From: a virus
Taxonomy: Duplodnaviria > Caudoviricetes
IMG/VR virus record: IMGVR_UViG_3300025832_000008
Span: 1-63,566 of that record
Length of the DNA: 63,566 bases
Strand: one strand, 5' to 3'
The position numbers and the translations under genes are program-made. Positions within the stretch are counted from its first letter, which is position 1. Each line of letters starts with the position of its first letter. Below the pieces are notes generated by a model that searched no databases, was not told the origin of the DNA, and was given only the letters and a program-made list of their open reading frames with translations. Shown in pieces: positions 1 through 63,566 of this stretch.

Positions 1-65
1 TTCCGTAGAAGACTTTGTTGCTTTTTTAGTTGCCATTTGACTGTTTATTTAATTGATTTATAAGA

Positions 66-99
66 TATTATATATATTGCTTCGTTTTAAATCTGCAAG
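66..99 (-). promoter_or_regulatory. Phage-specific promoter-like motif, copy 1
   Basis: Minus-strand consensus CTTGCAGAT-N4-ACGAA-N7-TATATAATA. Lies 30 nt upstream of the ATG at 36 (gene complete at 58418..58711). Confidence 0.75.
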
Positions 100-152
100 T
101 GCTCACTTTGCGCTTGGTTAAGTTTATTATATTTAATTATTTAAATTATAGG

Positions 153-187
153 TTATTATATATATCACTTCGTTAAGAATCTGCGAG
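153..187 (-). promoter_or_regulatory. Promoter-like motif, copy 2
   Basis: ttattatatatatcacttcgttaagaatctgcgag; tandem with copy 1. Confidence 0.75.
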
Positions 188-229
188 TGTATAGCACTTC
201 GTGCTAATAATACTTTGAAGTGATCAATA

Positions 230-286
230 AAAAGTGTGACGTAGGGTGGAGTATACTCTTCCAACCCCTATTTCACTGGTCGGCCT
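230..286. repeat. Hairpin element A, copy 1
   Basis: aaaagtgtgacgtagggtggagtatactcttccaacccctatttcactggtcggcct; homologous to 1075..1131. Confidence 0.75.
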
Positions 287-311
287 ACTTAGCGAGTGTA
301 TAGCAGAGTGC

Positions 312-515
312 TTACCTTATCCAGCCATCACCATAACCGGTGATTGCTCTAACCCACTTGTAGCTTTTCTCGCCACTTTCTGGATAATCAACTCTCTCGC
401 AACCGCTTCGAAAGTCGTAGTTAAACACTACAGAATCTCTTTTTAAGAGCATTCTACATATATAGAGACCACTATAATTGAATAGTATCTCTAAGTTGTA
501 CCTTACATTCTTCAT
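312..515 (-). CDS. Hypothetical protein (67 aa)
   Basis: ORF directly downstream of promoter motif copy 3; AT-rich start context. Confidence 0.7.
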   Translation of the reverse strand: MKNVRYNLEILFNYSGLYICRMLLKRDSVVFNYDFRSGCERVDYPESGEKSYKWVRAITGYGDGWIR

Positions 516-552
516 AATAATTGGTATTTAATTGATTAATTTATTTGAATTG

Positions 553-584
553 TTATATAACTTACTTCGTCAAGTGTCTGTGAG
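553..584 (-). promoter_or_regulatory. Promoter-like motif, copy 3
   Basis: ttatataacttacttcgtcaagtgtctgtgag, upstream of the ATG at 515. Confidence 0.65.
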
Positions 585-626
585 TTAAAACACCCGCCAA
601 GCACGTTACTTGGCGAGTGTGTAGCA

Positions 627-947
627 CTATGATACTTTATTGTACCATATTTGCTTCAATTCTGATTCTATGTCTTCTGCACTAGCATTATCAAGTTCAT
701 CATTAAGTAGATCACCTAAGTAATTTCTTCTTGGTTCAACTTGTGAGCTGTATAGTGCTATCACTTTGTACATCTCTTCATAGTCAGGGATGTCTTGATC
801 TGGTGATTTCACCCAATACTTGTCTTCACTGTTGTCTTGATCATGAGTGACACAGAAAATAAATTCTTGTAGTCTCTCAAACTCTTCACCCCAAATAGTC
901 TTCACTAATTTAGAGTATGTTTCATAGTTAAATTCCTTCTTTGTCAT
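627..947 (-). CDS. Hypothetical acidic protein (106 aa)
   Basis: ORF downstream of promoter motif copy 4. Confidence 0.8.
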   Translation of the reverse strand: MTKKEFNYETYSKLVKTIWGEEFERLQEFIFCVTHDQDNSEDKYWVKSPDQDIPDYEEMYKVIALYSSQVEPRRNYLGDLLNDELDNASAEDIESELKQIWYNKVS

Positions 948-974
948 GAGTATTAAAATTAATTGATTTACAGG

Positions 975-1009
975 TTATTATATAATTTACTTCGTCAAGA
1001 ATCTGCAAG
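975..1009 (-). promoter_or_regulatory. Promoter-like motif, copy 4
   Basis: ttattatataatttacttcgtcaagaatctgcaag, upstream of the ATG at 947. Confidence 0.75.
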
Positions 1010-1074
1010 AAACGAGTGTATAGCATTACACTTACAATGACAACACCTTGAGGTGACGATGTGAATTGACATAC

Positions 1075-1131
1075 AAAAGTATGACGCAGGTCGGAGTATA
1101 CTCTTCTGACCCCTGTCTCACTGGTCAGCCT
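1075..1131. repeat. Hairpin element A, copy 2
   Basis: aaaagtatgacgcaggtcggagtatactcttctgacccctgtctcactggtcagcct. Confidence 0.75.
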
Positions 1132-1160
1132 TTAAACTTAGTATGTTAGAGAGTGGTTAT

Positions 1161-1547
1161 TTACTTAGGTAAATCACCATCCAGCCACCATTCAAAAGCA
1201 ATTTGCTTTGCTACCACATACATCAGAGCATCATAAGGTGTATAACCTTCTTCAAACTCCCAGCCATTGTAAGTTTCACACCCGAGTAACTCTAAACAAG
1301 AGATTTTGTCAAGGTGATCAAGCAGCAGTGGATCGTGGTGGTCGGTGACGTGTGTTAGAAGCGTCATACTCTCTTCCATATACTCATGAGCTTCGCTTTT
1401 ATCACTTACTCCTTCAAAGTCATACTCAGGGTGTATATATGCCACTTGCATATCATACCCATTTAACTGAGCGTCTAGTTGATACTCATCTGGTGAACCT
1501 TTCACCGATACGAGTATATCATTTTTAGTGTTACTACAATTTTCCAT
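1161..1547 (-). CDS. Hypothetical, strongly acidic protein (128 aa)
   Basis: D/E-rich ORF. Confidence 0.8.
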   Translation of the reverse strand: MENCSNTKNDILVSVKGSPDEYQLDAQLNGYDMQVAYIHPEYDFEGVSDKSEAHEYMEESMTLLTHVTDHHDPLLLDHLDKISCLELLGCETYNGWEFEEGYTPYDALMYVVAKQIAFEWWLDGDLPK

Positions 1548-1582
1548 AATATATAAAATTAAATTGGTTACTTGTTTAAATT

Positions 1583-1607
1583 AGAGGACGCTCTTGCGAG
1601 CATCCTC
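1583..1607 (-). terminator. GNRA-loop hairpin, possible weak terminator or processing site
   Basis: Minus strand GAGGATGCTC-GCAA-GAGCGTCCTC, after ORF 1616..1801; no clear U-tract. Confidence 0.5.
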
Positions 1608-1615
1608 ATTAGTTG

Positions 1616-1801
1616 TTATTTAGTAAAATAGGTGAGTCCTTTGTAGTTGATATAACTACTAATTCCTTCGCCACCTGTTGAAGTATTAATACAACCAAAT
1701 TTCTTTGGTATATTATTTAAGTCAAAATGCTCGAATTTTACTCCGTTTAGTCGAATTGCTTTCTTGAAAACAGTTTGACTGTTAAATTTAATAACGCTCA
1801 T
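1616..1801 (-). CDS. Hypothetical protein (61 aa), paralogue of 55265..55450
   Basis: Shared KFNS..FKK.I.LNG.KFEHFDL..IP.KFGC...G.GI..INYKGLTY. Confidence 0.85.
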   Translation of the reverse strand: MSVIKFNSQTVFKKAIRLNGVKFEHFDLNNIPKKFGCINTSTGGEGISSYINYKGLTYFTK

Positions 1802-1848
1802 AATAATTAATTGGTTTTAATTTATATATAAATAATTTTATATATAAA

Positions 1849-1883
1849 TTAATATATAAATCACTTCGTTAAGAATCTGCAAG
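1849..1883 (-). promoter_or_regulatory. Promoter-like motif, copy 5
   Basis: ttaatatataaatcacttcgttaagaatctgcaag. Confidence 0.75.
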
Positions 1884-1952
1884 AAATTCGCTGGTTTCTT
1901 TGCGAGTGTATAGCACTTTTTTACAGGTATTGGTTAAGGTGGTGGACGATGT

Positions 1953-1985
1953 AAAAAAAAAGGACAGCCTTGCGGCCATCCTTTT
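1953..1985 (-). terminator. Intrinsic terminator
   Basis: Minus strand AGGATGGCC-GCAA-GGCTGTCC followed by a T-run, just after the stop of 1992..2219. Confidence 0.85.
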
Positions 1986-1991
1986 GTTGGT

Positions 1992-2219
1992 TTATGACTT
2001 AGTTACTGATTCACATCCTCTAGCAAATGCTGGAACAGCATTAGTGTTGGTGTAATTTTTGTACTTGGCAAAGCATTCCATACCCTCAAATTTAACCTTA
2101 AAGGTGTTATACACTTCATCATGATCATACTTCCAATTTTCACCTTTTTTGTTGGTAAATTCAATAATTTCACCTTTACCAATTAGTGACTTTCTAATAA
2201 CAAATCTGTTGGTTTTCAT
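1992..2219 (-). CDS. Hypothetical 75-aa protein, RFVIRKSLIG family paralogue
   Basis: One of three tandem paralogues; a fourth lies at 58418..58711. Confidence 0.9.
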   Translation of the reverse strand: MKTNRFVIRKSLIGKGEIIEFTNKKGENWKYDHDEVYNTFKVKFEGMECFAKYKNYTNTNAVPAFARGCESVTKS

Positions 2220-2271
2220 AATAATAAAAATTAAATAAAATAAATTAAAAATTAAATAAATTAAATATAAA

Positions 2272-2306
2272 TTATTATATATTTAAACTCGTTAAGAATC
2301 TGCAAG
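2272..2306 (-). promoter_or_regulatory. Promoter-like motif, copy 6
   Basis: ttattatatatttaaactcgttaagaatctgcaag. Confidence 0.75.
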
Positions 2307-2354
2307 AGTGTATAGCAGCTTGCTGCTAAATAATATATACGATATATGCAGATG

Positions 2355-2385
2355 AAAAAAAGGGATACCCTTTCGGATATCCCTT
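2355..2385 (-). terminator. Intrinsic terminator
   Basis: Minus strand GGGATATCC-GAAA-GGGTATCCC plus T7. Confidence 0.88.
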
Positions 2386-2392
2386 GTGCTAC

Positions 2393-2620
2393 TTACGATT
2401 TTTTCACGCTTGGCAGCTGGCGAGCAAAAGCAGGCACCGCGTTTGTGTTCGTATAATTTTTATACTTAGCGAAGCACGGCATAGCTTCAAATTTGCTCTT
2501 GTGAGCGTTATAAACTTCATCATGATCATACGACCAGGTTTCACCCTTTTTGTTAGTGAACTCGATGGTTTCACTTTGACCAATTAATGACTTTCTGATA
2601 ACAAATCTGTTAGTTTTCAT
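2393..2620 (-). CDS. Hypothetical 75-aa protein, RFVIRKSLIG family paralogue
   Basis: Tandem paralogue with its own promoter motif and terminator. Confidence 0.9.
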   Translation of the reverse strand: MKTNRFVIRKSLIGQSETIEFTNKKGETWSYDHDEVYNAHKSKFEAMPCFAKYKNYTNTNAVPAFARQLPSVKKS

Positions 2621-2759
2621 AACATGTTGGTTTGTGTTAATAATTATAGTTAATTTGAATAATTATTAACTGGTTTATAAATAATATTTAAAAGAACTGA
2701 TATATATATAAAAATAATAAAGGTTTAATTTTTTATATTATTATTTTAAAATATATAAA

Positions 2760-2790
2760 TTAATATATATTTAAACTCGTTAAGAATCTG
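2760..2790 (-). promoter_or_regulatory. Promoter-like motif, copy 7
   Basis: ttaatatatatttaaactcgttaagaatctg, fused directly to tatagca. Confidence 0.72.
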
Positions 2791-2840
2791 TATAGCATTT
2801 GCAGCTTGCTGCAATAAAATGAGTAGATAAAAAGAAGAGT

Positions 2841-2875
2841 AAAAAAAAGGGACAGCCTCTCGGCTATCCCCTTTT
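2841..2875 (-). terminator. Intrinsic terminator
   Basis: Minus strand GGGATAGCC-GAGA-GGCTGTCCC plus T8. Confidence 0.88.
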
Positions 2876-2877
2876 GA

Positions 2878-3105
2878 TTAGGACTTGGTAACGCTTGGCA
2901 GTTCGCGAGCGAATGCAGGCACCGTGTTCGTGTTAGTATAGTTCTTATACTTGGCGAAGCAAGGCATGCTTTCGAACTTGCTCTTGTGAGCGTTATACAC
3001 TTCGTCGTGATTGTAAGACCAGGTTTGACCCTGTTTGTTGGTGAACTCAATCACTTCATTCTTACCTATTAACGACTTTCTAATAACGAATCTGTTAGTT
3101 TTCAT
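2878..3105 (-). CDS. Hypothetical 75-aa protein, RFVIRKSLIG family paralogue
   Basis: Tandem paralogue with its own promoter motif and terminator. Confidence 0.9.
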   Translation of the reverse strand: MKTNRFVIRKSLIGKNEVIEFTNKQGQTWSYNHDEVYNAHKSKFESMPCFAKYKNYTNTNTVPAFARELPSVTKS

Positions 3106-3232
3106 AACATGTTGGTTTTATGTTAATAATTATAGATTGTTTTGATAATTATTAACTGGTTTAAAATAAATTTTAATTTTTAATAAAATAATAAAATTAA
3201 ATTTTTATATTATTATTTTATTTTTATATAAA

Positions 3233-3263
3233 TTATTATATAAATTTGCTCGTTAAGAATCTG
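3233..3263 (-). promoter_or_regulatory. Promoter-like motif, copy 8
   Basis: ttattatataaatttgctcgttaagaatctg. Confidence 0.72.
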
Positions 3264-3442
3264 TATAGCATTTTATTTATATTATTTATACCATACTACC
3301 GGGGAAAAGGTGAAATACTTAGTAGATATTATATAAAACCCAAAAAAATTTACGAAAAACTCTATAAAACAGGGGGACCCCTTTCGTTTCAAAAAACTTT
3401 CTTTTTTATTTTTTTATTTTCAAAATAAGGTATTATACAAAT

Positions 3443-3482
3443 ACTCTCTACATCTAAGTACTCTCTACAAACACTCTCTACA
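3443..3482 (+). repeat. Three direct repeats of ACTCTCTACA
   Basis: At 3443, 3460 and 3473, in the divergent intergenic region. Confidence 0.8.
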
Positions 3483-3490
3483 AAAAAAAG

Positions 3491-3535
3491 TGTGACAATA
3501 GCCTTATAGATAGTATAGTAGGGGGCTAATGTCAT
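3491..3535 (+). promoter_or_regulatory. Long palindromic element P, copy 1 (operator/promoter-like)
   Basis: tgtgacaatagcc-N20-ggctaatgtcat; contains GTGACA-N16-TATAGT. Confidence 0.65.
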
Positions 3536-3591
3536 AGTTTTGAATATCTTCGTTAATGTGTAAGTATATAAGTATAATAAAAACAGTTACA

Positions 3592-4389
3592 ATGCAAACA
3601 TGGTTAAATAGAAAGATCCAGGGTCCTCGTCAAGTTGGTGGAGGTGATAAGAAAAAAGGTGGTGTAAAACCTTATGTAACATATGACCGTGACGACCCAA
3701 GGATTCAGTCGCACAGTGATAGTTTAGCTTCATATAATAATAGTAATAATGAATATTATGAACAATTTAAGTATGAGGATGATAGGAACAGGGCTGGAGA
3801 GGCAGAGTATCAAAGTAGACTTTCTGATGAGGACAGGGAATGGCAAAGGGCAAGAGGCGTTGAGCGTAAGCCCGAACCTTTACTAAGTAAGCAAGAAATT
3901 ATTTCAAGGGGTAGAAAATGGGCAGAGCCTGTTACCAATGTAAAGTATGCTTCAGATGGAGGAGACCCGTCTAAAAAGCGGCATTATATGAATTATACAC
4001 CCCCTACGGCCACTACTAGGCCAGCGGGTGTAGTAGGCCCTGGAACTCCTGGATATAGTAGTATGAAAAATAAATCAATAAAACCAACTTCTTTTATACA
4101 ATCAGATGGGTATGTGAAGGCGGTTTTTTTTGATAAACCTAAACAGGAAGTAATACTTAAGGGTTTAGAAAAGATGCCTATACTTAAAGGTAGTAGTAAG
4201 TTAGCATCTCCGAAAATTATTGATAGAAAATTAACGTCTAGAAAATTCACTACATCTCTATACAATCCCAATCCTAAAAAAAATAGTGCGGATTATAAAA
4301 AATATGGAGAAGTAAATTTTGGAGATAGAAGAGGTAACAAAGTATTGAATAAAGACCAATTTGTTAGCTTTGAGAAGTTTAAAAAATAA
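3592..4389 (+). CDS. Hypothetical basic protein, paralogue of 4395..5081 (probable start 3592)
   Basis: MQTWLNRKIQGPRQVG aligns with the N-terminus of the next ORF, which supports the ATG at 3592 over 3556. Confidence 0.8.
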   Translation: MQTWLNRKIQGPRQVGGGDKKKGGVKPYVTYDRDDPRIQSHSDSLASYNNSNNEYYEQFKYEDDRNRAGEAEYQSRLSDEDREWQRARGVERKPEPLLSKQEIISRGRKWAEPVTNVKYASDGGDPSKKRHYMNYTPPTATTRPAGVVGPGTPGYSSMKNKSIKPTSFIQSDGYVKAVFFDKPKQEVILKGLEKMPILKGSSKLASPKIIDRKLTSRKFTTSLYNPNPKKNSADYKKYGEVNFGDRRGNKVLNKDQFVSFEKFKK

Positions 4390-4394
4390 ATAAC

Positions 4395-5081
4395 ATGATG
4401 AGACAAACATGGTTAAATAGAAAAATAAATGGTCCTCGTCAAGTTGGTGAAGGTGTTAAACCTTATATAGCTAAAGACGATGCTGACTACGCTAAACGAA
4501 CACAAATGTATAATGATAGCTTAGCTGCGCACAATGCAACAGAGAATATTATCAATACTTTGAGAACCCCTAATATGATTGTCGATGATAATCCATATAC
4601 GGATCATAATTATTATACAAATGTAGAAGGTAGTACAGGTGACCTCAATAGTAAGCCATATGAATCTTATAGTGGTGTTAAGGGTGTTGCTCAAGATATT
4701 AAGACATTAAAGAGAACAGATAAGAGCTTAGGTAATACAGAGTCTGTTAAGAGTAAGATATATTATGATGGTGGAGGTGTAGGTCGTAGCCGTCACCGCT
4801 ATTCTACATTTGAATTACCGTATCGTCCAAAACCTAAGCAACCTATAGAAAGTAATAGATCTGATATGGCTAAAATGCCTACAAAAAAAGCTGCATTGTC
4901 ATCATCACAAAATAATAGCACTGTAAAATCTCGTGCACCAAAATACAATAAGCCATATAAGACTACATCTGGAAGCGATAAAAATTACGCTACAATTAAT
5001 AGATCAGATGGTACAGGTAATAAGAATTTAAGTAAGAATGAATACAATGCAGAGATGCGTTTATTTAAAAATAAAAAATAA
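4395..5081 (+). CDS. Hypothetical basic protein, paralogue of 3592..4389
   Basis: Shared QTWLNRKI.GPRQVG.G..KPY, DSLA and KPKQ..KMP motifs. Confidence 0.85.
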   Translation: MMRQTWLNRKINGPRQVGEGVKPYIAKDDADYAKRTQMYNDSLAAHNATENIINTLRTPNMIVDDNPYTDHNYYTNVEGSTGDLNSKPYESYSGVKGVAQDIKTLKRTDKSLGNTESVKSKIYYDGGGVGRSRHRYSTFELPYRPKPKQPIESNRSDMAKMPTKKAALSSSQNNSTVKSRAPKYNKPYKTTSGSDKNYATINRSDGTGNKNLSKNEYNAEMRLFKNKK

Positions 5082-5365
5082 TGGCACAGAAATTAAGTCA
5101 GAAAGCAAAGGCGGCTAAAGCTAAAAGAGATTTAGCGGCTGCTCTGACGCCTCGTAGAAGAAAGATGAAGGCTGCAAATCAGAATCGTAGAAGAGCGAAG
5201 CTTAAGAGCTTAACTGAAAAGTTTAATTCCGCTTCAGAAGCTAAGGCTTGGTTATCTGATAGAGATTGGGATCATGAAGATAGAAGATGGGAGTTGAAGG
5301 GCAAGAACAGAGGCAATGATGGTAATGGAACTAAGTCCGAAGGAAACAAAAAATATAAAGCGTAA
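5081..5365 (+). CDS. Small basic hypothetical protein (possibly degenerate HNH-like: DH...NRG)
   Basis: Translationally coupled ORF; K/R-rich; DWDHED...NRG pattern. Confidence 0.7.
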   Translation: MAQKLSQKAKAAKAKRDLAAALTPRRRKMKAANQNRRRAKLKSLTEKFNSASEAKAWLSDRDWDHEDRRWELKGKNRGNDGNGTKSEGNKKYKA

Positions 5366-6690
5366 TGGCAATAAATTATCAATACCCTAGAAAAGGTATT
5401 TTAACAGGAAATGAAGTAGTTAATATAGCTGACACGGATGATACATTAAATCCGTATTCTACTAAGACAACTACACTTCAAGATGTAGCTAATCTAGGTA
5501 GCGGCGGTGGTGGCGGTGGTGTAACAGATTTTACATCGACTGCTGGTACATTTATAAATGTAACCACAAACGCTGCCGCAACTGGTTCAGTTAGCATTGG
5601 GACCGTGGACTTGTCTGCAACAGGAACAGCAGATGCGACAACCTTTCTTCGTGGTGACAATACTTGGTCTACCTCAGGTGATGTAACTGGCCCTGCGTCT
5701 TCAGTTGATAGGTCTATACCAATATTCCAAGGCTCAACAGGAAAGATAATCCAAGACACAACGGGTGTAAGTATCGATGTAGACGGTAACGTAATGCTTG
5801 ATAACTGGCCAAGTGCAGAGGCTAATTTCATGGGTGATGTTGATGGTGCAATTAGATTTGCAGCTATAGCAGATGAAACCCTTTCTTTTGGTGACGTTGT
5901 TTATATTTCTGGCGAATCAGGAGGTAACACGCTAGTTAAAAAAGCGCAGTCTGATAGCTTGTCTACAATGCCAGCGTTTGGATTTGCTTATCAAGACGCC
6001 ACATTAGGTAACCCAGTACAGGTTGTAAGCTTTGGTAACATATATGGCCTTGGTTTAACAAAGTCACTTAATACTACAGTAGATTCAGATGGTAATTCAA
6101 TAACCGTAGGTGACACGCTCTATGTTAGCCCTACAATAGCAGGCGGATGGGAAAATGTAAGACCAACTGGGCCAGCAGAACTCGTGCAAAATATTGGTAA
6201 GGTAACTATAGTCCAGGCTATCAAAGGTGCAATTAAAGTAGTTGGTGCTGGTAGAGTAAACGATACACCAAACACTATAAGCATCACGGGAACGATAACT
6301 GGTTCTCGGGTAATATCTCCTCAGGTACTATCTCAAAAGTTTACTACTAACGAGGTTAGTGTAACTGGTTCTGGTTCTGGTCCAACTATCTTTACACACA
6401 ACGTAGATACTGGCTCTGTTGCTTTAATCACAATAACAGATCCAGTTGGAAGCAAATTGATACTGGATAATTTACCATCAGCAACACCAGTTATAGTAAA
6501 AGTAACACAAGGTGGTTCTACTTCTCCGTGGCCAAATATTGCGCTTTATATTGACGCTGGTGGTGGTACTATTGAGTGGTCTGGTGGTATAACCCCAACT
6601 ATTACACAAACAAGTGGTCAATCAGATATTTTAACATTCGTTAGAATTGGGACTAATGTTTACGCATCAATAAATCAAAACTTTAGCTAA
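5365..6690 (+). CDS. Putative tail fibre / structural protein
   Basis: G/T/S-rich; TFLRGDNTW fibre motif; poly-Gly linker; C-terminal W.GG..PT.T...D.LTF module. Confidence 0.7.
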   Translation: MAINYQYPRKGILTGNEVVNIADTDDTLNPYSTKTTTLQDVANLGSGGGGGGVTDFTSTAGTFINVTTNAAATGSVSIGTVDLSATGTADATTFLRGDNTWSTSGDVTGPASSVDRSIPIFQGSTGKIIQDTTGVSIDVDGNVMLDNWPSAEANFMGDVDGAIRFAAIADETLSFGDVVYISGESGGNTLVKKAQSDSLSTMPAFGFAYQDATLGNPVQVVSFGNIYGLGLTKSLNTTVDSDGNSITVGDTLYVSPTIAGGWENVRPTGPAELVQNIGKVTIVQAIKGAIKVVGAGRVNDTPNTISITGTITGSRVISPQVLSQKFTTNEVSVTGSGSGPTIFTHNVDTGSVALITITDPVGSKLILDNLPSATPVIVKVTQGGSTSPWPNIALYIDAGGGTIEWSGGITPTITQTSGQSDILTFVRIGTNVYASINQNFS

Positions 6691-7517
6691 TGTTTCTTGC
6701 AACTCCAGGATTTTTAACACCGCAAGTTTCTGGCACTGACCCAGACGCTGCGGCTTATATATTGGCGGCAGGTATAACAGACCCAACAGAAGAAGCCGCT
6801 GTTAATCAATTGGTACTTGACTTAAAAGGAATAGGAAGTACGCCAAGTGGAACAGACCTATGGACAGATGCAGCAGCATTTTATCCTATCAGTCCAACCA
6901 GCTTATCGGCGGCAACATACAACCTACGAGATACCACTAGCTTTAATATGACTTGGCTAAATAGTCCAACACATGCATCTACTGGTGTTACTCTCAACGG
7001 CACTAATCAGCATGGTGATACAGGTTTTGACCCTGCTGTGGAAACTTTAGCTAATGGTTACGACATCACACTTGGTATGCAGATAGTGAATGCAAACCCA
7101 GTAGCGGTTGGTTTGATGAGTGCTGTCATTGCAACAGGAAAAAGAACTGGAATGTTATTAATCAGCGGTAATCTTTACCAAGACATTCACAACACAGGAG
7201 GTGGTAGATGGGTGACTAGCACAGGCGGAACATACGAAGGGCGCATGATTGTGAGCGCTGATAGAATAGCGAATGGTGGAAGAGCGAATTACTTGAACGG
7301 AACGTCATTAGGGACAAAGCTTTCTGAAGATAATGGAACACCTGTCAATCTATCATTATTTGTAGGCGCACAAAACAACGGTAGTGGGGGTCAGAACTTT
7401 ACAGCAATGGAAATGAGATTTGGTTTGATTATTCCAAAGGGACTAGATGCTACCGCAGTTACTGACCTAGATGACGCAATAGTTAGATATTCAACAGCGC
7501 TTTCAAGAAATATATAA
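6690..7517 (+). CDS. Putative virion adhesion / lectin-like (LamG-like) protein
   Basis: One copy of the DPDA.AYI.AAGITDPTE module that occurs twice in 13177..14727. Confidence 0.65.
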   Translation: MFLATPGFLTPQVSGTDPDAAAYILAAGITDPTEEAAVNQLVLDLKGIGSTPSGTDLWTDAAAFYPISPTSLSAATYNLRDTTSFNMTWLNSPTHASTGVTLNGTNQHGDTGFDPAVETLANGYDITLGMQIVNANPVAVGLMSAVIATGKRTGMLLISGNLYQDIHNTGGGRWVTSTGGTYEGRMIVSADRIANGGRANYLNGTSLGTKLSEDNGTPVNLSLFVGAQNNGSGGQNFTAMEMRFGLIIPKGLDATAVTDLDDAIVRYSTALSRNI

Positions 7518-7585
7518 AATGCAAGAAGTAGAAGTATTGCCTGAGAGTTTGTATCCAGCTGTACCATTGTTATAATAAAATAAAG

Positions 7586-7593
7586 TATATTTG
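7586..7593 (+). promoter_or_regulatory. Bacteroidota-type -7 box (TAnnTTTG) upstream of groEL
   Basis: TATATTTG 22 nt before the ATG at 7616. Confidence 0.5.
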
Positions 7594-7615
7594 TACTTAA
7601 ATTAAATTAAATTTC

Positions 7616-9163
7616 ATGAGAGGAAACAACATTGTAAAGAATCTAAATTTCGGTTTAGAGGCTAGAGAAGGAATCTACCAGGGAGTAGATAAACTGTATA
7701 AAGCAGTTAGTTCAACATTAGGTGCATCTGGAAAGGCTGTAATACTAGAAGATGAAGACGGTAACCCAATAATAACAAAGGATGGTGTAAGTGTTGCAAA
7801 TGCAATCACATTATTAGATCCAGTTGAAAATATGGGCGCAACGCTACTAAAAGATGCCGCTCGTAAAACAGTTGAAGAAGCTGGTGACGGTACAACCACT
7901 GCGACTGTATTAGCACATGCCATTTTAACTGAAGCATATAGCCATGACGCTAAAGATGTTAAGGAAGGTATTAAGACTGCAACTGAAAAAGTAATCAAGT
8001 ACTTAGAATCTGTAGCAAGTCCAGTTAAGGGTGATATGCTTAAACACATTGCAACAATATCGGCTAACAATGATCCTGAAATTGGTAAAATAATTTCTTC
8101 CGCTTTCGCTGAGGTAGGTGATAATGGCGTAGTTACAATGGAGCAATCATCCGATGAAAACACATTGTATAAAGTAATTAACGGTGCTTCATTTGATAAA
8201 GGTCTTGTTAATCTATTTTTCGCTACTAACGAAGACAAGAACAAATGCGTTCTAAATAATCCGTTAGTATTGATATGTGAAAATAAAATAGATAACATAA
8301 GGAAGATTGAATCTGTACTTAAACACGTAATGGTTAATAAGCGAGAGCTATTGATTGTTGCTGAAATGGATTCGCAGGTTTCAGGTGCATTAGCCATGAA
8401 CAAGATGAAAGGTAACATTAAGTGTAATGTTATTGATTCACCAGACTTTGGATTCAATAGAAAGCAGAAGCTTCATGATCTTTCTTTAATTACCGGAGCT
8501 AAAGTAATTAGTGAGGATCTTGGTGATGATATTGATCTTATAGAGATTGAGCATTTAGGTTCATGTTCTAGAGCAACAACAGATCTTCATGAGACCATCA
8601 TAGAGATAGCAGAGGAGTCAGAAGAGCTTACCGCAGCAATAGAGTCAGTTAAACGTCAAATAGAAGAAGAGGACAAGCCTGGTAAGAAAGCACAGCTTGA
8701 TAGAAGATTAGGATTTCTATCATGTAAAGTAGCTGTAATAAAAGTTGGAGCAAATTCTGAGGTAGAACTTAAAGAAAAGACAGATAGAGTTGAAGATGCA
8801 ATTTTTGCAACTAGAGCAGCTATTAAAGAAGGTGTTGTATCAGGTGGCGGTATTGCGCTGTTAAATGCTTCATATAGTTTTGCTCCTGATAATCAAGGTG
8901 AGGAAATATTATTAAATTCTATACGGAAACCACTTGAGGTGATATTAGAGAATGCTGATAGATTTGGTGATGAAATTAATGATATCGGTTCTAAAGATGG
9001 ATTTGGTATGAATGTTAAGACTGGTGAAATGGTCAACATGATTGAAGCTGGAATTATTGATCCGCTATTAGTGACTAAGAGTGCATTAAAGAACGCGGTG
9101 TCAGTTGCTACAACTATATTATCAACAAACTGTGTAATTAATAACTTAAGGACTAAGGAATAA
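7616..9163 (+). CDS. groEL: Chaperonin GroEL (Cpn60)
   Basis: TKDGVSVA, AGDGTTTATVLA, ATISANND, E.KEK.DRVEDA, GGG.ALL and GIIDP motifs. Confidence 0.97.
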   Translation: MRGNNIVKNLNFGLEAREGIYQGVDKLYKAVSSTLGASGKAVILEDEDGNPIITKDGVSVANAITLLDPVENMGATLLKDAARKTVEEAGDGTTTATVLAHAILTEAYSHDAKDVKEGIKTATEKVIKYLESVASPVKGDMLKHIATISANNDPEIGKIISSAFAEVGDNGVVTMEQSSDENTLYKVINGASFDKGLVNLFFATNEDKNKCVLNNPLVLICENKIDNIRKIESVLKHVMVNKRELLIVAEMDSQVSGALAMNKMKGNIKCNVIDSPDFGFNRKQKLHDLSLITGAKVISEDLGDDIDLIEIEHLGSCSRATTDLHETIIEIAEESEELTAAIESVKRQIEEEDKPGKKAQLDRRLGFLSCKVAVIKVGANSEVELKEKTDRVEDAIFATRAAIKEGVVSGGGIALLNASYSFAPDNQGEEILLNSIRKPLEVILENADRFGDEINDIGSKDGFGMNVKTGEMVNMIEAGIIDPLLVTKSALKNAVSVATTILSTNCVINNLRTKE

Positions 9164-9423
9164 TGAAAGTAATGGGTAATTATGTGTTGATTCAGCCTAT
9201 AAAAGCTGCTAGCATAAAAACAGAAAGTGGATTAGAACTTGGACAAATACATATATCTGATCTAAGATACAGAGAAGCTAAGGTTAAGGAATTTAGTAAA
9301 GATATTGAGGGATTAAACATCGATGATGTTGTATACTATGATAAGCATGCTGGATTTGATCTAACCATAGATAATGAATTATACAAAGTAATAAAGCAAC
9401 CAGATATTATCTTAGTTGTATAA
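9163..9423 (+). CDS. groES: Co-chaperonin GroES (Cpn10)
   Basis: 86 aa; KTESGLEL mobile loop; D.V.Y.K.AG...I....Y.VI...DI; coupled to groEL. Confidence 0.85.
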   Translation: MKVMGNYVLIQPIKAASIKTESGLELGQIHISDLRYREAKVKEFSKDIEGLNIDDVVYYDKHAGFDLTIDNELYKVIKQPDIILVV

Positions 9424-9866
9424 TGCGCGTTGAAGCTGAAGATATAAGAAATCTTAATGTATTAAAGCATTATAGGACTATTAGAAAATGGGCTCACAAG
9501 ACGAAGAGTATAAGAGAGGCAGATCTAGAGATTTTAATATATCTAGACTGTCTCGACTACTTTCGTAGAGTAGACTTTCAAGAAGGTACATTTGCTTACA
9601 GTTGGGATAAAGGCAGATGGGATAGATTAAGGAACGATGGTTGGGTTGAAGTGTGGAGAACAAGGAACAACACAACTAGGAAGTTTAATCTTTATAAAGT
9701 AACATTCAAGGGTAAGCAACTAATTAACCAAATATATCGTATAATGCTTGGGCAAGAAGATTTACCAAGTAGTACAAAAAGAAACCCTATAATGAAGGGT
9801 GAAACATATATGGACAAAGTACTTAAGGTATCTATAGATTTAGTAAATAAAGACGAAACAAGATAA
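9423..9866 (+). CDS. Hypothetical protein, possibly winged-helix-like
   Basis: DLEILIYL ... L...GWV ... LY.VT.KG pattern recalls MarR-like wHTH. Confidence 0.6.
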   Translation: MRVEAEDIRNLNVLKHYRTIRKWAHKTKSIREADLEILIYLDCLDYFRRVDFQEGTFAYSWDKGRWDRLRNDGWVEVWRTRNNTTRKFNLYKVTFKGKQLINQIYRIMLGQEDLPSSTKRNPIMKGETYMDKVLKVSIDLVNKDETR

Positions 9867-9870
9867 AAAT

Positions 9871-10539
9871 ATGAAAAAAGCATTTTACAAAACGGGTTTA
9901 AATCAAGAAAGCGATAAAAAAAAGGGCGCTTATGGTAATAACACCATGCTTGGAACAAGCTCTGTAATAGGTAGAGCTACTAACATGGGTGAGGCCAAAG
10001 AAGATGAATCACCAAGCAAGACATTGTCAGAAAGTAATATGGGTAAATCACCTGAATCAGAAACTGAAGCTAGACACGCGAAAGGTCATTACAAAATGAG
10101 TGATTATTTTGGTGGTGGTCAGAACCTAAATAAAGAAGGTATTATGTCTGTTTTAAAGGCTAAGATTGAAGATAAAGCTACTGCTAGAAAAGCTAAAAAC
10201 CTAGAGAAATACAATTCTATTAAGAAAGGTGAATATGAATCTAGCAATAAAACTCTAAATAATGTAGATCCAACGGCGCCAAGTGATTCTAAAATGGACG
10301 CACGACAAGCAGCACCAGATGATAGAACTGGCCAAACCAGAGTTCAAGGAGATGCTAGCATTAAGTTGTATAACGAAAAAGACTACCCAGATAGCGAGAT
10401 GCCAGCTGGTAAGTTTAAGGCTGCACCTATAGATCTTGATATTGCAAAAGATACATCTGAATTAGATATATCTGCTTTTATGCAAGTGTCTGATGCTTTT
10501 AGTAGAGCAGCTGGAAGATCTAAAAAATACCAAAAATAA
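9871..10539 (+). CDS. Hypothetical hydrophilic protein
   Basis: ORF within the operon. Confidence 0.8.
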   Translation: MKKAFYKTGLNQESDKKKGAYGNNTMLGTSSVIGRATNMGEAKEDESPSKTLSESNMGKSPESETEARHAKGHYKMSDYFGGGQNLNKEGIMSVLKAKIEDKATARKAKNLEKYNSIKKGEYESSNKTLNNVDPTAPSDSKMDARQAAPDDRTGQTRVQGDASIKLYNEKDYPDSEMPAGKFKAAPIDLDIAKDTSELDISAFMQVSDAFSRAAGRSKKYQK

Positions 10540-10545
10540 AAAACA

Positions 10546-10770
10546 ATGAATCAATACGACACACAGCAACCAATATCAGCACAACCCCAGGTACAACCTG
10601 AACAAGTGCAAGCGACAGACCCTATTACACAAGCAGCTTTAGCAACGGCTCCTGTGCCAGTAGAAGATATATATTCTCCTTCAAAGGGTGTTGGATACAA
10701 GCAATCAGATACATTAGATAATGCCGCATTAAATATGTTTGGCTCAGAAGCAAATAGAAACCTAAGATAA
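10546..10770 (+). CDS. Hypothetical protein (Q/P-rich)
   Basis: ORF within the operon. Confidence 0.75.
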   Translation: MNQYDTQQPISAQPQVQPEQVQATDPITQAALATAPVPVEDIYSPSKGVGYKQSDTLDNAALNMFGSEANRNLR

Positions 10771-10772
10771 TT

Positions 10773-10982
10773 ATGAAAAAAAATAACATATACGAAGCTC
10801 CAAATAGTAGAAAGTACGCAGCAGAACAAGGTATTGATGCTACTTGGGAAGGTCCATTAAATATGGATAATATGCCAATCGCGCCTGGACGTAGTTCTGG
10901 AGCTGATGGTATTCAATTACTTGCAAAGAATGAGTATCCTTATCTAGCAGGTCCAATCACTCAAAGAGCAAAGGGTGAATAA
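10773..10982 (+). CDS. Hypothetical protein
   Basis: ORF within the operon. Confidence 0.75.
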   Translation: MKKNNIYEAPNSRKYAAEQGIDATWEGPLNMDNMPIAPGRSSGADGIQLLAKNEYPYLAGPITQRAKGE

Positions 10983-11433
10983 TATAAGCAAGCATATAAC
11001 ATATTCAGAGGCAACACGTAGTCAAACGGCTACCAAGAATGGCATAGAGAACAGCCCTAGTGAACAACAGTTGGTTGCAATGTGCATTCTTGCTGAAAAA
11101 GTATTTGAACCTCTTAGAATCCACGTAGCGGGTCCTGTAGCTATAAATAGTTTCTTCAGATCCGTTGAGTTAAATAAAAAACTTGGTGGATCATCAACTT
11201 CACAACATTGTAAAGGTGAGGCTATGGACATAGATGATACTTACGGACATATGTCAAACGCTGACATGTTTAATTTTATTAAGGATAATCTAGACTTTGA
11301 CCAAATGATATGGGAGTACGGAAATAATGATAATCCAGATTGGGTTCATGTCTCGTATAAGAAGTCTGGTAATCGAAAAGAAATACTACGATGTCAAAGA
11401 ATAAATGGAAAAACGGTTTACTCTCACTATTAA
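10975..11433 (+). CDS. Endolysin, peptidase M15A-like (Zn D-Ala-D-Ala peptidase fold)
   Basis: NS.FRS..LN...GG...SQH..GEA.D and W.HVSY zinc-site motifs. Confidence 0.9.
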   Translation: MNNISKHITYSEATRSQTATKNGIENSPSEQQLVAMCILAEKVFEPLRIHVAGPVAINSFFRSVELNKKLGGSSTSQHCKGEAMDIDDTYGHMSNADMFNFIKDNLDFDQMIWEYGNNDNPDWVHVSYKKSGNRKEILRCQRINGKTVYSHY

Positions 11434-11900
11434 TATTAGTGATTTTATCTTCTTGTTCTTTAGAGAAAAGAATAGAGCGTAGATTAAGAAGAGCAGAAAG
11501 AAAGATAGAGAAGTTAACTATAAAATATCCATCTATACTAAAAAAGGATACACTACATGATACTATCGAAGTATATACACCACTTGTACAATATGATACT
11601 TCTTTTATTGATACGAATAGAGATACTATTTTTATTAATAAAGATAGACTTAGCATTAAATATATTAGGGTGGGAGACACCACCTTTATTCAGGGAGAAT
11701 GCAAGAGTGACACTATTATTAAGACGATCAAAGTTCCTTATGAAAAAGTTGTAGTTAGAAAGCAAGGTATAATTGAGCAGCTTGGTAAGAATTTAAAGAG
11801 AATATTATTAATAGGATTCATGCTATTAATTGTTTTAATAGCACTGTATGTAATATTTAAATTATTGATAAAATCAATATTTCCACTACGGCTACCATAG
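11391..11900 (+). CDS. Putative lipoprotein / unimolecular-spanin-like lysis protein
   Basis: N-terminal lipobox LSSC and a C-terminal transmembrane helix; overlaps the endolysin gene. Confidence 0.65.
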   Translation: MSKNKWKNGLLSLLILVILSSCSLEKRIERRLRRAERKIEKLTIKYPSILKKDTLHDTIEVYTPLVQYDTSFIDTNRDTIFINKDRLSIKYIRVGDTTFIQGECKSDTIIKTIKVPYEKVVVRKQGIIEQLGKNLKRILLIGFMLLIVLIALYVIFKLLIKSIFPLRLP

Positions 11901-11940
11901 TTAGATAGAAAAGTTATGATATTGTGTAATATATAAGTAT

Positions 11941-12213
11941 ATGGCAACTAAGATAGATAAATCAAAAATGAAGTGTAACTCGCCGAAAGCTCAAAGAAGC
12001 GGCACTAAGTCACACGTAGTTAAAGCATGTGCAAACGGCAAAGAAAAAATAATAAGATTTGGTGAGTACGGAGCTAGCACTGCTGGCAAACCTAAACCAG
12101 GCGAGTCTGATAGAATGAAGGCTAAAAGAAAGTCTTTTAAAAGTAGACACGGTAAAAATATAGCTAAAGGAAAAATGTCGGCAGCGTATTGGGCGGATAA
12201 AGTAAAGTGGTAA
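11941..12213 (+). CDS. Conserved small basic phage protein (RFG...RKSF..RH...SAAYW)
   Basis: Motif pattern I recognise from aquatic phage hypothetical proteins; function unknown. Confidence 0.8.
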   Translation: MATKIDKSKMKCNSPKAQRSGTKSHVVKACANGKEKIIRFGEYGASTAGKPKPGESDRMKAKRKSFKSRHGKNIAKGKMSAAYWADKVKW

Positions 12214-12233
12214 AAATTATTAAAAACAAATCA

Positions 12234-12365
12234 ATGAACATAACATCTGAATCAAGCTCGCTTGAGCAACTTTTAAAACAAATGGAACAAAAGGATAAAG
12301 AAGTTAAGATAGTACCACAAGTTTGTGATATAGAAGATTCTGAATGTATTTCATGTGGTAGTTAA
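12234..12365 (+). CDS. 43-aa peptide ending C-x6-C-x2-CGS (not in ORF track)
   Basis: Own translation: MNITSESSSLEQLLKQMEQKDKEVKIVPQVCDIEDSECISCGS; A-rich start context; fills an operon gap. Confidence 0.75.
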   Translation: MNITSESSSLEQLLKQMEQKDKEVKIVPQVCDIEDSECISCGS

Positions 12366-12386
12366 TAAAAACAAAAAAAAGTAAAC

Positions 12387-12557
12387 ATGTATAAAAATAC
12401 AAAAAAAGGTGGACCAAAAATGGCGCCGCTAGTTGGAATGGCAGTTAAAGCATTAGCACCTATGGTTATTAGTAAAATTGCTGGAAAGGCTAAAGAGAAA
12501 AGTGGCTTGATGATGAAAAGCAAAGGTGGAACCTTTATGTCAAAGAACTGTAAGTAA
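12387..12557 (+). CDS. 56-aa cationic amphipathic peptide (not in ORF track)
   Basis: MYKNTKKGGPKMAPLVGMAVKALAPMVISKIAGKAKEKSGLMMKSKGGTFMSKNCK; TAATG overlap with the next ORF. Confidence 0.75.
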   Translation: MYKNTKKGGPKMAPLVGMAVKALAPMVISKIAGKAKEKSGLMMKSKGGTFMSKNCK

Positions 12558-12901
12558 TGCCTTTTAAATTAGGTAACAAACCAATTGAATTAAATGGTCC
12601 ATCTGTTTATTACGAAGATCTAGGACCTGGTGTCTTAGGTCAAACTAATAAAAATGGTACTATTGCTATTAATTCAAAATTAAGTCCTAAATTTGTAGAT
12701 GAAGTAATTGAACACGAGAAGGTTCATATTAATCAAATATCTAGAGGTGATCTTACTTACGATGACGATAACATATATTGGAAAGGAAAAAAGTTTAATA
12801 AAGAACTTCACATGGTGAGAAATTCAAAAGATACACCATGGGAAAAAGAGGCTTATACTAAGTCAAACACAAAACACGGAGATACAAAATACAATATTTA
12901 A
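12557..12901 (+). CDS. Small zincin-like metallopeptidase
   Basis: HEKVH (HExxH) plus a downstream PWE.EAY motif. Confidence 0.8.
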   Translation: MPFKLGNKPIELNGPSVYYEDLGPGVLGQTNKNGTIAINSKLSPKFVDEVIEHEKVHINQISRGDLTYDDDNIYWKGKKFNKELHMVRNSKDTPWEKEAYTKSNTKHGDTKYNI

Positions 12902-12903
12902 AA

Positions 12904-13170
12904 ATGGGACAATATTTAAACCAGCCAGATTTTGGCACACAGGCTGTAGATGTAACGCCTAGCGATACCATCGATTCTACTACTAAAGTAAACCAGATGA
13001 TACTTTATGTAGGTGGAACTGGTAGCGTAAAAGTATTAATGGCTGGTAAGACACAACTTGCTGACGCTGTTACTTTTACTAATATTCCAGACGGTACTTT
13101 TCTACCAATCGTAGTAGATTATGTACTAGCTACAGGAACAACTGCAACTGCCATTATTGGCGTAAAATAA
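12904..13170 (+). CDS. Small virion structural protein (VTPSD...LYVG..G.V.V...ATGTTAT)
   Basis: Motif common in phage tail/spike-base proteins. Confidence 0.7.
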   Translation: MGQYLNQPDFGTQAVDVTPSDTIDSTTKVNQMILYVGGTGSVKVLMAGKTQLADAVTFTNIPDGTFLPIVVDYVLATGTTATAIIGVK

Positions 13171-13176
13171 TAAACT

Positions 13177-14727
13177 ATGTCGATAGGGCTTGGTATAGGT
13201 AATTCTATTGGTGGTAAAGTAAGTGGATTTGGTGGAGGACCATCGGTTGACCCTGCTCAGGCTTACATCACAGCAGCAGGTATAACAGACCCAACAGAAC
13301 AAGCGGCTGTTATTCAACTTGTTTCTGACTTAAAAGGAACAGGAAGTACTACTAATAACACAGACGTATGGAGTGATTCATACACAATCTATCCATTATC
13401 ACCTACTTCATTAACTGCTGCGAAATACAATCTTAAAGACCCAACTCAAAACATTACTTGGAACAATGGTCCAACACACGCAACTACTGGAATAACGGGT
13501 AACGGTACTGATGCCTATGGAGATACAAATTGGAATCCTACAACTGAAGGTATTGATATTAATAATGCTGGTCTAACATATTCTGGTGAGTATTCGGATG
13601 GTGATTATGCATTAGGCGTATATAATTCGGTTAGATGGTTTGTAATAAGAAATTCAGCAAATAGAAAAATAGCGTACATTGGTGCTTCATCATCAGCGGC
13701 TAATCCTGTTGACCTTAATAGAAGCATAAGCACGGCAGTAAGAACCAGTGGAACACTGATAAAAATGTACACTAACGGGGCTGAGTCTTCCTTAAACTTG
13801 GCATCAAGTGGCGGTTCGGTTGTGCCAAACGCTAACTTTTTCTTATTAGGTTATAGTAACTCTGGAGCTTTATCAGCTCCGTTTGCTGGTGAGATGGACT
13901 TTGTGGCAATACACAAAGGATTAACGGCTAACCAAGCAAAAGATTTATCAGACGCAATAACAACTTATAACACAGCAGTAAGAACAGACCCTGATGCTAC
14001 TGCTTACATCACAGCAGCAGGTATAACAGACCCAACAGAGCAAGCGGCTGTTATTCAACTTGTTTCTGACTTAAAAGGAACAGGAAGTACAACTAATAAC
14101 ACAGATATATGGACAGGGCTAGATGCAATTTATCCAACATCCCCAACTTCCCTAGCTGCTGCGGAATACAATCTTAAAGACCCTGCTACTTACCAAATCA
14201 CTTGGTACAATTCTCCTACACATTCAAGTGCAGGAGTAGCTTTTGATGGCTTAGATCAGTATGGAGATACAGGATACGCTCCTACCGATGGACTACAAAA
14301 TGATCATTCTTTCGGAGCTAATTTTAGTGCATATTCTGGAGGTAATGGTACGTTAATAGGAGCAAGAACAATCTCACCTAATTATTATAACGCAATCACA
14401 CAATATAATAGTAGGATATATTACGGCTTGAATAACGCTAGTGGGACTTCGAGATCTGGGGGTATAACACCTGCGCACTATATAGTAAATAGAGATAGTT
14501 CTTTGGTAACTTTATTTAGAGATACGGCAGATATTGGGCGTGTAACAGCAGCCTCCACAGGACAAAGCACATATACTTATTTTCTAGCCGCACAAAATTA
14601 TAATGGCTCAGCAAGTTTCTTAGGATCAGGAACAATGAACTTCAGTCATATAGGAGCTTCGTTAACGGCTAACCAAGTAACCGATTTATATGACGCAATA
14701 ACAACTTATAACACAGCAGTACGATGA
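13177..14727 (+). CDS. Putative virion adhesion protein with two tandem lectin-like modules
   Basis: Two ~250-aa repeats with near-identical ends and divergent cores. Confidence 0.75.
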   Translation: MSIGLGIGNSIGGKVSGFGGGPSVDPAQAYITAAGITDPTEQAAVIQLVSDLKGTGSTTNNTDVWSDSYTIYPLSPTSLTAAKYNLKDPTQNITWNNGPTHATTGITGNGTDAYGDTNWNPTTEGIDINNAGLTYSGEYSDGDYALGVYNSVRWFVIRNSANRKIAYIGASSSAANPVDLNRSISTAVRTSGTLIKMYTNGAESSLNLASSGGSVVPNANFFLLGYSNSGALSAPFAGEMDFVAIHKGLTANQAKDLSDAITTYNTAVRTDPDATAYITAAGITDPTEQAAVIQLVSDLKGTGSTTNNTDIWTGLDAIYPTSPTSLAAAEYNLKDPATYQITWYNSPTHSSAGVAFDGLDQYGDTGYAPTDGLQNDHSFGANFSAYSGGNGTLIGARTISPNYYNAITQYNSRIYYGLNNASGTSRSGGITPAHYIVNRDSSLVTLFRDTADIGRVTAASTGQSTYTYFLAAQNYNGSASFLGSGTMNFSHIGASLTANQVTDLYDAITTYNTAVR

Positions 14728-14930
14728 CAGCTTTAATAATACCAGACGTTTCTCAATTTCCAATACTAAGTAGCATTGATGATTTCTATTGGAATCCCAC
14801 TAATAACACCGTTGGCGGTGTGTATTGGCTACAATTAGAAGCTCAAACCGATTTAGACAATGCAGCAATTGCATACACTATTGGAGAAATTGAAATTGTA
14901 GAACCAGTAGGTCCAATAATAGAAGATTAA
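14724..14930 (+). CDS. Hypothetical protein (possible fibre chaperone)
   Basis: ATGA overlap with the upstream gene. Confidence 0.65.
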   Translation: MTALIIPDVSQFPILSSIDDFYWNPTNNTVGGVYWLQLEAQTDLDNAAIAYTIGEIEIVEPVGPIIED

Positions 14931-14931
14931 A

Positions 14932-15294
14932 ATGGAGATAATTGAAGGGATAGCTAAACTAATAGGTGAATACGGTTTACCTACAGTATCGTTAATAGCA
15001 CTTGTAGTATTAATATATAAAAAGTGGGATTACATTGTAACAACTCTTCAAGCAGCAGCTATAGTGAAAGAACAACAAAAAACAATAAGTGCGTTGAAAG
15101 AAACAATGGATTCTAATAACGCTAAACATGCTTTTCAAATAGATGAGTTAAACTCAAAGTTAGAGATAAATAATAAATTGATATTAGAGCAGTCTGTAAT
15201 TATTGCAACGCTCACGGCGCGTTTAGAGAGATATGAGGAAGTTATCACAAAGAAGATGGCCTCTAGCCCACGTAGACCTAAAAAGGCGTTGTAA
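14932..15294 (+). CDS. Membrane protein with coiled coil (holin-like)
   Basis: One N-terminal TM helix, a coiled coil and a basic C-terminus. Confidence 0.55.
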   Translation: MEIIEGIAKLIGEYGLPTVSLIALVVLIYKKWDYIVTTLQAAAIVKEQQKTISALKETMDSNNAKHAFQIDELNSKLEINNKLILEQSVIIATLTARLERYEEVITKKMASSPRRPKKAL

Positions 15295-15331
15295 TACATA
15301 GTAGAATTTACAAAAATTAAAATTAAATATT

Positions 15332-15568
15332 ATGAAAATAGAAGAACAAGAATTAGAGAAAATTAAAAGTGATTTCAATAAAACAGAGCAAATGGCAATG
15401 CAGATTGCTTCTCTTGAATTACAGAAAACAAGATTAATGAAAGATTATGCTGAGGTTATTGAATCAGCAAATAAAACTAGAGCTGAGTTAGAGGAAAAAT
15501 ATGGTCCTATATCTATAGACATGTCTGATGGTTCATACACAAAACCAGTTGAAAATGGGACGGTCTAA
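15332..15568 (+). CDS. Hypothetical coiled-coil protein (LEEKYG..SID..DG.Y)
   Basis: Conserved-looking phage small-protein motif. Confidence 0.8.
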   Translation: MKIEEQELEKIKSDFNKTEQMAMQIASLELQKTRLMKDYAEVIESANKTRAELEEKYGPISIDMSDGSYTKPVENGTV

Positions 15569-15791
15569 TACAGTTATAAGGAAAATAAGTATAGGTACTG
15601 AGTACAAGGATAATGCAATGCATTACTACGTAGGTCAGCCAGCTTGGGACAATCACATTGTACATACAATACAATTCATTGATGAAGATCAATCTCACAT
15701 TATATGGTTGGAAAAGTCAGGTGAGATAATGATGTGGAAGAAATTTAATAAAAATATGGCCATAGCGGTCGAATACGATTTAACATACTAA
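15555..15791 (+). CDS. Hypothetical protein (probable start 15555)
   Basis: IRKISIG..YK..AMHY.VGQ...WKKFN.NM...VEY. Confidence 0.75.
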   Translation: MGRSNTVIRKISIGTEYKDNAMHYYVGQPAWDNHIVHTIQFIDEDQSHIIWLEKSGEIMMWKKFNKNMAIAVEYDLTY

Positions 15792-16390
15792 TGCATAGTC
15801 TTTACGATTTTATAGTAAAACCAGTAGACGATCATAGATATAATAATAAGAAAGAAATAGCTGGTGTACAGTTTGTTACAAATACAAGTCTTGAGTCATT
15901 TAAGAATGTTAATAGACAAGGTGTTGTAATAGCTGTTCCAAAAGCATTTGATACACCAATAAAACCAGGAGATATAGTCATAATACATCATAATGTATTT
16001 AGAAGATTCTACGACGTTAGGGGTAAAGAAAAGAATAGTAGAAGTTATATGTTTGATGGAATGTATGCGGTATCATTAGATCAAATCTATGCATATCAAC
16101 CATTGTCTACAACTGATTGGCAAACCTTTAATGATTATTGCTTTGTTCAACCTGTTAAATCAACAGATGAATCAAGTACTAGTAAAGAAAAGGAACTACA
16201 CGGTATACTTAGATATACTAATAAGAAATTGAATATCGAAAAAGGAGAAACAGTATGCTTCACCCCTGACTCTGAATTTGAGTTTGTGTTTAACGATATG
16301 CTTTTATATTGTATGAAATTAAATAATATTGTTTTGAGTTATGGAATCAGAGAAGGAGACGAAGAATATAATCCAAGCTGGACGAGATAA
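15791..16390 (+). CDS. GroES-like (tandem Cpn10-like) protein
   Basis: FIVKP...G.V.AVP...IKPGD.V..HH in the N-half and FVQPV...G.LRY...G..V.F in the C-half. Confidence 0.5.
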   Translation: MHSLYDFIVKPVDDHRYNNKKEIAGVQFVTNTSLESFKNVNRQGVVIAVPKAFDTPIKPGDIVIIHHNVFRRFYDVRGKEKNSRSYMFDGMYAVSLDQIYAYQPLSTTDWQTFNDYCFVQPVKSTDESSTSKEKELHGILRYTNKKLNIEKGETVCFTPDSEFEFVFNDMLLYCMKLNNIVLSYGIREGDEEYNPSWTR

Positions 16391-16715
16391 GTCTAAGGAA
16401 ACTAGGATAAGAATAATAAGCGCTGGCAGAGCAGCTGTGAACGAGTTAATTAAAGTTGCTGAAGAACCAATACTTGGTGCTAAGGGAACAATGATTGTTG
16501 ACGGTGAAGATATACCAATGAATAGTGAAGAACTCTCTGCTGATAAACTAAAGAATGCTGCTGCAACTAAGAAGCTATCAATATTTGATGCATTCGAAAT
16601 ACTTAAGAGAATAGAGGAAGAAGAAGAACTACTTAGCGACGATCCAAAAACTAAAGAAGAAGAAAAAACATCTTCATTTGGTGGTTTTGCAGAAAAGCAC
16701 GCTAAGAAAAAGTAA
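16341..16715 (+). CDS. terS: Putative terminase small subunit
   Basis: Directly upstream of and coupled to TerL; LKNAAATKKL.IFDAFEIL.RI motif. Confidence 0.6.
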   Translation: MESEKETKNIIQAGRDKSKETRIRIISAGRAAVNELIKVAEEPILGAKGTMIVDGEDIPMNSEELSADKLKNAAATKKLSIFDAFEILKRIEEEEELLSDDPKTKEEEKTSSFGGFAEKHAKKK

Positions 16716-18940
16716 TGTACGAGCAGACATTATATAAAGTAATCACGCCATTAAAAAAGGCTAAGATTGATAGAAACAACCGTTATAAGAAATGGGAGTA
16801 TGGTTACAATGCTGAATTTGATATTGTCATAATAAGCAAGACCGGTGAGATAGACGAGATACTTGATATACAAGGTTTAAAAATTGCTCTACCAAAAGCT
16901 CCTAAGAAAGTAATAGCTAGGTCTTCAATTAATAAAGAACAGTATTGGGAGAGACTAGAAAAGCCAAAGGAATTAGATAAGATAAAAAGCATATTTGACT
17001 GGAGAAGAACACCAGACACGTTTAAAGCAAAGTATCATGAATACATTGATATAGAGTTTGAAAGAAGAGAAGATGGTTTCTGGTTTAAGAATAATGGATT
17101 AGATACATACGTAACAGGTTCTCACTACATGTACTTACAGTGGGCAAAGATCGATGTTGGTGAAGCTCAATTTAGAGAGTCAAATAGATTGTTCTTTATT
17201 TTCTGGGAGGCATGTAAAGCAGATCATAGATCATATGGAATTTGCTACTTAAAGAATAGACGTTCTGGTTTTTCATTTATGGGATCAAGTGAAACTGTTA
17301 ACTTAGCTACTACTTCAAGTGATAAGAGATTTGGTATCCTTTCTAAAACTGGACCAGATGCTAAAAAGCTTTTCACGGATAAAGTTGTACCAATATCAAT
17401 TAATTATCCATTCTTTTTCTCACCTATCCAAGATGGTATGGATAGACCAAAAACAGAACTAGCTTATAGAGTACCAGCATCTAAGTTAACTAGGAAGAAG
17501 ATTGATTCAGAAGATGAACTAGAGGACTTAGAAGGATTAGATACAAGTATTGACTGGAAGAATACATCAGACAACTCTTATGATGGTGAGAAGTTAATGA
17601 TGCTTCTACATGATGAATCTGGAAAATGGGAAAGACCTGAAAATATTTTAAACAATTGGCGTGTTACTAAAACGTGCCTTAGATTAGGTAGTAGAATTAT
17701 TGGCAAGTGTATGATGGGTTCAACATCAAACTCTTTAGACAAAGGTGGTAGCAACTTTAAAACGCTTTATTACCAGTCAGATGTAAACGATAGAAACAAG
17801 AACGGTCAAACTAAATCTGGTTTATATAGTTTATTTATACCTATGGAATGGAACTATGAAGGTTACATTGATAGGTATGGTATGCCAGTATTTGATACAC
17901 CAGATGAACCAATAGATGGTTTTTATGGTGAAAAAATAAGCATGGGTGTTATAGAGTTCTGGGAGAATGAAGCAGAAGGTTTAAGAGATAATCAAGATTC
18001 ATTAAACGAACACTACAGACAATTCCCAAGAACTGAGGAACATGCATTTAGGGATGAGGCAAAGAGCTCACTATATAATCTACAAAGACTGTATGAGCAA
18101 ATAGATTATAATCAAGATCTAGAAGCTCACGGTACATTAACTAGAGGCAGTTTCAGTTGGGAGAATGGCATAGAAGACACTAGGGTAATATTTGCACCAA
18201 ATAAAAATGGTAGGTTTTTAATATCATGGACACCACCACCTGAGCTTCAAAATAGGATTATAATTAAGAATGGTATTAAGTATCCTGGAAATGAACATGT
18301 AGGTGCTTTTGGATGTGACCCTTATGATATATCTGGAACAGTTGATGGTAGAGGATCTAAAGGTTCACTGCATGGTAAGACTAAGTTCTCGATGGAAGAC
18401 GCACCACCTGAGCATTTCTTTTTAGAGTATATAGCTAGACCACAGACTGCTGAGATGTTCTTTGAAGATGTTTTAATGGCTATAGTGTTTTATGGTATGC
18501 CTATCTTAGCAGAAAATAATAAGCCTAGATTATTATACCATATAAAAAGAAGAGGTTATAGAGGATTTTCTATGAATCGCCCAGATAAGAGTTATAATAA
18601 GTTATCTATAACCGAGAGAGAGATTGGTGGTATACCAAATACAAGTCAAGATATTAAGCAAGCTCATGCTGCTGCTATTGAAACTTATATTGATAACTGC
18701 GTTGGTTTAATAGGTGAAGGAGAGTATGGAGATATGTACTTTAATAAAACTTTAAATGAGTGGGTTAAGTTTGATATGAATAATAGAACTAAATTTGACG
18801 CTGCTATTAGTTCTGGACTAGCTATCATGGCTTGTAATAAGAATCTATATGCGCCGGCAAATAAAATAGTTAGACAGAATATAAGTTTAGGCTTTAAAAA
18901 ATATGATAATACTGGTACTGAATCTAAGATCATACACTAA
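16715..18940 (+). CDS. terL: Terminase large subunit
   Basis: Walker A-like KNRRSGFS, Walker B LLHDESGK, GSTSN coupling motif, RNase H-like GCDPY and ILAENN. Confidence 0.92.
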   Translation: MYEQTLYKVITPLKKAKIDRNNRYKKWEYGYNAEFDIVIISKTGEIDEILDIQGLKIALPKAPKKVIARSSINKEQYWERLEKPKELDKIKSIFDWRRTPDTFKAKYHEYIDIEFERREDGFWFKNNGLDTYVTGSHYMYLQWAKIDVGEAQFRESNRLFFIFWEACKADHRSYGICYLKNRRSGFSFMGSSETVNLATTSSDKRFGILSKTGPDAKKLFTDKVVPISINYPFFFSPIQDGMDRPKTELAYRVPASKLTRKKIDSEDELEDLEGLDTSIDWKNTSDNSYDGEKLMMLLHDESGKWERPENILNNWRVTKTCLRLGSRIIGKCMMGSTSNSLDKGGSNFKTLYYQSDVNDRNKNGQTKSGLYSLFIPMEWNYEGYIDRYGMPVFDTPDEPIDGFYGEKISMGVIEFWENEAEGLRDNQDSLNEHYRQFPRTEEHAFRDEAKSSLYNLQRLYEQIDYNQDLEAHGTLTRGSFSWENGIEDTRVIFAPNKNGRFLISWTPPPELQNRIIIKNGIKYPGNEHVGAFGCDPYDISGTVDGRGSKGSLHGKTKFSMEDAPPEHFFLEYIARPQTAEMFFEDVLMAIVFYGMPILAENNKPRLLYHIKRRGYRGFSMNRPDKSYNKLSITEREIGGIPNTSQDIKQAHAAAIETYIDNCVGLIGEGEYGDMYFNKTLNEWVKFDMNNRTKFDAAISSGLAIMACNKNLYAPANKIVRQNISLGFKKYDNTGTESKIIH

Positions 18941-18949
18941 AATAGGATA

Positions 18950-21358
18950 ATGAAGAAAATAAATACAAACCCAAATACCGCATTCCCTGACCAAGTAGTT
19001 AGTGACCAGGAGAAAGCGTCTATTGAATATGGCTACCAAGTTGGAAGAGCTATAGAGGGTGAATGGTTTGGAACTGGTAGAACCCAGAATAGATTTATGT
19101 CTAATTGGAATAGTTTCCATAATTTAAGATTATACGCTAGAGGAGAACAACCAATGCAAAAGATTAAAGATGAATTATCTATAAATGGTGATTTATCTTA
19201 TTTAAATTTAAGTTGGAAGCCAGTTCCGGTTATATCTAAATTTGTTGACATTGTTGTAAATGGTATATCAGAAAAGTCATATGAAGTAAAAGCTTTCTCT
19301 CAAGATCCAGAATCAATAAAGAAAAGAACTAAGTACGCAGAGAACTTAATGCGTGATATGGCTGTAAAGGAAGAATTAGAATTTATACGCAATGCAACTG
19401 GTATGAATCTATTTAATTCTCCTTCTAATATAGATATTCCAGAAACAAAAGATGAGGTTGAATTGCATATGCAATTAGAATATAAACCATCTATAGAGAT
19501 AGCTGAAGAGGAGTTAATATCTAATACGTTTGAAAGAAACAGATATGATTTAACAAGAAGAAGAATAAACTACGATTTGGTTGTGTTAGGTATTGGCGCA
19601 GCTAAAACTGGTTGGAATAGATCTAATGGTATAACAACTGAATATTGTGATCCAGCTAAAATGGTTTGGTCATATACAGAAGATCCTAATTTCTTAGATT
19701 TATATTATGTTGGTGAAGTTAAGTTATTATACTTATCTGAAATAAAGAAATTATTTCCACACTTAACCGACAATGACTTAACAGAGATACAACAGTATCA
19801 AGGAAACAACCAGTATTTACAAAATTGGCAAGAGTACAATAGTGATACAATTGCTATTTTATTCTTTGAATACAAGACATATACAAACCAAGTTTTTAAA
19901 TTAAAAGTTGGTGGTAATGGTTTAGAAAAAGCATTAGAAAAAGACGATAGTTTTAATCCGCCAGAAAACGATACGTTTAAGAGAGTTTCTCGATCAATAG
20001 AGACATTGTATACAGGCGCTAAGATTGTTGGTTATGAGAAAATGCTAGAGTGGAAACTAGCAAGTAATATGACTAGACCAAAATCTGATACAACTAAGGT
20101 TAATATGAATTATGCCATATGTGCACCTAGAATGTACAAAGGAAGTATAGATTCAACGGTTAAGAGAGTAACTGGATTTGCTGACATGATTGATATTACA
20201 AATATCAAGATGCAACAAGTTTTATCTAAGTTAGTTCCTGATGGTGTTTTCCTTGATGTAGATGGATTAGCTGAGGTTGATCTAGGTAATGGTACAATAT
20301 ACAACCCAGCAGAAGCATTAAACATGTACTTCCAAACAGGTAGTATATTAGGTAGATCATTAACGCAAGAAGGTGACATGAATAGAGGTAAAGTTCCTAT
20401 TCAAGAGTTAAATTCTTCAAGCGGGCAGGCAAAGATACAGTCATTAATAGGTACATATCAATATTACTTACAAATGATTAGAGATGCTACAGGACTAAAT
20501 GAAGCTCGAGACGGTAGTCAACCAGCTGAAGATATGCTCGTAGGATTACAGAAGTTAGCCGCTAACGCATCTAATGTTGCAACGCGACACATATTACAGG
20601 CTAGTTTATTTGTAACCGTTAAACTGGCTGAGAACATCTCTCTTAGAATATCTGATTCAATAGAGTATCAATTAACTAACATGTCGTTACAAAAGGCTAT
20701 CAGTGCTTACAATGTAGGTACACTTAACGAGGTTAAAAATTTACACCTATACGATTTTGGTATATATTTGCGCTTAGAACCAGAGGAAGAAGATAAGGCA
20801 CAACTTGAAAAAGATATGCAGATAGCTTTGCAAGCTGGTGGTATTGATTTAGAAGACACTATAGATATTAGAGAGATAAAGAATATCAAGTTAGCTAATA
20901 GAGCTTTAAAGCAAAAAAGAAAGAAAAGAATAGAAAGAGAGAGAGAGCAGCAACAGAGTACGATTAAGTTAACGGCTGAAGAAAATGCTAAAGCATCTGA
21001 GAGAGCAGCTATGGCTGAACTTCAAAAGCAACAAGCTATAACAGCGGAAAAGATTGCTATTGAAACAGCAGCGTCGGGGCTTAGAATAAAAGAGATGTAC
21101 GAACAAGCTAATGTTAAGAAAGAATTGATGGGTATAGAGTTTAATTATAACCTTCAATTAAAGAATGGTGAAATTAAATCTAAAACTGAAGCAGATAGAA
21201 TTAAAGAAGATAGAAAAGATGGAAGAACAAAAATCCAAGCTACTCAACAGAGTGAGCTTATTGATCAAAGAAAAAATAACTCTTTACCGAAAAACTTTGA
21301 ATCAAGCGGTAATGATACTTTGGGAGGGTTTGGGTTAGAAGCTTTCGGACCTAAGTAG
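18950..21358 (+). CDS. Portal protein
   Basis: 802 aa after TerL; RLYARGEQ, IRD.TGLNEARDG and a C-terminal coiled coil typical of podovirus-type portals. Confidence 0.85.
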   Translation: MKKINTNPNTAFPDQVVSDQEKASIEYGYQVGRAIEGEWFGTGRTQNRFMSNWNSFHNLRLYARGEQPMQKIKDELSINGDLSYLNLSWKPVPVISKFVDIVVNGISEKSYEVKAFSQDPESIKKRTKYAENLMRDMAVKEELEFIRNATGMNLFNSPSNIDIPETKDEVELHMQLEYKPSIEIAEEELISNTFERNRYDLTRRRINYDLVVLGIGAAKTGWNRSNGITTEYCDPAKMVWSYTEDPNFLDLYYVGEVKLLYLSEIKKLFPHLTDNDLTEIQQYQGNNQYLQNWQEYNSDTIAILFFEYKTYTNQVFKLKVGGNGLEKALEKDDSFNPPENDTFKRVSRSIETLYTGAKIVGYEKMLEWKLASNMTRPKSDTTKVNMNYAICAPRMYKGSIDSTVKRVTGFADMIDITNIKMQQVLSKLVPDGVFLDVDGLAEVDLGNGTIYNPAEALNMYFQTGSILGRSLTQEGDMNRGKVPIQELNSSSGQAKIQSLIGTYQYYLQMIRDATGLNEARDGSQPAEDMLVGLQKLAANASNVATRHILQASLFVTVKLAENISLRISDSIEYQLTNMSLQKAISAYNVGTLNEVKNLHLYDFGIYLRLEPEEEDKAQLEKDMQIALQAGGIDLEDTIDIREIKNIKLANRALKQKRKKRIEREREQQQSTIKLTAEENAKASERAAMAELQKQQAITAEKIAIETAASGLRIKEMYEQANVKKELMGIEFNYNLQLKNGEIKSKTEADRIKEDRKDGRTKIQATQQSELIDQRKNNSLPKNFESSGNDTLGGFGLEAFGPK

Positions 21359-21390
21359 AATTTTTTTAACTAATTATATATTATATTATT

Positions 21391-22461
21391 ATGAGCGACA
21401 TTAAACTAGACCTTACTAAATTTCAAGAAAAAGAGGTTGATGACGATGGTAAGGTTATTGACAAACCTGTAATACCTGTAGAAGAACTAAGTGAACAACC
21501 AGTTGATGAAACAGTTGACGAAACGGTTGATAAAACAGTTGATGAACCAATCATGGTTGAGGTAACTGACGATTTAGTAGATACGCCAGTCGAAGAAACA
21601 ATTGATGAACCAGTTGATGAACCAATTGACGAGCATATTGAAAAAGAACATCTACCAGAGGGAGTAGACAGCTTAGTAAAATTTATAAAGGATACAGGTG
21701 GAACAGTGGAGGACTACGTTAGATTAAACGCAGACTACACTAACATTGATGAAAATACTCTTTTAAAGGAGTATTATAAAAAGACTAGATCACATCTTGA
21801 TAATGATGAGGTCGATTTCTTAATTGAAGAGAATTTTTCATACGACGAAGATTTAGATGAGTCTCGTGATATTAAGAAAAAGAAATTAGCGAAGAAAGAA
21901 GAGATTGCGAAAGCTCGAAAATTTCTAGATACTTTAAAAACGGAGTATTATAAGGAGATTAAAACGAGGCCAACAGTCACTAACGAGCAGAAAAAAGCCG
22001 TTGAATTCTTTGATCGCTATAGTAAGAACGAAGAGCAGAGGCTTAAAGACAATAAAAGTTTCTCAGAGCGTACCAAGAAAATGTTCACTGAAGATTTCAA
22101 AGGTTTTGATTTCGATTTAGGTGAAAAGAAATTTAGGTACGGTATCAAAGAGCCACAAAAAGTCGCAGAGAACCAATCTGAAATTAACAACGTGTTAAGA
22201 AAGTTTCTTGACAAAGACGGAAAAGTTAATGACATGAAAGGTTATCACAAAGCCTTGTATGCAGCAACAAACGCTGATACTATTGCTAACCACTTTTACG
22301 AACAGGGTAAGGCTGATGCTATTAAGGATGTTGCAAAGAAATCAAAAAACATTCAAGATGGACAAAGGAACTCACCTGAGAGTTTAACGGTTGGTGGTTT
22401 TAAAGTAAAGGTTGTTGATGGTGTAGACAGCTCTAAATTGAAAATTAAAACACGTATTTAA
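21391..22461 (+). CDS. Putative capsid scaffolding protein
   Basis: Acidic VDE/IDE repeats; helical; lies between portal and capsid genes. Confidence 0.7.
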   Translation: MSDIKLDLTKFQEKEVDDDGKVIDKPVIPVEELSEQPVDETVDETVDKTVDEPIMVEVTDDLVDTPVEETIDEPVDEPIDEHIEKEHLPEGVDSLVKFIKDTGGTVEDYVRLNADYTNIDENTLLKEYYKKTRSHLDNDEVDFLIEENFSYDEDLDESRDIKKKKLAKKEEIAKARKFLDTLKTEYYKEIKTRPTVTNEQKKAVEFFDRYSKNEEQRLKDNKSFSERTKKMFTEDFKGFDFDLGEKKFRYGIKEPQKVAENQSEINNVLRKFLDKDGKVNDMKGYHKALYAATNADTIANHFYEQGKADAIKDVAKKSKNIQDGQRNSPESLTVGGFKVKVVDGVDSSKLKIKTRI

Positions 22462-22480
22462 CGCATAAAAAACAAAAATT

Positions 22481-23893
22481 ATGGCATTAACACCAGCGGA
22501 TTATTCATTAATCCCTACTCAGCGAAAAACGTTGAGCGACGCGAACTGGATTGACTTCACATCAGGTGCAGGCAATGACTTTTCGCAACAATTCTTACCA
22601 GAAATCTATGAAGCAGAAGCTGAGAGATATGGTAATCGTACAGTATCTGGATTCCTTCGTATGGTTGGAGCAGAACTTCCTATGACTTCTGATCAAGTTG
22701 TTTGGTCTGAGCAAAACCGTTTGCATGTAGCTTATAAAGACAGCGCAACGGCTAACCAAGAGGTTGATCTTACTGGAGTAGCCGTGATGGGAGGTTCTAC
22801 TATCACACTTGGTACTGATTTGATTAACGTAGTTCGTGTTGGAGCAACGGTAGTTGTGGCTGACGCAGCAACAGGGCTTGTCACTGCGAAGTGTTACGTC
22901 AACGCTGTATCTGGTCAAACAATCACAGTTCAACCTTACGGAGCTGCTACTATGTCAGCTGCTGGATTTTCTGACGCGCCAGTTAACCTATTCGTATATG
23001 GCTCTGAATTTGCTAAAGGAACTGACACAATGGCTGGATCTGTATATCCTTCATTTACTCAGTTTAGCAATAAGCCAGTAATCATTAAAGATCACTATGA
23101 AGTATCAGGTTCTGATACAGCTCAGATTGGTTGGGTTGAAGTTACTGACGAAGGCGGAACATCAGGTTACCTATGGTACTTGAAAGGTGAAGGTGAAACT
23201 CGTCTACGATTCCAAGATTATCTTGAGATGACAGTTGTAGAAGGTGAGTTGAACTCTAACGCCAACTTGACAACTACAGGTATTGAAGGAACACAAGGTC
23301 TTTTCTCTGCTGTAGAATCAAGAGGTAACGTATTTACTAACTTTGCAGGTTCTACTGGAATAGCTGATTTTGATGCAATCCTTAAGCGATTGGACAAAGA
23401 AGGAGCTATTGAAGAGAATATGTTGTTCAACAATAGAGAGTTAACTCTTGAGTTTGATAATATGTTAGGCATTGTAAACGCTGCTTACTCAGGTGGTAGT
23501 TCTTACGGAGTATTTGAAAACAGCGAGGAAATGGCATTGAACTTAGGTTTTGCAGGTTTCCGTAGAGGTTCTTATGATTTCTACAAGTCTGATTGGAAAT
23601 ACTTAAATGATGCATCTACTCGTGGATCAATTGGTGATATTGAAGGTATCTTGATACCAGCAGGAACAACCACTGTATACGATCAAATGCTTGGAACTAA
23701 TATCCGTAGACCATTCTTACATACTCGTTACCGAGCTTCTGAAGCCGATGACAGAAGAATTAAGACTTGGTTGGTAGGATCTGTTGGAGGTCGACCTACT
23801 AATGGTTTTGACAATATGGAAGTTAACTTCTTGTCAGAGCGTTGTTTGGTTACTCAAGCGGCTAACAACTTTGTGTTGTTTAAGGCAGCTTAA
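22481..23893 (+). CDS. Major capsid protein
   Basis: Position, size, codon usage typical of high expression and a strong downstream terminator. Confidence 0.85.
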   Translation: MALTPADYSLIPTQRKTLSDANWIDFTSGAGNDFSQQFLPEIYEAEAERYGNRTVSGFLRMVGAELPMTSDQVVWSEQNRLHVAYKDSATANQEVDLTGVAVMGGSTITLGTDLINVVRVGATVVVADAATGLVTAKCYVNAVSGQTITVQPYGAATMSAAGFSDAPVNLFVYGSEFAKGTDTMAGSVYPSFTQFSNKPVIIKDHYEVSGSDTAQIGWVEVTDEGGTSGYLWYLKGEGETRLRFQDYLEMTVVEGELNSNANLTTTGIEGTQGLFSAVESRGNVFTNFAGSTGIADFDAILKRLDKEGAIEENMLFNNRELTLEFDNMLGIVNAAYSGGSSYGVFENSEEMALNLGFAGFRRGSYDFYKSDWKYLNDASTRGSIGDIEGILIPAGTTTVYDQMLGTNIRRPFLHTRYRASEADDRRIKTWLVGSVGGRPTNGFDNMEVNFLSERCLVTQAANNFVLFKAA

Positions 23894-23911
23894 TTATTAT
23901 TTTTTAATAAA

Positions 23912-23950
23912 TAACTTGAGGTCGCAATCTTGTGGCCTCAAGTTGTTTTA
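23912..23950 (+). terminator. Intrinsic terminator after the capsid gene
   Basis: AACTTGAGGTCGCAA-TC-TTGTGGCCTCAAGTT followed by GTTTT. Confidence 0.85.
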
Positions 23951-23981
23951 ACTATTTATTTATTTATTATTATATTTTATC

Positions 23982-24857
23982 ATGGAGAAAAAAAGAACAA
24001 GTGCAACAACAAAGCCAGCGCCTACTAAAGCAGTAGAAAAAGAAACGGTTATAGAACAACCAGAACCTTTTAATGAATCACCAGTTGAAGATACTGTAGT
24101 TCATAGTAAAGACCCAGAGGCTGGATGGGAGGTCAAAGATCGTTCATATTACTTAATTGGCGATAAAAGCCCTATTAGTTATACATTACCTAGTAGACAC
24201 ACCACTAGGAAATCTTTATTGTACTATAATGAGGATACGAACGAACAAAAAGAAATTAGGTATGCTAGTAATCAAAAATCACCTTTTGCTGAAGACCAAG
24301 TAGGTCAAGTGACATTAGAACACATAGTTTTTGAAGGTGGCGCGATGAGTGTACCAAAGTCTAAACAAGCATTACAGAAACTAATGTCTTTATATCATCC
24401 ACTTTTAAACAAGATATATAGAGAACATGATCCAGTTGAAAATGCTGAAGATGATATGGATATTCTTGATATGGAATTTGAAGCGATGTCAGCAGCTAGA
24501 GAAATGGATATTGATTATGCAGAAGCTATAATGAGAGTAGAGATTGGGTCTAAGGTTAATAAGATGAGCTCTAAGGAAATTAAAAGAGACTTATTACTGT
24601 TAGCACGAAGAGATGCAAGATTGTTTTTAGCGTTAGCTAATGACGATAATGTTCAACTTAGAAATGTAGCAATTAGAGCTACTGAAGTCGGTATAATTAA
24701 GCTATCACAAGACCAACGTACATTTACATGGGCTAGTAATGGTAGAAAATTAATTACCGTTCCTTTTGATGAACATCCTTATTCTGCAATGGCAGCATAT
24801 TTTAAGACAGATGAAGGTATGGAAGTATTCTCCTCTATTGAGAAGAAACTTACATAA
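23982..24857 (+). CDS. Hypothetical protein (post-capsid conserved gene)
   Basis: ORF in the structural module. Confidence 0.85.
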   Translation: MEKKRTSATTKPAPTKAVEKETVIEQPEPFNESPVEDTVVHSKDPEAGWEVKDRSYYLIGDKSPISYTLPSRHTTRKSLLYYNEDTNEQKEIRYASNQKSPFAEDQVGQVTLEHIVFEGGAMSVPKSKQALQKLMSLYHPLLNKIYREHDPVENAEDDMDILDMEFEAMSAAREMDIDYAEAIMRVEIGSKVNKMSSKEIKRDLLLLARRDARLFLALANDDNVQLRNVAIRATEVGIIKLSQDQRTFTWASNGRKLITVPFDEHPYSAMAAYFKTDEGMEVFSSIEKKLT

Positions 24858-24873
24858 TATGTGATTATACTTT

Positions 24874-24910
24874 ATAGGGTAGGTTACCGATTTGGTGACC
24901 TACCTCTATA
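24874..24910 (+). terminator. Hairpin, possible terminator
   Basis: TATAGGGTAGGTTACC-GATTT-GGTGACCTACCTCTATA. Confidence 0.55.
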
Positions 24911-24927
24911 ATTAACAAAATACTAAA

Positions 24928-25944
24928 ATGGCAGTAAGCGTTGATAAGGTTTATAAAACTGTATTACTAATAATGAATAAAGAGCAGAGAGGCTCAGCTA
25001 CGCCAGATGAAATGGCAAAAGTTGGTACTCTTGTTCAGCGTGAAATATTCGAAGGTTATGTAGAAGATCTTAACCAATTAGTACGTGTTCCACAAACAGA
25101 TACTGACTATGCTGACCGTGTAGCTAACATAGATGAAAAGCTAGCCGAATTTAAAAGATTTGATAGCGCTACATACGATAACGCTACAACACCACTAACA
25201 CCTTACTTCACTTTACCAGCAAATCTTTATAGGCTAGGCGTAGCACATTATACTGGTAATAACAGTATGATAAAAGAATTACAAAGACTACAGCGTGGTG
25301 AATTTTACAATATACAAAGATCTAAACTAACAGCTTCTACAAAGCAATTTCCAACGTGTTTATACGAAAACGATAAACTATACGTATCACCTAGCAGTAT
25401 ACAATCATCAGTAGGAGTTGATTACCTTAAAAAACCAGATGATGTTCGTTGGGGATATAGTAAAGGTTCACTTGGTCAATTCATCAACGATCCAACAGTT
25501 TACGGTGCTGACCTAATAAACACAGGAGAAGGTACATTAACATCTAGTTTAACAACTTTAACAGATGGTATACCAGGCACATACACAGCGCCAGTTATTA
25601 CCACAAGTGGTTCTGGTACTGGATTAGTTTTATCAGTTGATGTAACATCTACAACAAACGCCTCCGTTACAGTCACAACAGCTGGAACTGGTTACGCGGT
25701 AGGTGATACAGTAAACTTTGCTGGTGGAGTAATATCAACAAGTCCAGCCGTTATAACGCTACAGTCTAGCGATTTTAATGCAAACAGCACATACGGTACA
25801 ACTAACTTTGAATTACATACTTCAGAGCAAACGGATATTATACTAAGAGTATTAATGTACTTTGGAATAATCATACGTGATCCTCAGATAATTCAAGGCG
25901 CAACGCAGCAAATACAACAAGACGAAATAAACGAAAAAAGATAA
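24928..25944 (+). CDS. Putative head-tail adaptor / tail ring protein
   Basis: Position; NKEQRG, YL.KP.D..WGY and FELH.SE motifs; carries an inserted beta module. Confidence 0.65.
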   Translation: MAVSVDKVYKTVLLIMNKEQRGSATPDEMAKVGTLVQREIFEGYVEDLNQLVRVPQTDTDYADRVANIDEKLAEFKRFDSATYDNATTPLTPYFTLPANLYRLGVAHYTGNNSMIKELQRLQRGEFYNIQRSKLTASTKQFPTCLYENDKLYVSPSSIQSSVGVDYLKKPDDVRWGYSKGSLGQFINDPTVYGADLINTGEGTLTSSLTTLTDGIPGTYTAPVITTSGSGTGLVLSVDVTSTTNASVTVTTAGTGYAVGDTVNFAGGVISTSPAVITLQSSDFNANSTYGTTNFELHTSEQTDIILRVLMYFGIIIRDPQIIQGATQQIQQDEINEKR

Positions 25945-25947
25945 TAG

Positions 25948-27132
25948 ATGCAAATTCCAGGAACAGGTTTAATAAGCGAGACTAACGAGGAATACTACGT
26001 TGGTCAAAAAGTATTTTCACTAACCGCTAGCCCTGTAAGTGAGTTTACAACTACGTTTAATACTGACCTAACAGACACTGTACCAGGTGAATACCCAAAT
26101 AATTACTATCTACAAACTAGTAGTGACTTAGGTGTTACATGGGTAACCGTTAGCTCTGAGGTTAAAACAGGGTCAACAAAAATAATCGTTAGTGGCACTA
26201 ACGCTGTTCCTGTTCCACTTGATAACACCGGCACAGTAGATTTTGTTAGAGTTGTTTTATTTGAAACAGCGGCACAGAATAATTATGGTGGTTATGAGTA
26301 CATAAAATTAGATGACATTGTAACTAACTTCTTAATTGCTTACGTTGGCGCTGGTAAACTCGTACCAAACGTTAAGAGAACAGATGTATTGTTCTTTGCC
26401 AAAAGAGGTTTACAGGAATTTAGTTATGATACTATAAATAGCATAAAATCTTTAGAATACATTGTATCACCAAGTTTAAGTGTTCCATTACCACAGGACT
26501 TTGTTAGTCACGTTCAAACATCTTATACTGATTCAGCTGGTATCAAGCATATTATATACCAAGCAAATCAACTAACTGTAAATCCTTCATCAACTCCACA
26601 ACAAGATCTCTCAGGTCAGTTTGTACAAGATGATTATGGAAAAAATATAGAAGATTCTTCTAGAACTGAAACAAATTGGAAAGAAAATAATCCAAGTAGC
26701 GTAACGGGTATATTTAACGATATAAGTCCAGACTATAACTACTGGGGTTATAATCAAATTAATAGAGGAGAGAGATACGGTGGTAGCCCTGAGTTCATGC
26801 AACAAAATGGTTGGTTTACAATCAATAAAAGAACTAATTGCTTCAACTTCTCAAATGATTTAGCTCAAGCTAACATCGTTACAGAATACGTTACTGATGG
26901 ATTAGCTTACGACGAAGACACACGTGTGCCTAAGATGGCCGAAGAAGCCATGTATGCGCATATATTATATATGATAATTTCGACGCGATCTGGACAGCCT
27001 GAGTATGTTGTACAAAGATTGAAAAAAGATAGATCAGCTAAACTACGTAATGCTAAAATAAGATTATCGCCAATAGGTATAGCAGAACTTACTAGAATAA
27101 TGAGAGGGAAATCTAAATGGATTAAACACTAA
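25948..27132 (+). CDS. Putative tail tubular / ring protein
   Basis: AKRGLQEFSYD, LPQDFV, EY..DGL and AKLRNAKIRL motifs; structural module. Confidence 0.65.
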   Translation: MQIPGTGLISETNEEYYVGQKVFSLTASPVSEFTTTFNTDLTDTVPGEYPNNYYLQTSSDLGVTWVTVSSEVKTGSTKIIVSGTNAVPVPLDNTGTVDFVRVVLFETAAQNNYGGYEYIKLDDIVTNFLIAYVGAGKLVPNVKRTDVLFFAKRGLQEFSYDTINSIKSLEYIVSPSLSVPLPQDFVSHVQTSYTDSAGIKHIIYQANQLTVNPSSTPQQDLSGQFVQDDYGKNIEDSSRTETNWKENNPSSVTGIFNDISPDYNYWGYNQINRGERYGGSPEFMQQNGWFTINKRTNCFNFSNDLAQANIVTEYVTDGLAYDEDTRVPKMAEEAMYAHILYMIISTRSGQPEYVVQRLKKDRSAKLRNAKIRLSPIGIAELTRIMRGKSKWIKH

Positions 27133-27135
27133 AAC

Positions 27136-30100
27136 ATGCCAGAAGTTAGAAATGTCTTCCTTAAAGGGAAGATGAATAAAGACGTAAACCCTAGGTTACT
27201 ACAGACTAATGAGTATATAGATGCTAGAAATATATCTATTAACGATTCAATTGGTGGTAATTCAGGTTTAGCTGAGAATGTTAATGGTAATACACTGCTA
27301 ACTAATTTTGGTCTATCTGATGATAGTTTAGAAATAACAGGTATGTGTATTGATTCTGCTAATGATAGAATAATAGCATGCTTAACTAATTGGAACGATA
27401 CATCCTCGGATGGTATATCTAACTTTGCTTCAACTAGCTCGTCGCACTATATATGCATGTATGATAATAACGAAGATGCTAGTTATATATTAGTTACTGG
27501 TAGTTTTTTAAACTTCAGTAAAACCAAGCAGGTTATTAATATGCATGTTTTAGAAGATTTGCTTTTTATATCTGATGATAGAAACCAACCTAGGAAAATA
27601 AATATTAAAACAGCTAAAGCTAATCCAAGTTATTATTTCAAAGAAGAACATATATCTGTAGCTAAGTATTATCCATTTAAACCAGCTAAGGTTGCTAAGC
27701 TTACTGGAGATGGTGATTTATTGATAAACTCAGAACTACTAATAACAACTAACCAGAATAATTTAACAACAGGTACTTATACTAGCATATCACCATCCGC
27801 TACAAGTGGCTCAGGTGTTTCCGCTTCTTTTACAGTTGAAGTTATTGCTAATGCTGTTACTGAGGTTAAGGTAACCGGCGTTGGTTCTAATTATAGTATA
27901 GGTGATACAATAACTATTGCTGGAACAGATCTAGGTGGTTCTATAAATGATGTAGTTGTAACTATATTAATGGAGAACATGAAACACGAACCTACAATGA
28001 AGGATTGTGTTTCTGAAACATTACCAGCATCTGTAACGGCTACCGCTGCTGCTAATTTAACTTTAACGCCTGGTGGTGGTGGTACTGTTTTTATCACTAC
28101 TGGTATAAATTCTAATTGGAAAGGAGCTCAAATAACAGCTAATAATATAGATGTATCTAATAATGTTATAGTTCAGCCTGCATACGCTGGTTCAGCTAAT
28201 TTAGCTCTTAAGAACAATGGATCATCAATTGTTAGTATAAGTATTGGTGACACTATAGTAGTAGGAGCTAATCCAGATTACAATGCCAGCTACGATGGTG
28301 ATTCTGATTTTCTTTCTGATAAGTTTATTAGATTAAGCTATAGGTTTAAGTATGACGATGGAGAGTACTCTGTGATAGCACCATTTACTCAACATGTGTT
28401 TATACCCAAACAAGATGGCTACTTTATAGATGAGACATTTCCAACAGATGTAACCACTGATGGAAGTGATGAGAATAAAGCTATAAAAAGTACTATAATA
28501 GCTTTCTTTGAAAACAAGGTTAATTGCACTCAGTTAGTAATAGATCTACCTGAGGGTGTATTAACTCCAGCTAATTTATATAGTGAGTTAAAAGTAACAG
28601 ACATTGACATTTTATATAAAGAATCAGACGGTATATCTATAAAAGTATTAGACACAATAACAAAAGATGAACTAGCCGGGCAAACAAATGAGTATCAATA
28701 CTTGTATCAATATAACGGAAGCTCACCTGTAAGAGTATTACCTGATAAAGAAGTATCAAGAGCATCTGATAAAGCACCACTAAGAGCAAAGGCGCAAGAA
28801 ATATCTGGCAATAGAGTAATGTATGGAAACTACATTGCTAGAAGTTCAAGACCTAGTAGATTAAACTACAATGTATTATCTGGTAATAAGGAAGACTTTG
28901 GTGTATCAAATTCTATAAACGAATTACAATACCCTAATCATTCCTTAAAGCAAAACCGTTCTTACAAAGTTGGCGTTGTTTTATGTGATAAGTTTGGTAG
29001 ACAGTCAGATGTGATAACTTCTGATAATTCTATTGTATATAACCCATATAGAACATCTACAACTGATTTCATAACATCTACAGATACTTGGTTTGGTGAC
29101 TCTATTAAAATAGTTTGGAATAATATTATACCTAGTGAGATAAGCGAAAGTGGGTATGTTGGATTATATTCAGCGACTAATCCACTTGGTTGGTATAGTT
29201 ATAAAGTAGTTGTACAACAAAAGGAGCAGGATTACTATAACATATTCTTACCTACAATATTAAATAATTTTCCAGCAACAACACCAACAACTAGCGATGA
29301 AGTTGCTCATGTTACATTATTTAGTGATAATATAAACAAAGCACCTAGAGATTTGAGAGAAGTTGGTGCTCAAGATATAACATACTCTAGTTCAGTAGAT
29401 CTTTATGGTAGAGTACATAATACAAACTACTCAACTACACGTAGTAGTAATATTCAATATTTTCCAGATTCGATACCAGACAAGTTAGTTAAAATAGGCG
29501 TTAGGGATGACATAGGATTAGGTACAACAGAAAGCGGTGATCCATATGATGTTTCGCCGTTTTACAGCATACCAACTGGGCCAAGCGGAGCTACTGGTTA
29601 TGGCGCTGAAATAAAAGGTGCTAATCCATTTATAGGTCAAGTATCTACAAGAAAAAGTATAGGTGCAACTGGTGGCTCTGGAACTAATGTTACATATAAT
29701 ACAACTAGACTCAATGTTTATGAAACAGCACCTTTCTACTCTGAAATAGATATTTTTTACGAAACAAGTACATCTGGATTAATATCTGATTTAAATACAT
29801 ATATACTAAATAGTGCTAGTGAATTTCAACCTGCAAGTATATCTGATTGGAGTTTCGAACTAAAAGAAGACGCTATACCATCTAGTGATGTTACACCTGC
29901 TTGGTTTGATGTTGTTAATACAGAAGGAGTTAGTTTAGCAAGTGCTTCTTTAGTTGGTCAACTATTATCAGTTAAAAATGGTGTAAACGCTGATGTGACA
30001 AATAAATTCGTACTAGAGCAAGACTCTGGAACGTTTAAGTTCAAAGTAAAAATAGCTAGTAATTCTTACTTTACATATACATCAGGTAGTAATTATTCGG

Positions 30101-30672
30101 ATAACTATAAGTTTACTTTTAGCTTTACAAATACAAATAGTGGAGTTAATTATACAAGTAGCTTTATAATAGATTATCCAAACCTTTTAGATAATATCGA
30201 ACCTACATTTACCGGTTCATCACCTTTTAATGCTGGTAACAAAAATGAAGTTCCAACACCAGTTGGTCAATGGAACGATATTATATATTTAGATGGTCAA
30301 AATGGTAGTGCAATACCAACTACAACTTATAAGAAACTTGGTTTAATATGGGAGATAACGTCTGTACTATTCTACTGGCCGCATATTGGCACTTATGCTA
30401 ATTATCAAAGTGGTACACCTATAAGCGAATACTTAAGAATAGCAAATACAGCGTTTCAAACATATACTAACATAGCCGAAACACTACAATATGATGATAG
30501 CTTTGTATGTGTAAATACTAACGCTACAAACTCAGCTGATTTGTATAATAATTATTTTGCTAGAACAGATACTGATTTTAGAGTAAACCTAAGACTAAAG
30601 GATGCTAGTGGCGGTACTGGTTCGTTAAACACTACAGCTAGAGTAGATTTTACATTAAAAAGAACAGATTAA
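27136..30672 (+). CDS. Tail nozzle / stabilisation protein
   Basis: F.KGKMNKD..PRL....EY.DA.N start; D.RNQPRKIN; F.YRFKY.D.EYS; GNR..YGNY. Confidence 0.75.
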   Translation: MPEVRNVFLKGKMNKDVNPRLLQTNEYIDARNISINDSIGGNSGLAENVNGNTLLTNFGLSDDSLEITGMCIDSANDRIIACLTNWNDTSSDGISNFASTSSSHYICMYDNNEDASYILVTGSFLNFSKTKQVINMHVLEDLLFISDDRNQPRKINIKTAKANPSYYFKEEHISVAKYYPFKPAKVAKLTGDGDLLINSELLITTNQNNLTTGTYTSISPSATSGSGVSASFTVEVIANAVTEVKVTGVGSNYSIGDTITIAGTDLGGSINDVVVTILMENMKHEPTMKDCVSETLPASVTATAAANLTLTPGGGGTVFITTGINSNWKGAQITANNIDVSNNVIVQPAYAGSANLALKNNGSSIVSISIGDTIVVGANPDYNASYDGDSDFLSDKFIRLSYRFKYDDGEYSVIAPFTQHVFIPKQDGYFIDETFPTDVTTDGSDENKAIKSTIIAFFENKVNCTQLVIDLPEGVLTPANLYSELKVTDIDILYKESDGISIKVLDTITKDELAGQTNEYQYLYQYNGSSPVRVLPDKEVSRASDKAPLRAKAQEISGNRVMYGNYIARSSRPSRLNYNVLSGNKEDFGVSNSINELQYPNHSLKQNRSYKVGVVLCDKFGRQSDVITSDNSIVYNPYRTSTTDFITSTDTWFGDSIKIVWNNIIPSEISESGYVGLYSATNPLGWYSYKVVVQQKEQDYYNIFLPTILNNFPATTPTTSDEVAHVTLFSDNINKAPRDLREVGAQDITYSSSVDLYGRVHNTNYSTTRSSNIQYFPDSIPDKLVKIGVRDDIGLGTTESGDPYDVSPFYSIPTGPSGATGYGAEIKGANPFIGQVSTRKSIGATGGSGTNVTYNTTRLNVYETAPFYSEIDIFYETSTSGLISDLNTYILNSASEFQPASISDWSFELKEDAIPSSDVTPAWFDVVNTEGVSLASASLVGQLLSVKNGVNADVTNKFVLEQDSGTFKFKVKIASNSYFTYTSGSNYSDNYKFTFSFTNTNSGVNYTSSFIIDYPNLLDNIEPTFTGSSPFNAGNKNEVPTPVGQWNDIIYLDGQNGSAIPTTTYKKLGLIWEITSVLFYWPHIGTYANYQSGTPISEYLRIANTAFQTYTNIAETLQYDDSFVCVNTNATNSADLYNNYFARTDTDFRVNLRLKDASGGTGSLNTTARVDFTLKRTD

Positions 30673-30673
30673 T

Positions 30674-32677
30674 ATGGCTATAACTAGAGAAGTAACTTAC
30701 TTTAATTCTTTTGCCGTAAAGAGGGTTGTTGAAGACAATGGCCTTGGTTTTCAAGGCAAAGCTGTATGGCCTGCTTTATCTTGGAATCCATATGGTTATC
30801 CAGCATTCCCATTAACAGCTGACCCTGCGTACGTTAATTTTGGTTGGTATGTTGAAGAGTCTAGAATAAGAGGAGGATATAACAATACGCAAGTTGATCT
30901 AGGAGTTAGAGCATATATAACAGAGACTGATGATACAGAAAAGCAAGTTGGAAGTGGTATAATATATTCTGGTATATATAACTCTCTTACTGGATTTAAC
31001 GAAACAAATGTGTTTTCCACTGGAGACATGATTGAAAAACAATTAGATCCAAGGTATGGAGATATACAAAAAATGTTTACATACGATACTAACCTGATTG
31101 TGTGGCAAAACGACAAGGTACATAGAGCGTTGATAGATAAAGACGCATTGTATACTGCTGCTGGTAATGCTTCTTTAACATCGTCAAATAATGTTATAGG
31201 TCAAATCACTCCTTATTCTGGTGAATGGGGTATTAGTGAAGACCCATTGTCATTTGCGTTTAAAGGATTTAGGATATACTTCACAGATAGATCAAGAGGA
31301 GTTGTTTTAAGATTATCTAGAGATGGTATCACAGAAATAAGTAATTATGGTATGCATGATTTCTTTAGAGATGAGTTATCAAAGATTAATGATAATGATA
31401 CTATATCTTCTATTGGTTTGATAATGAAGACTGGTAATGCTGAAGCTACGAATGTTGGTGTATTTCCAACTGACTCTGTGGTTGTTGCGGACTACATTGT
31501 CGACACTGTCGACGATATAGAACTTGGTATGACATTACTATTCTCTCTATATGGAAACCAAGGAGATGTTATACATAGTATTCAAAATGTAGGATCTTTA
31601 ACTGGTGATTTAACTGCACAGATAACTAGTAATACAACTGGTTTAGCTAATGGCACGTATATTGGTGTTGTTCCAGATTCTAATAGAAGTGTTTATGGTC
31701 AAAAAGCATTATCTGGTGGAGTTGATCCAGAAGTTACAGTAACAGTTGCCGGTGGCATTGTCACTGCTATTGTAGTTACAAGTGGTAGTATATTGTACTC
31801 CGCAGGAGATGTATTAACTCTTAATGGTGGCGATATTGGTGGTACAGGTGCTAACGATGTAGAGATAACACTTGTTGAAGCTAATTTAACAAGCATATCA
31901 ACAACACAAAAAAGAATAGTATTTAATAAAATACTTTACAACCTAAGCGGTGGATTAGCAGTTCCACCTTTATTAACTGTTACTTTTTATAAAAATATAA
32001 AGGATAAGATAGTTGGTGGTTTTGATGACTATGTTGATAAATATGTGTTATCGATACAAGACTCTAGTGAAGGCACTTACAATACGCTAACATTTAATGA
32101 TGACAATAATGCTTGGACTAGTTTCTGGGATTACGAGCCATCATTTATGTCTACTATTAATAACGTTTATTTTACTTGTTATACAAATAAAATATGGAGA
32201 CATTATGCTATTGATAAAGGAAAAAACTATAGTGAGTTTTACGGTATACTTTATCCTTCTTCAATACAGTTTGCTTTTAATCCAACGATTCAATATGCTA
32301 AAGTTTTTAATACTATAGGATATGAAGGTAGTAACGGTTGGAATGTACAGAATATTTTAAGTGATCCTAACGGTGTTCAAGATACGGGTTTATCATATAA
32401 TGATACTTCTATTTTTATTAATAGCTATGAAGAGGGACAATACATTGAAAACGGCATAACTTATAGAGCTGGTTTCAATAGAAAAGAAAATAAATATATG
32501 TGTGATATTATCAATGATACTATCACTAGACCTGGAGAGGTTGTTTTTGGAGAACAAATGTCAGGTATTAAAGGTTACTATGTTACTGTTACTATGCAGA
32601 CTGATAATACTACGGATCTTGGTGGTCTTAAAAGTATATTCGCTGTATCAGGTAATCATGTACTTTCGTTAAATTAA
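30674..32677 (+). CDS. Tail stabilisation-like structural protein
   Basis: EESRIRGGYNN, YFTD..RG.VLRLS.DGIT.IS..GM.DFFRD and W.SF..Y motifs. Confidence 0.7.
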   Translation: MAITREVTYFNSFAVKRVVEDNGLGFQGKAVWPALSWNPYGYPAFPLTADPAYVNFGWYVEESRIRGGYNNTQVDLGVRAYITETDDTEKQVGSGIIYSGIYNSLTGFNETNVFSTGDMIEKQLDPRYGDIQKMFTYDTNLIVWQNDKVHRALIDKDALYTAAGNASLTSSNNVIGQITPYSGEWGISEDPLSFAFKGFRIYFTDRSRGVVLRLSRDGITEISNYGMHDFFRDELSKINDNDTISSIGLIMKTGNAEATNVGVFPTDSVVVADYIVDTVDDIELGMTLLFSLYGNQGDVIHSIQNVGSLTGDLTAQITSNTTGLANGTYIGVVPDSNRSVYGQKALSGGVDPEVTVTVAGGIVTAIVVTSGSILYSAGDVLTLNGGDIGGTGANDVEITLVEANLTSISTTQKRIVFNKILYNLSGGLAVPPLLTVTFYKNIKDKIVGGFDDYVDKYVLSIQDSSEGTYNTLTFNDDNNAWTSFWDYEPSFMSTINNVYFTCYTNKIWRHYAIDKGKNYSEFYGILYPSSIQFAFNPTIQYAKVFNTIGYEGSNGWNVQNILSDPNGVQDTGLSYNDTSIFINSYEEGQYIENGITYRAGFNRKENKYMCDIINDTITRPGEVVFGEQMSGIKGYYVTVTMQTDNTTDLGGLKSIFAVSGNHVLSLN

Positions 32678-32690
32678 AATATAGGTAAAT

Positions 32691-33350
32691 ATGGCAATGA
32701 ATTGGCTAGCACTTGGTGCTGACGCTATAAATAGTGGTGTTCAGATATATCAAGCTAATAAAAGGCAAAAAGAATATGGAGCCGAAAGAACAGCTCACGA
32801 GACAGAGATTCAAACTCTTAAAGATAATAGATTTGATATACCAGATTTATCAGAACCTATTGAAGACCTAAGCGGTAACTTAACTAATCCATTTGCTAAT
32901 CTATCTGTAGCAACTCAAGCGGCAGAAATACAGATGGAACAAACTGATATTGCGTTAGCTAATACGCTTGATACAATAAGAGCAACTGGTGGCGGTGCAG
33001 GTGGTGCAACAGCTTTAGCTCAAGCAGCATTGCAAAGTAAAAAAGGCGTATCTGCTACTATTGAACAGCAAGAGGTTAATAACCAGAAATTATCAGCACA
33101 AGGAGAACAAAGACTACAAGAACAACAAGTAGCTGAAAAACAAAGAGTACAAACAGCAGAGGCTGCGGCTTTAGAGTTTACGTTTGGAGCTGAAGAAGCA
33201 AGAACAAATGCAGATCTTGATTACGAAGCTGGAATGGAAGGTAGATATGCTCAAATGGAGTATGATGCTAAGTTGCAAAAAGAACAAGGGATTAATGAAG
33301 CAACATCTGAAATAACATCCGGCTTTGCTGGTGGCGGTTACTACGCTTAA
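32691..33350 (+). CDS. Putative internal virion / ejection protein 1
   Basis: A/Q/G-rich and helical; GGGAGGATALAQAA; follows the tail genes. Confidence 0.6.
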   Translation: MAMNWLALGADAINSGVQIYQANKRQKEYGAERTAHETEIQTLKDNRFDIPDLSEPIEDLSGNLTNPFANLSVATQAAEIQMEQTDIALANTLDTIRATGGGAGGATALAQAALQSKKGVSATIEQQEVNNQKLSAQGEQRLQEQQVAEKQRVQTAEAAALEFTFGAEEARTNADLDYEAGMEGRYAQMEYDAKLQKEQGINEATSEITSGFAGGGYYA

Positions 33351-33364
33351 TAATAAAATAAAAC

Positions 33365-35491
33365 ATGGGCTATAGAAATCCTACACAACTACAGACAACG
33401 CTTAATCCTCTTGATTTTAAAAAACCAGGTGGTACTAGTGATACTGGCAGTGGACTATCATTAACTACTAAACTTGCTCAAGAATCTCTTGCTCGTAAGA
33501 AAGCTAACCACTCTATAAGAGTATCAAATGACGTACTAGCAGCTGCAACGTCTGCTGATCTATCTGGACAAATAGCTAAGACCAGTAAAATTGATCAAGC
33601 TAGTTTAAATAACGCTATATCTGGCATAGTAGACTCACATTATACTTCAAAGACTAATTTAGAACAGTCAGTTGAGCCATATGAGGTATTTGACGATGAC
33701 GGTAATTTATTATATTCATATGAATCTGATGTTCAGAATCTAAAAAATACCTCTTCTTTTATAAAAACATTTCCAGAGCAATTAGTAGCATTAAAGTATA
33801 TTCAAGATGAATTCACTACTATAGGTACTGGTGAAAATCAATATCTACCAGATAATGTTAATCCATACTTTAATCTGTTAACTAAAGTTGATGATCCAAA
33901 TTTCGAAGGTGTCAACGTAAAATACGACGTTACTAATGATGATAATGGAATACCACAAATTGGCGTTGTATTATATGGTTCTGAAGTAGAAAGAATAAAT
34001 AAGGAAATGGGTCAAGGTGAAAAAGATGCTTACACTATACGCCCAGCTGAATTAACTAGCATACTTAATAACGCTAATGGTAATCCAAACGATTTTGGGT
34101 TAACAATGAAAAATCACGCTGCAGTAGGATCTGCTAAGAAAGAATTAGAAACCGGTGGTGTTATTAGTAATGGTACTATATCAAGTGACTATATGACGCC
34201 ATTAGAAACTGAGACTATACAGGATAAGCAATCAATGACTCAACAGGCTTACGCAGTTAGTGCTATAAATCACCAGAAATTAGATCAAGCTGTTAATCCA
34301 AAAGCTAAAGCACAAACTACAATGATGCTTAATTACGGTCAATCATCTGCGGCAACAGCGATTAAGCAGTATGCAAATAAAACCAAAGAAGGTCAATACT
34401 ACTATGATCCAATTGTATGGAACCCAAGGCTAAATAAGTACGTCAGAGATGCTAGTAAAAGAGTTCAAATGGGTGATGGTGTACCTGAATACGATCCACA
34501 AAATACTGAGAATGATGATTACAACGGTTTTCCAGAACAAACATTTAAAAATATAGAGGGTTTAATTAGAACTAAAATACTAGAAGAGTCTGGTGCTTTA
34601 ATGAATCCAGTAAAAACAAAGTCTGGAACTCCTACTAGGATTTATACAGACACAGAAAATAAACTAACAGCTAAAGAGCAAGAAAACCTTGATAAAAAAG
34701 CTAGAGTGGAAACTTGGGCTAATGCTATTAAAAGTGGTAAAGTAGATATTAATGACCAAGGTCAAATGACTGATTGGGCAAAGCAAAATATAGAGTCTAT
34801 TGGTAATTACAACTATGTAGAATATGATTTAGGTCAAAAAGTTCTGCAATTTTATAAAGATAAACCGGAGAAAGGAGATCAACCTGATTACGATATAAGA
34901 ATAGCAAGTATAAAAGATATTGATGCGGCACAAAATACCATACTAGGTCAAATAAGTGTGTCTTTATCAATACCTAACGTAACACCTCCTGCTAAATCAT
35001 CTAAAACATATAACACAGTAGTTGCTCTAATAGACGAGTTTGATTTGTTGAAGGATAAAGATGAAAATGATTTCGAAGATATGAAGCTTTCAGATGGTAC
35101 AGAGGCTTTTCCTGGATTTGGATCTAAAGAAGCTTGGGTTGTTGATAAAATTAAAAACTATCCAGGACTAGAATATTTATTTAAACCAATAAATGAAGGT
35201 GGAAAAGGTGGTAATATAGAAGCTACTGGAACATCAAACACTGAAGAAATAACGTTTACATACCCTAATGGAGACGAAGAAGTAGTTGATATTAATGATC
35301 TAAAAGGTGTTGGTGAAAAATTAAAGGATGCTCTTAAAAGAGCTGTAGGTTTTATAGATCCAAATGCATTTGACGCACGTCCTAGTGGTTTACCGATGAT
35401 ACCCGCTGAGGAATGGGATGAAGTATGGAGCAAAGGTAAACAAGGTGAAAGGTTTTTAGCAGTAGATGGTAAAATATACACTCATCCTTAA
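33365..35491 (+). CDS. Putative internal virion / ejection protein 2
   Basis: 708 aa, between the small and giant ejection-like genes. Confidence 0.55.
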   Translation: MGYRNPTQLQTTLNPLDFKKPGGTSDTGSGLSLTTKLAQESLARKKANHSIRVSNDVLAAATSADLSGQIAKTSKIDQASLNNAISGIVDSHYTSKTNLEQSVEPYEVFDDDGNLLYSYESDVQNLKNTSSFIKTFPEQLVALKYIQDEFTTIGTGENQYLPDNVNPYFNLLTKVDDPNFEGVNVKYDVTNDDNGIPQIGVVLYGSEVERINKEMGQGEKDAYTIRPAELTSILNNANGNPNDFGLTMKNHAAVGSAKKELETGGVISNGTISSDYMTPLETETIQDKQSMTQQAYAVSAINHQKLDQAVNPKAKAQTTMMLNYGQSSAATAIKQYANKTKEGQYYYDPIVWNPRLNKYVRDASKRVQMGDGVPEYDPQNTENDDYNGFPEQTFKNIEGLIRTKILEESGALMNPVKTKSGTPTRIYTDTENKLTAKEQENLDKKARVETWANAIKSGKVDINDQGQMTDWAKQNIESIGNYNYVEYDLGQKVLQFYKDKPEKGDQPDYDIRIASIKDIDAAQNTILGQISVSLSIPNVTPPAKSSKTYNTVVALIDEFDLLKDKDENDFEDMKLSDGTEAFPGFGSKEAWVVDKIKNYPGLEYLFKPINEGGKGGNIEATGTSNTEEITFTYPNGDEEVVDINDLKGVGEKLKDALKRAVGFIDPNAFDARPSGLPMIPAEEWDEVWSKGKQGERFLAVDGKIYTHP

Positions 35492-35506
35492 GTAAAGTAT
35501 AATATT

Positions 35507-38500
35507 ATGGCAGAACAAAACAATAATGGGTGGGTACCACCAACTGACGCAATTAAAGTAGAAGACTCAATTGCAGTAGAAGAAACTTGGGTTCCACCAA
35601 CCGATGCAATTAAAGTAGAAGATTCAATTGCAGTAGATCAAGTGGGAAAGTCAGAAGGTGTTGGAACTGTGGAAGCAAGTACAACACCGTCGAACGAACA
35701 AGCTTCATTAGAAACACCTACAATAGAATCAAAAAAACAATTGACGCCGCAGGTAAAGCCTGGCGAGAAAATGGTTGATATAAGCGGAAGCTTATACACA
35801 TTTAAAGAGATTGAGAATTCAGATGCTTATAAAAAAGGTAAGTATAAAACCGTAGAAGATTATGTATCTAAGTTTGGTAAAAACGCTAGCTACATAGAAT
35901 CTATTGATGTAGAAACTGAATTACCTACAATAGAAGAAGCGTCTACTTATAAAGCAAAGGAACTTGCTATTGGTAAAGAGAAGAACAACGAGATCAACAG
36001 TAAGTTAAAAAGTATTAACGAGTCTGATCCTTCTGTAGTAAAGACTTTCATCAATAAAAAGGTAGATGATGCTTTAGTTGATTTCCCGTATGAATATGAA
36101 TATGAAACAATTAGATCTGGAGGTGAACCAAAAACAGTTCCAACTAAAATACCACCAACGGAAGAACAATTAAAAGAGTTTTTAGGTGAATCAGTTTATG
36201 ATCTATATACTCAATATAGAAAAACAGGAACTATAGATAAAGAAAACATGGCTTTAGCTTCTGAAATGTTTCCATATGAAGTGGATGCAGCGGTTAAAGA
36301 AGTTAAAGGTAAAACTTCTGAGTTTTATCAAGCTAATTTAGATAGATCAGAAAGAAAAGCATTAAACTTGTTTCAAAGTGGTGGTATTGACTCTGATCTT
36401 CAACTTCAACATCAAGATGGTTTGAGAGATGAGCAAGAGTACTACAGGTTAACTGGTACAAAGCTTTACGGTGAAAAAGAGTTAATGGGTCAAACTTATA
36501 ATCCATCGCCATTAACACTATACGATCTAGGATTAACAGATAAACTTCCAACAGAAACAAAAGAAAAATACATTAAAGCTACTTCTGTTAAAATTAAAAA
36601 CGATTTTAATGAACTAAATCAAGACGCAATAGATCTTAATAAATCTGTTGAAGATTACAATGTAAAATACGGTTCAGATCTTAGTAGATATAACGAGTTG
36701 GTTTATAATTTAAATAACTTCAATGAAAATACTGGTACAGTAGATTCACCTGATGTATCTAAAAATGATGACATTGATAGATTTGCTTCTCTTAAAAAGA
36801 CGATTAGAGCAATAGAAGGTAACAATAACTATAATGCATACAATGGTAATCCTACTAATGACAAAGTAATATTCACAGATATGACAGTCCAACAAGCTAT
36901 GGATTGGCAAAAAAATAATGGTGGAAAAGCAATTGGTATTTATCAATATAAGAATGAATCTTTGCTAGAGGCATTGAAAGGAACTGGTATATCTAAAGAT
37001 GTTAAGTTTAACGAAGAAGTTCAAGAAAAGCTAGCTGACTGGAGTATAAGGGTTAAACGAAAAGGTAATAAGTATCTTTCTGGAGATATTACATACGATG
37101 AGTTAGCTGAGCTAATAGCTAGTGAATGGGCTGCTCTTCCAATGATTAGTGGTGATAGAAAAGGTAAAAGTCGTTATGGTGGAAGTAATGAATCTCAAAT
37201 CACTGCTGAAGCTTATGAAGATATAATAAAAGCTATTCAGGTATATAAAGACGTAGATCAATCTTATGAATCTATGTATGAAGAATATGTACAATTACAG
37301 AATTCTTTATCTGATTCAAAAGCTTTTGAACTAAGTGATAATTTTAAATCTCAAGCTGATGATATAAAACAAAGGTCTCTACAAATAAGTGAGATGGCTG
37401 GTTCTACAAATGATTTAAGTGCTGTTGTTGATGCTACTAATAAAAACTATAGTTCAATTGATAGAGCATTGTTACAATTGGAAAAATCATTTTTAGGTTC
37501 AGGAGCTATGCTAGGAGCTGGTGCACTTAAAATTTCAGCCGACGTTCTTAATTATGTTAACGATATTGGTGATAATGATAGAGCGCCAACGGGTTTAACT
37601 CCTAAGATAGATAGTTTATACTCTGATGCGATAAACTACAACGAAGCTCTAGCGACAGAGTTATCTGAAGACTTTGTTAGGGATTACACCCTTGACGATG
37701 TTATGTCTCTTGACGTTACAAAAGCAAATTACTTAGGTCAAGTACTCGCAAACAACTCACCATCTATAGCTACCGTTTTGTCAATGCCTTTAATTGGTGG
37801 TATATCAGGTGTTTCTAGTCTTGGTGCAGGTACGTTTGGTAGAATGATGGCTCAAAGAGCATTTAATAATGCTGGTAGAAATCTAGCAACAGCTGCGTTC
37901 TTTAATATGGAAGCTGGTGGAAAGTTAGCAGAGCTTGAAATGTCACAGAGAAATGCTAAAAAATTAATACCAATACTTGAAGGGTCTTTAGCAAATGCTA
38001 CTACACCAGCAGAAAGGCTAGAACTTGAAAAGCAAATAAACGAGCAAACAAATTTATTGAATGCGGGTATGATGAGGAAAGGTTTTTCATCATTAATGTA
38101 TGGTAGTATAGCTTCGTATGCAGAAAGGTTTGGTACACTTTCTTACGTTAACAATTTAAAAAGGTTTACAACTAGAGGTGGTGGTTTACTAAAGAAAACA
38201 TTATATGGAGGAGCTGGTATGTCTTATAACGTTGGTATTGAAGAGCTTGAAGAAATAGGCACTCAAATTGGACATAACTTTGTTGATATAGCTTTATTCG
38301 ATGCTGATAAAAGCATGTTAGATGGAATTGATAAAGATTTCTTAGCTAACGTATTTATATCAAGTGTTGCAATACAAGGACCTGGTAGAGCATCTAATAT
38401 GTATTCGATGCTTAGAGATGAGGTTATGACATTGGATGAAAAGAAAACTGTTAGAGATCTTCGTAATGAATTAATAAAAATAGAAGCTGATATACGTGGT

Positions 38501-41500
38501 GGTAAATTAAGTCAAGAAGAAATAAAAGATCTAAAGAAAAGAAAAGTTCAAATAGTACGCTCTGCTGTTATGAATGATGCTATCACTGTTTCTAAAATAA
38601 ACGCTATAATGGCGGAGGATAAAATAACAGGTAACAATGATCTTAAAGAAATACTTGATTTAGCTAGAAAGAAAAGAGCTAAGATCAGAGAGATCAAAGA
38701 GCAAGCATCTACAGGTGATACATCTAAATCAGGTATAGCATACGCTAACAAACTTCAAGAAGAATGGAATGAATTAAATAAATTACATAATAGGTTTGCT
38801 TCTAAGACTATGCAAAAGAAGATTAAGCAAGCTGAAGCAATGAATACTATAAATCCAGCTGAATCTGCTCGCGCTCATTCTATGTTTGAATATTATTCTA
38901 ATCTTGCTGCGTCAAACGTTTATGTTAATAAGAATAAAAACAATACTAGATATGATGTTTTAAAACTCTACAAGACTACTAAAAATGGAATGATTGAGTT
39001 TTTAAAAGAAGATGAGGCACAAGCAGAAATACTTAGATGGGCCGAGGCTAACGATTTGTCAGTTGGTCAAACTATAGATATAGTAGATCAATATAACGAG
39101 GGTAGTAATGCTATTTTTGATTCAAACTCTAACCGTATTATAGTATTTGAAGACAATATATTAAAAAGTATATACTCTCAAGGCACGAATAGCTTAGCGG
39201 CGAGGTTTGCTGCTGTAAGTCCACTACATGAATTGCTTCATGCATACAATAAAAGTATTAAGATAACAGATGAAGGTTTATTAAAGAATATGGATCTTGC
39301 TGTTCAAGGTCTTAATGATTTAATTGAGCAAAAGAAAAACAATGGCGAGATCAGTGAAGCTGAATATAATTACTTCCAAGCTCGTAAAGCATTGTATGAT
39401 AAGACAGATGTAAAAAACGAAGAACTTATAACATTAGTAAATGACTTGGTTGCCACTAACGTTATTAGTTCAAATGAGTTTACTCAATTATATCAACTTA
39501 AAACAGCTGTTAATGCTCTTAATAGATCTTTTATAGGTGAGGCAAATGATTACAACCATATAGAGACTGGTGATGACTTGTTTAACTATATATCAACTTT
39601 CCAAAAAGTATCAAAGAAACAAGCATTAAGTATTACTGGTACACCTCAAGAAGCTGATGAAGAGAGATTAAGAAGATCTAGAGGTGATGTGCGTGAATTA
39701 CCTGAAGAAGATAAAAAAGAACTTGATGAAACTGTAAAGGTAGCTAAGAAAATATACAAAGAAGAAAAGCGACAAACAAGACCAATTAGAGAAGCTAAAG
39801 CTAAAATAGAAGCTCTTACAGCAAATAATGTATTTGAACATGCTAATGCTTTATATGATTTATTAGGCGTTGATGGTGCTACTGAGATTACATATCTATG
39901 GGAAAACGAAGTATCAAGAAGATTAGCTACTAGTGATGCTTTTTCTGGATACAGGTTAAATGATCAGTTTGAAGAGAAGAAACCAGATATTATACAAATA
40001 GCATTATACGGAACAGAAAGAAGACCTAGTGATTCTGTATTAGGATTGATTAAAGGTTACAGTAAAGAATCTGGTGTTCCATTAGCTGCTTGGATAAATA
40101 AATATATAAATAGAAAGATAAATGGTGTTATTAGAGAGGAGTTTCCTGATTTATCGGGTAAGCAAATACAAATAACTGACAACATAGAAAGATTTAATCC
40201 TGCTTTTAGAACTGATGCAGAAGATACTTCTTTTGAAGAAGAGGACATAAGTCCTGGTGCGGCTCCATCAAAATTAATTAAGAAGGCTAAATCATTAACA
40301 CTTATAGATCCAATAAGGATTCTTGATACTTGGGATGATGACACAAAAGACAAAGTACTTAGTAATATAAGAGAGAGATTAGCTGAATTAGATTTAAAAA
40401 AATTAACATTTGCTGAATTAAGAGATTTAGATGTTAATTCCACTGCTTTAATGTTTGGTGTTAAGGTTAATAAGATTACTGAAAAGAAAGATAATCTTAA
40501 TTCAACTGAAATGCTTAACGCTCAAAAAACATTTAAAGAGATTGGTTTTAAGAAAATACTTGATCTACTACCATTTGCTACAGTTCCAACACCAGAGGGT
40601 GGTTCTAGACGTATTACAAAGGGTATTGATACACAAGCAATATCTGATGAGTTAATTGGAACTTCCACTGGACTACCTTACAATTTGCTTAAAGGTCTTT
40701 ATGATAAAAGTGATAGGGTTAAAACAGCTGCGGGCATACCCGAATATACTAAGAAAAAAGGTTTATCAGCTGAAGATGTTGCTTTATACTTAGGTATGAA
40801 AGAAGACGGTACCGTTGTTGATAACAATCAAAGAGGAGCTGTTGGGCAGAACATTAAGGGTATGATGGAGCTTGTAGGTAGATTAATAACAAATAGAGCT
40901 GTTAGAGTTGAATTACAACAGTCTCCACAATACATGGTTTATGCAGCTAATATTGCTGCTGGTAAATCTCCATTAATGGCATCTAAATCTATTGATGGCA
41001 AAGTTGCAATAGCTAATAAAAAAATAGCTAAAAGTGCTGGTATAAAAGGATTTGAAAAAATGTCAGATTATACTTTGCTTAATGCGATTGAGAGCAAGCA
41101 AGATGAAATGGTTAAAGCAAGTATTAAGACTTACGATAGTAAAAATCTTAGTAAAGATTTTAATTTAATACTACAGCATAAAACCGGTATGCGATTTAAT
41201 AAGATTATATCTGGTGATCAGGCTAGTGTATTAGGTAACGAAAAGGGTAGACTTGATGTTTGGATACCACCATCAGCTGAAGACTTTGTTGGTCTGTTAT
41301 ATAAGACATTACCAAAGGGTAAGCAAGGAGAAGAGGCCATGAGGTATTATAAGAGGAATTTATTTGATCAATTTAATAAAGGTGAAAACGCTATAGATGC
41401 TCTAACTGTTCAGATGTCAAATGATTATAAAGCTATTAAGAAAGATATGCTTATTAGACCAAAGTATTTATCAAAAAAGAATAAAACTGGTTCAACTAAT

Positions 41501-43204
41501 GAGCAATCTATGAGAGCTTGGATGTTTCATAAAGGCGGTCATAAAATACCTGGTTTTAATGATAAAGACTTGGCTGACCATTTACGCGTAGTAAATAATG
41601 ACGATTCTCTTAGAGAATTAGCTAAGGCTATTATGAAGATAACTAAAAGCAGTACATATACAAAACCAAGTAAAGGATGGAAGAATGGTAGTGTACATAA
41701 TGATATGTATAATTACTTAAGAAAAGAAGCTAGAGAAAAGTATCTAAAAGAGTGGCAAGTTAATGCAGACGCTATATTTAGTAAAGATAATATGAATAAA
41801 CTTCAAGCATTGTATGGTAAAGGTTATTCTATAGCTCTTCAAGAAATGCTAAAGACCATGAAAGAGGGTAGAAATAATGAGTTTAAAAATGATGAAGTTA
41901 ATAGATTAATGGATTATATAAATGGCTCAACCGCGGCCATAATGTTCTTAAATACTAGATCTGCTTTATTACAAACTATATCAGCTATTAACTTTATAAA
42001 TTGGTCTTACAATAACCCAGCTATGGCTGCTAAAGCGTTTGCTAATCAAAAGCAATACTGGAAAGATTTTTACTATTTATTTAATTCTGGTTACTTAGTT
42101 GCTAGACGAAAGGGATTAAAAATAAACGTTAGTGAAGCTGAGATTGCCGAAGCTGGTCAACAGCCACAAGACAAGTTTAGATCTGTAATGGCTTTAATGT
42201 TAAAAAGAGGTTACGCTCCTACACAGTTTGCTGATAGTTTTGCAATAGCTAGCGGTGGTGCTACGTTTTATAGAAACTTAGTTGATAAATTAAAAAAAGA
42301 AGTTGATGCTAAAGGAAATAAAGTTTATACTACAGAGCAAGCTGAAGAAATGGCGTTTGAAGAGTTTAGAGTTATATCAGAAGACTCTCAGCAATCAAGT
42401 AGAACAGATAAAGTTAGTATGCAGCAAGCTACTGGAACTGGTAGGTTAATATTAGCATTTGCTAACGCACCAATGCAATATGCTAGACTATCTAAAAAAG
42501 CATTTATTGATCTTAAAAACGGTAGAGGAGATACTAAAACAAATATCTCTAAAATAATTTACTACACAGTAGTTCAAAACGTGATATTCAACTATGTTCA
42601 ATCAGCTATGTTTAAATTCCTTTTTGGAGATTCTGATGATGAAGAAGAAGAGGAAAAACAATATGATATGGCAAACTCTATGCTTAACAGTATATTGAGA
42701 GGTATTGGTATATACGGTGCGTTTGCTGCGATGGCTAAAGACGTTGCGTTTAAATGGTGGAAAGAAAGTCATAAGAAAAGACCTAAATATACTAATGCTG
42801 TGTGGGAGGTAAGTAATATAGCTCCAGCAATTGATTCTAAAGTTAGTAAACTACGTGCATTAGCAAGTGCTGCTGAAAGAGGTGCATTTGATGATCTTGA
42901 TACTGGTAATTGGATACTACCAAGTGCAAAGGTTTTCACAGCAGTAACAAATATTCCTTTAGACAGAGCTGTAAGTAAATTCAATAATATAGAGGCAGCG
43001 ATATCAGCTCAACATGAGTTATGGCAAAGCGTTTTTATGCTTGGTGGTTTTGAAGCTTGGCAGCTTGGTATAAGGAGTGAGGAAAATAGATCGTCAAGTG
43101 ATAGTGGTGGATTTGATTTCGAAGAAAACGAAGGATATAATGAAGAAACTGGTCAGCCAGCAAAAGAAAATATACCAGGAGAGTATTCTTATAGAAAGAT
43201 ATAG
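35507..43204 (+). CDS. Giant (2565 aa) polyvalent ejection-like protein with lysozyme-like and HExxH domains
   Basis: I...EG..NYN...MTV.Q...Q...A.G.YQ...F....QE.LA...EWA.LP (lambda-lysozyme-like, ~36780-37250); HELLH at 39227. Confidence 0.75.
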   Translation: MAEQNNNGWVPPTDAIKVEDSIAVEETWVPPTDAIKVEDSIAVDQVGKSEGVGTVEASTTPSNEQASLETPTIESKKQLTPQVKPGEKMVDISGSLYTFKEIENSDAYKKGKYKTVEDYVSKFGKNASYIESIDVETELPTIEEASTYKAKELAIGKEKNNEINSKLKSINESDPSVVKTFINKKVDDALVDFPYEYEYETIRSGGEPKTVPTKIPPTEEQLKEFLGESVYDLYTQYRKTGTIDKENMALASEMFPYEVDAAVKEVKGKTSEFYQANLDRSERKALNLFQSGGIDSDLQLQHQDGLRDEQEYYRLTGTKLYGEKELMGQTYNPSPLTLYDLGLTDKLPTETKEKYIKATSVKIKNDFNELNQDAIDLNKSVEDYNVKYGSDLSRYNELVYNLNNFNENTGTVDSPDVSKNDDIDRFASLKKTIRAIEGNNNYNAYNGNPTNDKVIFTDMTVQQAMDWQKNNGGKAIGIYQYKNESLLEALKGTGISKDVKFNEEVQEKLADWSIRVKRKGNKYLSGDITYDELAELIASEWAALPMISGDRKGKSRYGGSNESQITAEAYEDIIKAIQVYKDVDQSYESMYEEYVQLQNSLSDSKAFELSDNFKSQADDIKQRSLQISEMAGSTNDLSAVVDATNKNYSSIDRALLQLEKSFLGSGAMLGAGALKISADVLNYVNDIGDNDRAPTGLTPKIDSLYSDAINYNEALATELSEDFVRDYTLDDVMSLDVTKANYLGQVLANNSPSIATVLSMPLIGGISGVSSLGAGTFGRMMAQRAFNNAGRNLATAAFFNMEAGGKLAELEMSQRNAKKLIPILEGSLANATTPAERLELEKQINEQTNLLNAGMMRKGFSSLMYGSIASYAERFGTLSYVNNLKRFTTRGGGLLKKTLYGGAGMSYNVGIEELEEIGTQIGHNFVDIALFDADKSMLDGIDKDFLANVFISSVAIQGPGRASNMYSMLRDEVMTLDEKKTVRDLRNELIKIEADIRGGKLSQEEIKDLKKRKVQIVRSAVMNDAITVSKINAIMAEDKITGNNDLKEILDLARKKRAKIREIKEQASTGDTSKSGIAYANKLQEEWNELNKLHNRFASKTMQKKIKQAEAMNTINPAESARAHSMFEYYSNLAASNVYVNKNKNNTRYDVLKLYKTTKNGMIEFLKEDEAQAEILRWAEANDLSVGQTIDIVDQYNEGSNAIFDSNSNRIIVFEDNILKSIYSQGTNSLAARFAAVSPLHELLHAYNKSIKITDEGLLKNMDLAVQGLNDLIEQKKNNGEISEAEYNYFQARKALYDKTDVKNEELITLVNDLVATNVISSNEFTQLYQLKTAVNALNRSFIGEANDYNHIETGDDLFNYISTFQKVSKKQALSITGTPQEADEERLRRSRGDVRELPEEDKKELDETVKVAKKIYKEEKRQTRPIREAKAKIEALTANNVFEHANALYDLLGVDGATEITYLWENEVSRRLATSDAFSGYRLNDQFEEKKPDIIQIALYGTERRPSDSVLGLIKGYSKESGVPLAAWINKYINRKINGVIREEFPDLSGKQIQITDNIERFNPAFRTDAEDTSFEEEDISPGAAPSKLIKKAKSLTLIDPIRILDTWDDDTKDKVLSNIRERLAELDLKKLTFAELRDLDVNSTALMFGVKVNKITEKKDNLNSTEMLNAQKTFKEIGFKKILDLLPFATVPTPEGGSRRITKGIDTQAISDELIGTSTGLPYNLLKGLYDKSDRVKTAAGIPEYTKKKGLSAEDVALYLGMKEDGTVVDNNQRGAVGQNIKGMMELVGRLITNRAVRVELQQSPQYMVYAANIAAGKSPLMASKSIDGKVAIANKKIAKSAGIKGFEKMSDYTLLNAIESKQDEMVKASIKTYDSKNLSKDFNLILQHKTGMRFNKIISGDQASVLGNEKGRLDVWIPPSAEDFVGLLYKTLPKGKQGEEAMRYYKRNLFDQFNKGENAIDALTVQMSNDYKAIKKDMLIRPKYLSKKNKTGSTNEQSMRAWMFHKGGHKIPGFNDKDLADHLRVVNNDDSLRELAKAIMKITKSSTYTKPSKGWKNGSVHNDMYNYLRKEAREKYLKEWQVNADAIFSKDNMNKLQALYGKGYSIALQEMLKTMKEGRNNEFKNDEVNRLMDYINGSTAAIMFLNTRSALLQTISAINFINWSYNNPAMAAKAFANQKQYWKDFYYLFNSGYLVARRKGLKINVSEAEIAEAGQQPQDKFRSVMALMLKRGYAPTQFADSFAIASGGATFYRNLVDKLKKEVDAKGNKVYTTEQAEEMAFEEFRVISEDSQQSSRTDKVSMQQATGTGRLILAFANAPMQYARLSKKAFIDLKNGRGDTKTNISKIIYYTVVQNVIFNYVQSAMFKFLFGDSDDEEEEEKQYDMANSMLNSILRGIGIYGAFAAMAKDVAFKWWKESHKKRPKYTNAVWEVSNIAPAIDSKVSKLRALASAAERGAFDDLDTGNWILPSAKVFTAVTNIPLDRAVSKFNNIEAAISAQHELWQSVFMLGGFEAWQLGIRSEENRSSSDSGGFDFEENEGYNEETGQPAKENIPGEYSYRKI

Positions 43205-43224
43205 ATATAGTGTATAGCAAAAAG

Positions 43225-43257
43225 AAAAGGCCAATGATTAATTTCACTGGCCTTTTT
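43225..43257. terminator. Bidirectional terminator between the convergent arms
   Basis: AAAAGGCCAATGA...TCACTGGCCTTTTT. Confidence 0.8.
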
Positions 43258-43286
43258 AAGTATAATTCACCGTTATTAAGTGTTTT

Positions 43287-43487
43287 TCACTTAGGTTTAG
43301 CGATAAGTGCTTCATTTTTAACCTTTAACTGCTCTATAGCTTCATCGTAATTTGGCATTAGCTTAAGTAATTGAGATGCGCCAACGGCTAAATCTTTAAC
43401 TGAGTTTAACTCATTAAATAAATACTCAACCATTCTTTTAAGAGAGTTAATCTCTTTCTGCATTTGTATTAAAGTTGACTCTTTCAT
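43287..43487 (-). CDS. Hypothetical coiled-coil protein
   Basis: Last ORF of the minus-strand operon. Confidence 0.75.
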   Translation of the reverse strand: MKESTLIQMQKEINSLKRMVEYLFNELNSVKDLAVGASQLLKLMPNYDEAIEQLKVKNEALIAKPK

Positions 43488-43627
43488 TATTCCTCTTGTT
43501 TGAAAATTGTTAATGCCACATCTACGAACGGTAGATATAAAACATGAGTAATTTTAAGTGTTTCATTATATGATCTAAATCCTAAAAGTATTCCAGGGTA
43601 TAAACCAAAGCTTATTTCGTATTCCAT
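43487..43627 (-). CDS. Hypothetical 46-aa protein (not in ORF track)
   Basis: MEYEISFGLYPGILLGFRSY...HVLYLPFVDVALTIFKQEE; fills the gap with a TAATG overlap. Confidence 0.7.
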   Translation of the reverse strand: MEYEISFGLYPGILLGFRSYNETLKITHVLYLPFVDVALTIFKQEE

Positions 43628-43632
43628 AATTA

Positions 43633-44100
43633 TTATTTATTTTTTCTTTCTAAAATTAATTTAACTGTTTCCTCAACTTCTTTTATGGTCTGAGGCTTGT
43701 AGATATACCTTGTATCGTTATTATCTATCAACCATTTCTTAAACATTTTCCACCTTAATGGAAATGAATCGTTAGCTCTGCCCTTACACTCTATTATATA
43801 ATCAACTCCAGTGAAATCAGGTTTGTATGTTATACTTTGTAATTTATTATTACCTCTTTCCTTATAATCACCTTTGCCGTTAGCTTGGCGTTCTGTTACA
43901 CTACTAGAGAACTTAAAACCCTCTAGAAGTATAAATGACTCTTGTTCATATTTCTCAAAAAGACCCGCTGTCTTAAGTGCAATATACATTGTCTTTTCCA
44001 GACCAGATAAAAATTGAATACCGTCATATACAACTTTCCTTGCTGTTACTGGACCTTTCTTTCTACTGTACTTCTTAAACGGGTTTCTTTTTGTTGCCAT
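43633..44100 (-). CDS. PD-(D/E)xK endonuclease (T7 endonuclease I / resolvase-like)
   Basis: F.SGLE...Y.PDF...IIECKG motif. Confidence 0.8.
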   Translation of the reverse strand: MATKRNPFKKYSRKKGPVTARKVVYDGIQFLSGLEKTMYIALKTAGLFEKYEQESFILLEGFKFSSSVTERQANGKGDYKERGNNKLQSITYKPDFTGVDYIIECKGRANDSFPLRWKMFKKWLIDNNDTRYIYKPQTIKEVEETVKLILERKNK

Positions 44101-44102
44101 GT

Positions 44103-44330
44103 TTAATTAATGTCTTTTAATTCATCTTTTACTGCTTGTAAATATAGTATTGCATCCATGAGCTCTTCTTGGACATCGTTTACATAGTCAAATAAGCCTT
44201 TAACATTACTAGTACGCTCATCGTGAAGTGTTTGACCATACTTTTTAAAACCAACGTCAGAACGCTTTACAAAATTATCAACTACTTTTTCTACTACTGG
44301 GTCTCTAAATTCAATTGTTTTTTTAGTCAT
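44103..44330 (-). CDS. Small all-alpha NTP-pyrophosphatase-like protein (probable start 44330)
   Basis: RS..G.KKYG.TL...EELMDAILYL. Confidence 0.55.
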   Translation of the reverse strand: MTKKTIEFRDPVVEKVVDNFVKRSDVGFKKYGQTLHDERTSNVKGLFDYVNDVQEELMDAILYLQAVKDELKDIN

Positions 44331-44331
44331 A

Positions 44332-45120
44332 TTATAATGTATCTTTTTTAAATGTTCCGTTTTCCATTTTACCAGTTCGTTTTGCAATAACCTCGTAAGC
44401 AGATTCTATACAGTCTTCGACAGATAGACCTCGAAGCTCTGCTAGGTTAGTTAACACTACTATCATATCACCAATAGCATCTTTAACCTCTGGTTGATCG
44501 TCTTTAAGTAATGCTTGAGCTAATTCACCAGCCTCTTCAAGAAGTTTAATATATTGCGTCTTTGCATCACCCTTTTCATATATACCTCGATCTTTAGCCC
44601 ACAAACGAATTGAATCAAAAACATTGTCAAATGAGACATCAATAGACGCGTTCATTGCATCAGCTAAGGCTTTATTATATACAAAACAACGATCAGTACT
44701 GAATTGCGATGTTATCGCGTTAGACACGATCCATTCAACTGATGATAGATTAAATACAAAAGAACCAAATTCTGGATGTTGCCACTCTGCACCAATATGC
44801 TGTAATAGTTTAGCCTTAAGCTTATGTATTGGAAATGGAAAAGTAGTTGTCTGATCTGTTATATTTACTTTCATATTAAATTCTTTTACGTTTTTTAATT
44901 GTAATTCTTTATAAGGCGTCTCATCAACCTTATACCCAAACATTTTTTGTAAAGATATTTCTTTTTCTGATATGTAAATAACATCAGTAGACTGATCTAA
45001 TATTTCATACTCTCCTTCTTTATATCCCTGCTGTTTTTCTACCCTTTGTTTTAAATTAGATGTAGCACCTATTTTTTTACCTGGTATGTGATAGATGTAG
45101 TAAACTTTTTCTTGTTCCAT
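44332..45120 (-). CDS. MazG-like nucleotide pyrophosphohydrolase with N-terminal GIY-YIG-like domain
   Basis: C-terminal KL.EE.GELA...DAIGD..VVL..LA...AY..I..R.G; N-terminal YYIY...KIGATSNL..R...E. Confidence 0.8.
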   Translation of the reverse strand: MEQEKVYYIYHIPGKKIGATSNLKQRVEKQQGYKEGEYEILDQSTDVIYISEKEISLQKMFGYKVDETPYKELQLKNVKEFNMKVNITDQTTTFPFPIHKLKAKLLQHIGAEWQHPEFGSFVFNLSSVEWIVSNAITSQFSTDRCFVYNKALADAMNASIDVSFDNVFDSIRLWAKDRGIYEKGDAKTQYIKLLEEAGELAQALLKDDQPEVKDAIGDMIVVLTNLAELRGLSVEDCIESAYEVIAKRTGKMENGTFKKDTL

Positions 45121-45121
45121 A

Positions 45122-45778
45122 TTAAAAATTTAGTTTATTATTATACAAATGTAAGTTGTTTGCGAAATGGTAATACCATCCTGGTTGTATAGCAAGCTCT
45201 CTAGCTATTAATTTTTGTAGTTCTGAAAAACAGTATTGATCATTACAGAAACCATACCATAGATCATTAGAACGCATTATAACAGTCATGTTTAATTTAC
45301 CTTCATGTATGTCAAAGGTTATACCCAACGTACATGGTGTATCAAACTCGTATTTTGATGCTTCTTTACCATCATAAATAGATATAACAGCTTGTCTAGT
45401 TGTAGGATCTTTTCTTAATAACTCTATTACATTCTGTAGTTGATTATTTCTATTCCATTGGTATCCATAATTTGAATTAACGTTACCATTAGCATCAGCC
45501 ATTTTTTGCCATATGATTGGTACTTTACCGTATATATCACCAAGTTTAGATATATTTCTATCTCCAGACAAATACCACTGCCATTCAGCTTCGGCGTATT
45601 CTTTTTTCCATTTCCTACTATTATTCGTTATAAGATTCTGCGTTGGATTAAGTATTTGCATACCAATATTTACAACGCGTTTAGTATCTCTATGATTATG
45701 ACCATGTCTATTTATATAATCATAAAAGTAGTTGAATGCTTCGTTAGCATCTTTAAAAACATTATACATATTAATCAT
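45122..45778 (-). CDS. Thymidylate-synthase-superfamily enzyme, dCMP hydroxymethylase/methylase-type
   Basis: YG.QW, TRQA, D.PC catalytic Cys, MRSNDLWYGFCND and NLHLY motifs. Start is likely 45778 or 45769. Confidence 0.85.
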   Translation of the reverse strand: MINMYNVFKDANEAFNYFYDYINRHGHNHRDTKRVVNIGMQILNPTQNLITNNSRKWKKEYAEAEWQWYLSGDRNISKLGDIYGKVPIIWQKMADANGNVNSNYGYQWNRNNQLQNVIELLRKDPTTRQAVISIYDGKEASKYEFDTPCTLGITFDIHEGKLNMTVIMRSNDLWYGFCNDQYCFSELQKLIARELAIQPGWYYHFANNLHLYNNKLNF

Positions 45779-46013
45779 TATATTTATTATAGTAATACAA
45801 GTAGTATTCGTAAAGTTTTTCCCATATAACAACTTTACCAAACGACTCTTTACTTCTGTTTATTTTACCGTTTAATTCTATTTCTAAATACCATTTATTA
45901 TTATTCTTTTTATCACTAATAGGAGAAACAAATATCTTATTACGTATACACCATTCAGACGCATCCATCTCTCTGTTTGAAGCATAATAAGAACCCATTA
46001 ATCCCATTGCCAA
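45771..46013 (-). CDS. Hypothetical protein
   Basis: ORF within the operon. Confidence 0.7.
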   Translation of the reverse strand: MAMGLMGSYYASNREMDASEWCIRNKIFVSPISDKKNNNKWYLEIELNGKINRSKESFGKVVIWEKLYEYYLYYYNKYND

Positions 46014-46135
46014 TTTTTTAATTGATCATACTCATCTTTAGATATACATAAACTAAATTCATCATTTAACTTAGAGTCTATAACCTTAATTATAGCGTAT
46101 ATATCTTTCTTATTTACTACTTTAATATTTATCAT
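45998..46135 (-). CDS. Hypothetical protein (probable start 46135)
   Basis: Fills the gap after the primase-helicase. Confidence 0.5.
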   Translation of the reverse strand: MINIKVVNKKDIYAIIKVIDSKLNDEFSLCISKDEYDQLKNWQWD

Positions 46136-46142
46136 AATTATA

Positions 46143-47858
46143 TTATTTTTCCCATGGCATTTTTTCACCTGATACATCTTGTATTTCGTATGGTACAAAG
46201 CCACCAGATCTTGGATCCCATTTGAAATGACATTCAGCACCATTTTCACCAAGGTTTTGAAATTTAATTTTTAATACTTTAACTTTAACTGTTTGATCTT
46301 CGTAATTCCTATGAACTAATAAACCGTGATAACTAGCATCGTACCATTCGCCTCCACCCTTAATATTATACATCGTAGGTTCATCCATCTTACCATCTTT
46401 GTCTTTGTACATCTTTGTTGGATGTGCTACAACTATAACTAGTACATCATACTTTTTAGCAAATATTTCAATCTTACTTAAATATTCAAGCGTGTAAACA
46501 TTAACATCACCAGATTCACTACCACCAGTATCACGAACTTTATTAAAAGGATCTATAACGAGACATTTAATACCTTTACGTTTAACCAGCTCAGCACCTT
46601 TACGTAATACAGAATCAAGTGTATACTTATCCATATCAATAAAGTAGAAGTTATCATTAACATGCTCTTTTACATAATTCCAACGAGCACTTCCAATGTC
46701 TTCTTTCGTAGGCATTTCACCCCATACCTTACGCATCAACTTATGAGCGTGTAAGTACGTTGGTTGATTTTCAGGAGAAGCAAACGCTGTTTTCCATTGG
46801 TAATTATTGTTGTAACCAACAACCATTTGATCAACAAAATCTGACTTACCAGAACTAGGTATACCAGTTACAGCTATGAACTGCTTAGTATATGTTGAAA
46901 ATATATTATCAAAATTCTCTAATCCAACTTGATAACCTGGTTTAAAACCATTTTCAACAAAATCAATTAATTCGCCTTCTATATCATTAAGTGTTGTTAC
47001 ATTCTCTAATGGAACCGCTCTAGATGAATCTAAGACCTTTTTTAACTCTTCGCTGCCATACTTAATCAAATATTCATTCGCGTCCTTACAGTCTTTAAAA
47101 TCAATCGTGAAGCATATCTCAGCTCCAAGCCTTCGTATAAACTCTTGTTTTAAAGCTTGACCAGCTTCATCTGTATCTACAGCTAGTATAATTTTCTTAT
47201 CATCTAAGTAGTCAATACAATTATCTAAATATTCTAAGTTATTAGATGTAAGAGTTGCACCGTTAGGTACTGATATAACATTTTTAATACCAGCTTCGTG
47301 AAAAGCTAATACATCCATTTCACCTTCAACAATAATTACTGAATCGTAACCTACAATGCTATTTATATTGTAGAATATTTTTTCAGCTCCTTTAAATAAT
47401 TTAAAGTTCTTAGCTCCATCTCTGTATTTAATGTTTATCAACTGATCACCCATCCAGTAATTAAACCTTATAGTGTTTTCTGATCTACCAGTTTGAGGCA
47501 TCCATTCCATGCCTTCACTTACCTGAAGTTCTTTTAGAGTATTTTTTGATATACCTCTGATTTTAAACCAATCCTCAACTTTGGTAGAGCTTATCTCCAT
47601 TATTGTGTCTAAACCAGGTCTTACATAAGTTTTTTCACTAGCACCCTTACGTTGATAAGTATGCATTTGAAATGTTGTATTACAATTATGGCACGTACCA
47701 ATACCTATTTCCCAATTATAACTAGCACATTTTAATTTTTTATGTGCACCTTTCCTATCTTCAGAACAAAGTGGACACGTACCTTGTTTTGATCCTTCTT
47801 CAAGACCATGTTGATTGAACTTATCAATCTTAAAACCTTTTATTTCATCCTTATTCAT
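46143..47858 (-). CDS. DNA primase-helicase (T7 gp4 / Twinkle-like)
   Basis: Zn finger CPLC...CHNC; TOPRIM IVEGEMD, D.D..G and KDANE; Walker A GIPSSGKS; LVID; VAHP. Probable start 47858. Confidence 0.93.
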   Translation of the reverse strand: MNKDEIKGFKIDKFNQHGLEEGSKQGTCPLCSEDRKGAHKKLKCASYNWEIGIGTCHNCNTTFQMHTYQRKGASEKTYVRPGLDTIMEISSTKVEDWFKIRGISKNTLKELQVSEGMEWMPQTGRSENTIRFNYWMGDQLINIKYRDGAKNFKLFKGAEKIFYNINSIVGYDSVIIVEGEMDVLAFHEAGIKNVISVPNGATLTSNNLEYLDNCIDYLDDKKIILAVDTDEAGQALKQEFIRRLGAEICFTIDFKDCKDANEYLIKYGSEELKKVLDSSRAVPLENVTTLNDIEGELIDFVENGFKPGYQVGLENFDNIFSTYTKQFIAVTGIPSSGKSDFVDQMVVGYNNNYQWKTAFASPENQPTYLHAHKLMRKVWGEMPTKEDIGSARWNYVKEHVNDNFYFIDMDKYTLDSVLRKGAELVKRKGIKCLVIDPFNKVRDTGGSESGDVNVYTLEYLSKIEIFAKKYDVLVIVVAHPTKMYKDKDGKMDEPTMYNIKGGGEWYDASYHGLLVHRNYEDQTVKVKVLKIKFQNLGENGAECHFKWDPRSGGFVPYEIQDVSGEKMPWEK

Positions 47859-47876
47859 TGTCAAAGTTATTCGGTT

Positions 47877-47903
47877 AAAAAAGCCCCGCAATTTGCGAGG
47901 CTT
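47877..47903 (-). terminator. Intrinsic terminator after ssb
   Basis: Minus strand AAGCCTCGC-AAATT-GCGGGGCTTTTTT. Confidence 0.75.
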
Positions 47904-47926
47904 ATATTTAAGTTAAAAATTCAAAT

Positions 47927-48250
47927 CTAAAACGGTAGATCGTCTGGATTTGCACTTGCTTGAGGTGCTTTATCCATTTGAAGTGGTTTACCATCTCCTT
48001 CGTAAGGAGCTTTATCAGGGAAATTACCATTTGTCCAAGCTACTTTTACATTACCTAGATATACTTTAGGTTCTTTATCTTCTCTTTCTTCTTTCGATTG
48101 AGCAACTGTAATAGGACCTTGATTACCAAACTTATCAAAGTCATCATTGATTGTAATTGTTATAGGAAGATACTCTCCCTTTTTACCTTTAATGATTTTG
48201 TCTTTTGGTATCTCACTTAGATTGATACTTGCATTTACTATTCCTGCCAT
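47927..48250 (-). CDS. ssb: Single-stranded DNA-binding protein (Bacteroidota-phage type)
   Basis: C-terminal DDLPF tail; SINLS.I.K...GKKG.YL...YLGN. Confidence 0.8.
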   Translation of the reverse strand: MAGIVNASINLSEIPKDKIIKGKKGEYLPITITINDDFDKFGNQGPITVAQSKEEREDKEPKVYLGNVKVAWTNGNFPDKAPYEGDGKPLQMDKAPQASANPDDLPF

Positions 48251-48277
48251 AATTTAATATTTATTTGTTTTTCTTTT

Positions 48278-49009
48278 TTATAATGTTTTATTAATAAAGT
48301 ATTGATTTGGATCGAAAGTATCTGTATTATAAAATAAATCATATACTTCACTAGCCTTTTCAACTTTTTCCGCGCCCCTCTCTAAAAATTGAGCAGAGCA
48401 ATCAAACACACCTATTTGATGCGTCTTCTTATCTATAGCTATAAATACAAACTCATAACCAAATATCTTACTATAGATATATGCTTGTGAATCATAGTTG
48501 TATTTATTAGCTGACCACTTAAACCCTTCAAGGTCACCAGTTGTTTTAAGATCAATTATTAACTTTTCATCGTGGTTAATAACATCAGCTTTACCTTTCC
48601 ATTTTTGGCCGTGTAGATCAACTATACCAGGTTGTTCATATGTAACATCCGCATTACGTATTAAATCCATACAGACATTGTTATTCATAACCTTGTCTAT
48701 CATTTTATCTATTACGTCAACTTCATGCTGTAATAAACATAGCTCACCACCAGATAACTCTTTATACTTATTAGTATTACGAGTACTTGATTCAATGATT
48801 TTATACTTTTTAAGCTTACCAGGTTCTAGTATTGCTGTGTGGAAATAACCACCAACTAAAAAAGCTGAAACCATTTCTCTTGGACCACGTAAAGCTAATG
48901 GATTAGTTAATAATGTGCTAATGTCAGAGTTACTTAAAAACTGTTGACCAAACTCACCATAATAGTGTTCGTCTTCACGAAGTTTTTCTATTATTTTTTT
49001 TTCATCCAT
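48278..49009 (-). CDS. PD-(D/E)xK exonuclease (RecE/ExoVIII-like)
   Basis: LS.S, G..FH..ILEP, KGK.D...IIDLKTT and Y..QA..Y motifs. Confidence 0.85.
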   Translation of the reverse strand: MDEKKIIEKLREDEHYYGEFGQQFLSNSDISTLLTNPLALRGPREMVSAFLVGGYFHTAILEPGKLKKYKIIESSTRNTNKYKELSGGELCLLQHEVDVIDKMIDKVMNNNVCMDLIRNADVTYEQPGIVDLHGQKWKGKADVINHDEKLIIDLKTTGDLEGFKWSANKYNYDSQAYIYSKIFGYEFVFIAIDKKTHQIGVFDCSAQFLERGAEKVEKASEVYDLFYNTDTFDPNQYFINKTL

Positions 49010-49011
49010 TA

Positions 49012-49578
49012 TTAACGAAGTTGACTAAGTACTACAGGACTAACTTCATACTTAGCTGTAATCGCATCAATATTACCACCACCTTTTATATACTCTTTTG
49101 CTTTCTCTAAAGCTGCGCCATCTAACTTTGGTTTATGTTCTGATGAACCTTTGCCATGAGAATTAGTTGCGTCACTATCTTGAGTGTCATCAATTAAAAG
49201 TAAATTACCTAAAGAGTATTTCTTTCCATAAGAAGAGGCCGAGCCAAATGCTTGAGGAGTTTGCATACCTTTTTGAGCTAAATCAACTCCAACTAAAGCT
49301 GTTGCATGTATAGCATCTGTGCCATTACTAATTGTTGCTGTTGATAGAACAATCGGAACCGTATCAAATGAAACTATCTCTTCATTAATACGAATCGTTA
49401 CATTAAACTTAGTTAGATAAGGTTTGATAGCTTCTAAAATATCCTCTGCGGAGCGATACTTATATTTACCAAAGCTATTAAATCTACCTTTTTCTGTTTT
49501 GAAATTAGATTGAATAAAGCTTAATATCTCATTTAAAGATTTAGGCTCTTCAACAGTTTCTTTTTTTGTTACTGCCAT
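49012..49578 (-). CDS. erf: ERF-family ssDNA-annealing recombinase
   Basis: N.FGKYKYRS.EDILEA.KP and Q..GSASSY..KY.L..L..IDD..D.D. Confidence 0.9.
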   Translation of the reverse strand: MAVTKKETVEEPKSLNEILSFIQSNFKTEKGRFNSFGKYKYRSAEDILEAIKPYLTKFNVTIRINEEIVSFDTVPIVLSTATISNGTDAIHATALVGVDLAQKGMQTPQAFGSASSYGKKYSLGNLLLIDDTQDSDATNSHGKGSSEHKPKLDGAALEKAKEYIKGGGNIDAITAKYEVSPVVLSQLR

Positions 49579-49598
49579 TTGATTTTATTTAATTAATA

Positions 49599-49606
49599 CA
49601 AATATA
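49599..49606 (-). promoter_or_regulatory. Bacteroidota-type -7 box upstream of erf
   Basis: TATATTTG on the minus strand, 20 nt before the ATG at 49578. Confidence 0.5.
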
Positions 49607-49615
49607 ATATTTAAA

Positions 49616-50362
49616 TCATAGGAAATCAACCACTTGCGATAATTTTATTTTTTTTGATAAAGAGTCTATAGCTTGTTTTTTGATCTGTGAAATTTTCACA
49701 TGGGCACTAGTGCCATTAATACCAATCAACTTAGCTATCTTTTTTGCTTTATGCTTATCACAGTCTAATCCATAACCTAATCTTAGTACCTCATATTCAT
49801 CGTGTGACAATGCTGTTTTCATTATACTTAGTATAAATGAGTTCAACATATCAACTCGATATTCTTTATTTGAATCTGGAATATTATAGTACACGTTATT
49901 ACTAACGTCATCGTCTATACTTTTAAATATAGAATTAAAAAACATTCTTACTTTTTCTTCGTCGCTCTCACCGGCATTTCGTATTTCGTTTATTTTATGT
50001 TCAGGTATTCTCATACCAGCTCTATTTATATCTATAGCTCTTCGTATTGCGCCTTTTATTCTTTTTGAGAAAAAGCTTTTTATACTTTTTTCAGTATCTT
50101 CTTTTGACAATGCAAAATCTATATCCCATTTATCTACTGCCTTTATTAGACCAATAGATCCTTCTTGTATTGCGTCTTCTATATTTATAATACCAGATGT
50201 CTGATCTGCCATTGAAAATCCTCTTGCTATGTTTTCAACTAATGGTAAAAACTTAATTATAAGTTCCTCTCTAGTATATTCATCCCAAAACTTTCCATCA
50301 GGTTGGTTGCACTTAACATCTTTTTTATATATAGTGTAGTTCTTTAAGCTGTAATTTTTCAT
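49616..50362 (-). CDS. Phage-encoded sigma70-family RNA polymerase sigma factor
   Basis: Region 2: LI...LPLV..IA..F...ED.IQEG.IGLIKAVDK.D...I..AI.RAI...MRIP; region 4-like C-terminus. Confidence 0.9.
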   Translation of the reverse strand: MKNYSLKNYTIYKKDVKCNQPDGKFWDEYTREELIIKFLPLVENIARGFSMADQTSGIINIEDAIQEGSIGLIKAVDKWDIDFALSKEDTEKSIKSFFSKRIKGAIRRAIDINRAGMRIPEHKINEIRNAGESDEEKVRMFFNSIFKSIDDDVSNNVYYNIPDSNKEYRVDMLNSFILSIMKTALSHDEYEVLRLGYGLDCDKHKAKKIAKLIGINGTSAHVKISQIKKQAIDSLSKKIKLSQVVDFL

Positions 50363-50979
50363 AAACCATTGTTTAAAATTGTTTTCTCTTGTTTTAATTC
50401 ATCACCCATATTTCTATGGATCGTTCGAGAAGTACAACTCAATAGCTTAGCTATTTTACTTATAGTAATTCTTTCAGCATTGTTATTTATTTCTAACATA
50501 CATTGGTATATGTCATCTTTTTCAATACTTTTGGACCTACCTATTAGCTTACCAACAATTTTTAATTTCTCATCAACAGTTAAACCACAACCTATTTTAA
50601 ATATAACCTTACGCAGTCTATTCTTTGGTGCTAACTTAAATTCTTCATTATAAATCTCTGTTGCAAACTTAAGCAATAAACTACTTGGTACGTTTATTGA
50701 TACAAAGTTATTATGCTTATCAATTAAAAAGTAGCATAGTTCAAACCAATTAGCTTCAGGCATATCTTTATTTAAAAACCTAAGAACTAATAAATGCCAT
50801 TTTAAACTCTTGATAGAGTTAATCATAGCTTTTGTTCTGAATAACTCGTAACATTGATAAGTACCATCCTCGTAATACCAACCCCAGTTATAAAAATCAC
50901 TAGGTTTATCTGTCCAAGGATAACCAACATATATAATGCGTCGTCTATTTAACCATTCAGTATTTCGATTTTGTGACAT
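50359..50979 (-). CDS. Hypothetical protein with C-terminal helix-turn-helix
   Basis: TISKIAKLLSCTSRTIHRNM. Confidence 0.75.
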   Translation of the reverse strand: MSQNRNTEWLNRRRIIYVGYPWTDKPSDFYNWGWYYEDGTYQCYELFRTKAMINSIKSLKWHLLVLRFLNKDMPEANWFELCYFLIDKHNNFVSINVPSSLLLKFATEIYNEEFKLAPKNRLRKVIFKIGCGLTVDEKLKIVGKLIGRSKSIEKDDIYQCMLEINNNAERITISKIAKLLSCTSRTIHRNMGDELKQEKTILNNGL

Positions 50980-51018
50980 TAGCCCCTTATTATATATATC
51001 TTAAGGCCTATTGTCACA
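50972..51018 (-). promoter_or_regulatory. Long palindromic element P, copy 2 (overlaps start of the HTH gene)
   Basis: tgtgacattagcc-N20-ggcctattgtcaca; on the minus strand reads GTGACA-N17-TATAAT. Confidence 0.7.
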
Positions 51019-51080
51019 GTTTTGATAAAATCATGAATAGCCTATTTTTTTTAATAAAAAAATATTTGTGTGATTAAATG

Positions 51081-51088
51081 CAAAATTA
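51081..51088 (-). promoter_or_regulatory. Bacteroidota-type -7 box upstream of the HTH-sigma operon
   Basis: TAATTTTG(CA) on the minus strand, ~100 nt before the ATG at 50979. Confidence 0.45.
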
Positions 51089-51108
51089 ATACATTTCATA
51101 AAGGTTAT

Positions 51109-51315
51109 TTACATTGATTCATAATCATCACCTACTACAACGTCAAGTTCATCACCGATTCTTGAAATTGTATTAGATAACTGAATGGCTAGATCTTCAA
51201 TCCATTCTCTTGATTTATTACTTAGTATTATTTTCTTTTCTTTAGTACTTAGTTCTTCAAAAACTATATTATCAGATCCAGATCTAAAAAATATTCCAGA
51301 TAAATTTCGTTTCAT
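51109..51315 (-). CDS. Hypothetical protein
   Basis: ORF track. Confidence 0.7.
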   Translation of the reverse strand: MKRNLSGIFFRSGSDNIVFEELSTKEKKIILSNKSREWIEDLAIQLSNTISRIGDELDVVVGDDYESM

Positions 51316-51602
51316 ATATATATAATGTTAAATAAATTGTTATACGATGCGTTTAGATGACATTTAACGACATCTAAATCAATTTATGTATATACAATAA
51401 AATTGAAAAAGAGTGGTCGTTAAAATCAATATTTAGAACTTAAGTAATTTAAGTTTTCTTCTGTATTTTATTAATAATACTATGTTATTATACTCAATAC
51501 TTTGTTGTTTAATAAGTGAGTTTAATATCTCACACTCTAATTGAGCAATATATAATTCTATAAAATAAATATGCTTGTATTTTCTAATATTCATAGTTAT
51601 TA

Positions 51603-51926
51603 TTATTTTCGTTGCTCCGCACAGTATATTAATGATTTTTCAATGACATCTTGTATTTCTTCTAATATTTCACAAACAAAAACAATAGAGTCTATTTCAA
51701 TGGTTATTCTATTATCATAATCAAAATTAAAACTTAATTCCATTAAGTCATTAACATTAAAATCTGAAGCATCTATATTTGATAAAGTATTTTCAACTAT
51801 AGATTTGACTTCTGAAAATGTAAATAATTCTTCTTGCGTGTTTTTGTATTTTTCAACTAAATCTTCTAACTCTTTTGTGTTTTTGTGTTTTTCAACTAAA
51901 TCTTCTAACTCTTTAAGTAAACTCAT
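51603..51926 (-). CDS. Hypothetical acidic protein with a 13-aa tandem duplication
   Basis: KELEDLVEKHKNT / KELEDLVEKYKNT. Confidence 0.75.
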   Translation of the reverse strand: MSLLKELEDLVEKHKNTKELEDLVEKYKNTQEELFTFSEVKSIVENTLSNIDASDFNVNDLMELSFNFDYDNRITIEIDSIVFVCEILEEIQDVIEKSLIYCAEQRK

Positions 51927-51947
51927 TTTTATTTGTATTTATTTGAT

Positions 51948-51981
51948 TTTTATATATTTTACTACGTTTTATATCTGTAAG
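51948..51981 (-). promoter_or_regulatory. Promoter-like motif, copy 9
   Basis: ttttatatattttactacgttttatatctgtaag, upstream of the ATG at 51926. Confidence 0.6.
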
Positions 51982-52051
51982 ACACTGATAGCATATATGC
52001 TTTGTAGATATACCACTTGGTATCAATGTATTACAAATTCTACATCTTATA

Positions 52052-52267
52052 TTATTTTCTCCATTCATTAAAAAAATCTTCTAATATATTTATTGAACTA
52101 TATCTATTTTCAAAAAATTCAACAACATCTTCTGATGTGTAGTTGTTTTTATACCATGATGGATAAAACTCTGTTACTTCATAGCCATTGATTTTCTCGT
52201 AAAAAGATATAACTTTCATTAATTGATATTTATCAAGATGTTCCCATTTTGCAGCTATTCCATCCAT
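52052..52267 (-). CDS. Hypothetical protein
   Basis: ORF track. Confidence 0.65.
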   Translation of the reverse strand: MDGIAAKWEHLDKYQLMKVISFYEKINGYEVTEFYPSWYKNNYTSEDVVEFFENRYSSINILEDFFNEWRK

Positions 52268-52381
52268 TGTTGTTCATTAAATTTTAATATTAAACTTCTT
52301 ATTTTTTTACCAAGCTCTGCATCGTTAGGTTCTTCATCTATTAAGGTATACATGTCGTGTAGCATGTATAGCATCTCAATT

Positions 52382-52747
52382 TCAGTTTTGCCTTTGTAAG
52401 TATTTGTCATAATTTTTTAATATATAAGTTACTAAGTATTCATATCTAAGATGACGGTAATCTATAAGAACTCTTTGCTTGCATTCACGTCTATGTACTT
52501 TAAGATATTTATCTATCCAACCGAAAAAAGATTTAATACAAGGATTTATTTGGTAAGCATTAACGTTTTTATGGCTTATTAGCACTCTAACGTAGCCAGA
52601 CTTATAAATACCAAACTTTGGTTTATAACCCCACTTATTTTTTAAAGGTAATTCCCATATTTCTGTGCCATTTTTTTTCTGTATATCAGATGTAACTTCA
52701 GTACACCCAAAATGAATAAGCAACTCTTTAGATTCAACTATTGTCAT
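52382..52747 (-). CDS. Hypothetical protein
   Basis: Downstream of promoter motif copy 10. Confidence 0.75.
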   Translation of the reverse strand: MTIVESKELLIHFGCTEVTSDIQKKNGTEIWELPLKNKWGYKPKFGIYKSGYVRVLISHKNVNAYQINPCIKSFFGWIDKYLKVHRRECKQRVLIDYRHLRYEYLVTYILKNYDKYLQRQN

Positions 52748-52763
52748 TGTTATTTAATTTTAA

Positions 52764-52798
52764 TTATTATATATATTAGTACGTTATAGATCTGCAAG
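52764..52798 (-). promoter_or_regulatory. Promoter-like motif, copy 10
   Basis: ttattatatatattagtacgttatagatctgcaag. Confidence 0.75.
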
Positions 52799-52805
52799 AG
52801 CAGTA

Positions 52806-53048
52806 TTATAAATTTATTCTTCTTGATCTAGCTAATGCCATTGTTATTTCATATGGCAAGCATTCGCATCCGTCATAATCAATTAGTTCACCGTCTTCAA
52901 ATATTAGTTTACCACAAGCATAATATATTGATCCTTCAGTATCTGAATCGTATAGCTCCCAAAAACCGTGTTCAATACCAAATATCTCACTTGGTACCAT
53001 AATTAGGTAATCTTTATCATGACTTTTGCCCTCGATCCTTTCAAACAT
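52806..53048 (-). CDS. Hypothetical acidic protein (L.DYDG...LP)
   Basis: ORF track. Confidence 0.75.
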   Translation of the reverse strand: MFERIEGKSHDKDYLIMVPSEIFGIEHGFWELYDSDTEGSIYYACGKLIFEDGELIDYDGCECLPYEITMALARSRRINL

Positions 53049-53487
53049 TAGTTATTTTATTTAATCCTACTATTTCTCTTACAATGTTTAATGTTTCAAC
53101 TAATGAACTAGGATCAATATTTCTTTTTTGAAATAAAAATATAGCGTCTTTCATTGTATTAACATGGTATATAACTGTAGCGTGATCTCTGTTTAGTATA
53201 CGCCCAACCTTAGGGAAGGTAATACCGTAATCAACGTAGAATATATAAGATAAGCATCGTCTAAGCATCACTAAATCAGCACCACGTTTTTTAGATATAA
53301 CTTCAGACACCGTGGCAATCTTAGTTGTTTCACAAACGGTCTTCATACTAGACATTGCTTTAGCAAGTCTTTGTGTGTTAATTCCATTTCTATCAGCGTT
53401 TTCTGTTACAACTGTTCTGTTTAGTGTTGAATATAGAGAATCTAATTCTGTTTGTTTTTCTCGTATTTCTTTAAGTAATTCTTCCAA
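53041..53487 (-). CDS. DnaA C-terminal (domain IV) HTH-like DNA-binding protein
   Basis: S.KR...LV..R....Y.......T...VG..LNRDHATVIY matches the DnaA domain IV signature RDHTTV. Confidence 0.8.
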   Translation of the reverse strand: MEELLKEIREKQTELDSLYSTLNRTVVTENADRNGINTQRLAKAMSSMKTVCETTKIATVSEVISKKRGADLVMLRRCLSYIFYVDYGITFPKVGRILNRDHATVIYHVNTMKDAIFLFQKRNIDPSSLVETLNIVREIVGLNKITNV

Positions 53488-53488
53488 T

Positions 53489-53794
53489 TTAAAATAATTT
53501 TTGTGTTAATGCTATTTTAGCTGTTTTTGTTATCTCTTTATTTTTACCGCCTATATGCCAGTTTATTAATTCTTTTTTCTTAATCCATCCATATTCTTTC
53601 CAACAATATAATGTAAATATATCGCCGTTTTCAAATTGAAATAACCATTCGTACTGAACTTTTTCATCAGGTGGTCCTTCGTAATCTGGTTCACCAAGTT
53701 CTGCATAAAGCTCACTTAATGTTGCTTCTATAGAAACACCATGATACGATGTTCCATTTATCATGCTCTCATGATCTAGTCTTTTAAATTTCAT
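53489..53794 (-). CDS. Hypothetical protein (KV..EW...FT.Y.WK...WHIGG)
   Basis: Conserved-looking phage small-protein motif. Confidence 0.8.
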   Translation of the reverse strand: MKFKRLDHESMINGTSYHGVSIEATLSELYAELGEPDYEGPPDEKVQYEWLFQFENGDIFTLYCWKEYGWIKKKELINWHIGGKNKEITKTAKIALTQKLF

Positions 53795-53938
53795 GTTATT
53801 AAAGATATTAATTGTGATACTACATACATAACGCCATAGAAGAAAGCAAACCCTACTGGTACTATAATTAAATAAGCTATTATATGTAAAGCTGCTCTTA
53901 TAAATTCCTCACTCATGTTGTTATTTTATTTATTTTAG

Positions 53939-53973
53939 TTAATATATAATTTACTACGTTATAAATCTGCAAG
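53939..53973 (-). promoter_or_regulatory. Promoter-like motif, copy 11
   Basis: ttaatatataatttactacgttataaatctgcaag. Confidence 0.72.
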
Positions 53974-54104
53974 TGTTATTAAAACCCCAACAAATAATGA
54001 CCACATCCCTTGTCTGAGTTCAGTGTATTGTCAAAAGTTGCTAGGGTTATGTGTTAAGGTTCTAACCTCCTCCCAAAGATTTATTTAACTTAACACAATT
54101 TCAT

Positions 54105-54383
54105 TTAATCTTTCCAGATCATTACTGTTCCTGGATCATAATACTCGCAGTACCAACCTAATTTATCTAATTCTTTAACGAATTTATTTAGTACACCGAT
54201 TTCATATAGAGAACTTTCTGCATAGTAATCGAAAATATCTAATCCGTCTAATGTTTCACAATTTTCGGCGCTAACCCATATACCACCTGGAGTACCATCA
54301 AATTGTTCTGAAGTTCTAACAAATTTTAATCTTGTTTTCAAGAAGTCCATTACATTTTTTCTATTATTTTTCATGTATAGCAT
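54105..54383 (-). CDS. Hypothetical protein
   Basis: ORF track. Confidence 0.75.
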   Translation of the reverse strand: MLYMKNNRKNVMDFLKTRLKFVRTSEQFDGTPGGIWVSAENCETLDGLDIFDYYAESSLYEIGVLNKFVKELDKLGWYCEYYDPGTVMIWKD

Positions 54384-54612
54384 CTATATTTTCTACTATA
54401 AGCTCATCACCATGTGCTGATTGTATAGTTAAACCTAACTCATTGAAAATATTTTCAAACGCTGTTGAGTTATCAATGATGTTGTTGAGGTGGACTGCCG
54501 CCACCGGATCGTCGGATGTTGCCATGTTTATGAATCCTAAATAGTCAGGAGACTTAGGATCAAATTGGTAGTCGGTTGCAATTACTTGCTGAATGAATTC
54601 TGTTGTTGTCAT
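54364..54612 (-). CDS. Hypothetical protein
   Basis: ORF track. Confidence 0.7.
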   Translation of the reverse strand: MTTTEFIQQVIATDYQFDPKSPDYLGFINMATSDDPVAAVHLNNIIDNSTAFENIFNELGLTIQSAHGDELIVENIDAIHEK

Positions 54613-54650
54613 TTCTTTTAATTTTATTAAGTTATTAGTAATTCGTATAA

Positions 54651-54896
54651 TTAGCTGTCTATTGAAAATCTGATCATTCCATCAGAGATACATTTAGTAC
54701 CTCCGTAAACAGAACCTTCTGTTTCTTCTTCAACGGCACGTATCAAATCATGTGCACTAATGCCTATATTTCTTGGTATAGGATATTTAAAGTATTCAAT
54801 ACCATTTTCTGCTTTTTGTTTAGCTATTGTAATGATATTACCTACTTGAGTTCTTTGATTAATTTGTTGCTGATTTTTATTTACTTTTATTTTCAT
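54651..54896 (-). CDS. Hypothetical protein
   Basis: ORF track. Confidence 0.7.
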   Translation of the reverse strand: MKIKVNKNQQQINQRTQVGNIITIAKQKAENGIEYFKYPIPRNIGISAHDLIRAVEEETEGSVYGGTKCISDGMIRFSIDS

Positions 54897-54901
54897 AATT
54901 T

Positions 54902-55120
54902 CTATTTGTTACTAAGTTGATTATAAATTTTTGTTAGTATTACTTGCATAAGATCTTCATATAGATCTTGGAATGTCTCATCTTCTTCAGTCATACAGTC
55001 TGCTTCAACAAAATCCATAACTTTGTAAGTTAACTCAGTTGCTGATATTTCCTTGCTTAGATTAAAGAAATAATCTACTGTGTCTTCTGACCACGTGAAT
55101 GCGCTTTTGTAATTTTTCAT
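54902..55120 (-). CDS. Hypothetical acidic protein
   Basis: ORF track. Confidence 0.7.
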   Translation of the reverse strand: MKNYKSAFTWSEDTVDYFFNLSKEISATELTYKVMDFVEADCMTEEDETFQDLYEDLMQVILTKIYNQLSNK

Positions 55121-55121
55121 T

Positions 55122-55265
55122 TTATACTTGTTTATGGAATTTCCAGATTTTATTGTACGCTTGTTTACTAAATTTAGCGTAGCTCTTTTTATTGGTGTAT
55201 AGCACTTTGTTGTATTCCTCTGAAGTAAACGGTGTACATTTTAGATTATCAACTGATACTTTCAT
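55122..55265 (-). CDS. Hypothetical 47-aa protein (not in ORF track)
   Basis: MKVSVDNLKCTPFTSEEYNKVLYTNKKSYAKFSKQAYNKIWKFHKQV; coupled to its neighbours. Confidence 0.6.
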   Translation of the reverse strand: MKVSVDNLKCTPFTSEEYNKVLYTNKKSYAKFSKQAYNKIWKFHKQV

Positions 55266-55450
55266 TAGTCTTTTTGATAATAAGTTAAACCTTTATAGTT
55301 AATGAACTGATATATACCATCAGCATCTCCATAGGATCTACAACCAAACTTATTAGGTATTTTACATAGATCGAAATGCTCGAACTTTTGACCATTTAGA
55401 GTTATAATTTTCTTAAATGAAGTCGGTGAGTTAAATTTTAGATTTGCCAT
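55265..55450 (-). CDS. Hypothetical protein (61 aa), paralogue of 1616..1801
   Basis: Aligns over its full length. Confidence 0.85.
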   Translation of the reverse strand: MANLKFNSPTSFKKIITLNGQKFEHFDLCKIPNKFGCRSYGDADGIYQFINYKGLTYYQKD

Positions 55451-55473
55451 TATGTTTATTTATTTAATTTAAG

Positions 55474-55508
55474 TTATTATATAATCACTTTCGTTATAGA
55501 TCTGCAAG
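55474..55508 (-). promoter_or_regulatory. Promoter-like motif, copy 12
   Basis: ttattatataatcactttcgttatagatctgcaag. Confidence 0.75.
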
Positions 55509-55856
55509 TAACAACAGTAACATCTTTAGTTCTTCAACTGTTTCAGCTTGAAACTCATTTAAGAGCTCTTCACCGTATATATAAACTAACATGTTAACAG
55601 TGTTTTCACTATTATCGTAAATACCATATGTGTCACCATAATTGTCCCTTTCATATTGTTGGCAAATACTTACCGCTTCAAACGGATCTATGTTATGCTT
55701 TTGAAGCCACATATTACATTCAAAGTACCCTATAATATAGTAATCCTCGTTAAACGCCTGAAAGTGCCACTCTTCAGTATTATCATTTGTTAGTACACCT
55801 TCGTTAACAAGGTCTAAAACGTATCTTGTTAGTTCTATTTTTATTGAGTGTTTCAT
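55494..55856 (-). CDS. Acidic protein, possibly Ocr-like DNA mimic
   Basis: FNEDYYIIG...WL...YE.DN.G...E..VNM.VYI.GEE.L, resembling podovirus early acidic proteins. Confidence 0.6.
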   Translation of the reverse strand: MKHSIKIELTRYVLDLVNEGVLTNDNTEEWHFQAFNEDYYIIGYFECNMWLQKHNIDPFEAVSICQQYERDNYGDTYGIYDNSENTVNMLVYIYGEELLNEFQAETVEELKMLLLLLADL

Positions 55857-55862
55857 ATCTTG

Positions 55863-56018
55863 TTAACAACATTTACATTTACTCCATTCTTTTCCGTTCC
55901 TACAGGTCTCACCCATATCTTCGTACTCGTCATCAAATACAGCGTGCTCTAGGCATTCACCGCATAGTTCGTCACTTAGGTAGCTAGCTTCAGCTCCACA
56001 ACAATTACTTGTACTCAT
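55863..56018 (-). CDS. Cys-rich 51-aa protein (not in ORF track)
   Basis: MSTSNCCGAEASYLSDELCGECLEHAVFDDEYEDMGETCRNGKEWSKCKCC. Confidence 0.7.
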   Translation of the reverse strand: MSTSNCCGAEASYLSDELCGECLEHAVFDDEYEDMGETCRNGKEWSKCKCC

Positions 56019-56304
56019 GTTTTACTGTTATCAATTTATTATCTATATCTAATGTTATAATACCGTCTTTAAATTCTTTAAGTCTTTTAAGTATGTCGTG
56101 TTTATTACCTTTGATTCCAAAGTATTTTTTTACATCACCTATTTTCCAATGAGCGTTAGGCTTCATACCTGTATGTACATATATACTTAGCTCACATACA
56201 AGACAGCATAGATTGTAGTACCCTCTATTAGATTGCTTACCATTTATCATTAAAGGTTTAGCCCAGTCTTTCTCAAACGGTGTTGGTTCAATTACTTTTT
56301 TCAT
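56005..56304 (-). CDS. Hypothetical protein
   Basis: ORF track. Confidence 0.75.
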   Translation of the reverse strand: MKKVIEPTPFEKDWAKPLMINGKQSNRGYYNLCCLVCELSIYVHTGMKPNAHWKIGDVKKYFGIKGNKHDILKRLKEFKDGIITLDIDNKLITVKHEYK

Positions 56305-56495
56305 GATTCTTGATTTTTTAAATAGTTAAAGTGTTCCGTGTATAGCAACTCAAGGTCACTAATGGTTAATGGTACACGATTTAGTTCTTTCGATGTAGAG
56401 ACTATTTGTTCTCGTTGATCTATAGTTAGTTGATTCCACCAATGCCACACGCCTGAGCTTCTGCTAACATGGTTATATGTTTTATTATTTCTCAT
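56301..56495 (-). CDS. Hypothetical protein
   Basis: ORF track. Confidence 0.65.
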   Translation of the reverse strand: MRNNKTYNHVSRSSGVWHWWNQLTIDQREQIVSTSKELNRVPLTISDLELLYTEHFNYLKNQES

Positions 56496-56500
56496 ATTTA

Positions 56501-56767
56501 CTAAGTGTTATCGCTAATATATGACATGAAGTCAAGTGCGGTTACACAAGGATCATCGTGCTCGTTACCACCAGGTGTATGTTGGTATTCAATGCCACAT
56601 GTCTGAGCTTCTGCATCCCACCAGAACATGTATCCAAATGAGCTTACATCTTTGCGATCTATATAATCTTTAATATAGATTTCAGTGCTTGATTTTTCTA
56701 CATACTCGTAGTAACTAGCTATTAGTTTAATTTCTTCTTCAATGTTAATTGCTTTGTCGTTTTTCAT
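56501..56767 (-). CDS. Hypothetical protein
   Basis: Downstream of promoter motif copy 13. Confidence 0.72.
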   Translation of the reverse strand: MKNDKAINIEEEIKLIASYYEYVEKSSTEIYIKDYIDRKDVSSFGYMFWWDAEAQTCGIEYQHTPGGNEHDDPCVTALDFMSYISDNT

Positions 56768-56793
56768 TATGTGCGTTATTATTAATTTATAGG

Positions 56794-56824
56794 TTAATAT
56801 ATATTTTAGTTCGTTATAGATCTG
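56794..56824 (-). promoter_or_regulatory. Promoter-like motif, copy 13
   Basis: ttaatatatattttagttcgttatagatctg. Confidence 0.68.
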
Positions 56825-57123
56825 TTGGTTACTATTTCACCGTTAATCATTTTGGTTGTAGTTCCATCTTTCCATTTAATTTCTATATCGTCTTTCTCGT
56901 TTACTAATTGTTCTTTTATCATTAGATTCACTAACCATACTAGATCATCAATTAGATCTTGTTCGTCTTCTCTTGGACAGTCAACCTCGTCTTCTATATA
57001 AAAGGTCACTTCACAACGTAACTCATCGGGATTCCTCATGCCTATCTCTATAAAGTGGTCTAATACTTCCTCTTTCCAGACATCGTCTTCTCTTGGGTTT
57101 CTTATCCTTAGGTACTTCTCCAT
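56806..57123 (-). CDS. Hypothetical acidic protein
   Basis: ORF track. Confidence 0.72.
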   Translation of the reverse strand: MEKYLRIRNPREDDVWKEEVLDHFIEIGMRNPDELRCEVTFYIEDEVDCPREDEQDLIDDLVWLVNLMIKEQLVNEKDDIEIKWKDGTTTKMINGEIVTNRSITN

Positions 57124-57135
57124 AATTTCTATTTA

Positions 57136-57360
57136 TTACTGATCTTTTTTAAGTGTCATTGAATTTACTTTATCTATAAGTTCATTGCCTACCATTGTGA
57201 AGTAGCCTTCAGCGTAACGATAAACAGTATCAGGAACTAAAATAGGTGTTTTACCACTATTGCCCATATGTATTACTTCTTGTTCAGCTTGTTTAATAGC
57301 TTCTTGTAACGCTGTGGTTATAAACCACTTTTCAAATCCGTTAAATTTAGTTCTACTCAT
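57136..57360 (-). CDS. Hypothetical protein
   Basis: ORF track. Confidence 0.72.
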   Translation of the reverse strand: MSRTKFNGFEKWFITTALQEAIKQAEQEVIHMGNSGKTPILVPDTVYRYAEGYFTMVGNELIDKVNSMTLKKDQ

Positions 57361-57370
57361 GTTTACTTAT

Positions 57371-57580
57371 TTAATTTTTAATTGCTTTTAAGTGTACAGC
57401 ATTTGCTTCAGCACCGTACACTAGGTTAATTAATTTATTTCTGTAAATTAACTCTGTTCTGTGATTCTTGAAATTAAACTCAATCTCAATATGAGCATCT
57501 ATTTGCTCAATTACCTCTTCTTTGGTAAGATAAGCGCTAATAAATCTGAAGTGATCAATAGCATTAGTTGTTAGTTCCAT
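57371..57580 (-). CDS. Hypothetical protein
   Basis: ORF track. Confidence 0.68.
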   Translation of the reverse strand: MELTTNAIDHFRFISAYLTKEEVIEQIDAHIEIEFNFKNHRTELIYRNKLINLVYGAEANAVHLKAIKN

Positions 57581-57837
57581 GGTTTCTGTAATTTATTTAT
57601 TAGTAAGTAAGTCATACCACAAGAGTCAAAATGAGTTGAAAATTCTATTTTATTACTTATTAGTTCTAAAACTATATCAGTTATATTATGGATATACTCA
57701 TACACTATATAACTATTTTCTTGAGTGTAATAATCATACTTGTCTTTGTATTCTGTATTATCAATTAAGTATTCAGCGAAACCGTTTCCGTCTTTGTACT
57801 CTTTACTTAATATTGGTAACTTGGTTAAGTCAATCAT
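57571..57837 (-). CDS. Hypothetical protein
   Basis: Downstream of promoter motif copy 14. Confidence 0.7.
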   Translation of the reverse strand: MIDLTKLPILSKEYKDGNGFAEYLIDNTEYKDKYDYYTQENSYIVYEYIHNITDIVLELISNKIEFSTHFDSCGMTYLLINKLQKPWN

Positions 57838-57862
57838 AGTTGAAAATTTATTAAATTATAGG

Positions 57863-57897
57863 TTATTATATATTATACTTCGTTATAGATCTGCAAG
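57863..57897 (-). promoter_or_regulatory. Promoter-like motif, copy 14
   Basis: ttattatatattatacttcgttatagatctgcaag. Confidence 0.75.
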
Positions 57898-58110
57898 ACA
57901 CTGTAATAGAAGCCATCTAATGACTTTAAATAGCTATAATGGTAAATACTATTAATTGTAGTATTAATATTATTAAGAGTTGATAAGAATGCTTTTTAAA
58001 CATGGTAATGGATATTATTAGTTAAATAGAATTATAGTATGCTAAAACAGTGGTTGTTGGTTATACAACTAATCTCTGCATCAAGCATAGTTTTAGTACA
58101 ATAAAAAAAC

Positions 58111-58158
58111 TGTGACATTAGGCCATTAGATATACTATAGTAAGGGGCTATTGTCACA
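58111..58158 (+). promoter_or_regulatory. Long palindromic element P, copy 3
   Basis: tgtgacattaggcc-N21-ggctattgtcaca, flanked by AAAA and TTTT. Confidence 0.65.
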
Positions 58159-58186
58159 CTTTTAATAACGGTGTATAGCAAAGGTT

Positions 58187-58220
58187 AAAAAAGAGAGACC
58201 ACCAATAAAGGTGATCCCTC
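58187..58220 (-). terminator. Intrinsic terminator
   Basis: Minus strand GAGGGATCACC-TTTATT-GGTGGTCTCTC followed by TTTTTT. Confidence 0.8.
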
Positions 58221-58247
58221 ATAACCAACCAACTATTAAATTATAAA

Positions 58248-58409
58248 AAATAATACAGTGGTCTGACTCAAGGCTTCTACCAGACTGTACGCTAAGTAAT
58301 TCTCTATTTAATTAAGCCATCTATATCTCATCTGACTCGCACAGATAGTATCTCGTATATCCTTCTAGGAGATATTTTTACTTAATGAACTAGTAGCACT
58401 GTATTATTT
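58248..58409 (-). ncRNA. Candidate structured non-coding RNA (~160 nt)
   Basis: 13-bp closing stem aaataatacagtg/cactgtattattt enclosing several inner hairpins; lies between a stop codon and a terminator. Confidence 0.4.
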
Positions 58410-58417
58410 ATAACCTA

Positions 58418-58711
58418 TTATTCACTTGCATCTGTAATAGTAACACTGTCAAGAGATCTAGCGAACGCCGGTACTGCATTGGAATTGGTATAATTACCAT
58501 ATTTCTCAAAGCAAGGCATTTCATCAAACCTTTGCTTATTACTATTATATACTTCATCATGGTCATAGGTATACTTTGTACCTTTCGAGTTGGTGAAGCT
58601 TACTAGTGTGCCTGTTCCAATAAGAGATTTTCTTATTACAAAGCGTTTAGTAATAATAGAGTTAACTGTTTTTGCTTCCGTAGAAGACTTTGTTGCTTTT
58701 TTAGTTGCCAT
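58418..58711 (-). CDS. Hypothetical 97-aa protein, divergent RFVIRKSLIG family paralogue
   Basis: RFVIRKSLIG...FTN.KG..Y.YDHDEVYN...MPCF.KY.NYTN.NAVPAFAR. Confidence 0.9.
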   Translation of the reverse strand: MATKKATKSSTEAKTVNSIITKRFVIRKSLIGTGTLVSFTNSKGTKYTYDHDEVYNSNKQRFDEMPCFEKYGNYTNSNAVPAFARSLDSVTITDASE

Positions 58712-59009
58712 TTGACTGTTTATTTAATTGATTTATAAGATATTATATATATTGCTTCGTTTTAAATCTGCAAGTGCTCACTTTGCGCTTGGTTAAGTTC
58801 ATTATATTTAATTATTTAAATTATAGGTTATTATATATATCACTTCGTTAAGAATCTGCGAGTGTATAGCACTTCGTGCTTGTAATAATTTTACTCAATA
58901 ACAGACAATACTTTGAAGTGATCAATAAAAAGTGTGACGTAGGGTGGAGTATACTCTTCCAACCCCTATTTCACTGGTCGGCCTACTTAGCGAGTGTATA
59001 TCAGAGTGC

Positions 59010-59213
59010 TTACCTTATCCAGCCATCACCATAACCGGTGATTGCTCTAACCCACTTATAGCTTTTCTCGCCACTTTGTGGATAATCAACTCTCTCGCAA
59101 CCGCTTCGAAAGTCGTAGTTAAACACTACAGAATCTCTTTTTAAGAGCATTCTACATATATAGAGACCACTATAATTGAATAGGATCGCTACATTATACC
59201 TTACATTCTTCAT
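59010..59213 (-). CDS. Repeat copy of 312..515 (3 aa differences)
   Basis: In the right terminal repeat. Confidence 0.7.
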   Translation of the reverse strand: MKNVRYNVAILFNYSGLYICRMLLKRDSVVFNYDFRSGCERVDYPQSGEKSYKWVRAITGYGDGWIR

Positions 59214-59324
59214 AATAATTGGTATTTAATTGATTAATTTATTTGAATTGTTATATAACTTACTTCGTCAAGTGTCTGTGAGTTAAAACACCCGCCAAGC
59301 ACGTTACTTGGCGAGTGTGTAGCA

Positions 59325-59645
59325 CTATGATACTTTATTGTACCATATTTGCTTCAATTCTGATTCTATGTCTTCTGCACTAGCATTATCAAGTTCATCA
59401 TTAAGTAGATCACCTAAGTAATTTCTTCTTGGTTCAACTTGTGAGCTGTATAGTGCTATCACTTTGTACATCTCTTCATAGTCAGGGATGTCTTGATCTG
59501 GTGATTTCACCCAATACTTGTCTTCACTGTTGTCTTGATCATGAGTGACACAGAAAATAAATTCTTGTAGTCTCTCAAACTCTTCACCCCAAATAGTCTT
59601 CACTAATTTAGAGTATGTTTCATAGTTAAATTCCTTCTTTGTCAT
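59325..59645 (-). CDS. Repeat copy of 627..947
   Basis: Identical translation. Confidence 0.8.
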   Translation of the reverse strand: MTKKEFNYETYSKLVKTIWGEEFERLQEFIFCVTHDQDNSEDKYWVKSPDQDIPDYEEMYKVIALYSSQVEPRRNYLGDLLNDELDNASAEDIESELKQIWYNKVS

Positions 59646-59858
59646 GAGTATTAAAATTAATTGATTTACAGGTTATTATATAATTTACTTCGTCAAGAAT
59701 CTGCAAGAAACGAGTGTATAGCATTACACTTACAATGACAACACCTTGAGGTGACGATGTGAATTGACATACAAAAGTATGACGCAGGTCGGAGTATACT
59801 CTTCTGACCCCTGTCTCACTGGTCAGCCTTTAAACTTAGTATGTTAGAGAGTGGTTAT

Positions 59859-60245
59859 TTACTTAGGTAAATCACCATCCAGCCACCATTCAAAAGCAAT
59901 TTGCTTTGCTACCACATACATCAGAGCATCATAAGGTGTATAACCTTCTTCAAACTCCCAGCCATTGTAAGTTTCACACCCGAGTAACTCTAAACAAGAG
60001 ATTTTGTCAAGGTGATCAAGCAGCAGTGGATCGTGGTGGTCGGTGACGTGTGTTAGAAGCGTCATACTCTCTTCCATATACTCATGAGCTTCGCTTTTAT
60101 CACTTACTCCTTCAAAGTCATACTCAGGGTGTATATATGCCACTTGCATATCATACCCATTTAACTGAGCGTCTAGTTGATACTCATCTGGTGAACCTTT
60201 CACCGATACGAGTATATCATTTTTAGTGTTACTACAATTTTCCAT
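59859..60245 (-). CDS. Repeat copy of 1161..1547
   Basis: Identical translation. Confidence 0.8.
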   Translation of the reverse strand: MENCSNTKNDILVSVKGSPDEYQLDAQLNGYDMQVAYIHPEYDFEGVSDKSEAHEYMEESMTLLTHVTDHHDPLLLDHLDKISCLELLGCETYNGWEFEEGYTPYDALMYVVAKQIAFEWWLDGDLPK

Positions 60246-60313
60246 AATATATAAAATTAAATTGGTTACTTGTTTAAATTAGAGGACGCTCTTGCGAGCA
60301 TCCTCATTAGTTG

Positions 60314-60499
60314 TTATTTAGTAAAATAGGTGAGTCCTTTGTAGTTGATATAACTACTAATTCCTTCGCCACCTGTTGAAGTATTAATACAACCAAATTT
60401 CTTTGGTATATTATTTAAGTCAAAATGCTCGAATTTTACTCCGTTTAGTCGAATTGCTTTCTTGAAAACAGTTTGACTGTTAAATTTAATAACGCTCAT
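60314..60499 (-). CDS. Repeat copy of 1616..1801
   Basis: Identical translation. Confidence 0.85.
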   Translation of the reverse strand: MSVIKFNSQTVFKKAIRLNGVKFEHFDLNNIPKKFGCINTSTGGEGISSYINYKGLTYFTK

Positions 60500-60689
60500 A
60501 ATAATTAATTGGTTTTAATTTATATATAAATAATTTTATATATAAATTAATATATAAATCACTTCGTTAAGAATCTGCAAGAAATTCGCTGGTTTCTTTG
60601 CGAGTGTATAGCACTTTTTTACAGGTATTGGTTAAGGTGGTGGACGATGTAAAAAAAAAGGACAGCCTTGCGGCCATCCTTTTGTTGGT

Positions 60690-60917
60690 TTATGACTTAG
60701 TTACTGATTCACATCCTCTAGCAAATGCTGGAACAGCATTAGTGTTGGTGTAATTTTTGTACTTGGCAAAGCATTCCATACCCTCAAATTTAACCTTAAA
60801 GGTGTTATACACTTCATCATGATCATACTTCCAATTTTCACCTTTTTTGTTGGTAAATTCAATAATTTCACCTTTACCAATTAGTGACTTTCTAATAACA
60901 AATCTGTTGGTTTTCAT
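60690..60917 (-). CDS. Repeat copy of 1992..2219
   Basis: Identical translation. Confidence 0.9.
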   Translation of the reverse strand: MKTNRFVIRKSLIGKGEIIEFTNKKGENWKYDHDEVYNTFKVKFEGMECFAKYKNYTNTNAVPAFARGCESVTKS

Positions 60918-61090
60918 AATAATAAAAATTAAATAAAATAAATTAAAAATTAAATAAATTAAATATAAATTATTATATATTTAAACTCGTTAAGAATCTG
61001 CAAGAGTGTATAGCAGCTTGCTGCTAAATAATATATACGATATATGCAGATGAAAAAAAGGGATACCCTTTCGGATATCCCTTGTGCTAC

Positions 61091-61318
61091 TTACGATTTT
61101 TTCACGCTTGGCAGCTGGCGAGCAAAAGCAGGCACCGCGTTTGTGTTCGTATAATTTTTATACTTAGCGAAGCACGGCATAGCTTCAAATTTGCTCTTGT
61201 GAGCGTTATAAACTTCATCATGATCATACGACCAGGTTTCACCCTTTTTGTTAGTGAACTCGATGGTTTCACTTTGACCAATTAATGACTTTCTGATAAC
61301 AAATCTGTTAGTTTTCAT
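61091..61318 (-). CDS. Repeat copy of 2393..2620
   Basis: Identical translation. Confidence 0.9.
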   Translation of the reverse strand: MKTNRFVIRKSLIGQSETIEFTNKKGETWSYDHDEVYNAHKSKFEAMPCFAKYKNYTNTNAVPAFARQLPSVKKS

Positions 61319-61575
61319 AACATGTTGGTTTGTGTTAATAATTATAGTTAATTTGAATAATTATTAACTGGTTTATAAATAATATTTAAAAGAACTGATA
61401 TATATATAAAAATAATAAAGGTTTAATTTTTTATATTATTATTTTAAAATATATAAATTAATATATATTTAAACTCGTTAAGAATCTGTATAGCATTTGC
61501 AGCTTGCTGCAATAAAATGAGTAGATAAAAAGAAGAGTAAAAAAAAGGGACAGCCTCTCGGCTATCCCCTTTTGA

Positions 61576-61803
61576 TTAGGACTTGGTAACGCTTGGCAGT
61601 TCGCGAGCGAATGCAGGCACCGTGTTCGTGTTAGTATAGTTCTTATACTTGGCGAAGCAAGGCATGCTTTCGAACTTGCTCTTGTGAGCGTTATACACTT
61701 CGTCGTGATTGTAAGACCAGGTTTGACCCTGTTTGTTGGTGAACTCAATCACTTCATTCTTACCTATTAACGACTTTCTAATAACGAATCTGTTAGTTTT
61801 CAT
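61576..61803 (-). CDS. Repeat copy of 2878..3105
   Basis: Identical translation. Confidence 0.9.
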   Translation of the reverse strand: MKTNRFVIRKSLIGKNEVIEFTNKQGQTWSYNHDEVYNAHKSKFESMPCFAKYKNYTNTNTVPAFARELPSVTKS

Positions 61804-62289
61804 AACATGTTGGTTTTATGTTAATAATTATAGATTGTTTTGATAATTATTAACTGGTTTAAAATAAATTTTAATTTTTAATAAAATAATAAAATTAAAT
61901 TTTTATATTATTATTTTATTTTTATATAAATTATTATATAAATTTGCTCGTTAAGAATCTGTATAGCATTTTATTTATATTATTTATACCATACTACCGG
62001 GGAAAAGGTGAAATACTTAGTAGATATTATATAAAACCCAAAAAAATTTACGAAAAACTCTATAAAACAGGGGGACCCCTTTCGTTTCAAAAAACTTTCT
62101 TTTTTATTTTTTTATTTTCAAAATAAGGTATTATACAAATACTCTCTACATCTAAGTACTCTCTACAAACACTCTCTACAAAAAAAAGTGTGACAATAGC
62201 CTTATAGATAGTATAGTAGGGGGCTAATGTCATAGTTTTGAATATCTTCGTTAATGTGTAAGTATATAAGTATAATAAAAACAGTTACA

Positions 62290-63087
62290 ATGCAAACATG
62301 GTTAAATAGAAAGATCCAGGGTCCTCGTCAAGTTGGTGGAGGTGATAAGAAAAAAGGTGGTGTAAAACCTTATGTAACATATGACCGTGACGACCCAAGG
62401 ATTCAGTCGCACAGTGATAGTTTAGCTTCATATAATAATAGTAATAATGAATATTATGAACAATTTAAGTATGAGGATGATAGGAACAGGGCTGGAGAGG
62501 CAGAGTATCAAAGTAGACTTTCTGATGAGGACAGGGAATGGCAAAGGGCAAGAGGCGTTGAGCGTAAGCCCGAACCTTTACTAAGTAAGCAAGAAATTAT
62601 TTCAAGGGGTAGAAAATGGGCAGAGCCTGTTACCAATGTAAAGTATGCTTCAGATGGAGGAGACCCGTCTAAAAAGCGGCATTATATGAATTATACACCC
62701 CCTACGGCCACTACTAGGCCAGCGGGTGTAGTAGGCCCTGGAACTCCTGGATATAGTAGTATGAAAAATAAATCAATAAAACCAACTTCTTTTATACAAT
62801 CAGATGGGTATGTGAAGGCGGTTTTTTTTGATAAACCTAAACAGGAAGTAATACTTAAGGGTTTAGAAAAGATGCCTATACTTAAAGGTAGTAGTAAGTT
62901 AGCATCTCCGAAAATTATTGATAGAAAATTAACGTCTAGAAAATTCACTACATCTCTATACAATCCCAATCCTAAAAAAAATAGTGCGGATTATAAAAAA
63001 TATGGAGAAGTAAATTTTGGAGATAGAAGAGGTAACAAAGTATTGAATAAAGACCAATTTGTTAGCTTTGAGAAGTTTAAAAAATAA
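62290..63087 (+). CDS. Repeat copy of 3592..4389
   Basis: Identical translation. Confidence 0.8.
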   Translation: MQTWLNRKIQGPRQVGGGDKKKGGVKPYVTYDRDDPRIQSHSDSLASYNNSNNEYYEQFKYEDDRNRAGEAEYQSRLSDEDREWQRARGVERKPEPLLSKQEIISRGRKWAEPVTNVKYASDGGDPSKKRHYMNYTPPTATTRPAGVVGPGTPGYSSMKNKSIKPTSFIQSDGYVKAVFFDKPKQEVILKGLEKMPILKGSSKLASPKIIDRKLTSRKFTTSLYNPNPKKNSADYKKYGEVNFGDRRGNKVLNKDQFVSFEKFKK

Positions 63088-63092
63088 ATAAC

Positions 63093-63566
63093 ATGATGAG
63101 ACAAACATGGTTAAATAGAAAAATAAATGGTCCTCGTCAAGTTGGTGAAGGTGTTAAACCTTATATAGCTAAAGACGATGCTGACTACGCTAAACGAACA
63201 CAAATGTATAATGATAGCTTAGCTGCGCACAATGCAACAGAGAATATTATCAATACTTTGAGAACCCCTAATATGATTGTCGATGATAATCCATATACGG
63301 ATCATAATTATTATACAAATGTAGAAGGTAGTACAGGTGACCTCAATAGTAAGCCATATGAATCTTATAGTGGTGTTAAGGGTGTTGCTCAAGATATTAA
63401 GACATTAAAGAGAACAGATAAGAGCTTAGGTAATACAGAGTCTGTTAAGAGTAAGATATATTATGATGGTGGAGGTGTAGGTCGTAGCCGTCACCGCTAT
63501 TCTACATTTGAATTACCGTATCGTCCAAAACCTAAGCAACCTATAGAAAGTAATAGATCTGATATG
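63093..63566 (+). CDS. Repeat copy of 4395..5081, truncated by the window end
   Basis: Same sequence as 4395..4868. Confidence 0.8.
   Translation, partial: MMRQTWLNRKINGPRQVGEGVKPYIAKDDADYAKRTQMYNDSLAAHNATENIINTLRTPNMIVDDNPYTDHNYYTNVEGSTGDLNSKPYESYSGVKGVAQDIKTLKRTDKSLGNTESVKSKIYYDGGGVGRSRHRYSTFELPYRPKPKQPIESNRSDM

Follow-up and report, generated by a model that had tools for sequence, protein, structure and literature searches.

A strand-polar nine-base motif in the early arm of a phage genome and a co-occurring candidate nicking protein

Arrangement of the Locus

The window, that is, the whole stretch of DNA analysed here, comprises 63,566 nucleotides of a tailed marine phage. Its positions 1-4868 recur at 58676-63566 as a terminal duplication (99.3% identity, 9 mismatches and 2 gaps), and the genome unit is of about 58.7 kb. 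The early, or replication, arm encodes resolvase-like, MazG-like, thymidylate synthase (TS)-like and Erf-like proteins, a T7 gp4-like primase-helicase, an exonuclease, and sigma-like, HTH and DnaA-domain-IV proteins, along with many small ORFs. A nine-base word recurs along this arm, reading TGCTATACA on the minus strand and TGTATAGCA on the plus strand. The phage was present, as contigs, in 21 runs. The features are as follows.

43287..58711, minus: early/replication arm, running on over the unit junction to 3535-1
3262..3270, minus: motif copy (TGCTATACA on this strand), the first of the early arm; overlaps promoter-like element A (TACAGATT at 3258)
2789..2797, minus: motif copy, intergenic; overlaps promoter-like element A at 2785
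2309..2317, minus: motif copy, intergenic; promoter-like element A (2298) just downstream
1907..1915, minus: motif copy in the extended form TGCTATACACTCGC; element A (1875) 24 nt downstream
1017..1025, minus: motif copy, intergenic; element A (1001) 8 nt downstream
618..626, minus: one-mismatch variant (TGCTACACA on this strand) adjoining the stop of ORF 627-947; occurs again in the terminal duplication at 59316-59324
297..305, minus: motif copy; stop of ORF 312-515 lies 6 nt before it; the counterpart in the terminal duplication (58995-59003) reads TGTATATCA instead of the motif
188..196, minus: motif copy in the extended form TGCTATACACTCGC; abuts element A at 179
58172..58180, minus: motif copy, intergenic, following a terminator-like hairpin; inverted-repeat arm (58146-58163) 8 nt away
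56339..56347, minus: motif copy within ORF 56301-56495
55196..55204, minus: motif copy within the small ORF 55122-55265
54374..54382, minus: motif copy where ORFs 54364-54612 and 54105-54383 overlap
52365..52373, minus: motif copy between ORFs 52382-52747 and 52052-267, within the 51-aa ORF 52255-52410
49307..49315, minus: motif copy within the Erf-like gene 49012-49578, read as T-GCT-ATA-CA (Ala-Ile-His)
45186..45194, minus: motif copy within the TS-like gene 45122-45841
43211..43219, minus: last motif copy, where the two arms converge; 6 nt past the stop of a 2565-aa plus-strand ORF and beyond the closing hairpin of the minus arm
58863, 59715, 60605, 61007, 61487 and 61960, minus: six copies in the terminal duplication (58676-63566), repeats of copies 188-3262
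5081..5365, plus: 94-aa very basic protein (P0001), candidate reader and nickase

Copy Number and Placement of the Motif

All 15 copies named in a preliminary description of this DNA are exact TGTATAGCA on the plus strand at the positions it gave, and the variant it had placed at 618 is present, reading TGTGTAGCA. By exact count, the window holds 21 copies of TGTATAGCA on the plus strand and none on the minus strand, TGCTATACA having 0 occurrences on the plus strand; the single orientation noted earlier is thereby borne out. Each genome unit carries 15, and in all of these the motif stands on the early-arm sense strand. Under Markov models of orders 0-5, 0.39-0.77 copies per strand per unit are expected, in agreement with the earlier rough estimate of less than one, and the k-mer count that had been proposed as a check gives a clear excess over this background on one strand with 0 on the other. 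In 100 dinucleotide shuffles, the mean was 1.12 and the maximum 4, both strands summed. Of the 9-mers that occur five times or more, TGTATAGCA comes second; the one ahead of it, GTGTATAGC, is the motif itself in a frame one base over. Five of the copies are preceded by CGAGTGT.

Copy density is highest where the early arm starts and falls with distance, the gaps widening from about 0.4-0.9 kb near the start to 2-4 kb further out. With respect to gene boundaries, placement is near-random, 80% of copies lying in ORFs as compared to 86% of random points. Little preference is seen for the 100 nt before start codons (26% vs 21%) and a modest one for the 20 nt after stops (14% vs 5%). The suggested rut-like role does not fit this placement, nor does a promoter-like one.

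Confinement to the minus-strand arm, another claim of the preliminary description, holds for this genome, in which the plus-strand arm (3500-43204) has no copy on either strand (about 0.2-0.6 expected), but not strictly for its relatives. These carry one to three inverted copies close behind the point where the early arm starts; such copies run antisense to the earliest genes and lie upstream of the late arm. A few more copies are found in the late arm.

Conservation in Related Phages

The relatives of the phage are marine and of Flavobacteriia type. In 80 related marine phage loci (1.35 Mb), 190 forward and 29 reverse copies were counted; by score, the motif is first of all 9-mers in 12 of these loci and within the first three in 20. 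The motif-rich loci keep every one of the nine positions fixed. In 37 such loci, there are 151 exact forward copies, whereas no single-substitution variant exceeds 7 forward copies. Of 169 distinct contexts, 94% have C or T at position 10.

The motif is under selection at the nucleotide level. Conservation at synonymous positions, which had been proposed as a check, was observed at the Erf site, where all 23 related loci encoding A-I-H use T-GCT-ATA-CA(Y) with no synonymous change while the neighbouring codons vary. At a MazG site, rare codons create the word in 9 of 74 loci. A polar, exact and selected word of this kind agrees with the general proposal of a directional signal or protein-binding site.

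The 94-aa Protein

Among whole genomes, the family of the 94-aa protein is the only one found in all 11 that are motif-rich and in none of the 5 that are motif-free. Among 30 related genomes, the 20 with the protein hold 3-14 copies of the motif: 3-14, with a median of 9, in the 17 with a strong match and 3-4 in the 3 with a divergent one. The 10 without it hold 0-3, with 3 each in G014 and G018 (Mann-Whitney p of about 2e-5 across all 30). On a primase tree, genomes with and without the protein are interleaved. The best tree requires 6 changes in its presence, at least 2 of them forced by well-supported branches; high copy number (at least 5) likewise requires 6 changes. In the independent pairs tested, high copy number shifted the same way as protein presence and never the opposite way, the relatives being non-independent and well-supported branches offering only 2 contrasts, too few to give a sign test any power.

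The protein led to a further 80 contigs; over the 306 kb upstream of its gene these carry 167 copies, where about 2.6 per strand would be expected. The copies fall into two opposed sets, which switch orientation about 1.5-2 kb upstream of the gene. Some contigs have the protein with little or no motif (e.g., L287-L294, L307, L312 and L338), and a search of such contigs for a substitute motif found none.

The N-terminus of the protein is arginine-rich, and D62, H65, N76 and R77 are invariant in the family. An AlphaFold model (pLDDT 83.5) predicts a three-helix region followed by a beta-beta-alpha unit (strands 61-64 and 69-72, then helix 73-77) that bears the invariant D62, H65 and N76. An ESM Atlas neighbour cluster is labelled HNH, with PF13392 on 70% of its members (score 0.92, 176 shared features, rank 9). 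The protein had no match in Pfam, PHROG or NCBIfam, nor in a PDB sequence search; fold searches returned nothing significant (Foldseek best E 2.8, VIA-align best Z 4.6), and Pfam HNH models did not match any of 52 family members at E up to 5. Because of this lack of family, PDB and fold matches, the nuclease assignment draws on one short motif, on the predicted topology and on a single lead from the Atlas.

Proposed Function and Its Alternatives

We give about even chances to the reading in which the motif copies are recognition sites of a phage nicking system and the 94-aa protein is a candidate His-Me-finger-like nickase. The sequence TGCTATACA(Y) on the minus strand of the window would be recognised by a phage-encoded, site-specific and strand-specific system. 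The packaged genome may then carry localized single-strand interruptions, densest at the end with the earliest genes and sparser along the early arm, as in the Pseudomonas phages tf and LUZ24-like, T5 and phiKMV-like phages. As enzyme, the 94-aa basic protein of ORF 5081-5365 is the likely candidate. Its helical, arginine/lysine-rich N-terminal part may read the 9-10 bp site, and its C-terminal beta-beta-alpha unit, with the invariant D-x-D-H...N-R, may cut one strand. The nicking itself, the choice of the cut strand, the 94-aa protein as cutter and a purpose for the nicks are what we infer; the statistics, polarity, gradient, exactness and nucleotide-level selection of the motif, its absence from host-type genomes and its co-occurrence with the protein were observed directly.

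The same co-occurrence data apply if the 94-aa protein binds the motif but does not cut, acting as a polar DNA-bound factor near the early end of the genome, for instance in packaging, in ejection or in protecting the ends, or by acting on the first early promoters as a roadblock or regulator. The lack of a nuclease family match suits such a factor. Further, in the relatives, the first copies abut early promoters on their -35 side in either orientation, and tandem copies stand 14-62 nt apart close to the orientation switch point; the former could reflect a regulatory role. However, motif-free relatives have promoters of this type that function without the word, intragenic copies spread over 19 kb are hard to square with regulation, the parallel in tf consists of nicks, and D62, H65 and N76 on the predicted beta-beta-alpha unit are typical of metal-dependent nucleases. 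A non-cutting factor is, on balance, unlikely.

It is more doubtful still that the motif serves transcription, read on the non-template strand or in the early RNA as a signal for pausing, termination or antitermination, the arginine-rich 94-aa protein then taking the part of a lambda N-type factor. All 15 copies here do read in the sense direction of the early arm, at least one within most promoter-to-promoter units, and the word is similar to the extended -10 element, TGnTATAnn. In lambda, nutL-N stands beside the divergence point; similarly, the opposed sets of the relatives flank theirs, with the gene of the arginine-rich protein just downstream. Against this stand the weak preferences around starts and stops, the inverted copies antisense to the earliest genes, and the 11 late-arm copies in 10 relatives that are antisense to late genes (about 3.6 expected). 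No signal was seen in RNA structure or accessibility at the motif (mean pairing probability 0.569 vs 0.551 for composition-matched words, p 0.31), and the invariant residues resemble a catalytic set more than a piece of a disordered arginine-rich motif.

It is quite improbable that the motif is a signal for replication, placed on the lagging-strand template as, for example, a site at which the T7 gp4-like primase-helicase would prime or load. The orientation switch in the relatives, a flip of polarity at a single point, would then mark an origin; the 0.4-4 kb spacing is within the range of Okazaki fragments, and the primase-helicase is the best-conserved early protein (73% mean identity). Yet it is equally conserved in motif-poor relatives, known gp4-type primases recognise trinucleotides, and the 40-kb late arm, which must be replicated too, has few or no copies.

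Very little weight is given to a promoter element for the sigma-like factor (ORF 49616-50362), on the model of the single-element late promoters of T4. The encoded Sigma70_r2 domain, a short, exact, TATA-containing word and the inverted copies upstream of the late arm in relatives would suit it, but most copies are in ORFs with slight enrichment upstream of start codons, and the 40-kb late arm here has no copy upstream or inside. Moreover, a conserved copy sits at the far end of the early arm beside a terminator (an equivalent copy follows the last early gene at 15 of 60 related sites), and the sigma-like gene is equally present in motif-rich (38 of 42) and motif-poor (17 of 22) relatives.

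Least credible are the Chi, KOPS and DnaA-box links raised in the preliminary description: the copies are polar and spread out, the sequence agrees with the DnaA-box consensus TTATNCACA at 5 of its 8 specified positions, and the genome also encodes a DnaA_C domain protein (53041-53487), but the word is at the level of its reversed control in 20 Bacteroidota genomes (0-39 per strand, far below what Chi or KOPS needs), a host-read signal being therefore unlikely, a DnaA-IV homologue occurs in 1 of 42 motif-rich loci, and every one of the nine positions is fixed, even where the box-like part does not reach.

Comparison with Known Systems

I-HmuI, a phage endonuclease of the HNH_3 family (PF13392) with a His-Me finger (HNH, beta-beta-alpha-metal), is a nicking enzyme. 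Like such nickases, the candidate is a small phage protein with a predicted beta-hairpin and helix carrying Asp-His...Asn, and its Atlas neighbour cluster is labelled HNH_3. Unlike them, it has no zinc-binding cysteines, a His-to-Asn spacing of only 11 residues and no Pfam HNH or structural match. Chi and KOPS, host-read octamers, are also short, exact, strand-polar words found in and between genes; the motif here differs in tracking a phage gene, with no enrichment in host-type genomes.

Site-specific, one-strand nicks in the packaged genome are described for T5/BF23 and phiKMV-like phages in the sections of PMC3517423 and bioRxiv 10.64898/2026.09.21.753257 drawn on here, which call their function unclear as late as 2026. 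As given there, the T5 consensus (R/GCGCRGG) is short and present on the un-nicked strand too, and that of phiKMV is longer and bipartite; in neither case is there a sharp 9-mer from which every site could be predicted.

The closest known parallel, one that the preliminary description did not raise, is that of the nick-associated 9-mers of tf and LUZ24-like Pseudomonas phages, which the motif matches in polarity, exactness and gradient. In phage tf, according to the portion of Glukhov et al. 2012 (PMC3517423) used here, 14 nicks were mapped at TACT/RTGMC, on the top strand only, 11 of them in the early half; sites with a single substitution are few and carry no nick. The GenBank record of tf puts the sites on the early-arm sense strand, within genes as well as between them, with two antisense in the late arm. 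In phage Rembedalsseter, 13 nicks lie at WACTRTGAC, a motif enriched in 60 relatives, as stated in the part of Dougherty et al. 2025 (PMC11780129) used here. The nicks of these two phages were mapped experimentally, whereas the present motif is known from sequence. The word is also a different one, the phage lineage and host phylum are unrelated, and a homologue of the 94-aa protein was not detectable in tf. The second, opposed set of 1-4 copies in the relatives has no counterpart in the tf account as far as that portion goes, and the portions of PMC3517423 and PMC11780129 used name no nickase gene for tf, whereas here one candidate gene tracks the motif. The likeness is nevertheless broad: both are podophages with two convergent arms, encoding MazG and a gp4-like primase-helicase, and both carry a non-palindromic 9-nt word (13-14 copies in those phages) on one strand, far above chance. 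In both, single-substitution variants are rare, the copies lie on the early-arm sense strand in and between genes, concentrated at the early genes and thinning out, and the word is kept in dozens of relatives and absent outside the clade.

Occurrence of the 9-mer in the genome

The polar 9-mer, TGTATAGCA, is present in 21 copies on the + strand of the window and in none on the − strand. The window is the entire sequence recorded for this virus. Its first part (1-4868) recurs at 58676-63566, where the two copies are 99.3% identical and differ by 9 mismatches and 2 gaps. This puts the genome unit at about 58.7 kb, with 15 copies of the word against 0 on the opposite strand. The 15 coordinates in the preliminary description all proved exact, and its statement that the word keeps to one strand was borne out. 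The terminal duplication, of 4.9 kb, is inexact: one copy holds 23 extra bases, and one of the nine mismatches turns a 9-mer copy into TGTATATCA at 58995. It could be either a true long terminal repeat or the outcome of a strain-mixed assembly around a circle.

In dinucleotide shuffles, the 9-mer was found 1.12 times on average and at most 4 times (both strands). A k-mer count against a Markov background, suggested in the preliminary description, gave 0.39-0.77 expected copies per strand per unit for orders 0-5, as against the 15 found. Among the 9-mers with at least 5 occurrences it ranks second, and the first, GTGTATAGC, is the same word shifted by one base. As was first described, the structural + arm (3.5-43.2 kb) is devoid of the 9-mer, on either strand. 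The copies lie at 0.5-32% of the unit from the early-arm start and are unevenly spread, with more weight on the early end; the gaps widen from 0.4-0.9 kb at the start of the arm to 2-4 kb farther on.

Elements of the window that bear on the 9-mer are as follows.

3535 through the unit junction down to 43287, − strand: early (replication) arm
51980 to 3262, − strand: 14 sites of a tripartite promoter-like motif, TTGCAGAT / yTAACGAag / TATATAATAA (e.g. 57896, 55507, 52797, 2305, 1008, 186, 98)
5081-5365, + strand: ORF of a very basic 94-aa protein

In the early arm, small early ORFs come first and are followed by replication-type genes. It codes for DnaA-domain-IV, HTH, sigma-like, Erf-like and exonuclease proteins, as well as for a T7 gp4-like primase-helicase and thymidylate-synthase-like, MazG-like and resolvase-like proteins. 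The + arm encodes the terminase, the portal, virion proteins, a GroEL-like protein, a protein with the crAss-type muzzle C-terminal domain (PF25729; ORF 30674-32677) and an ORF of 2565 aa. Structural relatives are found among Flavobacterium, Cellulophaga, Tenacibaculum and Maribacter phages, and the phage was found in 21 sequencing runs, with no RNA run listed. The runs that match half or more of the sampled words carry the labels of marine or marine-sediment metagenomes.

The promoter-like motif, TTGCAGAT-yTAACGAag-N-TATATAATAA, is found ahead of about 14 early genes of the − strand, with −35- and −10-like blocks about 18 nt apart, and is separate from the 9-mer; relatives have variants of it, such as CACGGACTTA...GATAATATA. 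In the first 3.3 kb, the 9-mer is located about 0-24 nt upstream of this motif at a variable spacing, and beyond that it lies inside ORFs or beside terminator-like hairpins.

Several other elements are present in the same regions. A perfect 18-nt inverted repeat (GGCTATTGTCACACTTTT / AAAAGTGTGACAATAGCC) at 58146-58163 and 62184-62201 (equivalent to 3486-3503), 4020 nt apart, encloses the earliest early region, where promoters and 9-mer copies are dense, and this element also adjoins 9-mer copies in two relatives (L093, L096). Three tandem ACTCTCTACA repeats at about 3455-3500, in the divergent region immediately upstream of the + arm, lie beside A/T-rich runs and a G/C hairpin and may be an origin or a regulatory array. 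Three 75-aa paralogues in tandem (1992-2219, 2393-2620, 2878-3105; repeat units about 81% identical) each have their own promoter-like element and 9-mer copy. At 44332-45841, the thymidylate-synthase-like gene, which has blastn similarity to the dCMP hydroxymethylase region of a Bacteroides phage, adjoins the MazG-like pyrophosphatase gene, a pair that hints at a modified base. A tRNA scan of the window found none; in three related loci (L064 3877, L070 3155, L077 3273) the 9-mer was seen by eye 4 nt upstream of the 5' end of an apparent tRNA gene.

Conservation of the 9-mer in related phages

Out of 297 primase relatives, 80 IMG/VR loci (1.35 Mb) were picked via the primase-helicase (71-82% identity) and set with the early arm as the + strand. 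They hold 190 forward copies of the 9-mer against 29 reverse ones; it scores best of all 9-mers in 12 loci and comes within the top three in 20. The word is also exact, as 37 motif-rich loci contain 151 exact forward copies, whereas each single-substitution variant occurs at most 7 times in that orientation. At base 10, 94% of 169 distinct contexts have C or T; beyond it the sequence lacks conservation, leaving a conserved element of 9-10 nt. Out of 30 related genomes, 16 have 6-14 copies. The more distant relative MW202828.1 has 0, and no replacement motif emerged in the motif-poor relatives, either by one-mismatch counts or at the arm-end site. The early arm of MW202828.1 (L009/L010; 43745-55170) carries 14 copies of a perfect 16-bp palindrome, GTGTCGTTAACGACAC, mostly directly after stop codons and 15-40 nt ahead of the next start.

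Comparison of synonymous positions, another check put forward at the outset, indicates that selection acts on the 9-mer at the nucleotide level. In the Erf-like gene, all 23 loci coding for Ala-Ile-His at the site use T-GCT-ATA-CA(Y) with zero synonymous change, some of these rows being near-identical contigs. The residue before it varies (D, N, S) and its codon always ends in T, while the next Ala and Thr codons vary freely; loci devoid of the 9-mer code for different residues here. At the MazG-like site, 9 of 74 loci build the 9-mer from (V/L)-L-Y-I via CTA-TAC, and the rest use other codons. As these two cases show, sites of the 9-mer are gained, lost and at times retained.

Placement of 9-mer copies relative to genes, compared with random points
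Position; 9-mer copies; random points
In an ORF; 80%; 86%
Upstream of a start, by 100 nt or less; 26%; 21%
After a stop, by 20 nt or less; 14%; 5%

The placement of the 9-mer ignores gene boundaries, which argues against a classical promoter or terminator. The first two rows do not show the placement ahead of gene starts that a promoter for a host or phage sigma factor would have. The predicted RNA pairing at the 9-mer equals that of composition-matched words, so no RNA-structure signal was found.

A small basic protein that accompanies the 9-mer

When all ORFs of 11 motif-rich genomes (including the present one) were compared with those of 5 motif-free genomes, one family only was found in 11/11 and 0/5, namely, that of the very basic 94-aa product of ORF 5081-5365. 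A profile built from 52 family members was then searched in 30 related genomes.

Copies of the 9-mer by match to the 94-aa protein in 30 related genomes
Match; genomes; 9-mer copies
Strong; 17; 3-14 (median 9)
Divergent; 3; 3-4
None; 10; 0-3

The copy number differs with the match (Mann-Whitney p ~2e-5, in genomes that are related to each other). On the primase tree, genomes with and without the protein are interleaved: the best tree needs 6 changes, and well-supported branches force at least 2. A high number of 9-mers (5 or more) likewise needs 6 changes. In independent pairs, a high number tracked the presence of the protein and never the opposite; a sign test has no power here because only 2 such pairs lie on well-supported branches. 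Several lineages (L287-L294, L307, L312, L338) have the protein and little or no 9-mer. A replacement word was not found in them, de novo k-mers giving promoter words and a TGCTATACG variant in L326. An association search within 10 kb of the primase returned no positively associated family; the gene of the 94-aa protein lies outside that range. With the low-complexity filter on, tblastn of the protein against 50,697 phage records gave no match at E up to 1.

The family comprises over 200 proteins, none of which has a name or a Pfam domain. Its invariant residues are L5, A9, K13, R16, D17, A21, Q34, D62, H65, N76 and R77, with H65 and N76 invariant in 52 sequences. An AlphaFold model (pLDDT 83.5) has three helices, followed by strands 61-64 and 69-72 and a helix at 73-77. 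The DxDH...NR motif is located on this predicted beta-beta-alpha unit, with the His at the end of strand 1 and the Asn in the helix, so that the predicted topology is that of His-Me finger/HNH proteins. The Asp-His...Asn arrangement is that of the His-Me finger nucleases. In the ESM Atlas, a neighbouring cluster (rank 9, score 0.92, 176 shared features) is labelled HNH_3, with PF13392 on 70% of its members. Searches against Pfam, PHROG and NCBIfam gave no match, nor did a profile search against the PDB, and neither Foldseek nor VIA-align gave anything above noise.

Polarity of the 9-mer across whole genomes

In whole related genomes, the early-arm copies are sense-oriented, and 1-3 inverted copies lie just behind the early-arm start, between the earliest early genes and adjoining their promoters. 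In the late arm of ten relatives, 11 copies are on the strand of the early-arm copies (antisense to the late genes) as against 5 on the other, with about 3.6 expected per strand; these were counted on a 1-kb map, and copies closer than about 3 kb to the arm start were excluded. The inverted and the late-arm antisense copies therefore link the polarity less with transcription units than with the DNA strand and a position close to the early end.

A further 80 contigs were found via the 94-aa protein itself, out of at least 392 IMG/VR contigs carrying it. The 306 kb upstream of its gene contain 167 copies of the 9-mer, where about 2.6 are expected per strand. On the early-sense strand there are 95, nearly all at a distance of over 1.5 kb from the gene; the other strand has 72, and 71 of these are within 3 kb of it. 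From the gene start onward, 769 kb hold 0 and 8 copies on the two strands. The copies form two opposed sets, and the point from which these diverge lies about 1.5-2 kb upstream of the gene.

It was also observed that 31 of these 80 contigs (L281-L360) end within 1.5 kb upstream of the gene and 45 within 3 kb; on the downstream side the flanks are nearly always whole. This points to physical genome termini, or to breaks in assembly, close to the switch point of the 9-mer. Dense nick sites could account for the breaks seen by the early end in many assemblies of these phages.

A candidate nick-site motif and its putative enzyme

That packaged phage DNA can carry localized nicks has been known since T5. 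The best-supported reading, to which we give an even chance on the sequence evidence, is that the 9-mer is a nick-site motif and the 94-aa protein a candidate His-Me-like nickase. The TGCTATACA copies would be the nick sites, with one strand cut at each. Its main rival, which seems unlikely, keeps the pairing of the 9-mer with the protein and removes the cutting; the co-occurrence in the 30 genomes fits it equally, and the invariant residues on the predicted beta-beta-alpha unit, of a type common in metal-dependent nucleases, count against it. The transcription-linked readings rank next. Copies do lie beside promoter-like motifs in the first 3.3 kb; overall, their placement takes no account of gene boundaries, and their polarity goes with the DNA strand more than with transcription units. 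A promoter for a virion RNA polymerase was rejected, as the 2565-aa ORF (35507-43204, the last of the + arm) lacks a DFDxD-type motif and matches no family in Pfam or PHROG and nothing in the PDB. The accessible text of the paper on the crAss-like phage phi14:2 reports no early-promoter motif.

The preliminary description had proposed a polar signal or a protein-binding site, and this part stood; the candidates that it named did not. In 20 Bacteroidota genomes taken as host-type (15 are Flavobacteriaceae by record title), the 9-mer occurs 0-39 times per strand, like its reversed control, and is therefore unlikely to be a host Chi or KOPS. A rut site is a long, C-rich, G-poor stretch of unstructured RNA, and an element of 9-10 nt with no flanking conservation does not resemble it. 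A DnaA box read by the DnaA-domain-IV protein was rejected because a homologue is found in 1 of 42 motif-rich and 0 of 22 motif-poor loci, each covering about 10 kb on either side of the primase gene. A search for close relatives via this protein found none. Motif-rich and motif-poor relatives carry the genes for the sigma-like, HTH, Erf-like, exonuclease and primase proteins equally often. A literature search with the literal 9-mer returned unrelated primer and shRNA matches only.

The nickase reading may be carried further, though we hold this extension to be rather doubtful: that a large group of marine Flavobacteriia-type podophages has its site-specific nickase in the basic family of about 90 aa, with its minimal Asp-His...Asn beta-beta-alpha unit, and that the opposed sites mark physical termini. 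The two sets would diverge from the early end of the genome, each on the strand whose 5' end is at the nearer terminus, an arrangement that might serve ejection, packaging, or nick-primed recombination and replication. If true, a 'nicked-genome' phage would for the first time have an enzyme assigned to it, one that, with its site of 9-10 bp, would rank among the smallest natural nickases. A natural nicking enzyme of this kind would be a useful tool; efforts to engineer nickases with sites longer than 8 bp have been described (PMC8845596).

Comparison with known nicked phage genomes

In the podophage tf, which has two convergent arms, 14 nicks were mapped, each after base 4 of 5'-TACTRTGMC-3', and the three single-substitution sites were not nicked (PMC3517423). 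All 14 sites are on the top strand and 0 on the bottom, at 4.5-80% of the genome, with 11 in the left half; in tf-related phages a variant word occurs 8-9 times, on one strand and at comparable positions (PMC3517423). In the tf record, 12 nicks lie within genes and between them, on the sense strand of the early arm, which also codes for MazG and a primase-helicase, and two are antisense in the late arm. In phage Rembedalsseter, 13 nicks were mapped by Nanopore sequencing at WACTRTGAC, where the coverage of one strand is near zero, and 60 relatives are enriched for this word (net 9.0 copies against 0.7 outside the group), weighted to one side (PMC11780129). The authors call the function of these nicks unknown (PMC11780129), and a 2026 preprint still calls it unclear (bioRxiv 10.64898/2026.09.21.753257). 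The accessible text of these three sources, a non-exhaustive set, names no nickase gene for localized nicks. A profile search for the 94-aa family did not find it in tf or in MW202828.1, and Cellulophaga phage phi10:1 has only the primase module in common with the present phage.

Every sequence-level feature of the tf and Rembedalsseter systems, in which the nicks were mapped, is present here. If the nick-site reading is right, the signature would reach abundant marine phages of another host phylum and come with a concrete candidate gene. As in those phages, the word is short, non-palindromic and far above chance on one strand (15 vs 0; 190 vs 29 in the relatives), and single-substitution variants are rare (at most 7 vs 151 exact forward copies). 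It is enriched across related phages, with 0-3 copies in the 10 genomes lacking the candidate gene, and is concentrated towards the early end, at 0.5-32% of the unit here and 4.5-80% in tf.

Follow-up and report, generated by a model that had tools for sequence, protein, structure and literature searches.

The locus studied here raises two questions: why does one marine phage genome carry four genes for the same small protein, and what might that protein do? The genes lie in a stretch of viral DNA of 63,566 nucleotides, the whole of which is called the window below. A first-pass annotation of this DNA had described three tandem genes and a fourth at 58418, each encoding a protein of 75 aa. All four ORFs are indeed present on the minus strand, but this length holds only for the tandem copies A, B and C; copy D encodes 97 aa, with an N-terminal extension of 20 residues that is rich in Lys, Thr and Ser. 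The genes and the repeat in which some of them occur are the following.

1992..2219, minus strand: copy A, 75 aa, GC3 0.29; the most diverged among the tandem three
2393..2620, minus strand: copy B, 75 aa, GC3 0.44
2878..3105, minus strand: copy C, 75 aa, GC3 0.59, the genome maximum; heads the leftward early arm
58418..58711, minus strand: copy D, 97 aa
60690-60917, 61091-61318 and 61576-61803, minus strand: second copies of A, B and C, respectively, in the right-hand repeat
1..4868, no strand: left copy of the contig-terminal repeat, whose partner is 58676-63566

In an alignment of the four proteins, 43 of 75 positions are invariant, and B, C and D are 81, 79 and 64% identical to A. A family profile matches A to D and the three repeat copies over their full length (E 4e-41 to 4e-38). 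The residues that are near-invariant in an alignment of 62 sequences (F6, Y31, H33, D34, C49, Y56, T57 and P63) are all kept in A to D. Pairwise identity among the four is 59-82% for nucleotides and 63-86% for proteins, with pS of 0.63-0.96 and pN of 0.07-0.27; the only unsaturated pair is B/C (dS 1.36, dN 0.078, dN/dS 0.058). These figures confirm the earlier observation of heavy synonymous divergence alongside a conserved protein, and they support the purifying selection that had been proposed for all copies; a dN/dS near 1 was not seen in any of them. Overlapping ORFs in alternative frames within each copy were rejected as genes because of the saturation at synonymous sites in the main frame. 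The longest nucleotide runs common to the coding copies span only 11-20 nt, so recombination has little substrate for removing copies from the array, in line with its long retention. The four genes are real paralogues that diverged long ago and are kept under purifying selection.

Copies A to C are inside a contig-terminal repeat of 4868/4891 nt (~4.9 kb), which bears out, at the level of the contig, the location given earlier for the tandem three. The left boundary of the repeat falls in D, at codon 12. Positions 499-4868 are identical in both repeat copies, while eight substitutions occur at 303-498 and about three more, together with a 23-nt indel, lie nearer the edge. Since the repeat copies are not identical, and since none of five complete relatives has a family gene at both genome ends, a doubling of the dosage of A to C by a physical terminal repeat is unproven. 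In 38 of 80 relatives, a contig end is at most 2 kb away from the family array.

These data bear on the possibility that the additional copies are duplicates in decay or artefacts of the assembly, with no biological dosage behind them, which we regard as very improbable. The terminal repeat may be an assembly wrap-around, given its ~11 substitutions and its indel near one edge, the lack of a complete relative with family genes at both ends and the classification of the record by IMG/VR as linear without end repeats. However, this bears only on the doubling of A to C; all four distinct paralogues are intact, evolve under purifying selection and have regulatory signals of their own. In addition, more than one copy is present at 37 of 80 related viral loci: 43 of the 80 have one copy, 33 have two and 4 have three, always on one strand. 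Five near-complete relatives have 2, 3, 1, 2 and 2 copies.

The regulatory signals suggest that each copy would be its own transcription unit, in which a phage-specific promoter block and an AT-rich leader precede the ORF and an intrinsic terminator follows it. The repeated promoter-like block upstream of each copy comprises TGCTATACA, a gap of 0-27 nt, CAGATTCTTAACGA and an AT-rich, TATA-like stretch. The elements are listed here.

3250..3270, minus strand: promoter-like block of C, in which the 9-mer TGCTATACA overlaps the 14-mer CAGATTCTTAACGA; an AT-rich leader comes next
2777..2797, minus strand: promoter-like block of B, with the pattern of 9-mer and 14-mer
2289..2317, minus strand: promoter-like block of A, in which 6 nt separate the 9-mer from the 14-mer
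58845..58871, minus strand: promoter-like block of D, with the pattern of 9-mer and 14-mer
992..1915, minus strand: two other units with the same promoter class, their blocks at 1866-1915 and 992-1025
2844..2875, minus strand: terminator-like hairpin after C, 14 pairs and a T-run
2360..2385, minus strand: terminator-like hairpin after B, 11 pairs and a T-run
1958..1985, minus strand: terminator-like hairpin after A, 12 pairs and a T-run
58193..58220, minus strand: terminator-like hairpin ~200 nt past the stop codon of D, 11 pairs and a T-run

The first-pass annotation had called the genes separately promoted and separately terminated. The first statement is supported by the promoter-like block before each copy, and the pattern of a hairpin and T-run behind all four agrees with the second. 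The 14-mer has 12 matches, against 0.59 expected, and the 14-mer block is present at six unique sites, every one of which is within the repeat region and on the minus strand. Four of these precede family copies, so that the copies would account for four of the six units with a promoter class that is restricted to the head of the leftward early arm. ORFs of 61 and 128 aa follow the block at 1866-1915 and one of 106 aa follows that at 992-1025; none of the three ORFs has a Pfam match. Copy D has a second, degenerate block, lacking the 9-mer, ~65 nt downstream of the first, and the left-end counterpart of its block, at 170-196, has no complete gene behind it. The hairpins of A, B and C lie 7-10 nt past the stop codons. 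Among relatives, a strict terminator is found within 110 nt of 10 of 116 family genes, compared to 28 of 2241 other ORFs, a 7-fold enrichment. Since terminators follow only a minority of the relatives' family genes, the neat unit design is clearest in this genome. Rfam and tRNA scans gave no matches.

Gene multiplicity and the strongest codon-third-position bias in the genome together point to an abundant immediate-early product. Copies C and B hold ranks 1 and 2 of 74 genes in GC3, whose median is 0.24. In 78 related loci, GC3 is above the locus median in 89 of 119 family genes, and 32 of the 119 exceed every long ORF of their own locus. The copies might accordingly be read as the phage's main immediate-early product, made in large amounts, although the raised GC3 could stem from causes other than translational selection. 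The sequencing runs that match the region include no RNA run among the matches listed. The dosage amplification proposed earlier is plausible in view of the four transcription units and of the GC3 of B and C, with codon usage serving only as a proxy. The protein is probably made in bulk.

The 9-mer invites a different explanation, namely that the protein is a sequence-specific regulator that recognizes TGCTATACA/TGTATAGCA by early and middle promoters, and that it shuts off its own promoters, activates the next class, or both. Such a regulator would act much like MotA of phage T4. The 9-mer occurs 21 times, always on the minus strand, against 1.2 times expected, and adjoins every family copy. 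It has 2, 14, 5, 8 and 12 sites in five complete relatives that carry the family (0-1 for a reversed control pattern) and 0, 0, 1, 0 and 0 in five that lack it. Its orientation and its distance to the core block differ between phages, as expected of a factor site rather than of a core promoter element. However, phylogeny confounds this co-occurrence, as the carriers all belong to a single clade, with terminase identity of 70-79%, and the non-carriers are at 62% or less. The exact 9-mer is absent from 41 of 80 family-bearing loci, two family copies in locus L001 lie behind a different upstream block, and the relative G001 has only 2 sites. The phage also encodes its own sigma factor, which could read the motif, and four gene copies seem excessive for about 15 sites. 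We therefore consider such a regulator unlikely. A virion RNA polymerase of the crAss type was rejected as reader of the promoters, as the 2565-aa ORF in question lacks DxDxD and has no Pfam, PHROG or PDB match. Among the matches listed in a full-text literature search for the 9-mer, there were only unrelated primer or shRNA matches.

The first-pass annotation did not recognize the family, and our searches bear this out: Pfam, PHROG, NCBIfam and Foldseek yielded no confident match to anything characterized. Pfam has nothing above cut-off for A to D, and any one Pfam family is weakly matched by at most 2 of 62 members. PHROG matches occur only at E >= 0.015 and are to families of unknown function, NCBIfam has no match, and a PDB sequence search with the family profile has none at E < 0.69. 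An AlphaFold model (pLDDT 96) has the predicted fold beta-beta-beta, three short helices, beta, helix. With this model, nothing significant was found by Foldseek in the PDB (best E 0.82), by a wide structural search (best Z 3.4) or in BFVD, where the best rows are unnamed proteins with TM about 0.5 and E of 0.2-0.9; a protein atlas returned only unnamed viral clusters (score 0.81). As modelled, the domain is a basic alpha/beta domain of roughly 70 residues, whose confident prediction matches no known fold. A homodimer prediction (score 0.04, mark 0.42) speaks neither for nor against binding.

Several more specific assignments were rejected. The top weak structural neighbours are PvuII (Z 3.4) and several other nuclease folds (Z 2-3), but a PD-(D/E)xK nuclease is contradicted by the near-invariant columns, which have no (D/E)xK. 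PDC-M03B, a candidate defence protein of PADLOC, is matched by 4 of 62 members at E <= 0.01, over 47 residues only; the match was traced into Bacteroidota genomes, and a profile-profile comparison with a full-length bacterial member gave a probability of 0.12%. That bacterial member adjoins a gene for a HipA-like kinase. By eye, the other end domains of the glycosylase-like proteins P0280 and P0294 resemble the family and the Cys/His-rich N-terminal region of P0185 resembles an HNH domain; hhalign gave probabilities of only 0.24% and 0.44% for the former, and Pfam has no such match for the latter.

Clues to function come from charge and from fusion proteins. The proteins are small, at 75-97 aa. 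The pI of A to D is 9.3-9.7 (median of 62 members 9.56), and many members have N-terminal tails rich in Lys, Ala and Thr. The family domain also forms the C-terminal module of certain larger proteins, namely 5 of the 25 homologues of a protein with an N-terminal glycosylase fold of the UDG superfamily. The AF2 model has pLDDT 86, its best Foldseek match has E 1.7e-4 and probability 1.00, and all 50 of the 50 matches listed are UDG, TDG, UdgX or SMUG1. The glycosylase-like domain is found at 2 loci in viral contigs and in 1 of 401 Bacteroidota genomes. One protein, P0122, has the family domain twice, in tandem. A separate search for longer, fused relatives found none, which is weak evidence.

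The fusion to a DNA-glycosylase-fold domain points to DNA, as do the basic pI and the Lys-rich tails. The protein probably binds DNA, and the family is quite possibly an abundantly made, immediate-early DNA-binding protein of a histone-like or architectural kind, a reading that we stop short of calling likely. As a histone-like or nucleoid-associated protein, it might coat or shape either the phage genome as it enters or the chromosome of the host, at an early stage of infection. Several points weaken this reading. DNA-binding folds are absent among the structural matches: neither the Foldseek PDB matches nor the wide structural search include folds of the HU/IHF, H-NS, Fis, Lrp or Alba type, although a fold of this sort may escape such searches. 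The fusion evidence consists of five proteins, and the glycosylase-like domain is rare. Finally, the basic charge would equally suit the binding of RNA or of an acidic protein partner. Of the three functions proposed for the protein earlier, binding to the repeated motif is the best supported if it is taken broadly, as DNA binding, while its specific link to TGTATAGCA is weak in view of the loci without the exact 9-mer and of the phage-encoded sigma factor.

The same fusions are compatible with a more particular function, in which the domain reads a DNA base that is modified or damaged. As part of cellular proteins, it would direct a glycosylase of the UDG superfamily to such DNA, and the phage would fill the cell with the free-standing reader within minutes of infection. 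The reader would coat the phage's own, possibly pyrimidine-modified, genome against base-excising or restricting enzymes, and thus be a competitive shield made from the very module that the attacker uses. The early, multi-copy design is also compatible with this proposal, as are the thymidylate-synthase-like and MazG-like genes in the replication arm. Nonetheless, we rate it as quite improbable.

Other fusions might hint at a partner other than DNA. In three proteins, the domain follows a region that weakly resembles the C-terminal part of GreA/GreB, and the C-terminal domain of GreA binds RNA polymerase. The family might thus be a host-takeover factor that targets RNA polymerase or another conserved host protein, RNA or the ribosome, and its early position and high conservation are expected of a ligand of conserved host machinery. 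However, the GreA-like matches (E 0.0012-0.0025) are below the Pfam cut-off, the same proteins carry a hydrophobic N-terminal segment, and the PDB hits listed include no fold match to known small RNA-polymerase binders. A host-takeover factor of this sort seems rather unlikely to us.

The distribution of the family raises the remaining alternative. Of 8000 scored candidate clusters, 7964 match the family, which is abundant in marine viromes; at 50% identity, there are 329 family-matching clusters. A tblastn search found no match in 50,697 GenBank phage records, and the family was not found in five cultured or deposited relatives. A survey of genomes (185,579 species, one genome each) gave 4 matches, all on contigs of metagenome-assembled genomes. 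In the family tree, 21 rows make up a deep second clade, with 100% support, and D is placed in a separate subclade; it is 38-75% identical to copies in phages whose terminases are 70-79% identical. The domain is clade-specific: it belongs to one group of marine, podovirus-like phages, very abundant and uncultured, whose closest cultured relatives infect Flavobacteriia. In the available parts of the literature on elemo phages and on early genes of marine podoviruses, we found nothing on the family.

A small, multi-copy gene at the head of the early arm that is confined to phage contigs and absent from the nearest cultured or deposited relatives could encode a stoichiometric anti-defence protein, i.e., an early, dosage-amplified immune inhibitor or a sponge for signalling nucleotides. 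Accessory counter-defence genes are often absent from near relatives. We nevertheless think it improbable, and do not favour the inhibitor or signal sponge that had been proposed. The PDB matches listed include no solved sponge or inhibitor fold, although such a fold may escape this search, and no relation to PADLOC or other defence-related families holds. DNA-mimic inhibitors are acidic, whereas this family is basic. Its strong purifying selection and its divergence, which does not outpace that of the terminase in the clade, are unlike the turnover of an arms race, and the domain doubles as a module on glycosylase-fold proteins.

Whichever function applies, few unannotated small proteins are as common as this family in its abundant clade of marine phages. 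Its position is a most prominent one: it heads the early arm, with as many as four independent units and the strongest codon bias. If the protein is a DNA coat or an architectural protein, it would represent a new family of phage histone-like proteins and give a handle on host takeover by phages of Flavobacteriia, for which there is hardly any molecular biology of takeover. If it is a shield or a counter-defence protein, the glycosylase fusions would hint at its target. On either reading, it is a cheap, well-defined candidate for expression, structure and gel-shift work.

We now compare the family with known systems. Tad1, Tad2, Acb2 and Ocr are also small, early proteins whose effect depends on stoichiometry, but no fold or sequence match to them was found among the matches listed. 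The family differs from them in that it is basic, evolves slowly, occurs as many as four times in a genome and also forms part of larger, DNA-enzyme-like proteins. Proteins of the HU/IHF type, such as TF1 of SPO1, resemble the family in being small and basic, and its presumed abundance, Lys-rich tails and association with a DNA enzyme would fit this type. The predicted fold differs, however, and matches neither HU/IHF nor another solved DNA-binding fold.

The arrangement of the genes also has counterparts. In phage T5, the pre-early (first-step-transfer) genes sit in a long terminal repeat and so occur twice per genome. Here, too, early genes are inside a kilobase-scale repeat, although this repeat is known at the level of the contig only, its boundaries cut genes and its copies differ. 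There is no sequence or fold relation to T5 and no evidence here of two-step injection. The Bacillus phage SPO1 reportedly has a host-takeover module in its terminal redundancy, described by Stewart and colleagues in 1998. Like the locus studied here, this module has numerous tiny genes placed at the end of the genome or in its terminal repeat, a strong early promoter for each gene or pair, and terminators between the units. The genes in both phages are presumed to be the first to act after injection. In the window, the SPO1-type architecture is recognized purely by patterns in the DNA, namely six promoter blocks and four terminator-like hairpins. The genes of the SPO1 module are unrelated to each other and to the family; here, by contrast, four of the six units are paralogues of a single domain.

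Four paralogous small proteins are encoded in the window:

1992-2219, minus strand: copy A, 75 aa
2393-2620, minus strand: copy B, 75 aa
2878-3105, minus strand: copy C, 75 aa
58418-58711, minus strand: copy D, 97 aa

The first-pass annotation had described these paralogues as conserved in protein while diverged at synonymous sites, and had suggested purifying selection on every copy. Their alignment bears this out, with 43 of 75 columns invariant and pairwise identities of 63-86% in protein and 59-82% in nucleotides. The longest nucleotide run common to two coding copies is 11-20 nt. The pN values (0.07-0.27) are well under pS (0.63-0.96), and dN/dS is 0.058 for B and C, the only pair with unsaturated synonymous sites. 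Therefore, the description was correct and purifying selection acts on all copies.

No family in Pfam, PHROG or NCBIfam fits these proteins, and 'hypothetical protein' is the only name given in any source. A profile search matched 7964 of the 8000 candidates scored, and gave 329 clusters at 50% identity (E <= 0.001). There was no match by tblastn in 50,697 GenBank phage records, and a profile search of five related phage genomes found no family member, while the same search, run on the window as a positive control, recovered all seven places there. One genome from each of 185,579 species yielded four matches, every one of them on a contig of a metagenome-assembled genome. The observation is real, and none of the known families accounts for it.

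Among 80 related viral loci, 43 have one copy, 33 have two and 4 have three, always on a single strand; the four copies in the window genome are the highest number seen. In a tree of 125 copies, based on only 78 alignment columns, A, B and C cluster together (SH-aLRT 88), D stands apart from them with copies of other phages (support 81), and 21 copies form a deep second clade with full support. These groupings and the multi-copy loci thus indicate that duplication in the family is old and recurrent. Copy D is 38-75% identical to the copies in five relatives, in which the terminase is 70-79% identical; the family is conserved, yet no more than the terminase.

The window is an entire IMG/VR virus record, a single contig of 63,566 bp with a CheckV completeness of 100. 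It has the following layout:

~3.5 to 43 kb, rightward: structural arm (large terminase, portal, virion proteins)
3556-4389 and 4395-5081, plus strand: adjoining ORFs of 277 and 228 aa, opening the late arm
35507-43204, plus strand: ORF of 2565 aa, closing the structural arm
~43 kb round to 3.1 kb, leftward: arm with primase/helicase, Erf, exonuclease, resolvase, thymidylate-synthase-like, MazG-like and sigma factor genes
44332-45841, minus strand: adjoining MazG-like pyrophosphatase and thymidylate-synthase-like genes
49616-50362, minus strand: phage-encoded RNA polymerase sigma factor (phrog_351, E 3.7e-20)

The 2565-aa ORF has no sequence match in Pfam, PHROG or PDB, and lacks a DxDxD motif. 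The translated 277-aa and 228-aa ORFs have similar N-termini, and a Pfam scan of both gave no match. By terminase (87 records in all), the nearest record is an uncultured freshwater podovirus (62% identity), followed by Flavobacterium elemo phages (44.6%) and then Cellulophaga, Tenacibaculum and Maribacter phages. The first 7 kb of the window occur, in whole or part, in 21 marine metagenome runs from 20 studies.

Positions 1-4868 pair with 58676-63566 as a repeat. In IMG/VR, the record is listed as linear and lacking end repeats. The two repeat copies are identical over 499-4868, and their differences are confined to the first 498 nt: eight substitutions at 303-498 and, nearer the edge, roughly three more and a 23-nt indel. 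Codon 12 of D marks the left boundary, and the right boundary cuts the 228-aa ORF. At the level of the contig, this 4.9-kb repeat could be either a physical repeat or a wrap-around through strain variation, so we count four paralogues rather than seven genes, leaving out A-C in the right-hand copy. In five near-complete relatives (58-68 kb), family genes occupy one place only, and in the four linear ones the distance from there to a contig end is 52-3642 nt. Moreover, a contig end lies at most 2 kb from the family array in 38 of the 80 related loci (34 downstream, 5 upstream). It is therefore likely that a genome terminus or an assembly-breaking repeat lies near the family genes. The repeat also holds one element without an evident protein product:

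215-560, minus strand: GC-richer island without a convincing gene (partner ~58913-59258), flanked by the 106-aa unit and D's promoter-like block

None of 100 shuffles folds as well as this island (z -3.64), which also contains most of the differences between the repeat copies; one of these removes a 9-mer from the right copy. The island may be a structured RNA or a DNA element, and scans with Rfam and ARAGORN gave no hit.

A repeated block precedes every copy, consisting of the 9-mer TGCTATACA, 0-27 nt, the 14-mer CAGATTCTTAACGA and an AT-rich, TATA-like stretch. A second, degenerate promoter-like block belongs to D. When up to two mismatches are allowed, the 14-mer is matched 12 times (ten times exactly and twice with one mismatch), compared with 0.59 expected. 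These matches amount to six unique sites, every one of them on the minus strand and inside the repeat region. Family copies follow four of the sites, and a 61/128-aa unit and the 106-aa unit follow the other two. By these positions, the family thus makes up four of the six units of a putative distinct promoter class heading the early arm. Hairpins of 12, 11 and 14 pairs, each with a T-run, lie no more than ~10 nt beyond A, B and C, respectively; the 5 kb scanned held 5 terminator-like sites versus 2.4 in shuffles. For D, the terminator-like hairpin lies ~200 nt past the stop. The intervening ORF-free ~200 nt (58221-58417, minus strand) fold moderately (z -2.39; equalled by 3 of 200 shuffles).

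Taken alone, the 9-mer is found 21 times, where 1.2 occurrences would be expected; every site is on the minus strand, and the 43-58 kb arm contains eight. Its counts in relatives follow the family, with 2, 14, 5, 8 and 12 sites in complete carriers and 0, 0, 1, 0 and 0 in relatives that lack the family, as would suit a regulator that binds this motif specifically. However, carriers and non-carriers are separate clades, the exact 9-mer is absent from 41 of the 80 family-bearing loci, and the related locus L001 has a different block ahead of the shared core (GATAATATAA...TGTAA-like). The phage also encodes its own sigma factor, a candidate reader of phage-specific promoter motifs. We consider such a regulator unlikely. 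The 9-mer upstream of family genes is inverted in some relatives. Across the clade (L001, the related loci L056 and L075, and the window), early genes are preceded at 40-80 nt by a core like GATAATATAA-N-TGTAA, and the element upstream of it varies between sub-clades. This core is unlike the Bacteroidetes consensus. A conserved inverted repeat, GTGACAATAG ... ~25-30 nt ... ATGTCAC, also recurs in the clade, adjoining family genes and the start of the late arm:

~58111-58158, minus orientation: window
~3490-3536, plus orientation: window
~10240-10290: L001
~10545-10600: L056
~10850-10905: L075

Its possible roles include those of an operator, a small RNA or a clade-specific signal.

Codon usage bears on expression. 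Among the 74 predicted genes (median GC3 0.24, 95th percentile 0.37), C ranks first (0.59) and B second (0.44), while A (0.29) and D (0.26) are unremarkable. In 78 related loci, 89 of 119 family genes exceed the median GC3 of their own locus's long ORFs, and 32 exceed every one. Raised GC3 may signify high expression, and other causes are possible.

Family members are basic (median pI 9.56 for 62 members; 9.3-9.7 for A-D), and many, including D, have variable N-terminal tails rich in Lys, Ala, Thr and Ser. The domain also occurs within larger proteins. One of them (P0122) has it twice in tandem; three (P0198, P0214, P0207) place a hydrophobic segment and a weak, sub-threshold GreA-C-like region before it; and in five (P0235, P0225, P0279, P0296, P0297) it is a C-terminal module. 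The N-terminal domain of these five was modelled with pLDDT 86, and all 50 of the Foldseek matches listed belong to the uracil/thymine-DNA glycosylase superfamily (best E 1.7e-4, probability 1.00). Among 25 homologues of this domain, five carry the family domain, thirteen stand alone (253-274 aa), and the remaining seven are longer proteins whose extensions are different or unidentified. Outside the window, P0235 and P0279-P0301 represent an unannotated UDG-superfamily-fold family, either stand-alone (~255 aa) or with various extra domains at either end. It is rare, occurring at 2 loci in viral contigs and in 1 of 401 Bacteroidota genomes. The simplest role for such a small, basic module, attached to an enzyme of DNA-repair type, would be DNA binding or DNA targeting, a clue drawn from few proteins. 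MazG-like and thymidylate-synthase-like pairs go with modified pyrimidines in some phages, and the pair in the window may be relevant to this clue.

AlphaFold2, given a 62-sequence alignment, predicts three strands, three short helices, a strand and a helix (pLDDT 96.4). Foldseek against PDB gave a best E of 0.82, and a comparison with BFVD 0.21. In a wider search of 48,161 chains, the best match was PvuII (Z 3.4), then CBS domains and assorted nuclease folds (Z 2-3). Models without a clear match typically reach Z 7-8, and the family model is therefore unusually isolated, although a missing match does not prove a new fold.

The best-supported reading, held tentatively at somewhat short of an even chance, is that these genes would encode a small protein of a new family that is made abundantly and immediate-early and binds DNA. 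Among the rivals, an anti-defence inhibitor or sponge and a regulator specific to the 9-mer seem equally improbable, and a binder of a host protein or RNA slightly more so. SPO1 and T5 carry host-takeover modules within their terminal repeats. The arrangement in the window is similar to these, but differs in that it is made of paralogues of one domain.
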